In this document: in pieces, positions 1-64,000 of the stretch
How the letters are laid out: each line of letters begins with the position of its first letter
Position numbering within the stretch: position 1 is the first letter of the stretch
Assembly: GCA_000002445.1 (NCBI GenBank)
Contig: CP000071.1
Location: 32,001-96,000 of the forward strand
Length of the DNA stretch: 64,000 nt
Direction: 5' to 3'
Source of the DNA: Trypanosoma brucei
Taxonomy: Eukaryota
Made by a program: the position numbers and the translations under genes
Notes under the pieces: generated by a model
What the model was told of the DNA's origin: nothing
Database searches by the model: none
Seen by the model: only the letters and a program-made list of their open reading frames with translations

Positions 1-271
1 TAGAGAGAGTCTGTTAATCAAAGACTGATCTTTATGTGGCTAGAGCTAACTTTGAGAACAAAAAAATTGATGCCCGGCGGAATGTAAGCTGTCATTACTT
101 AGTGTACACCATTAAGCAGTTAAATCATATCAACAAAAAGTCATTACTTAAATTTGTAAACACTTTTTACCCTACTAGACATCTTAACTGCTTCCACTGA
201 CTTCTTTTCTTAATGTTTTATGTAATTTTCTAACTGATAATAAGCTCGTCTTAGTATGACAATAAAGTCTT

Positions 272-1310
272 ATGAAGTGTATAGGAAGTATTTATCCAAT
301 AATAGGTTGTCTACCGTTTATTATTATGACTATTAATATACTCGTGTCGTTATACAGCCTGTTTGGTGAAGGCGAATACGTTTCACTTGAAATTGTAGAA
401 AATGAGTATATGAGATTTGTCTCCACTGATGTGAGGAGTATTTGGAAAGCCAAAGATTATTTGGTTGTAGCTGGAATACCTTCAATAGATAATGATGAAA
501 GATTTAGAAGGAGAAACTTACAGAGAGAAACGTGTTGGAGTTATCCTGAAGTTGCCCGACAGCCAAATAATTTCAGTGGAAAGTTGCTTATAGTATATGC
601 ACTTTCAGCACATACAAATAACAGTTGTGAGCTCAGACAAATTGTTGGAAAAGAGGCGGAGTTATATCAGAATGTTATTATTTTACCTGTTTGCGATGTG
701 AATCTAACAACGACTAAAAAAATTGGAGATGAAGGCAATTGGGGCTGGGAGGCAGAACTCACGATGAGTAGAAAAACATATTTGTGGTTTAAATTCGCAG
801 TAGAGATATTTAAACCAAGTAATCCCTATATAATGAAAGCAGATGATGACATATTTATGAGGGTGCCGTTGTATCTGCAGTATCTCGAAATATTGCCACG
901 AGAGAAATTAAATATGGGAAGGCCACTAGGTGAACTTGACGAGTCTGTTGGTAAACTGACGTGGTATGTTGTTGGCTACGCCAATACGCTTTCAAGAGAT
1001 GTCGTAAAAGAAATAGTTGGCTTTTCTGAAATTTTCAAACTGTTAAGCAGAAAGATCAGTTTTCGAAACTTTGACAAATATATTAAATATGCCGCATTGA
1101 ACGAGGATATTATGGTGGGGGAGGTATTAAGGCACAAAATGAAACTTGAAGGTTTATTAACTGTGGATATCCAAGAATGTCACTATGTGATGCACGTGAA
1201 AAGACCATTACATAAATTTGTAAGAGAGAATCCTAATCTTATTGTTTTCCACCACATTGCTGAAGGGGAATACATATGGTTAATGAAAATATTTGAGAAT
1301 ACAACGGCAG
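272..1310 (+). CDS. beta-1,3-glycosyltransferase family protein (T. brucei GT67-like UDP-Gal/UDP-GlcNAc-dependent glycosyltransferase), catalytic portion; part of chimeric 472-aa ORF 272..1690
   Basis: ORF track 272..1690 gives N-terminal TM (IIGCLPFIIMTINILVSLYSLF), beta3GT motifs DERFRRRNLQRETCW, DxD motif KADDDIFMRVP and EDxxxG motif NEDIMVGEV. After about codon 345 the ORF switches to VSG-like sequence, so likely truncated or chimeric. Confidence 0.55.
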
Positions 1311-1329
1311 AACAAATATCTGGGCCAGC

Positions 1330-3078
1330 ACAAAAAAAGGATAACGCGATTCTGGCAGGAGTTCAGCTGCCGGCCGCTGATGGCGGCAGCTGGACAGGCA
1401 GCCAGGAAAACGGTACAACCCTAACACGTTGCAGGCTGAGAAACTCAAACGCGGCAAGCTTTCACAACGAAACGGCGCTAGCCATTTGCAATATTTTTGA
1501 AGAACAACAATTAGTTGACATGTGGATGCGCCCGAACCAATTCGGACCGATGGCATTGCTCTTGCTGTCTCTAGCAACAAAGCACGCAACAGCAAACCTT
1601 GCGGACGGCGTCAACAGACGAGAGCGTGCTGCCCTTTGTGTTTTTGTATCGATGGCGGGGTCAACAGTGGAGGTACCGGAAGTACCCTAACTAAAATCCG
1701 AAGACTATAAATTAATTCAAGCACTCAACCTCAGCACAGCACCTGATGACTGGAAAAATATGTTTTACACAGACGCCTCAAAAGGGAAAACTCATTCAAC
1801 ACCAACAGAAGCTGGCAAGGCCACAGCGGGATATGCTGACTACTTGGGGGACTGGCTGGAAGTCGCCAAAGAGGTCGCTGCAAAGCCTTTGGCAGGAAAA
1901 CTGGCGACCCTGAAAGCGGCCGAGCTAACCGGCGTGCAGAAACAACTGGCGTCGCTAAAAATGCAGCAAATCGCAGCACGAGCGATGGCAATCAAAACGG
2001 CATTCCCAAAACTCTCGAGCAGCGCGGCGACCCTAACTTCGGAAACCGCACTAAAGAAAATAAAAAAAGCAGCTTTCGGCAGCGATAAACTAACGGCAAA
2101 AACAGCAACGAGCGACGCAGCTTTCGGAGGCGACACGGGGTCAGAATCGAGGGCAACGGTGTGCGAAGCGGCCACAGGCGCAAAGAAGGCGGCGACCGCT
2201 ACGGCGGCTCTAGTATGCTTATGCTTAAAGCCCACAGGAGGCGCCGAGAACGGGCCAACCAACGGCGCTTGCACCAAAAAAGGGGCAGGATCAACGGGAT
2301 GGCAGTCAAGTACATCCAAGGCGCCGGACAACGACATCAAGGAGCTAACGCAAACATGCCCCATAACAACCGCACAACCGGTCCGAAGCACCCACCTGAA
2401 AGCAGCACTAGCAGCTCTAAACGACCTCATACACTCCGACAACACCGACGGCTATCTAGGCGCACGGCTAAGCTGGGACTGAAACGGAAGCTCAGGCAAC
2501 GGCATATGTGTGAAATTCACCGGCTACAACGCAGCTGGCAGCACAGCATTCGCCAAGCTACCATCGTAGGTGAACGACAACAGCTAGCAAAGGACCTGGA
2601 AGAAAGAGAAACCAAAAAAGCACTGGCCGACCACCTGAATTCTCTAATAAATCTCGAGGCAAAGGCGGCAGAAGAGACAATAAAGTTGAGCGGCGCCGAA
2701 GCAAAGCTGAATGGACCGCTGCCGGCAGGGCTGCCCACCAAAGTGCCACCCATAACTACAGTAACATGCGAGGTGCACAATAAGTCCAAAACAAAGTGCT
2801 TAGAAGCGCAGTGCAAATGGGGAGGTAAAAAGGATGATGACGGCCCATGCCAAGCTAGCGAGAAACAAGTTTCAGAGCAGACAAAGCAAGGTGGAAGAGA
2901 TACAACAACAGGTGGAGATGTCAAGAAAGAGGAGAAATGTACTGGTAAAGACGAGAAAACATGCGGCGGCACTCAGGGCTGCAAATGGGAAGGAAAAGAA
3001 TGCAAAGATTTCAGTCTTCTTGTAAATAACAAAATTTCTATTATTGTTTCTGTTTCGGTGAGTTTGGTAGCATTTTAG
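1330..3078 (+). pseudogene. VSG: VSG pseudogene assembled from fragments (internal VSG fragment 1330..1720, then 5'-truncated VSG 1760..3078 with frameshifts near 2480 and 2570)
   Basis: B-type motifs ALCVF/CLCLKPTGG, GICVKFTGYNAAGS, and C-terminal domain ...CKWEGKECKDFSLLVNNKISIIVSVSVSLVAF* (23-aa GPI signal class) at 2990..3078. Reading frame changes three times. Confidence 0.8.
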
Positions 3079-3131
3079 CATATTGAGGATATTTGCTCAA
3101 TTTTATGAAAACTTTCTATTTTAAGATAATT

Positions 3132-3147
3132 TGATATGTTTTAATAC
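3132..3147 (+). promoter_or_regulatory. VSG 3'UTR 16-mer variant (TGATATGTTTTAATAC, 14/16)
   Basis: Located about 55 nt after the VSG stop at 3078, matching the conserved VSG mRNA 3'UTR element TGATATATTTTAACAC. Confidence 0.5.
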
Positions 3148-3287
3148 TTCTTAGTGAAAATGTACAAATTATTTAAAATCTGAACTTTGGTGTGAAACTG
3201 CCTTATGGGTAATAATTGAAGTTTAATATGATATGAAAATTTTATTTTTTGCTTATTTTACTTTTTTGTTAATTTTATGGATAATTG

Positions 3288-3362
3288 TTAGATTAATAAT
3301 AATAATAATGATAGGAGAGTGTTGTCAGTGTGTGAATATACTAATATTATAAAATGAGCAAT
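3288..3362 (+). repeat. 70-bp repeat (one copy) upstream of next VSG
   Basis: AATAATAATGATAGGAGAGTGTTGTCAGTGTGTGAATATACTAATATTATAAAATGAGCA matches the T. brucei VSG-upstream 70-bp repeat core. Confidence 0.8.
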
Positions 3363-4915
3363 GTAGCAGAGTGATTAGAGAGCAAAAATTAAAGAACTTT
3401 AAACAATAACAAGTGTGTTTAACAAGAGTAAGTGTAAGTAGGTTACTATGATAGATTGAGAGGAAAAGGAATATTATGAAAAGAAGAAGAGAAAGTTAGA
3501 GGGGTATGTAGAAGATGTGCAACTTCAAACACAAAACAATACGCCGGGTATCATTATATACACAGAGATGACGAAGTGGGTAATGAGGGAAATACAAAGT
3601 CCAGTGTGTAGAGGAAACAAAATCAATATACCATGAAAAAACGGTTTTAGAAAGCGGAATGTGAAAAGGTGCGGCATAGCGTATATGCTCGAAATAACTC
3701 ATTGAGGGATGTATAATTTAAATACAAGGCGCTATAATGAATGTAAATCAATCTGTTATAGAGAATTAAAGTGATAAAGGCCATGAAACTCATATAAAAG
3801 TACTTTTTGTGCTTCAAATTATCGAATTAAAAAATTATATCTAACACAATCATCTGATGCTTGCACAAAATTATGTGACAAACCGCTCAATAGTAGTAAA
3901 TTTAGAATTTTTAGCATCAAGCGAAAGAACACGTTAAAATAATAAAGAAATATAATCTCTATTGCACCACAAGGTATAGAAACGGTGATATTTACTGGCA
4001 TTAATACACCGAGTTTCATTTCCAGAGTTACTATATAAAAAAAGAAGATCATGTTTTATAGACTTAACTATACAAAGGTGTTAAAAGCGTTCGTAGATAT
4101 CTGAGTTGGTGAATTTGAAACAAGGTAACTTAACAATACTGGTGGATCCAATCTAGCAGTCAGAGCCCACTAAGGTCCAGATTTTTCTCATAAGCATTCA
4201 ATTCCATTAGAGCTTTTTTTATAGTTAATTGACAAAGAATTCGATAGGAGTGCAACCGTGCAGACAAAACACCATCGTTTAGATTGGAATCTAAAGGTGA
4301 AAAGCACACGAGAATAAGGCCAAAATTGGAGAAAACAAACCACCTAAAGAAAAAAAACGGACTCCAGCTTATCGATAGAGACTTTTTCCACGAATAGAAT
4401 CGCCATTGACTGAGAAGCTTTTAAGAAAGCACAGAGAAAAAACTATAAAGTAGGCAAGATAATCTCACAACGACAGGAAAGCAGAAAAGGAAGCGTGTTT
4501 CATGTGAAAATGAGTTTACCTATACTGAGGTTTGCACTGTGCATTGCTTGTCGTGCACTAGAAGTGTTCAAAAGAATACCAGAGGTGGGGGCATACGCAT
4601 ATACAGAATCCACAGCGAAGATGTTTCGTACGTCCTAAAGTAAGAATTAGCAGCGAACGGTAAGAAAGTAGTAAGGTAGCACAGCCGGCAATAATAGGAG
4701 CATTTTTTTGTTAAATTTTGCAGTGGTAGAAATGTAAAAAAATGCCATAACTGACTAGTAGGGTTTGTTCTTAGGTGTGCAATAAAGTATGCGACTCGGC
4801 CATAAGCATAATTCCAAAAATCGTTAACAACCACTTTCCATCTTCTTACCACACCGTTAACAAACACAACCCACAGCAAGACGCCAAAATACACCTGGAA
4901 GGTAGGCATAACTAT

Positions 4916-6437
4916 ATGAATTATTTTTGTATAGGTGTTCTGATTGCTTTTGCTACAGCAGCAGCCAGGGCCTGAAATGTCCACAACGGCCAAAACACAG
5001 AAGTTTTCGGAGCCTTATGCGAGCTAGCGCGCTTGTTACAAAACGCACCAGATGTTCCAGAGGCGCTCACAACCAAAACAGGAGACTACAAGGAGATAAT
5101 CAAGCGTAATATGAGCGTCGCCGATAGCTCATGGAAACAGTTATTCGCCGACAGCAAAACACCAGATCAATGGGCGACAGAAAAGCCAAAAAAAAGGCGC
5201 AGCACAGGCAGACTGGGACAAAATGTTGGACGACTGGAGCGAAGCCATTAAGAGCCTTGAGGACACTTCCGGGAAACCGAAAACCACGGAACAGCACTAC
5301 GCGCAGCTATAACCTGCCCAACTTCAGCTCGCCAAGGCTGAACTAGCCGTGATATCCAACACAGCAGTCGAGTTAGCCACAATAGCGAGAACAGCTGAAC
5401 CGACAAGCAGACTAATAAAATCGACAAATATCGCAACGGAGATGAAAAAACTCTTTGTCGGAGACAAATCAGCGACGGTAACGGGCGCAACGCGGGATCA
5501 GGTGTTCGGAGCCGGATCAGCTTCCATCAACTCACGAGAAACTGCGTGCAGCACAACGACGCCGAACGGCAAAATTCAAACATTGCTGGCGGCAATGAGC
5601 TGTATATGCCAAGGAGAGCAAAGTGGTCAAATTGACGACATTTGTTTCAATGGACAAACAGCCGCCAATGTTTGGGAAGACAATGGCGCGCCAAACAACA
5701 ACGCCGCAAAGGAAATAGCACAAAAATGCACCACAGACGATCACAAACAGAAAACTACACACCGGATGATACAGCGGACACTAAACAACATCGCCCGGCT
5801 CGTAACCACCAAATCCGGAAACACGTACCTCGGAGCATTCGAAACCAGCTGCGATGGTCAACAAGCCAACGGCAGGTGCATCAAATGGGCAAACAAAAAG
5901 CCACACGAAATATTTGCGGACCCGAAAACCCCATGGCTCAAAGACGTAGAGGAGCTCGCGGCAGCTCTAGAAGTACGCGAAAAACATAACAACCTCGTAA
6001 ACGACCGAAGTAAACAATTGGCCGTTCTGTTAGCGCGCGCCAGAGCTCTAGAAACCCCACGCAGCTTTGCAACAGCAATAGCACAAACAGCACAAGAAGC
6101 AGCCGGCAGCCAAGGAAAAGCGGAACAAAATAAGGCGGATACCTGCGCCGCCCATACAGCGAACTCGACCTGCACAAAAAAATAACCGCAAATGGGAAGG
6201 TGAGAATGAGACAAAAGGAACATGCAAACCAAAAGATGGAGAAAAGCAGAAAAACGCAACAGGAACAGGAGAAACACCAAATACCGAAGGGAAAAGGGGA
6301 TCCGATAAGAAAAACAAGAGGAGTGCAAATATACTGACTGAAAATTGGAGAGTGAAACTTGCAAATATTTCAGTTTCATCGTCAATAAGAACTTTTCTCT
6401 GATGGATGCTGCTTTTATGAGTTTTTTAGCATTTTAA
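4916..6437 (+). pseudogene. VSG: VSG pseudogene (signal peptide MNYFCIGVLIAFATAAARA, then stop/frameshift at 4973; further frameshifts near 5250-5350 and 6185)
   Basis: ORF pieces 4916..4975, 4976..5251 (NGQNTEVFGALCELARLL...), 5349..6185, and C-terminal ...CKYFSFIVNKNFSLMDAAFMSFLAF* ending at 6437. Confidence 0.8.
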
Positions 6438-6707
6438 GGACTTTAAGGATTTTAATAAACTTACGAAATTTATGGAAATTACTATGTTGTGAGTATTTGA
6501 TAAATTTTACTAAATTTTTAAAAATATTTAAATTTAAACACCACTTTATTAAAATTTTCAAATTAGCGAAATTTTTCAAAATTTGAAATATGGTATGATA
6601 GTGGCCTATGACTGAAGAGTTGTATGGTAAAAAAGTATGAAAAGAAAGCAACATTATAATTTTGTTTATTTAGTTTATTTTGTGGATATTAATTAGTGTT
6701 ATATTAT

Positions 6708-6840
6708 TTATAATAATGATAATGAAAGGAGAGTGTTGTGAGCGTGTATACACGAATATTATAATAAGAGCAGTATTGATATTAATTATGATAGTTATAG
6801 TTATAGTAATAGTGATGGAAGTGGGTGTTGTGGTTATCTT
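6708..6840 (+). repeat. 70-bp repeats (about 1.5 copies, second degenerate)
   Basis: ATAATGATAATGAAAGGAGAGTGTTGTGAGCGTGTATACACGAATATTATAATAAGAGCAG followed by a degenerate TGATAGTTATAGTTATAG... unit. Confidence 0.75.
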
Positions 6841-7036
6841 CTCATTAATATTATCAGGAGTATGCTGACGATAAACAATTTATGCCGAAATGAAAGCACT
6901 TAAGGCAAATGAGAGGGTGAAATGAGAGGAAGTAAATGAGTGGGATGATAAATATGAGAATGGCGGGCAAGTGGTATATTATTTAACGAAAAGCAGAGAA
7001 ACATGGAAAGAAAGAGAAAAGAGGAGATGAAAGACA

Positions 7037-7081
7037 GAAGATAGAAGATAGAAGATAGAAGATGGAAGATGGAAGATGGAA
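7037..7081 (+). repeat. 7-bp minisatellite (GAAGATA)x3(GAAGATG)x3
   Basis: Direct tandem heptamer visible in sequence. Confidence 0.7.
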
Positions 7082-9072
7082 AATAGGCAATATTATACAC
7101 AAATCTGACAATGTGAATTTTCAACACATGGAGATAATGGAAGGGAAACTCATTGAAAGACAGAGTGAAGCGTACAGGCTTAATAAAATCACCACGGTAT
7201 CTGTAGAAACAGTGAAATGATAAGGAATGGAAGGAAGAAAAGTACGTAATGAAACAACAAAATGCATGCCGGACCAGCAAAAGATAAAATATTAAAAGAA
7301 AAGATTGTAGTTCATAATTAACGCAGAAATAGATAAGTGTAGCTGTAGTGATAATCATAGCTGCAACAGCAGTGGTCCGTAAAGTTATACAGATGGAGCT
7401 CTCATGCTTAAAATAGACTGTTGGAGCAGAAAACACAAAAAATGGTAAATTTATTCAAACATATGAGTATATCAGTACAACTAGATACCGCCAGAACCCT
7501 AAAAAATCATAAAGGGGAAATGTGAGTGCAAGAAAAACGGAAAGCACATATTTTGTGGCAATAATTATAGTTGAAGCTAAATTCTAAACAAAAAGTATAT
7601 GCGTGATGAAATATAAACTTTACACTCTGAGAATAAACAATTAAACTGCTACATAATAAAAATGTAAAGGTATTACTTATCTAAACAACTTAGTGGTGAA
7701 ATAGACTTCACACCTTATAGTGTTTATGCTTGTCCTACAACCCTCTCACCCATTTCATGGTAGATTAGGTCATTTATATTCCTAGTATGAGAATATTTCT
7801 GTTGAATTTTATATTACATTTAGTGCTTATAAGTTCAATATCACTTCCAGATGATGGAATAAATAACAAAGCAAATATGATATGTAATCACTCTAAAAAG
7901 CCCAAGAGTGTTTGTGGTTGTATTTCAATCTCATGTAACTCAAGGATGGTGTATTCTCATATTTAGTGTCAAACTAAGTAATGTTGAAATTATTACAATT
8001 GAAATGGGAGGTTTGTATAGCCATGTTAAGAGACCTAGATGGGTTATGGAATTTTTAGAAAGACAGAATGCAAGTGATGATGATGTTGTAATAACAGTTG
8101 ATGGATCTGATGTTATAGTTAGTGATGAAAGTAAGTATGACAAGGCGGTAAAATCTTTTATACAGAATAGTGCAGAGAATGATGAGCAGTTTAAAGGAGA
8201 GGATATAGTCAAAGAAAACATATTTCTTCTATTTTATTTATGACAACATCAGATTGTTATGCACCGCAGTTGGATTCACTTATGAACTCAGATCAAAAGG
8301 AGCATGTGCAGAAATGTTTTTGCTTTTTTAATGTGGGTTACAGAAATTAAGAGGATAAAAAATTACCTCATTTACTAAAATCACCTTCAAGTGGAAAACC
8401 TTATCTTAGTGGTGGCGGCTTGATAGCGCGAGTATTGGCGTTTAAGATATTTGAATATACATTTGGAGAGTTACTAAAGGGAAGTGGGAAGTGGTGGTCG
8501 GATCAAAGTATTTCTAAGCCTCTGTTAATATGGAGTGCAGTTGAGGCAAACGCTGTTAAGCAGAGATTTTTTTTGAGGTGAATAATGACTGGACTGGATT
8601 GAATTAGATTATGAGGAAAGATTCTTTTGTACTCCCAATAGTGGTGACTTTGGAAAGGCTCCATTCATTCATTTTCATTGAGAGCCGTTTGCATGACAGC
8701 AGAGAGCGGTATTGATTTTGAAAAATCTTACCTTGTATAAAGAAGTGGAGAAAAGAGAATTTGTAACAGGAGACTTGTGTAATATTTAAATTTATACTGT
8801 AGGTGGAAGGAATTTGGATTTGACATATGGAAATATTTGTTGTAATGCGTTCGTAAATGGTGGTTTGTTTGAGTATAAGAAGTTTTAATATAAATATGAC
8901 AGAATTGCCGATTCTTAAAACAGGAACAAATAGGAACTTAAGGTAAATAGAAAAAAAGGAAGATCTGTCTAGAAACAAATTGTCTCGCATCACAAGCCAT
9001 CACAATAAAAGCATTTTCATGGATATTCCCAGATTTAGTTCAAGAAAATAGAATTCTTAGCACCAAATAAGC

Positions 9073-10557
9073 ATGATTGGGGTGACAAAGCCGCTATTTC
9101 TGGTCATAGCTGCTCAACCATCAATGACAGCGGCCAACGGCAACGCCCCAGAGTTCAAAATCATGTACGAAATATACCAATTGGCGGCAAGTCGAGGAGA
9201 TATCACCACGATTAATTCCGACCCAAATGTTGAGTCAAATCTGAGGAGCTTAAAACCCTAAATTTAACGGTTGCAAGTGAAGCCTGGCTGGAAGATAAGG
9301 AAGGTGCACTTGCCGACAAAGACGGCACAAAGAAAGAAGATGCAAGGAAAGAGTGGCAAAAAGAAAAGCTCAAACTTGACAAGACTCCAGCCGATGGCAA
9401 AGAGCGCAAATTACGCAGGTTTCCAAACCACAGCAGTCGACCAGCGGCGGCTGCTGCAATCAAAAGAGCCTTGGAAGCCGCACTGAACTTAAAAGACCAG
9501 TACTACCTAATTTCGGCACGGCAAAAAGCCGCACCTTCAGAAATCAAAAAAGACCTAACTGATGCAGCATACGGCACCGGTAACGCCAAAATCAAAGGCA
9601 GTATCATGGTGGCATCTGCAAAAACTTACTGCGGCAGCACAACCGGCTGCGCCTCAACCAGGACAGGAATAGCCTATAACTTTCTCTGTCTCCACAGTTT
9701 AACTGACCGGCCGGCCACGGTGGAGTGCGCCCACGGCCTAACAGGCAACCATTTAAACGAGCAGCCCGGCGACAGTAACGCACAAACCGCACTCACAGCG
9801 ACCCTACAGAAATGCCCCAAGAATGTTGGCAAGAACGACCTGACAGCTTAACGAATTACAGCGGTCATCAGCGCGTTTCTTAGCCAGTTGGGACGGGCAA
9901 ACACATGCGAAGCAAAGACCCCAGTGAGTTATATCTACGGCAAGGCGCACAGCAACGGAAACTGCAACGCCAAATCCGGTCAAGGAAACTGCATAAACTA
10001 CAAGCAGCAACTCACAGGGAGCGGAACTGGGATACCGTGGATCAAGAAGCTCGAAGGCGCACAACAAAAGCTGTTAAATCAAGTAGAAGATGAGACCGCA
10101 ATGAGGACGATCGCAGCTAAAATTGAAACACTGACAACCACCGCGTGAAGGATACACGACCAAGCGCTGCTAACCCCGGATGTCGCCGCGACCACCAAGC
10201 CAAGCGCCACAGAACTCTCAACAAGAACAGAAACAGACGAAACTTGCGAAAAAAAGGCACAGGAGATAACTGCAAACCTCCATGCAAAGTTGTTGGGGAA
10301 GGTGACGCCGCAAAGTGCAAATTGTATAAGGAAGAAGTAAAAAAACAGGGAGAAAACCAAGCAAGAGAGAAAGATAGGAAACCTGACTGCAGTAAATTTA
10401 CCAACCACTAAGCCTTTGAGGATGTAAACAAGGATGGAAAAAAGGAAGGGATAGTGACCCTTACAACGATACAGTCAAGTACCGTGATTCCAGTTTACTC
10501 GTCAATAAGAAAATGGCTCTAATGGCTGCTGCTTGTGTGAGTTTGATAGAGTTCTAA
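9073..10557 (+). pseudogene. VSG: VSG pseudogene (at least 4 frameshifts)
   Basis: N-terminal signal plus AANGNAPEFKIMYEIYQLA (9073..9261); pieces 9271..9486, 9471..9851, 9888..10148, 10145..10411; C-terminal ...DSSLLVNKKMALMAAACVSLIEF* ending at 10557. Confidence 0.8.
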
Positions 10558-10835
10558 ATATTTTAGTATTCTAGGTTTTTTTTCTCATTTTTATGATATC
10601 TATTATATTTTTTTGAGAGAACTTTATATATTTACTAAACTTTGATATTTCTTAACAGTTTTTGATGCAAACGTGTTAAATAGTTAATTTTTTAAATTAT
10701 AAAATGATTAATATTGAAAGTTAAGTAAAATATGAATGATAATGGCCAATAGGCGTAAACTACGAGGGTGAGAGGGTGCGAAAACGTTACTATTTAAATT
10801 TTTATACTTTTTTGTTAATGAATACTAGTGGTTAT

Positions 10836-10900
10836 GATAATAATAATAGGAAAGTGTTGTGAGTGTGTATATATACGAATATTATAATAAGAGTGGTTGT
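10836..10900 (+). repeat. 70-bp repeat (one copy)
   Basis: GATAATAATAATAGGAAAGTGTTGTGAGTGTGTATATATACGAATATTATAATAAGAG. Confidence 0.8.
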
Positions 10901-11849
10901 GAAGATTAAATGAAAAGAAAAAGTAGAAACACTTTAAAAAATAGTAAGGGTGGTATGTGAGTAAGTGAGTGAAAAAGAATTAGTATGAACAAACAAGAAT
11001 ATTATTATGAAAGAAAATGCAGATAGGGGAAGGCAGGGGAAAGGATATGGAACATGTGCAGTGTCAAACAAAAACATGAATATGGTAATCAGTACAAAAG
11101 AAGAAGTCTTATGGAGCAATGATGGAGGGAGAAAGTTCAGTGTAGTGGACAAATGGGATATATGTGTTATCTGTAGGAGCAAAAAGTAAATACAAAAGAA
11201 AGAACCTACGCAGTGAAGCAACTGGATACGGAAAGGCGGGGCACAGGGAGGCAAAATGCAGCCGATTATGATGCACCGTATATAACGCGAAATTGGATGG
11301 ATGTACAAGCGAAGATGCTGGTCGAAACTGGAACTTTTTAATCTGATGGCGTATCCAAATGTCAAGGAGTAAGTTCAGTAGAAAATTAACCATAGAATTA
11401 ATTTTTTGGGGGGATGTAGTGACAATAAGAAAAGGATAGAGAAGATTTTGTAGATGAGAAGTGAAGATTTAAGAAATTTTTAAATCTTGCTTTTACCGTA
11501 TCTATTATCATAATCTCGCGGAGAGGAAGTCTGTAATTAGCAGCGGAGAACAGACACAGGGTCACAAAACTTTACCACAACGGGTATCCGCGGCATAAAA
11601 ATATAGTCACACTACCCTTTGCGCCATCCAGAGATGCTATGCAACCCTTGACGAAGCTGCAACCGCACCACTTAACATCAAATCCAAGACAGCAATGCAC
11701 TACATAACCACCACAGCCTCTTTTTTTTTGAAAAAAGCCAAGCTGCAGGCGTCTTTGAAAAGCATTTTTACTTCTTTGTGGAACTTCACAATAACTAAAA
11801 CGGATAACAGCCACGGGCAGCGAATAGTATAATAGAAGAGCTAACCGCG

Positions 11850-13373
11850 ATGGCTAAAAAAGCATTAGGCTTCGCTCCAGTTGCAACTCTAATAATTGTG
11901 TTGTCACCGTCTTCAATTCACGCCAACGTTGGACCAGGAGACAACGCCGCGGAGTTCAATATCTTGTGCGAAGTAATTTCTCTTGCCGAGAGCGCACCGA
12001 CGCTACCTACCGTCCAACCAGCACCCACTTCGCAATACGATGAACTCTTCAGACTAAATATGACGGCTGCTGACGAGAAGTGGCAAAAAATGTTCTTAAA
12101 AACAGCCGACCCCAAAGTGTGGCACCAAACGCGGCCGGAAAGCATCACTGACCCTGGAGGTTAGGACAGTAACTGGGCAAGCTGGGCCAAAGCTGCAGAG
12201 GAAATAACACAAGATGCCAAAATGGCTGAAATCAAAAAGTTGAAGCTGGAAGAAGCAAACCCAAATCAGTTAACTCAAATAAGGACGGAACTGAAAAAAC
12301 TGGCAACCGCGGCCAAAAGTAAAATGGCTGAGCGCCAGGCGCTGCAGGACAAACTCAGTAAACCTGCAGGCAACCTAGCTGAAACGCTCAAAGACATAGC
12401 GTATGGAAACAAGCAACAGACGCGCGACACCGTACTCGCAGCCAACAGTTTTGGCGGTGGACCGGCAGCGTATACCACAGTATGCTGAGGCACGGCAACA
12501 AACAACAAACTAACAACGGTAGCGGGCACCATAGCCTGCCTCTGCAACAAAGCAGTGGCGAACGGCGAATCAGCAGTATGCGGGAGATCAGAAAAACTCT
12601 CAACTTCGACGTGGACAGTCGGCAGCGGCCCGGACGACGATGTCATAAGAGAGCCACTGACATTCTGCAACAAATATAGCCCGAAGGAACTCACTTCAGC
12701 ATCCGTATACCGCGTTTTAGAAAGCATCAGCCGCCACATCAAGGTTTCCGGGACAGACGGAATACTGGGAAAACAGCACGCCGGCTCCTGTAAAGGAGCG
12801 AAAACTGACGGCATCTGCATCAAACTAACAGGTTGGGCCGCCGACAGGCATGCAGATATAACAAAACTACAATGGGCACAGAAGCTCAAAACACTGGCGG
12901 ACGAAGTGCAACAACGAGAAGAAGCAGCAACCGAAGCAAAACAAGTTGACGACGACATTATAAAACTGCATGCGGAAGCAATGTTGGTAAGGGAAAATAC
13001 GCGACACATTCAGGAAACGGCTCGAAGCCTCGGAAGCGGAAAGCAGCCACCTACTTCTTCAGCGAAAGACACAAGCGCCGGATGCAAAAACCACACCAAC
13101 AAGACCGCAGAGCAATGCCAAACCCTTGTAAGCGACCATGATCCTGCAACTAACAAATGCAAACCTAAAACAGGAGCAGAAGCAACACTAGTGGGAACAG
13201 GAGAGGGAGTTGCAGGAGAACAAAAGAAAAGGGAGAAATGCAAGGGGAAATTAGAACCCGAATGCACCAAATCTCCCGAATGCAAATGGGATGGAAAAGA
13301 GTGCAAGGATTCCAGTTTTATCTTGAGCAATAAATTGGCCCTTATTGCTGATTTTATGAGTTTACTGTTTTAA
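11850..13373 (+). pseudogene. VSG: VSG pseudogene (frameshifts near 12165-12220 and 12480-12560)
   Basis: Signal peptide plus NAAEFNILCEVISLAE (11850..12164); 12222..12488; 12555..13373 ending ...CKGKLEPECTKSPECKWDGKECKDSSFILSNKLALIADFMSLLF*. Confidence 0.85.
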
Positions 13374-13450
13374 TTTCTAGCTCTTTCAGGATTTTTGTCC
13401 AATTTCATGAATTTTTTTAATTTTTGATTTAGAGGAAATTTTATAAAATA

Positions 13451-13466
13451 TGATATATTTTAACAC
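13451..13466 (+). promoter_or_regulatory. VSG 3'UTR conserved 16-mer, perfect TGATATATTTTAACAC
   Basis: Exact match about 80 nt downstream of the VSG stop at 13373. Confidence 0.85.
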
Positions 13467-13639
13467 TGTTTGATGAAAATGTTAAAGTTAGTGAAAAACG
13501 TGAAAAATTTTAAAATCTTATAATTTGATATGAAGGTAGCTTCTGAACGTATAGCAAAATGGTAGGATAAGAAATGTGAGTTCTATTATACCTTGCTATT
13601 ATTATTTTTTGTTTGTTTTATGGATTTTATTTGGTGTTA

Positions 13640-13772
13640 TAATAATGATAATGATAGGAGTGCGTTGTGAGTGTGTAAGTACGAATATTATAATAAGAGC
13701 AGTAATAATAATAATAATAATAGGAGAGTGTTGTGACTGTGTATATACTAATATTATAATAAGGTTAGTAAT
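13640..13772 (+). repeat. 70-bp repeats (2 copies)
   Basis: ...GATAGGAGTGCGTTGTGAGTGTGTAAGTACGAATATTATAATAAGAGCAG... and ...TAATAGGAGAGTGTTGTGACTGTGTATATACTAATATTATAATAAGG... Confidence 0.85.
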
Positions 13773-14607
13773 GAGAACTCAATGGACAACCACAATAGAA
13801 GCAGTTAAACAAAAGTAACGGTTGCTATGAGAGTGAGTTAGTGGGTGGGCCAGCTGATAAGAAATATTTATCAAAAGGAATATTGCTATAGAAAAAGCGG
13901 AACAGTAGGGACGTGTAATATGCTCAGCTTAAATCACAAGCACATGATGGAGATAATAATAAGGTGTAGAAAGAGAGAAAGAGAGCACGGTTTACAAGCC
14001 AAATGTATTCGTTATATATAGAAGCGGCGATACCAGAGGAAAAAGGAAAAAGGAAAAATGAAAAATTTCGACGAAATGACAGACTAGGTGGAAGCCCGGC
14101 GAACAATGATACATCAGGAGCAAACAATGATGTGCCATTTTTACACAACAATGGATAGATGATACAGAGGAGATGATGGTAGTGACTCTGATTTTTTATA
14201 TAATGGGGTAGGTTAATGTTAAACAATAACCAAAAAAAACGCTGAGGATTCGAAGGTTAAATTTGGGGTATTATTTTTTAACGGTGACAATAATGCAGAA
14301 AAGGTTTAATAGATAATGGCCAAATATGCATTACATTTGCTCCAAAAACCAAAAACCGCGATTGCTAACATAAATACAGCGAGCAGTACCGACGTATACG
14401 TCGCTAAAAGCTAAGTAAAAATACGCTAGCACAAAAGTCGAGACAGGAAAAAACTGTAATCTCGTGAAATACAGCACAGAACCAAATCCACAACCCTTTT
14501 AAAGCTGAAAAAATGACAATCAAATATAGAAACATCGCGAAAGTAAACAGTCAACAAAGGGGGAGGGAACATCAGAGATAGGCATATTAGAACCTTCAAA
14601 AACGGTA

Positions 14608-16055
14608 ATGCAAATAGAATCAGTACGCTCAGCTGTTGCTATAACAGTGCTCCACCTACTGACAAAACCAACAGACGGAGGAAACAACCACATCGGCTAT
14701 GCAGCGTGGAAAAAGGCCTGTGACTTTGCGGCCGACCTAGCGAAAGCGCCAAGCAGAACAGTCTGGTTCGCACTAAAAGATACTAAAAGGGCTGAAACGG
14801 CGATTACGTTATCACTCGCAGCGCTTGCAAGAGCAGCAATAATAACCGATGCCAATGAAAGCCTTGCGCTCAATGCTTTATCTTCAGCGGCACTAAACAC
14901 CGCCTCACTCAGCCTAAACAAGCTGGAGGCCGAAACGCTTCAAAATGTTGAGGCCGCGGCAGTAGCGTCGTGCCTCAAGGGCCACATCGAAGAAACTCTG
15001 ACAATCCTTCGGGACGCACCTTCGAGCAGTCGCTGGTGCCTAAACGTCCGAGAAGACGGCGCCAAAGCAGCAGGTGACGCGATGCTAAGTCAATGCACAG
15101 ACAAACTGTCGACCCTCACGGCAGCAGAAAAAAAACTCAGCAGCGCAAAAACAACATCTGCAGGGTTCTCAGAGCTGACGCGCGTTAAATCGAACCTAGC
15201 AGAAACAACCACAGACGACAACAAATGTGTACTCACCGCAGCCAGGAACACCGGCAACACAAATTCAATCCAGACAAACAAAAAAATCATGGGCGGCATA
15301 CTCAAATTCACAGGAGATGGCGACGCCGAACTGCTACCACACAACACCAGAAAGAAACCACAGACAAGACCGGGCGGTGGCAAGGAGATAATCGACTTGG
15401 CGCACCATTTACTCAGCGCCCTAGAGAACCGACAAACGACTGCAGCGGAGGCAACGCAACAGAACCTCATAAACACCATAGCGACCGAAAGCACGATAAA
15501 GCCAATAATAGCGGATCTGGCGGTACAAACCGGGCTAACGCGGAATGGAGACCCGGCGAACCAGAAGGCGGAAGGAACATTCAAAAGAATGGCAGGAGAT
15601 GCTGGCGCCAACCTAAAAAAGTTGTGGGTCAGTTTACAAAATACACCAATAGATAAACAACAGGCAGAAAAATCTGAGACAGACACTGTGGCTGAACTTA
15701 ACACACCAAAGAAACTGATTCAATATCTCAGTTACAAAATCACCACAGATAAATTCCAAATTCGCCTGCTACAAGCTAAAAACGCCAAACTAAAAGCGGA
15801 AGCCAAAAATGGCAAAAAAGAAGTAAAATCAATAGAGAAAAATTGAAATGAAAAAACAGATGCCGAAAAGTGCAATGATGACAAAAACTGCAAATATGAT
15901 GAAACCAAAAAAGAGGGACCAAAATGTGTATTGAGTGAGAAAAGCAAAAAGGAAGCAGAAAAAACGAGAGAAAAGGTGACAAAACTTCAAACACCACAGG
16001 AAGCAATTCCTTTGTAATCAACCGTCACCCTTTTATTGCATTTTTGCTTCTATAA
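14608..16055 (+). pseudogene. VSG: VSG with intact 412-aa N-terminal-domain ORF (14608..15846) but frameshifted C-terminal domain (15847..16055)
   Basis: ORF 14608..15846 with signal peptide. Downstream in two other frames: ...KCNDDKNCKYDETKKEGPKCVLSEKSKKEAEK... and GSNSFVINRHPFIAFLLL* (17-aa GPI signal class). Confidence 0.8.
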
Positions 16056-16067
16056 AAATTTTAGGTT

Positions 16068-16112
16068 TTTCCCCCTCTTTAAAAAACTTTGCTATTTGAT
16101 ATATTTTAATAT
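16068..16112 (+). promoter_or_regulatory. VSG 3'UTR elements: pyrimidine tract TTTTTCCCCCTCTTT plus 16-mer variant TGATATATTTTAATAT
   Basis: Seen directly after the VSG stop at 16055. Confidence 0.6.
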
Positions 16113-16282
16113 TTTTTAATTAAAATATGAAAGCTCAGATTTTCAATATATGAAATTGTAAGATTAAAATCGACTATGGGCGCTAAGAAGTATGGTGGCA
16201 GGGAATAAAAAATAAGTGATACTCTAACTTGGTTTTTTATTTTGTTTTATAGATATTGAGTAGGTTATAATAGTAAAACTAG

Positions 16283-16325
16283 TATGATGATAATGATAAT
16301 GATAATGATAACGATGATAATTATG
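16283..16325 (+). repeat. (ATGATA)n tract, probably a remnant of the 70-bp repeat 5' half
   Basis: GATGATAATGATAATGATAATGATAACGATGATAA. Lacks the GTGTTGTGAGTGTG core. Confidence 0.35.
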
Positions 16326-17738
16326 AACGGACAAAATAGAAGCACACAAAAAATAGCATGGGTGAAATGTGAGTAACTTATGTGAAGAAATGATGAGGAT
16401 TATTGCTAAAAACTTGTAGGAAAAAGAGATGGAGATATAATATGTGCAGTTTTTTCATTATACGGTTACCTTCACGAATATCAAATGTTCTATACATACA
16501 TCCTGTGAGGCTACTTCTTTAGTTGATATGTTTCCTATTCTCACGCTCCGCCATTCACTCCCTCCTGTGGGGCCTGGATAACAGCGTCTTGTTGAGGAAC
16601 ACGCTTTTGAATATTGTCTTCCACCATTTGAGGAAAATATCACTTGCTGTTATCCGAATGTGTTGCATGACACCAGTGAATATTTAGAATGATGGTGACC
16701 TTTCTCTCTTGATTCGCAGTCGGGTTATCAATTTGTTCGTGTCTATGGTAAGAACCGAATTTGCCGTTGGAAAGAAGACTGCCCTTAAGAAGATCACCAG
16801 CTTAACACTGAAGTATATATCTTCCTTTTTCGGAATGACTACTACATTCTAAGACCTGAGTTTACTCAAAGATGGACACTGCAACAGGTGAGCCGATGTT
16901 TCTTTGCATTCCTTTCTTACCTTATTTCATCTATCAGAGCCACGTGCCTGCCTGTGTGCTGCTTGAATTTGCAATGTTAGATATTGCTTGTGTGCGCATA
17001 CCTTCTAGCAGTGTGGGAATTGGTGCTAGAGAGAGGCCAGTGGCGTGATTTAAAGGGATTCTTTTTCACACTCTCTCTTCACAGTGATTGCATTTTTGTG
17101 GTGTGTTCTGGTATGCCATACTAGTGTATACCATGACATGTAGGTGTTCTCACACCTTCCACATGCAAACTCTCTACGAGGGTTCTCTGTATGCCCTCAA
17201 GTCCTTATGCCGTTTGTGTTTCAGCTCCTCTCTCTGACCGCATATATTTTCTCGTCTGCTGGAGTGTCATGCTCGGTCTCTCTTTTTCTCTTTCTTGTCA
17301 TGGAGTTCAAGTTTTGTGTGTGTGACGAGTCTGAGTTGAGAAGTGCTCTATTTATTGAGTGAGGCTTCAATCCATTTTTTGTAGTGGTTTCTAGTTGTGT
17401 ATCTCCACTGTGGGGGGTGTTCACCTTCTTACTTTTTTAGTCCGAGTTCTCGATACTCACGCACTTTTGTGTGTATCAGTCACGTCTTGCTCTTGAAACA
17501 CCTCTTGCATTTGTGGAAAACATAAAGTAGTGGCTCATTGTCATCCTCATTTTTGTTTTCACCACTATTGTCTTCCGTTACTTGCAACTTTGACATCTTC
17601 TTTGTCATTTTACTTAACTTTAACAGTTGGGGTATGAGTAAGATATCATGCCCGGGGTGTTTTATATTCATATGGCGTAACATCCAGTTGTGGTGATATT
17701 CTTTACCGCATATCTTACATGTTTCTCTCCGACACTAT

Positions 17739-18245
17739 TTATTGTAGTGGTGCACGTGGTTCCCCTTCACTCTGCTTCGAATTGTACTTATGTCTGTTGA
17801 GCCAGGTTTTGCTTTTATACACCTGTTTGCAGCTAAGACATTTGTATGCTTGTGGTGCTTCCCATTGTTCATCTTTACTGCTATCATCCTGTATTTCCGT
17901 TTGTTGTGTCACTTCGGTTTGCTTTTCAGGATGTTTCAGGCGCATATGCCTATCCAACCAGCCATACGTGACATGCTGCTTCGGAAGCCATTGACACTTG
18001 TGGAGAGTAGGTAACGACTGTTCTTCTCGTTTCCTCTTTTGTCGCTCTGTCCATACTAGTGGAGTTGTCAAAGTGTATTGTGGCACATGTTGTTGCAGTA
18101 GTCCCTTTCTGTCGAATACTTTACAACATACGTGACATCGATAGACAATCTCACATGCCTGTTCTGCTCTCTGAGCAATCGTTAATACAGCTAGCGTATA
18201 TTGACGAACACACTGATGTATTTTCATCATGTGAAGAACTTCCAC
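17739..18245 (-). pseudogene. DIRE C-terminal C2H2 zinc-finger domain fragment
   Basis: YRCHVCCKVFDRKGLLQQH and YKCLSCKQVYKSKTWLNRH motifs. Homologous to ingi C-terminus 24774..26126. Confidence 0.55.
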
Positions 18246-19743
18246 TTACCGTCTTGCACATACGATATTGCAAACTGGGAATATGATATGGTAATTCTGT
18301 ATTGTAGCTATTGCCACCTTGCGTTCCTCAGTTTCTTCTATCTTTAGAGTGTTTTGAGTTTGTGCAGTGTAATTTCTGAGATTGTTCCCCGTGTACTTTG
18401 TACACCATCTGCGCTTCAGTTATTCACCTGTTCATGTGATCACCCTATGTGTCCATCCAAAATGTTTTGAAGTCCCTGTTTTAAATTGAGCCAACAGTGA
18501 CTCATCATACATGTCTAGCGCCTTCATTTTGTATGTCTGTTTTACATGGTTTAGTAAAGCGCTGCGGTGTGTGTTTTTGTGCCGGTCTTCCACAAATTCG
18601 CGTCGTGTCTGAATACATAATTGGCGCGTTATACCTGTGACAATGTTGGTGATCTGTGAACTACAAATTGACGGCATATGTTTTTCTTTGTTTGGAAGCT
18701 CGTCTGTTTTGGCATTTCTCGGGATGCCGCAATTAAAAAACACAAACTGAAACGACATGTCTACTCTCAGTTTCATGAAGTGTATGATCAAATTCTATAT
18801 GCGTCGTAGTATGCAATCTGTCACTACCGCAGGACCGTTTTAAGTGCAATTAACAAAGATAAAGAGTCTGTGAATATTGCCACTTTCGTTTTTCTACTCT
18901 CGTTGATCTTTATTACTGACTTAAGTTTCATAAGTCTTGCCTCCATGGCTACACACTAGGCTCTGTATCTGCATGCTAACCTGCCTGCTTTTTTCTTTAC
19001 TTTTACTGCATTACCTCGTCTAGGGTATATTATCGCGCCGGCACCAGAGGATTCTTCCAGTATCACTGACCCATCCGCCCACACTTTATAATCGTAGTCT
19101 TTGAATCTACGTACCCTTTGTATTGTGTGCCTTTTCTTTTCTCTGTCACAAGCGTTAGAATGGAGACCACCTGGTGTTGTGGTGTTGAAGTATGGTCTCC
19201 TCGCCAGTTGCCATATGCTTGCCGTGTGTGGCTTCTCCGGTCTGCCCACTTCCTCATACGGGTGTGACACACTCTGCAGGCACGTGTGCATCGGATAATT
19301 AGGTGGTAACATTTTCCCACTGTATCAGCTGATGCCTTACCTTTCGCTCTACTTTTTAAATATTATTCTATTGCTCTTCTGTGAGCAATATTATCTCTTG
19401 TGAGGGCTGGACTCCTTCATGGCATCTTGCGAATTTGTATACTTTGAAATACCAGCGATAACATGTGCCTCCTGTGCTTGTACTTGTTCAAGCTTCTCCT
19501 TGTTTGATGGAGAAGCTTTGAACAAACATGCTGCGATACCATAGCACACCTTTCCCTGGATTAAGGTTAAGTAAAATGTTCGGACGCTTTCTTTACTCGC
19601 TTTCCATTCACGTGGTGCAACAGCCCTTAGTTTTATTAATCTCATAATTCCTTTTGTTTGTAAGGTACATGTGCTATTTGCTTACTCAGCCCTTTGTGTG
19701 GCTGTATTCTCATCCCAAGGAGTCTGGAATTTCTCTTCTTTTT

Positions 19744-20358
19744 TTACCTATGCTCTTCCAGAATTAGGTGCAATGAGTCTCTGTCTCTCACCTCAAAGAG
19801 TGTGAATTCCATCTTTGTTTTTGCAGACACCTCCATATAGTGCCCTGTTGACCAGGTCGCTATACAATCCAATCCTGTTTGCAGCGTCTGCCGAATAGCT
19901 TCTCGGTCAGTGTTAGAGCATACTATCGTGAAGTCGCCTGCGAAGAAGCAGTGTTTAATGGCTACAATGGCATTTAATTTCGCGCTTAGGGAGTCCATTG
20001 CAATAGTGAATGGCAACGGCGTCAAAACGGAAACTTGTGTAACACCACATGTGAGTTGTATTTTCTTTGAGAGGGTGTTGTTTATTCGTACTAATGCAGT
20101 CCGTCCCTCCAGAAAATTTGCAAACCACGAAATGAGGTGCATGTCTGCCTCATATCTTATTAATGCATCTATTATGCACATGCAATCCATATAGTCAAAT
20201 GACCTCGCATAATCTATGAATAACACAGCAGTTTTCTCTCCTGCTACTCTATATTTCACTAAGTCTGTGAGTGCCATTAGAGCGTCTAACAACATATATC
20301 TGCCCGAACGAAAGCCACATTGCTGAGGTTTCATCTTACACTCTACTTTGTCTCGCAT
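19744..20358 (-). pseudogene. DIRE reverse-transcriptase domain fragment
   Basis: QQCGFRSGRYMLLDAL...VLFIDYARSFDYMD...LTCGVTQVSVLTPLPF, parallel to the ingi RT region (QQSGFRPGCST...VFVDYEKAFDTVDHD...GVPQGTVLGP). Confidence 0.6.
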
Positions 20359-21742
20359 TTATTGCGCTACGATCCTCTCCATGAGATTACAGAGGATGTT
20401 AGTGAGTGTAATGGGTCAAAACGATGACATACACTTGGCCACTTTGTTGAGGTTGAGTAGTGTGACAATAACACCATGATTTCACTTCTCCGGCACCCGG
20501 TGTCTCTGTAGCCTACAGTTGAAGAGCTTGAGAACACATATTTCTTTATACGGTGTCCTAATTGCTTCAACTGTTCACAATGTATACATTCCTTATCGGT
20601 GTAACTTCCTGAATATAATTCCTTCAGTGCTGTCTCAAGTTCTGCCTCGTTATTGGTGCGAATTCTCCGCTCGCACGGTATGGTATACTCATGGGAGGAG
20701 AATCTGGTGATTTCGTCGACTGCTCTCTATATATCTGTGCTAGTTTATTAGTTTGCTGTCTGAGTGTTAGAGAATGGTCATTCAAAACCAGAACTGGAGA
20801 TGACAGTGGCCTCGGTTCATATATGGATTTAACTAAATTCTAACTTTTTGTATCAGTCACTGACATATTCGACACATTTTCCTTCCAATGTTGTAGGGAC
20901 GTTTCAGCGAGAACCTTCCTTCTCTTGTATGTAAGGACATCTCTCTGTGCTTCTCATTTGTGCACTCCCTTATTCTCGTGTCTATTCCAGTCAGTTGTCG
21001 TGTCCAGAACGGTGGAGATACATCCTTACCTTTCGGTATTGTTTTATTTGACGCTTTGAAAATTCGTTTAGTTACTGCCTCATTCATGGCATTCATGTTC
21101 TTTCTCGATTTCCTTAATTTTTTCAACATCATTATACCACACACTTTTCGAAACTACCGCCAATTTGCTTTGTTCCAAACATAAAACGCCCTTTGTGGCG
21201 TTGTAATTGCGACAATTTCCACACCAATTCCAATACACACCTCAAACTCCATCCAGCAGTGGTCACAACCTGGACTGAGGTTTGCCTCCCATCTTGTGAC
21301 TTCGCAGTCTCTGTACATCGTAATGTCGGACGACGACCTAATTGCCGTTTGTGGAATTCCTCTCGTTGGTGTACCATCATTTTGCATTTCTGACATCGTT
21401 TTGTAGACACCAGTCTATAACGCAGTATTCCGCTGCATCATTTGACCGAAGCGGGTCAAATAACTCATGATCTGCGTTACTGTCTGATCCTATTACTAGT
21501 GGTCCCTGGCGATGCCGGCCACCTCAACGTGGTGCCAGGGTCCAGTACACCGTATCATTGGGTGAAGCCAAGAGCCAGCAGCGTTCCTTTCATGGGGAAC
21601 ACTGCTTTGCTCCGGCTACGGCATAATACAGCACAGGGATCAGCAGCATCTTGCTGGGACAGTGTTCTTCATTTGTCGGTCCCTGGGCACGTGCCAGCGT
21701 GCCATCAGCAGTATCATCCGCACTAAGATGCTGCGGTCCGGT

Positions 21743-21766
21743 GATGTGGAAGAGAATCCCGGCCCG
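21743..21766 (+). other. 2A-like self-cleaving peptide motif DVEENPGP in ingi ORF 5' region
   Basis: gatgtggaagagaatcccggcccg, in frame with ORF 21662..21886 (…KMLRSGDVEENPGPSFPEM…) and upstream of the endonuclease domain. Confidence 0.8.
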
Positions 21767-22462
21767 TCGTTTCCCGAGATGCAGTGGAACTGCGCCGGGC
21801 TATCTCAAGGAAAGAGATTAGCACTCCACAAAACCCTTGTTGATGAGCGGATCGCCTTTTGTCTGTTGAGCGAGAGACAAGGATGACGCCTGGAGAGGAA
21901 GCTTGTTTAGCGTTGCTGGCTACCAACATCACGGAATAGCTCGTAACTGCAAAGGAGGTGGTGTATCAATACTAGTGAGGGAGGACCTGCCAGTCGAGAC
22001 AGGTATGGCCGTTGTTGGTCGCATTGAACAAGTGCATGCAACAATTCACCTTGCACGTGGAACGGCGCTGACTGTCACGTCGGCATACATCCCACCAAAA
22101 CACACCTTCACGACAAGTGACCTAGATACGCTTCTGACGACTGACGGTGCCCAGCTCTCATCGCTGCAGACGCTAACGCACACGCGTTGGCATGGGATCG
22201 CGCGAGCCCACCAAATACCAAGGGTGAAACCCTCACACAGTGGTGCATTGACAACCAGTTTCTGGTCTCCAACACTGGTGAGTGCACCAGGTACGCGCGC
22301 CACCACGGGGAGTCCAGCCCTGATGTGACACTGTCAAGGAATTGCACAGTGTACACGTGAACATCGCTGTATTCTCCCGATAGCGATCACCATCACATAT
22401 TTTTCGACGTTATCGTTGGAGAAGACACAGATGCACTGAGTTGCCCGCGGCTTCGAAAGCCC

Positions 22463-23989
22463 ATGTACGCATGGCTAAAAGCTAACTGGAGGAATTTCCG
22501 TCTCAAGGTTGACGAGCTCTGCAGGAAAATTGGTAGAGAGAAGAACGTCAACACCCTGGAACAGAAATTGAGCTCCGCCATCTGCATTGCGACGAAGGTC
22601 TCCGTCCCCCGTGGCTGCAGAGCAACGCCACCACATTGGACACCTGAGCTCGCGAAACTCGATGAAGAGATCGCTGGATGCGGACCCTCCCACCGAAGGG
22701 AAAAGTTGGTAGCCACGCGTAAGCAGATCCTGGACCGTACCACAAAGAAGAGATGGAGCACGCTATGCTCCAGACTTGCGGTGTCAGACCGCTGCAGTTG
22801 GTACATTGTCAAGAAGGTATATGCGCCACGACAACTAACCACACCGGCTGTACTTGTTGATAACGCGGCCATCACGGACTACCATCAAGCTGAGAGGTTC
22901 AGTAAACTGTACTCGTCCCGCGCAAGAAGGCACCCCGACTCACACCCAGCGGCACCCATAAAGACGATAGCGAGTGAGTTCAGTCCCATCACGATGGCTG
23001 AACTACGGAGATCGATCAAACTGCTACCGAGTGGATCCGCAGCCGGACCTGATTGCTTATACAAGGAGGCACTGCAACATCTCGGCAGAACAGCGCTGAA
23101 TGTTGTTCTGAGGCTATTCAATGAGAGCCTACGAACGGGAGTCGTGCCGCCTGCATGGAAAACCGGTGTTATCATCCCCATCCTGAAGGCCGGAAAAAAG
23201 GCGGAGGGCCTCGATTCTTACAGGCCTGTGACGCTCACGAGCTGTCTCTGCAAAGTCATGGAGCGCATAATTGCAGCAAAGCGTAGAGACACTGTTGAGT
23301 CCCAGCTGACGCCGCAGCAATCAGGTTTCCGCCCCGGATGCTCAACGCTCGAACAGCTGCTGCACGTCCGCGCTGCTCTCTGCCGCCCCACGCACTAATC
23401 TCGTACGGGTGCTGTATTCGTCGACTACGAGAAGGCATTCGATACAGTAGACCACGACAAAATTGCGAGGGAAATGCACAGAATGAAGGTATCACCCCAC
23501 ATTGTGAAGTGGTGCGTATCATTTCTGAGTAACCGAACTGGCAGAGTGAGATTCAAGGAGAAGCTTTTCAGAAGCAGAACATTTGAGCGAGGAGTGCCAC
23601 AAGGAACTGTCCTTGGCCCAATCATGTTCATTATTATCATGAACTCGTTGAGCCAGTTCCTTGCAGAAGTGCCGTTACTGCAGCACGGATTCTTTGCAGA
23701 CGACCTAACGCTACTTGCCAGGCACACAGAGAGGGATGTCATCAACCACACACTACAGTGCGGTCTAAACGTGGTGTTACAGTGGTCAAAAGAGTACTTC
23801 ATATCTGTCAACGTAGCAAAAACGAAGTGCACACTCTTCGGGTGTACAGAGTGCCACCCCCTTACATTACAACTGGAAGGCGAAAGAATTGGAGCTGACA
23901 GGACACCGAAGCTTCTAGGAGTAACATTCCAGTGTCTGCAAGGGATGGCAACACATGCGGCTGAAACGAGACGCAAGATGGACTTCTGA
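22463..23989 (+). pseudogene. ingi reverse-transcriptase region (two ORF fragments plus frameshifted FVDYEKAFD box at about 23400..23470)
   Basis: ORFs 22463..23398 and 23474..23989, with VFVDYEKAFDTVDHD in a third frame between them. Confidence 0.8.
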
Positions 23990-24773
23990 CTACTGCAGAT
24001 AGCAGCCATCTCAGCTCCTACATGGGGGCCAAGACGACAAGTACTGAGAGCCTTTTATCTAGCACTCGTACAGGCACATACCATGTATGGCATTGAGGTA
24101 TGGTACTGGGACGCTTCGGAACGAAGTCACGACCTCCTTGCATCAGCACAACATAAAGCCAGTCGCATCATAGCTGGCATACCGCATGGGACGCAAAGAG
24201 GATTCTATGCCGGAAGCAAACCTCCTGCTACTCAAGACGACCACTCTTGTGCGCAGCATGAAATTCATGCCGATGTGTGAGTCACGAGGCGGATGTTTGT
24301 GCCGCAGTGCTGAAGAAGTATACCACAGCAAACACCCACTCAGAGCCCTACATTCCCGCATCATGCGGTCCTACCCCTACATCTGCATTGAGCCACGCGA
24401 GCACCCACTAGAGACATCGACGCTCCGCCACAGTTGCCGACAGATATTTCACACGCAGATAAAGCCTGTGTGCGCTGATGACCCTGACGATGTCAAAAGG
24501 GAGGCTTCCGAAAAGTGGATTGAACGGCATTTTGCACGGATGGGGAAGGAGCCACCGCGGCGAGAGCACTACGAATTGTGGACTGATGGATCCGTGTCCC
24601 TCGGTGAGAAGACCGGGGCAGCTGCCCTGCTCTATAGAAACAACACGCTGATTTGTGCACCAAAGACCGGAGCAGGGGAACTCTCATGCAGTTACAGAGC
24701 GGAATGCGTAGCATTAGAGATAGGACTGTAACGGCTGCTGAAATGGCTTCCGGCATGCAGAAGCACACCGAGC

Positions 24774-37196: not shown

Positions 37197-38716
37197 ATGG
37201 CAACAGTCAGCTTAATAACCGCCGCCCTATTGGCGACTGCTAATTTTTGCAAAGCAACGCTCACTGACGGAATAAATGCACCCATTTTTACTGACCTTTG
37301 CCCAGTGTTGAACTGGGCAGAAAACGGCGTGACATTATATGTGGATGCCTCAAGCGAAGAGCAAGATTACATGGATATTCAAAAACTAAACATGACATTG
37401 GCACCAGACGAATGGCGGACAAAGTTCAACAAGAACGAGCAAGGCAAAACAACAAAAACAGCAGAGCAAGACCATCCAAAAGACGAAATGGCTGCGCAGC
37501 TATGGGAAACCTAGGTAGCTGTTGCGAACCAGCTCAAAGAAACAGCACAAAGAGATGAGGTCCTCGAGGCTGCAAAACTCAAAGAAGCGTCGCAGCCAAC
37601 ACGCAAGCAAGCAAGGCAAAGAGCAGCAACAGCAGCAGCGGCAGCCTACGTACTGAGAAGGACACTGACCGCAATACCCGGAAGGCCTGGCGACAATGAA
37701 GCAGCCGAAATAAAGAAACTCATAGACTCAGCTGTTTATGGCAAATCCCCAAAAGGTGTAGCCGCCGACTTTAATCCAGCCGGCATGGGAGACCCCGCGA
37801 CGAGCCGTGCGCCGCTGTGCGAAACAACAGGCTCGAACAAAGTAGCAACACTCGTAGAAGTTGCAGTTTGTCTGTGCACAAAAAAGAACGACGCCGGCAC
37901 AGCAGTCAACGAACCGTGCCGACACCTGCAAAGCGGAGCAGAAGTAGCTTTTCCAACAGCAACAAACCAGGTGCTAGCAAAGTACAACGATGTATTCAAG
38001 CAATGCAACCACAAGCTGCCCACGCCCATATCAGCGGCCATCGTAGCGGCGACGGTCGCGAAACTGCGGAGCTACTTCAACCACCAGACAGCGGCCACAT
38101 ACCTGGGCGCATACATAAACACCGGCTGCACCGGTGACAATAACGCCGGCGTATGCGTAAAATACGGCGGTATCACGGACGCTGACCCGTCCGAAACAAA
38201 CGACATAGGCTGGCTGCACAACCTCAACGCCGCAGGTCTGCGGCTGCGGAAGATCGAAACTTACAACAGAAAAGCGGCACCACTAAAAGCAAAACTCAGA
38301 AGTCTGAGAGATGACATTTACAACTTCGCAGCAATAAAAGCAGCTCTACCCCAAGAGAACGGGGAAAGTGGTTCACTTGCAACCCCAGGTCACTGCGACT
38401 GATAGCAAAGCAGAGGCAGTTAGCTGCAGCAAGCACAAAAACAACAAAACTGCCAGTACAGCCTCTAACTGCAAATGGAAAGGGAAAACTGACACAGATG
38501 GAACATGCGAAGTAGATGATAGTAAAGTTACAACTCAGAAAATGTGGCAAGAGCAGGAGATTGAACTGCAGGGAAATTTGCTCCGAAAAAATTAGAAGCG
38601 CGTGCAGAGATGGTTGCAAACGGGAGGGTGAAACATGCAAAGATTCAAGTCTTCTCGTCAATAAGAAATTGGCTCTGAGTATGGTTGCTGCATCTGTAAG
38701 TTTAGTAGCATTATAA
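37197..38716 (+). pseudogene. VSG: VSG pseudogene (B-type N-terminal domain; several frameshifts)
   Basis: Signal peptide plus NAPIFTDLCPVLNWAE (37197..37514); 37785..38402 (VAVCLCTKKNDAG...GVCVKYGG); C-terminal ...CKDSSLLVNKKLALSMVAASVSLVAL* (38516..38716). Confidence 0.85.
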
Positions 38717-38769
38717 CATTCTAAGGATTTTGGAACAAATTTATGAAATTTGCTACATTTGATAAAATG

Positions 38770-38785
38770 TGATATATTTTAACAC
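38770..38785 (+). promoter_or_regulatory. VSG 3'UTR conserved 16-mer, perfect TGATATATTTTAACAC
   Basis: Exact match about 55 nt after the VSG stop at 38716. Confidence 0.85.
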
Positions 38786-38964
38786 TTTCTTTATTGAAAA
38801 TGTAGAAATTTTTAAACACTCAAAGATATAAAATTTTTTTATGATAGTGGTCTATAAGTGAAAAGTATTAGAATGATATGGTATGAAAAATTAGTGATAT
38901 TTTAGTTTTTTGTGTTTAATTATAAACATTAAACAAGTTTATAAAACTAAAAAGAGTTAAGAAC

Positions 38965-39025
38965 AAAATAATAATGATAATATAACGTTGTGTATATATA
39001 CTAATATTATAATAAGAGGTGTGAT
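38965..39025 (+). repeat. 70-bp repeat (one degenerate copy, core partly deleted)
   Basis: AATAATGATAATATAACGTTGTGTATATATACTAATATTATAATAAGAGGTG. Confidence 0.6.
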
Positions 39026-40809
39026 AATTACCCAATTAGCGGTTAAAATATTGAAATAATGTAATGAGAGTGATTGAGTAGAATATACAGAGTATCAAAG
39101 GCCACTAATATTATTAATAAGAGAGGCACATAATTCAAAAGATAAAAGGGTGTGAAATGTACAGAATTACAAACATAAACATGAAGATAGGCGTAATATT
39201 ACGCATGGAGATTATGCAAGTAATATTGAGAGAGAGAAAAAACAACTGTACAGTAAAGTGGTGTTTCTAATTTTTATGAGGTCATTTTTGCAGTAAAGAA
39301 AAAACGAAAATATTGAATGAAATAAAAGTATATGTGACAAATGGGTTTACAATAGCGGAGTGTATGATGCAAGAGGAAATAGTGCGCTGTATTTAAACGG
39401 AAAGGAAAAGATGCTACCTAAACGATGGACACAATGGTAGTATTTAGCTTTGTGGCAGATCTTAGTGCCCAACTGTGAAGAAGAAACAGGACCAGGAGAA
39501 AGGGGCTGAGTAAGTTTGTGGTAATGTTGAAATGATGTTCTCATCAGCTATTGTAACAATGGTCTTCACTTGTTAGTCGCTATTAAATATTATCACCAAA
39601 TTTATTTTTACTAGAATTACCAATGAAGTTTTGTGGATGGCAAAACAAGGCATCAAATTTCGGAAATTGCTTAAAATAATGCATGTATCAAGCGACAGAG
39701 GGGGTTTATCAAGTACAGAAAGTTTCAAATAATGCATCATTAATTTCATATTTATGTACTTTTCAAACATAAAGAGCTTTCAGAGAGCTGATAATTAACG
39801 TAAAAGAAGTCGCTGACTCAAAGCTAAGAGAGTGTTTTGACGAAAACAGATCAACAAATCAAACACTTTCGATAGTCAATCACATAGTATCAAGCGTAAG
39901 AAACGTACAAGTTAGAGGCTTTTGAACGAAATTTAATAAGAATAGTGTATACGGAAAAAATGTTTATTGCTACTGAAGTAGAAGCTATTAGAAACAATGT
40001 GACAGCAGAAAGGAAAGGTTACAAATAACAGACGTTTAATGTTTTAGAGCTAGTGAAAATTTAAGTGGCTTGTAGATATGAAATAGTGAAGTTGTAGAAT
40101 AATAAACTGTAATATTATGTGCACAAAAACCAAATACAAGCTAGATTATTGGAGAGGACACAAATAAGTCCGCCAAGAAATAGCCCTCAACGCGAAAAAC
40201 ACAGAGGACTGGCAGCATACCTCCAACAACAGCAAAACTCTACGGCAGACCATCATGCACAGCTAAGTGCTTTTTGCTGTTTTGGAAGCAAGCCGCATCA
40301 AGTGCAAGACACTAGTAGCTGCTGACTGCCTTAAAGCTGCTCGCTGTTTTCTCGGAGTAGCCTGACACCACTCAAAAAATTGAAGGCGTTGCACCTGTTC
40401 AACATCCGGCCACTGTGGTCCTTGGCACAGTAATGGTAAATACAATAGGCGGAAAATCGAAAAGAAACGTAGAGTCCGTATGACACCAATAGGCTTGTCT
40501 AACAACCCACAATGGTTACTTTTTCAAACCCATTAAGGTGCGCGCAAGCGGATCAATTGAATTGCAACGGACAACCGAAACTTGTCCCGCCGCGAAAAAT
40601 GTCGAAGATGCTTCAGAAAAGCGATGCTTATTTTTACCCCTATTGAAGTGCCACAACGATAAACCACCAATAAAACTGCATGCCGCAGGCAAAACGGAGC
40701 GCGATGTAAAAAGATCAAATACTATGCCACTAAGAAACTCCAGGGGTAACTCTCTTTTTGAAAAGCAACAAGAAGACAACGATAAGGACTTAGGGAATTC
40801 TAAATAGCT

Positions 40810-42211
40810 ATGATAGCCCAAGCACTTAAAATTCTTGCATTCACAACAGCCATTCTAGCGGCTGCGCTGCACCCAACTGGCAAGCAGCCAAAAGGTGCCT
40901 GCGATGCCCGAGACGACCTACGGACCATAGTAAGCAGCCTACAAACGGCAATGCGGCAGCAGGAAGAACAGATCAGGGTTGGAACACAGCAGGTAACGCG
41001 GCTACATATAATGGCGGCTATTCACGGAAAAGAATGAACCAAGCGGTACAGACCGCTGGGGGCCGCAGCGGCGGCCAGAGTAAACAGAGCGAGCGCGTCT
41101 GTAAGCGCTGCTCAGAGCGCTACATACGAGGCAGCACAAGCAATAAGCGAACTGGCAGGCATGCAAGAGCTGGTAGCGGACCTAGCGGCACGAAAAGTGC
41201 AAGACAAACCGGCTTCAACGTTCAGCGGCTGGGCGGCAAACGGCGTACAAATCAAGCTCAACAGCCTGGGGAAAGACAGCAACAACTGTGCAAAAAACTA
41301 GAACAGCCCAGGCAAACAGACAAACAGCAGCGAGGCAGCTACACGAAGGACACCCACAAATACAGCTCTATCACCTCGCAGCGGAACCAGACGTAAGTTC
41401 ATCTGGCCCGGGCGGACGAAAGATATGCCCGGTCGCTTCCGGCAGCAGCGCATCCGCGAGCGGAACGCAGGGCAATAGCAACAGCGCTCTACTAACAACA
41501 GGCCCAATTGTAAAGGAAGAACAGGCAGTATACCGGGTAGAAACGGCAGACCTTAACTCATACACGCGGGCCACTAGCAAGCCAGCAGGCATAGTGCCGA
41601 CACAAGCCGACGTGGAGAAAGTGCTGGCAAAACTAAGGGCCGCCGAGAAGCTGACCGCAACACTTACCTTCAAAGTGGCACAACTAGAAGAAGCGACGCT
41701 CGCAGCAGATGAAGAGACAGCCGAGATGATTCAGCAAATAATAGCACCCGGAAGCAAGTCTACGGCTATGGGAGACGACGAAGCAAAAATTAAAAGTCAC
41801 AAAACCCAATACTACGGCGAAAATGGTGAAAAGCTCGCAGCAGGAGTGTAGAAAATGATTAAAAGCCAGCAGATAGCCCCTGAAGTGTCGAGCGCGAGTC
41901 CACAGACGGCCCTGAACGCTCTAACCGCCGACGAGCAGCTGTCACGAACTCTCAATCACCACATTAGTCAAAACATTAGGTCCAAAACAGAAGATGAGCA
42001 GAAAAGTTCAAAGACAGAGGAAGAAGAATGCAGTAGCAAAAAGGGAACTAAGTGCACAGGAGATTTCCTTATGGTAGAAGGAGTTTGCACGCCCAAAAAG
42101 AAAGGAGAGGGAGAAAACAAAGGTAAATATGGGACAACAAACACCACAGGACGCAATTCTTTCGTCATTTACAAGGTTTCTCTTTTGCTTGTATTTTTGA
42201 TTTGGAGATAA
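40810..42211 (+). pseudogene. VSG: VSG pseudogene (frameshifts near 41037, 41290-41400 and 41851)
   Basis: Signal MIAQALKILAFTTAILAAALH. Pieces 41034..41396, 41288..41851, 41855..42211 ending ...CSSKKGTKCTGDFLMVEGVCTPKKKGEGENKGKYGTTNTTGRNSFVIYKVSLLLVFLIWR*. Confidence 0.8.
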
Positions 42212-42334
42212 AAAATATTTAGGATTTTTGCTCAAATTTATGAATTTTATGAAACTTGCTATTTTTTAAATAATTTTTCAAGATATAAAAGATGGTGGTC
42301 AGAATGTGTAATGTAGTTGGGTAATACTGTATGA

Positions 42335-42395
42335 ATAGTAATGGTAATGATAGGAATGTTTGTGAGTATGTATGTACTAATATTATAATTAAATT
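42335..42395 (+). repeat. 70-bp repeat (one degenerate copy)
   Basis: AATGGTAATGATAGGAATGTTTGTGAGTATGTATGTACTAATATTATAATTAAATTGG. Confidence 0.7.
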
Positions 42396-43868
42396 GGTAG
42401 ACCTCAAGGAATTGTATTTAAAAAATGGAGAAACACAAAGGCAGAGGGGACGAGAGATAAAATATGCTCATTTTTAAACAAAGCATGGAGATAAATATCA
42501 TAACACACAAGAAGGTGATGGAAGGAACAGTGAGGGACTAAGGGTTTGGTGTAAAGGTGAAATGGGTGTCGCTACGTTATCCGCAGTAATTGAAATAGAC
42601 GAAAAATATGGAAAGAATATATGTAATAAAACGACTGTAGAGGCAGAAAAATAGCGGAGGGAATACCGTAGGTAAGGTCCTAAGATTTATCTAAATGATC
42701 ATTTGTCATAGTTATTAATACGGCTAAGAATCAAGCTTACAAACAAGCAGTTGATAATCGAACCTACCCATGCAGAAAGTGCTAAAAGAAACATTAAATA
42801 CAAGGAGAAAGCACCAAGATTGAGAAACAATAAAAACATAAAATAGTTGTTAGAAATAATAAGATAACGTTGGAATCATAAATTATTAGAAATAATTAGC
42901 CTTATTGTCTCCTACACGTGAGCAAATATTCGACGTTATTAGATAGACGCAAACATTTTGTTATTATCTAGATTCAACCGTTTAAATGGTTGAAAACCCA
43001 ATTTCACGAGATATTGAGTAGAATAGAAGTTATATAGGTTAGAATAGTGCAGAAGATTTTATTTTACAAAGCGAAAAATAGTGTAATGTGGCCATTTATA
43101 AAAGATATTTCATCCTTACTACAGCTTTTAGTAGCGTAAATTTAAAGTAATAATTGTAAATGAAATGCAAAAACAGAAACATTTATATTGCAGTATGAAA
43201 GCGAAACCAACCACTAATCAAGGCGCCACCATAGAGAAATAAGCAAGCCAGGAGATAACGGCAACCACGGCTTGTCAGACACACTCCATCTTTGTAACAG
43301 CAGCCAAATTAGCTCAAGACACACTGAAAAAGCAAATAAGAACAAACCCCACCAACAGCGAGCAGCAAACGGCTGGAACGAAAGAAGCGGAAAAGACGTG
43401 CTTGACGAGGCAATGACGCAGAACAACTGGTATAATGATAGCGTATATTGTCTGGAATACCGTAGTGCAATTCTTTAAGTAGCTCAGCCGGGAAGCTACT
43501 ATGAAGAAAAGGGCAACGTACCACATTCAAAACACATGTGGCAGCATAAGGTTGCACTTTTTCAATCCGCAATCACAGCAGAAAAGGACGTTCCCAAAAC
43601 AACAGGAGGTTCATTCACAAAGTAGTACAAGAAAACACAAATATAACGACACAATAGACCACCAATCTCCAAAAAAAAGCGGAGACACCTTCCCTCACAG
43701 CGCAATATACAGTCAAGTTTAAGGAATGGCAGATTCCACAGGAGAAGGTCAGCACTGTTTTAGCAAAGAACACCACCAGCCATCAAGATTTCCCCCTTTT
43801 TTTTACGCCATTAAAGGCACCAACATCTACAGCAACAAGATTCAGTCTAACAAACGACGCGACACAGC

Positions 43869-45280
43869 ATGCGTGGCGTACACCCAACCGCACTACACGC
43901 ACCAGACGCCAGCATTGAAAGTACGCTCGCTCTTTTCAACCTAACGATTTCAGCTCCAAAGGCACTGCAGGAGCTAGAAACCGCCAAAGCTCCAGAAACG
44001 GCAATCGAAAAAGACGGTTCCTCGGCCAAAATACACTGCGCCGACAAAGCAAAAGAGCTGTGTTTAAAAGCTGCAGCAAGGGCCAAAACCCATGGAAATG
44101 ACAAAATAGCACTAGAACTCAAACAAGATGCGAGTGACGAGCAAGTAAAAGCGGCTATAAACAACACCCTGATGCAATTACATGGCTTGCTCGCAAAGTT
44201 CGAGCAACAGAAGGTGCAAACCAAACAAACAACCGTAAGCAGCTTGCTACTTAAAGCACTCGGCGCCAAGGCTGACGGCACAACAAGTATAAAGCTGACG
44301 GGCTACAGCACCGACCTGGCGACTACATGCGGCAAACCCAACACCGAAAACAAAGGGACAGCCGCAGGCAAAACCATTGCGGTCGATACCATATGCCTTT
44401 GTGCTAGCGACAGCACAAACAGCAACAGCAAAGCGTGCGGAACAAAAGACGACGCTCGACCGTAACTTTCAACAACGAGAACAATGAGATACAAACAGCG
44501 TGGCAAGCACTAGCAGCAGAGTGCAAAAAGCAGTACGCAACCAAGGCGCTAACAGGAAAAAGCCTGGAACAAGCCGTGCAGCATTTTCTCTTTGAAATAG
44601 CAAAAAAACAAGGAGCCAAGGGCGATTTAAGCAACACTTTGGGTTTCATCAGTGGAACAGGAGCGAACGGCTGCACGGCAGCTAACGACAACAACGAAGG
44701 AAGCTGCGTATATTACGGTCGGGAATCGACCAACAAAGGGCCGCTTAAACCAGGCTGGTTGGAGCCACTCAACCAAGCAGTAGCAGCTCTTTGGAACAGC
44801 GAACAGGCTGCTCAACGAGCGCATGCATTAACCGACAGAATCACAGCACTAAACAATACGCTCTCTTCGCTCATACACCTTGGTGGAGCTGCAGCAAGTC
44901 AACAAAAAAGTAAAGCAAACCACCCTACTGACAAAACCGTCAATAGCAAGAATGCAGAAAAAGCGGCAAACAGAGAGTGCAAGCAGCACAAAAACAACAA
45001 AAATGCATGCGAAAATGCAGGAAAATTCAAATGCAAGGGAAAAACTAAAACAGACGGCCCATGCGAACCTAAAGAGAGAGAATGACAGACAAATACGGCA
45101 GGAACAGGAGATGGAGCTGCAGGAATAACTAAAGAAGGAAAAAAGTGGTCTGAAACGACAAAGTGTGATGGTGACAAAAGTTGTAAATGGGATGGAAAAG
45201 AATGAAAAGGTTCCAGCTTTCTTGTCAATAAGAAATTAGCAATGAGTATGGCTGCTTTCGTGAGTTTATTATCATTTTAA
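43869..45280 (+). pseudogene. VSG: VSG pseudogene (no recognisable signal peptide; frameshift near 44465; in-frame TGA in C-terminal domain at about 45205)
   Basis: 43869..44465 (…TICLCASDSTNSNSKACG…), 44435..45085, and C-terminal CKWDGKE*KGSSFLVNKKLAMSMAAFVSLLSF* ending at 45280. The 3'UTR carries TTATATATATTAACAC at about 45379..45395. Confidence 0.8.
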
Positions 45281-45526
45281 ACATTATTAAAATTATAAGG
45301 ATTTTTGCTCAATTTGAGATATTTAATGAAAATTATAAAATTTGCTTTTCTAAGAGAATTTTCTAAATTTGGTAAAATTTTATATATATTAACACTTTTC
45401 AATGAAAATGTGAAAATCAGTCAATTTGAGGAGAAATATAAAAATTTGGATAGAAATTGATATAGGTGAAAAGTATCATGGTGGTAAGAAATGAAAAAAA
45501 ATATTTTAATTTCTTAACTTTTTCAC

Positions 45527-48500
45527 TATGAACTCTACCTGTATGCTCCTCAATCGATCTGTATAGACTTCCAGTGCGGCTACTTCTTTAACTGACACGC
45601 TTCCCATCATCACGATTCACTACTTGCTTCCTCCTGCGGGGCCTGGCTAACGGTGCCTTGTTGAGGAAGACCCCTGTTTGGACATTGTCTTCCATCATTT
45701 TAAATAAATCTCACTGGCTGTCATCCAAATGTGCAGCATATAGTCAGTGGATATTTAGCATGATGGGAACCTTTCTATCTTTATTTTTTGCAGGGTTATC
45801 AATTTCTTAGTGTCTATTGCGGGAGGAGTCGGATGTTCCGTTGAAAAGAAGAGTGCCCTTAAGAAGCTCGCCAATTTAACACTAAAGTATATATCTTCCT
45901 CTTTCAGACTGTTTACTCCATGCTTAGACAAGATTTTACTCAAAGCAGGAAACTGTAACACGTGTGCAGATGTTTTTTTTTACATTTCACTTTTAGCTCA
46001 TTTCGACTATCAGAGCCACGTGCCTGACAACCTTCCCCTTGGATGCGCATTATTAGATATTGCTTGCGTGCACATATCTTCGAGCAGTGTGAACATTGGT
46101 GCTTGAGAGGAGCCAGTGATGTGATTTCCAGGGGTTATTCTTCACGGTTCCTCTTGACAGTGATTGCATTTTCGTTGTGTGTCCCGGTATGCAATACTAG
46201 TGTACACCATGACGTGCAAGTGTTATCACACCTTCCACATGCAACCTCTCTACGAGTATTCTTTGTGTGCAATTAAGTCTTATGCCGTTTGTGTTTTAGC
46301 TCCTCTCTCTGATCGAAATATTTCCTTCTCATCTTCCCGCGTATCATGCTCGGTCTCTCTTATTCTCTCTCTTATTGTAGAGTTCAAGTTTTTTGTGTGT
46401 GACAAGTATGAGTTGGAGAGTGCTTTATCTATGATGTCGTGATTCGATCCACTTTTGGTAGTGGATTCTAGTTGTGTAGCTACTCTATGGTGGTTGCTTA
46501 CCCTCTCACTTTTTTGATCTACTTTTTCAATGCTCACGCACTTGTGACGTGTTAGCCATGTCTTGCTTTTGAAACCTCTCTTTTATTTGTCGCAAACATA
46601 AAGTGGTGGTTCACTGTCATCCTCATTTTTTTGTTCTCGCTACTAGTGTCTTTCTTTGCAAATTTTATATCTCCTTAGTCACTTTTCTTCTTTTTATCGT
46701 CTGCGTTATGAGTGAGGTATCATGTCCTGTGTATTTTGCGTTCATTTCTCGTGACATCCAGTTGTGGTGATATTCTTTACCGCATATCTTATATGTCTCT
46801 CTCTCCGGAAGTACTTCCTGTAGTGGTGTGCTGGGTTCCCGTTCAATCAGCTCCGGTATGCACTTATGTCTGGTGAACCAGGTCTGGTTTTTATACACCT
46901 GTCTTCAGCGGAGATATTCGCATGCTTGTGGTGCATACTCTTGTTCAACTTCGTTGCTCCTATGCTGCACTTCCGTTTGTTGTGTCACTTCGATTTTCTT
47001 TTCAGGACGTTTCATATGTATATGCTTGCTCAACCAGTCATATGTGGCATAATTCTTAGTCAGCATTGACACTTGTGGACAGTTGGCAACGACGGTTCTT
47101 CTCCTTCTTGATTCCCATTTTCTCGCTCTGTATATACTGCTGGAGTTGTCAAAGTGTATTGTGGCATGTGTTGTTGCAGTAGTCTCTTTATGTCGAATAC
47201 TTTACCAATACGTGACATCGATAAACGTCATTATACGCCTGCGCTGCTATTGGCACCATTTGTAGTGCAGTGAGTACATTTTCAACCCACTGATGTATCT
47301 TCATCGTGTGTACACTCCCCTTGGTTGTCTCGCACACACGATGTTTTAAAATGAGCATATGAAAGGTTCATTCTGTCTTGTAGCTATTACAACTTTGCTT
47401 TCCTCAGTTTCTTCCGTCGTTGGTGTTTTGAGTAAGGGAAGGAATATTGAAAATGTTCCCTTTGTGTGGTTTGTACACCATCTACATTCAAGGTCGTCAA
47501 CCTTTCGTGTGATCACCCTATGTAACCATTCAAAATGTTTTGAAGTCCCTGTTCTAAATTGAACCAACAGTGACTCATCTTCCCGTCCTAGCTCCTTTTT
47601 TTAGAAGGGTCAGTTTCATGTGGTTTAATAAAGCGCTGAGGTGTTTGTTTGTGCCGCGGCCTTCCGAAATTGTGCATTGCGCCTGATTACGTAATTGGCG
47701 CTTTATACCTGTGACTATGTCAGTAATCTATGCAGGGTAGATTTGCAGCATGTGGTTGCCTTTGTTTACGAGCTCTTCCACTTTGTTAATTCTCGGGATA
47801 TGGCAATGCTAAAACACAAACTAAAACGACATGTTTACTCTCAGTTTCATGAAGCATAGGATCAGATCTCATATGCGTCACAGTATGGAATTCGTCACTA
47901 CTTCATGATCTGTTTTAAGAGATATTAATAAAGATAAAGAGTATATAAATATTTCCACCTTCGTTTTTTCTACTTTACTTGATCTTTATTACTGACTTAA
48001 GTTTCATAAGTCTTGCCTCCATGGCTACACACTAGGCTCTGTATCTGCATGCTAACCTGCCTCCTTTCCTCACTTTTAACACTTTACCTCGTCTAGGGTA
48101 TATTATCGCGCCGGCACCAGAGGATTCTTCCAGTATCACTGACCCATCCGCCCACACTTTATAATCGTAGTCTTTGAATCTACGTACCCTTTGTATTGTG
48201 TGCCTTTTCTTTTCTCTGTCACAAGCGTTAGAATGGAGACCACCTGGTGTTGTGGTGTTGAAGTATGGTCTCCTCGCCAGTTGCCATATGCTTGCCGTGT
48301 GTGGCTTCTCCGGTCTGTCTACTTCCTCATACAAGTGTGACACACTCTGCAGGCGCGTGTATATCGGATGAATGGGTGGGAACATTTTTTCCACTGTATC
48401 AGCTGATGACTTGCCCTTTGTCTTTCTTGTTAAATGGTATTCTATTGCTCGTCTGTGAGCAATATCATCTATCTTGTGAAGGCGAGCCTTTTTTACGGAA

Positions 48501-51213
48501 TTATGCTGATTCGCATACTTTGTAATACCAGCGATAACACATGCAGCCTGCGCTTGTACTCGTTTGGGCTTCTCCTTATTTGATGGAGATGCATTAAACC
48601 ACCATGCTGCGATACCATAGCATAACGTTCCCCGGATTAAGGCTAAGTAAAATGATCTGACTCTTTCTTTACTATCCTCCTATTCGGGTGATGCAACAGC
48701 CCTTAATTTCATTAATCTCATAGTTGCTGCTGTTTGTAGGGTACATGTGCTATTTGCTTACACCCTTGTGTGGTTGCATTCTCACCTGAAGGAGTCTAGG
48801 ATTCCTTGTCTCATTTAACCTGTGCTATCCCACCATTAGGTGTAATGGGTCTCTGTCTTTCACCCCAAAGGATGTGTAATTCGTTTTTTTCTGCGGACAG
48901 CCCCATATAGTGCTCTGCTGATCAGCTCGCTATACAATCCAATCCTGTTTGCAGCGTCTGCCGAATAGCTGCCCGGTCAGTGTTAGAGCATACTATCGTG
49001 TGGTCATCTGAAAAGAAGAGGTGTTTAAGGGCTGGTATGGCATTTCGTTTCGCGCTGAAGTCCATTGAGATAATGGATAGCAATGGCGTCAAAACGGAAA
49101 CTTCTGTAACACTACACGTGAGTTGTATTTTCTTTGAGAGGGTGTTGCTTATTATTGCTACTGCAGTCCATCTCTCCAGGAAATTTGCAACCCACCCAAT
49201 GAGGTGCATGCTTACCTCATATCTTTTTATTGCATCCGCAATTCATCCATGATGTGCAGAATCAAGTGCTCTCGCATAATCTATGAATACCATAGCGGTT
49301 TTCTCTCCTGCTACATTATGTGTCACTGATTCTGTGAGTGTCATCAGGTTGTCTAACGTAGACGTCCACGAACAAAAACCAGCTTTCTATGGTTGTGGCT
49401 TACATTCTACATTGTCTCGTATGCATCACGCTACAATCCTCTTCATGAGCTTATATAGGGTGCTATTGAGCGTGATGGACCTAAACGATGACATACACTT
49501 TGCAGGTTTGTTGGGTTTGAGTAGTAACACAATAACGCCCTACTTCCACTTCTCCGTCGTCTAGTTTCTCTGTAGGCTACAGTTGAAAAGCTTGGGAACA
49601 CATTTCTTGCTACGGCGTTCTAATTAACTCAACTAATTGTTCACAATGTATATCGTCCTTGCCTAGGGAAGTACCTGAAGACAGTTCTTCTAGTGCTGTC
49701 TCAAGTTCTGCCATATTTATTGGTGCGAATTATACGCTCACTCGATAAGGTGTACTCATGGGAGGAGCATCTGGTGCTTTCGTTTACTGCTCTCTATACA
49801 TTTGAGCTGGCTTATTAGCTTGCTTTCTGCGTGTTAGAGGGTAGTCATTCACTACCAAAACCGGAGATGTCAGTAGTCTCAGTGGGTATACGAACTTAAC
49901 TAAATTCCAACTTTTTGTGTCAGTCACTGACATCTTCGACACACTTTCCTTCCACCGTTGTAGGGACGTTTCAGCGAGAGCCTTCCTTCTCTTGCATATA
50001 AGGGCATCTCTGTGCTTTTAATTTGTACACTCCCTTATTTTTGTGTCCAGTTCTGTTAGCTCTCGTGCCCAGAATGATGGCGATACTTCCTTACCTTGCT
50101 GTATTGTTTTCTTTGCTGCTGTGCTAATGCCTTTGGTCACTGCCTCATTTATGGCATCCACGTTCTTTCTCGACTTCCTTAATTTTTTCACCATTATTAC
50201 ACCACACACTTTTCTAAACTCCCACAAATTTGCTCTATTCCAAGCGCAGAACGCCCTTCTCGGCTTTATAATAGCGATCATTTCTACACCAATCCCAATT
50301 CACACCTCAAACATTACACAGTAGTGGTCACTATCTGGACTGAGACTTGCCTCCCATCTTGTGACTTCGCAGTCTCTGTACATCGTAACATCGGGAGAAG
50401 ACCTGGTTGCAGTGTGAAACATTCTTCTCTTTGGGGTGCCATAATTTGCAATTTTGACATCATTTTGTAGACACCAGTCTACAATGCATTCTGCTGCTGT
50501 ATCATTTGGGCGAAGCGGGTCCCATATCTCATGATGTGCGTTGGTGTTGAATCCTATCACTAGGGGTTCAGTTGAGCTCTTAAGGCTATCTCAAGCGTGA
50601 AGGTAGCGAAATCTCTCTTTTGTTGGAAGTAAGCTGATTTTATATTTAACATTAGATCAGCTGAAAACATCAATGTTTCCGAGACTCTTTCTAGCGGTCC
50701 TTCCTCTTCCTTCGGACCTTGGATGACTCCCAAGCCATCCTTGACAAAACTTAATACCACACAACCATGTGGAAAATGTGCCATCCCATGTGTTGGTATC
50801 CACTGATTTTTAAGTTACAGCACTCTTTTGCTGCCAAGTGAGTCTCTTGAAATAGACAGAAGATTACCATATTATCGTGGAGCTTATTCTCTAAGGCGAT
50901 CCGCTTCGCCTGGGAGGAACCCCAGAGCTCCACTTGGCTCCACGAGTCATGAGACTGGTATTCTGTTCCACATCTCTGCTTAGTAGTAGAAGCCTATGTA
51001 TCCCAATTCAGGCACGCTCACACGTGCAGAGGAGCAGTCTAATATATTGCTTCATCCCAGAGGACTGATGTTGCTTTTTGCTTCTTATGCTGTCGCCGAA
51101 AGCCTATTTCCAACCCCAAACCTGTCGTACAGGGTATGATGCGGGCTCTTAGCTTCGCCCTTGACTGAGTACTAGACCTTGGCACCATGATGAGATGACC
51201 GGTAGCGCCAGGG
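45527..51213 (-). mobile_element. Degenerate ingi-related non-LTR retroelement (DIRE-like), copy 2, minus orientation, with intact Pr77-like 5' end
   Basis: Reverse complement of 51135..51213 reads CCCTGGCGCTACCGGTCATCTCATCATGGTGCCAAGGTCTAGTACTCAGTCAAGGGCGAAGCTAAGAGCCCGCATCA. Minus-strand ORF fragments: zinc-finger 46665..46898, RNase H-like 48032..48394, RT 48922..49209, endonuclease-like 50300..50560. Collinear with copy 1. Confidence 0.7.

Positions 51214-64000: not shown

What the first reader, a model, noticed from the sequence alone, without database searches (positions are those of the whole stretch)
16447..51213. Two directly oriented DIRE-like copies 29 kb apart bracket seven VSG units, with a near-identical conversion-like patch
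Copies at 16447..21503 and 45527..51213 are collinear and in the same (minus) orientation. Most of their length is about 80-85% identical, but about 430 bp (18900..19330 vs 47975..48400) is about 96% identical, including a 230-nt near-perfect run. This uneven divergence suggests gene conversion between copies. Direct repeats of this size could also mediate deletion or duplication of the intervening VSGs.
Basis: seen in the sequence. Interest (0 to 1): 0.55.

Follow-up and report, generated by a model that had tools for sequence, protein, structure and literature searches.

The report
Gene-conversion patch between two dead retroelements
Two decayed ingi-type retrotransposon relics 29 kb apart in a trypanosome surface-antigen (VSG) gene array differ at about one base in five, except for a roughly 340-base stretch that is almost identical because it was recently copied from one relic to the other; this is a clean but ordinary example of ectopic gene conversion.

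Summary
The core observation holds. Two minus-strand DIRE-type (degenerate ingi/L1Tc-related) elements, 16451-21503 and 45519-51213, align collinearly over 5.05 kb at about 79-80% identity. Outside one patch, divergence is statistically uniform at 21%. The patch, 18903-19244 = 47979-48317, is 96.8% identical. It consists of perfect runs of 82 and 234 nt split by a 26-nt unconverted island. A 234-nt perfect run has a chance probability of about 6e-22.

Three lines of evidence support DNA-level gene conversion after both copies had decayed:
- In-frame stops are private to each copy (9 and 17). The only identical shared one lies inside the patch, a TAG replacing the RNase H "YRAE" Glu.
- A third T. 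brucei copy (Tb10.v4.0050) is only 66-67% identical in protein across the patch and keeps that Glu. The patch is therefore not conserved across the family.
- There is no significant RNA structure and no Rfam hit.

- The interval holds five VSG units, not seven. It also holds a 4.8-kb plus-strand ingi-like element abutting copy 1 and about 4 kb of unclassified DNA.
- Background identity is 76-80%, not 80-85%.

The direction of conversion, and whether an unseen third copy was the donor, are unresolved. The deletion or duplication potential is untested. This is a known kind of event; interest is low to moderate.

The parts
16451..21503 (-). DIRE-type element, copy 1. It is 5'-truncated and lacks about 646 bp, including the Pr77 hallmark. 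The 3' end carries a short A-run near 16451-16456.
   Evidence: It aligns to copy 2 at about 79-80%. Pfam finds RVT_1 in 19744-20358(-) and C2H2 fingers in 17739-18245(-). It is collinear with the ingi-like element at 30-47% aa identity. At least 9 in-frame stops were detected. The 3' end was read.
45519..51213 (-). DIRE-type element, copy 2. It is full-length (about 5.7 kb) with a degenerate Pr77-type 5' hallmark at about 51137-51213.
   Evidence: Alignment. The 5' hallmark aligns with that of the plus-strand element from its first base, CCCTGGCG. Exo_endo_phos_2 hits 50300-50560(-). At least 17 in-frame stops were detected.
18903..19244 (-). Conversion patch in copy 1 (342 nt). It covers the RT-RNase H linker and the N-terminal part of the RNase H domain.
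   Evidence: It is 96.8% identical to 47979-48317, against 76-80% in the flanks. RNase H placement rests on the alignment to the ingi-like element (WTDGS...YRAEC) and on T. vivax 'putative RNase H' homologues carrying PF00075.
47979..48317 (-). Conversion patch in copy 2 (339 nt).
19011..19244 (.). Perfect 234-nt run, identical to 48084-48317.
   Evidence: Permutation maximum was 63. P is about 6e-22.
18903..18984 (.). Perfect 82-nt run, identical to 47979-48060.
   Evidence: P(run >= 82) is about 3e-6.
18985..19010 (.). Unconverted island inside the patch, corresponding to 48061-48083. It is 58% identical and has a 3-nt indel.
   Evidence: Each copy carries its own amino-acid changes here relative to the third copy P0002.
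18956..18958 (-). In-frame TAG at the RNase H 'YRAE' Glu codon. It is shared identically with copy 2 (48032-48034) and lies inside the patch.
   Evidence: The third copy P0002 and the ingi-like element both have Glu here.
21504..26329 (+). Ingi-like non-LTR retroelement, head-to-head with copy 1. It has a Pr77 hallmark, a 2A-like DVEENPGP motif (21743-21766), RT and RNase H domains, zinc fingers and an A9 tail. It is not part of the repeat pair, but it occupies 4.8 kb of the bracketed interval.
   Evidence: GC is about 52%, against about 41% in the DIRE copies.
30473..45395 (+). Five VSG (pseudo)gene units between the copies: 30473-32020, 33817-35265, 37146-38399, about 40493-42208, and 43851-45082. 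3'-UTR 16-mer matches lie at 35309, 38770 and 45380.
   Evidence: Pfam hits to Trypan_glycop, VSG_B and Trypan_glycop_C. The 16-mer scan is. ORF clustering and C-terminal-domain similarity are. The VSG-like 476-aa translation is.

Best explanation
The two repeats are old, independently decayed DIRE-type (degenerate ingi/L1Tc-related) non-LTR retroelements. Both lie antisense in the spacers of a silent Trypanosoma brucei-type VSG array.

Long after both had lost coding capacity, a DNA lesion in one copy was repaired by homologous recombination, using the other copy as an ectopic, homeologous template (about 21% diverged). The event was a non-crossover. It was probably synthesis-dependent strand annealing, RAD51/BRCA2-dependent as in VSG mosaic formation.

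The repair copied about 340 bp (18903-19244 = 47979-48317), covering the RT/RNase H junction, without exchanging flanks or deleting the interval. The 26-nt island that kept each copy's own sequence is best read as heteroduplex corrected discontinuously by short-patch mismatch repair.

Shown: the patch exists, it is statistically exceptional, it arose after the elements decayed, and it is not conserved across the family. Inferred: the repair pathway, that a single event produced it, and that these two copies (rather than an unseen one) were the partners. The direction of transfer is unknown.
For: 1. Divergence outside the patch fits a single binomial rate (21.2%, K2P 0.25; chi-square P 0.05-0.18). 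The patch has 0 differences in 234 nt and 0 in 82 nt.

2. The copies decayed independently. There are 33 indels between them, mostly not multiples of three. Copy 1 has 9 in-frame stops and copy 2 has 17, relative to the ingi-like reading frame. Only two fall on the same codon. One is TAG in one copy and TGA in the other, which I read as independent hits. The other is an identical TAG at 18958/48034, inside the patch. That TAG replaces the Glu of the RNase H 'YRAEC' motif.

3. Stop-codon density implies roughly 0.09 and 0.20 substitutions per site since coding constraint was lost. About 60-70 differences would therefore be expected in the 316 perfect bases if the patch were as old as the copies.

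4. A third T. brucei copy, P0002 (CAJ16761.1, Tb10.v4.0050, TREU927), covers the patch. It is only 66-67% identical in protein to both copies and retains the Glu. That matches normal inter-copy distance: 57-61% aa identity in the RT region between copy 1, copy 2 and P0001.

5. There is no Rfam family, no tRNA and no significant RNA structure (z = -0.8 on both strands).

6. The mechanism has precedent in T. brucei. Break-induced, RAD51/BRCA2-dependent, templated short insertions form between diverged VSG family members, with donors usable anywhere in the genome and left intact (PMC13233330). Discontinuous tracts have been attributed to short-patch mismatch repair (PMC1904282).
Against: - Only two DNA copies could be examined. 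No other DIRE DNA from this genome was obtainable, so direct exchange between these two copies cannot be separated from donation by an unseen near-identical copy.
- The third copy is known only as a 143-aa protein.
- Recombination between sequences 21% diverged is expected to be inefficient in T. brucei, since base mismatches impede it (PMC1904282).
- The tract is longer than the typical VSG mosaic insertions reported (less than 300 bp, mean about 55 bp).
- The two perfect runs could come from two events rather than one discontinuous tract.
- Read-level validation of the assembly was not possible.
Confidence: 0.78

Rival explanations
1. The conversion was real, but an unseen third DIRE copy elsewhere in the genome was the donor. 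That copy could be, for example, a recent segmental duplicate of one of these two. It may have overwritten one or both window copies, so the two window copies never interacted directly.
For: [quoted passage not shown] VSG subtelomeres are rich in duplicated blocks (established knowledge). The rest of the genome could not be inspected.
Against: It needs an extra element identical to the window copies across the patch. The only other T. brucei copy recovered (P0002) is 33-34% different in protein across the patch. Direct exchange between the two copies is more parsimonious.
Confidence: 0.14
2. The patch is an assembly or polishing artefact: reads from one copy were used to correct the other.
For: Subtelomeric VSG arrays are hard to assemble, and no reads were available to check.
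Against: The flanks are 21% diverged, so reads would not cross-map and start such an error. The patch contains a 26-nt island in which each copy keeps its own private sequence, which contiguous mis-polishing would not leave. The two copies are clearly distinct loci with different flanks.
Confidence: 0.03
3. The patch is a functionally constrained segment, such as an embedded RNA, a promoter or a domesticated peptide, and purifying selection has kept it identical.
For: A 118/120-aa ORF is open across the patch in both copies. The region encodes the most conserved RNase H N-terminal motif.
Against: - Identity is absolute at all codon positions for 316 nt, which protein-level selection does not produce.
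- The frame carries a shared nonsense codon at the catalytic-motif Glu.
- A third T. brucei copy differs at about one residue in three over the same stretch.
- There is no Rfam hit and no excess RNA folding energy.
- Pfam does not recognise the patch ORFs.
Confidence: 0.03
4. The mosaic predates insertion. The two elements derive from chimeric RNA or cDNA (template switching between subfamilies), so the patch was identical from the start.
For: Template switching is known for non-LTR retrotransposition in general (established knowledge).
Against: Both copies accumulated heavy private damage after insertion (9 and 17 stops and 33 indels, about 0.1-0.2 substitutions per site). A patch that old should show about 60-70 differences rather than 0. 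The shared nonsense codon inside the patch shows that an already-dead sequence was copied.
Confidence: 0.02

Closest known systems
DIRE (degenerate ingi/L1Tc-related elements) of trypanosomatids, T. brucei TbDIRE
   Same: The elements are about 5-5.7 kb. Copy 2 has the 76-79-bp Pr77-type hallmark at its 5' end. The domain order is endonuclease, RT, RNase H, then C2H2 fingers, collinear with an ingi-like element. The reading frame is riddled with stops and frameshifts, and the 3' end carries an A-run (definition from PMC3820030).
   Different: No reference DIRE sequence was available, so subclade assignment (ingi4 or ingi6 type) is not established. Target-site duplications are not detectable above chance. 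Copy 1 is 5'-truncated.
Segmental (mosaic) VSG gene conversion in T. brucei: break-induced, RAD51/BRCA2-dependent templated repair between diverged family members (Smith et al. 2026, PMC13233330)
   Same: A short tract is copied from a homeologous donor. The outcome is a non-crossover that leaves the donor and the gene order intact. Imperfect flanking homology is used, and donors are usable at a distance.
   Different: Here the substrate is a dead retroelement in a silent array, not an expressed VSG. The tract (about 340 bp) is longer than the typical mosaic insertions reported (mean about 55 bp, less than 300 bp). No selection for antigenic novelty is involved. The pathway is inferred, not shown.
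Discontinuous conversion tracts from short-patch mismatch repair of heteroduplex in T. brucei transformation assays (Barnes & McCulloch 2007, PMC1904282)
   Same: Donor-type and recipient-type segments alternate within one recombined stretch. That matches the 82-nt and 234-nt converted runs separated by a 26-nt unconverted island.
   Different: That study used 5-11% diverged, 25-450-bp transfected substrates. Here the partners are chromosomal, 21% diverged and 29 kb apart. Two separate events cannot be excluded.
Ectopic (interlocus) gene conversion between dispersed transposable-element copies in other eukaryotes, such as yeast Ty and mammalian LINE/Alu (recalled from general knowledge, not tested here)
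   Same: A local near-identical patch sits within otherwise diverged paralogous repeats, with no rearrangement of flanks.
   Different: The organism and genomic context differ. This comparison rests on general knowledge only.

Membership tests
[quoted passage not shown] | Long element of about 5 kb | tested here: met
   Copy 2 spans 45519-51213 (5.7 kb). Copy 1 spans 16451-21503 (5.05 kb, 5'-truncated). The size criterion comes from PMC3820030.
[quoted passage not shown] | Conserved 76-79-bp 'Pr77' signature at the 5' end | tested here: met
   The 5' end of copy 2 aligns from its first base (CCCTGGCG...) with the 5' end of the neighbouring ingi-like element; roughly three quarters of the first 79 positions are identical. 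Copy 1 is absent here because of truncation. No published consensus was available for comparison.
[quoted passage not shown] | Homology to the ingi/L1Tc polyprotein: endonuclease, RT, RNase H and C2H2 fingers, in that order | tested here: met
   Pfam finds Exo_endo_phos_2, RVT_1 and zf-C2H2 on the minus strand. tblastx hits to the ingi-like element are collinear along the whole length. Homologues in T. congolense, T. vivax and T. conorhini are named Tcoingi or RNase H.
[quoted passage not shown] | Degenerate: many stops and frameshifts, not able to code | tested here: met
   There are 9 (copy 1) and 17 (copy 2) in-frame stops within the homologous segments, and the frame shifts repeatedly. The longest ORFs are 204 aa in copy 1 and 120 aa in copy 2.
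[quoted passage not shown] | Poly(A) tail and target-site duplication from TPRT insertion, with a subclade-specific upstream motif | tested here: inconclusive
   Only short A-runs remain at the 3' ends. The best 12-nt TSD candidates (8/12 matches) are no better than shuffles. My own reading of the 34 nt upstream of copy 2 finds the ingi4-type T...GTxGGxT core described in PMC3820030, but shifted by 1 nt. This is suggestive only.
Ectopic (interlocus) gene conversion tract | A segment with significantly fewer differences than the rest of the paralogue alignment | tested here: met
   There are 0 differences in 234 nt and 0 in 82 nt, against a background of 21.2%. The permutation maximum run was 63, P is about 6e-22, and the rest of the alignment is homogeneous.
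Ectopic (interlocus) gene conversion tract | Non-reciprocal copying without exchange of flanks (non-crossover) | tested here: met
   Both flanks return to 76-80% identity. Both copies and the 24-kb interval remain in place. Non-reciprocity itself cannot be seen from the product alone.
Ectopic (interlocus) gene conversion tract | The similarity is specific to the pair and is not due to family-wide constraint | tested here: met
   The third T. brucei copy, P0002, is 66-67% identical in protein across the patch. That is the usual inter-copy level, and P0002 lacks the shared TAG. The test rests on one extra copy at protein level only.
Ectopic (interlocus) gene conversion tract | An identified donor and direction, from phylogenetic incongruence between the tract and its flanks | not testable with these tools
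   No further DNA copies of the family could be retrieved.

The most novel reading that the evidence does not exclude
The patch may be a neutral, unselected footprint showing that the short-patch, homeologous 'mosaic' conversion machinery of T. brucei also acts inside silent VSG arrays on non-VSG DNA that is 21% diverged. The event created a 234-bp perfectly identical direct repeat. That length exceeds the roughly 200 bp at which T. brucei recombination efficiency plateaus (PMC1904282). The repeat could now prime the 24-kb block, with its five VSGs and one ingi-like element, for deletion or duplication. On this reading, dead retroelements would serve both as neutral recorders of array recombination and as seeds for array copy-number change.
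Probability: 0.2. Interest if true: 0.4.

Novelty: new member of a known kind. Interest (0 to 1): 0.25.

Why it matters
On its own this is an ordinary instance of interlocus gene conversion between dispersed repeats.

It has modest value as a natural, selection-free record of how recombination behaves inside the silent VSG archive:
- The tract is about 340 bp long.
- It tolerated about 21% divergence between the partners.
- It is discontinuous, consistent with short-patch mismatch correction.
- It was resolved as a non-crossover over 29 kb.

Catalogued genome-wide, such footprints in dead retroelements could calibrate the rate and tract spectrum of archive recombination independently of immune selection on VSGs. 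They could also flag pairs of repeats that have gained long perfectly identical segments and so are candidates for array deletions or duplications.

Tried and rejected
1. Obtaining other DNA copies of the element:
   - A protein word-index search with the patch ORF found nothing.
   - A search with the RT fragment found one unnamed 60% hit, P0001.
   - Exact-protein contig look-ups for four window ORFs, P0001 and P0002 found nothing.
   - Exact DNA scans of the metagenome and prokaryote genome collections with a 49-mer from the patch found nothing.
   - Only the exhaustive HMMER search recovered a third T. brucei copy, and only as a 143-aa protein.
   - A profile search added only T. congolense and T. 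vivax relatives.
2. A functional RNA in the patch was rejected. There are no Rfam or tRNA hits, and folding z-scores are -0.8 on both strands.
3. A recognisable protein domain in the patch ORFs: Pfam finds nothing significant. RNase H placement comes from alignment to the ingi-like element and its homologues.
4. A larger segmental duplication that includes the flanks was rejected. The flanks share only weak VSG 3'-UTR-type similarity (68% over about 140 nt), and the neighbouring VSGs are of different types.
5. The missing 5' part of copy 1 was looked for beyond the inserted ingi-like element. It was not found by sensitive blastn or Smith-Waterman alignment.
6. Target-site duplications for copy 2 and for the ingi-like element are not better than shuffles.
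7. Other conversion patches between the two copies: none. The next-longest perfect runs (44, 42 and 38 nt) lie within the permutation range.
Full report
**Context.** The window is a Trypanosoma brucei-type silent VSG array. Plus-strand ORFs match the Pfam families Trypan_glycop (A-type), VSG_B and Trypan_glycop_C. 70-bp-type repeats lie at about 13.6, 32.2, 54.3 and 57.3 kb. The VSG 3'-UTR 16-mer TGATATATTTTAACAC occurs six times, against 0.12 expected by chance.

**Checking the observation.**
- Self-BLAST finds one long direct repeat, 16489-21503 vs 45558-50567, at 80.0% identity over 5078 columns.
- With sensitive settings it extends to 16451-21503 vs 45519-50567, at 79.3%.
- A global alignment has 33 indels, 80.1% identity over ungapped columns, and a transition:transversion count of 574:425.
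- In 100-column windows identity ranges from 65 to 88%. The exception is four consecutive windows scoring 94, 89, 100 and 96 at 18877-19290 / 47952-48365.
- At base resolution the patch is 18903-19244 in copy 1 and 47979-48317 in copy 2, at 96.8% identity.
- The patch is built from a perfect 82-nt run and a perfect 234-nt run. A 26-nt pyrimidine-rich island separates them, at only 58% identity and with a 3-nt indel.
- The next-longest perfect run anywhere in the alignment is 44 nt.
- Permuting the difference pattern 2000 times gave a mean longest run of 31.6 and a maximum of 63.
- The analytic probability of a run of 234 or more is about 6e-22.
- With the patch removed, differences fit a single rate of 21.2% (K2P 0.25). 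Chi-square P is 0.05, 0.09 and 0.18 for 50-, 100- and 200-nt bins.

The patch is therefore a single sharp outlier on an otherwise uniform background.

**What the repeats are.**
- Both copies read sense on the minus strand. Pfam finds Exo_endo_phos_2 (50300-50560), RVT_1 (19744-20358) and C2H2 fingers (17739-18245).
- Both are collinear by tblastx, at 30-47% amino-acid identity, with a better-preserved plus-strand ingi-like element in the same window.
- Copy 2 runs on to 51213. There it begins CCCTGGCG..., a degenerate copy of the Pr77-type 5' hallmark. It aligns from its first base with the 5' end of the ingi-like element.
- Each copy ends in a short A-run.
- Both reading frames are wrecked. 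At least 9 in-frame stops were detected in copy 1 and 17 in copy 2, with repeated frame changes.
- These features match the published definition of DIRE: long (about 5 kb) degenerate ingi/L1Tc-related elements carrying the 76-79-bp signature (PMC3820030).
- Target-site duplications are not detectable above chance, and subclade assignment is left open.

**Corrections to the description.**
- Copy 1 stops at 21503 because it is 5'-truncated. At 21504 a different element begins head-to-head on the plus strand.
- That element spans 21504-26329 and has about 52% GC. It carries a Pr77 hallmark, a 2A-like DVEENPGP motif, RT and RNase H domains, zinc fingers and an A9 tail.
- The missing 5' part of copy 1, about 646 bp, is not found anywhere else in the window.
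- The 24-kb interval therefore holds the 4.8-kb ingi-like element and about 4 kb of unclassified DNA with a 70-bp-repeat remnant (26.3-30.4 kb).
- It holds five VSG units, not seven.
- Background identity is 76-80%, not 80-85%.

**Conversion or conservation? Three independent tests.**

*1. The decay history.*
- I used the ingi-like element to define the ancestral reading frame and listed every in-frame stop in each copy. Almost all are private to one copy.
- Only two codons carry a stop in both copies. At 18797/47871 the stops differ (TAG and TGA), which I read as independent hits.
- At 18958/48034 both copies have TAG, and this codon lies inside the patch.
- The protein alignment shows that this TAG replaces the Glu of the RNase H 'YRAEC' motif, which is intact in the ingi-like element.
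- The two elements therefore degenerated separately. The one identical inactivating mutation they share sits exactly where the sequence is identical, so an already-dead sequence was copied.
- From the density of stops I estimate about 0.09 (copy 1) and about 0.20 (copy 2) substitutions per site since coding constraint was lost. This is rough, but it means most or all of the 21% divergence is post-insertion neutral decay.
- On that estimate, the 316 perfect bases would be expected to carry about 60-70 differences if they were as old as the elements. They carry none.
- This also rules out an RNA-level chimera that predates insertion.

*2. A third copy.*
- The exhaustive HMMER search with the patch ORF found P0002 at 69% identity.
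- P0002 is CAJ16761.1, 'hypothetical protein Tb10.v4.0050' of T. brucei TREU927. It is in fact a DIRE RNase H fragment that spans the patch.
- It is 95/143 and 95/142 identical to copies 1 and 2 (66-67%). It has Glu where they have TAG.
- For comparison, in the RT region copy 1 vs copy 2 is 60.6% identical in protein. Another family fragment, P0001, is 57-58% identical to each copy.
- The patch region is thus about as variable among family members as any other region. Only copies 1 and 2 are identical there.
- In the 26-nt island each window copy carries its own private residues relative to P0002, as expected for a stretch that escaped conversion.

*3. No sign of an embedded functional element.*
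- There is no Rfam family and no tRNA in the window.
- Folding energy is no better than shuffles on either strand (z about -0.8).
- Pfam finds nothing in the patch ORFs.

**Mechanism.**
- The product is a non-crossover. Identity falls back to background on both sides, and both copies and the interval are still present.
- The best-supported reading is repair of a lesion in one DIRE by homologous recombination, templated by the other copy. About 340 bp was copied.
- T. brucei is known to do this. Cas9 breaks in a VSG trigger RAD51- and BRCA2-dependent, templated short insertions from diverged family members. The donor is left intact and can be used wherever it lies in the genome (PMC13233330).
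- The unconverted island between two perfect runs fits the discontinuous donor/recipient patterns attributed to short-patch mismatch repair of heteroduplex in T. brucei (PMC1904282). Two separate events cannot be excluded.
- These pathway steps are inferred from precedent, not shown here.
- Two points fit less well. Mismatches impede T. brucei recombination (PMC1904282), and reported mosaic insertions are mostly shorter.

**What remains open.**
- The direction of transfer is unknown.
- An unseen, near-identical third copy could have been the donor. I could not retrieve any further DNA copies.
- An assembly or polishing artefact is unlikely. The flanks are too diverged for cross-mapping, and the island keeps copy-specific sequence. 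Reads were not available to check.
The conversion created a 234-bp perfect identity, above the roughly 200 bp at which T. brucei recombination efficiency plateaus (PMC1904282). Nothing in one sequence can test it.

**Verdict.** Several descriptive details needed correction. The phenomenon, interlocus gene conversion between dispersed repeats in a recombination-prone subtelomeric array, is a known kind of event. It is a tidy example with some value as a neutral recorder of archive recombination, but it would not surprise a specialist.

Noticed in passing
window 21504-26329 (+): A 4.8-kb ingi-like non-LTR element with about 52% GC lies here. It has a well-preserved Pr77 hallmark, a 2A-like DVEENPGP motif (21743-21766), long ORF fragments (141, 311, 171, 181 and 450 aa) and an A9 tail. 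It abuts the truncated 5' end of DIRE copy 1 head-to-head at 21503/21504. There is no significant target-site duplication. The missing DIRE 5' part does not reappear downstream, so a simple insertion into copy 1 does not explain the junction.
   Followed up: partly
window 26330-30470: About 4 kb has no detectable homology to VSGs, DIRE or ingi, and AT skew is negative over 26-28 kb. Only short ORFs occur. The sole recognisable feature is a 70-bp-repeat remnant at about 29.04-29.32 kb.
   Followed up: partly
window 33838-35268 (+): An intact 476-aa ORF has VSG-like features: a signal peptide, a Cys-rich C-terminal region, and a 3'-UTR 16-mer 41 nt downstream. It has no Pfam VSG domain hit. Its C-terminus reads on about 18 residues past a GPI-signal-like ...NRAPLLLAVLF.
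   Followed up: partly
window 272-1690 (+): A 472-aa ORF has a weak Galactosyl_T Pfam match (E 1.5e-5, residues 166-208). Its last 40 residues match the start of the VSG_B domain. It may be a glycosyltransferase pseudogene running into a VSG.
   Followed up: no
P0002 (CAJ16761.1, Tb10.v4.0050, T. brucei TREU927): This public 'hypothetical protein' is really the RNase H N-terminal fragment of another DIRE copy of the same family. It is 66-67% identical to the window copies.
   Followed up: yes
window 51214-51247 (minus strand, upstream of the copy 2 5' end): The 34 nt upstream of copy 2 contain T...GTTGGTT. This matches the core of the published ingi4-type endonuclease target signature (AxxxxxxxTxxxGTxGGxTxxx^xTxTxxTxxxxx), but shifted by 1 nt. 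It hints that this DIRE family used ingi4-type insertion specificity.
   Followed up: partly
window 16097-16112 and 45380-45395 (+): Both DIRE copies sit antisense just downstream of a VSG 3'-UTR 16-mer. The 3' end of copy 1 is 339 nt from it and that of copy 2 is 124 nt from it. Both therefore lie in the spacer between one VSG and the next unit's 70-bp repeats.
   Followed up: no
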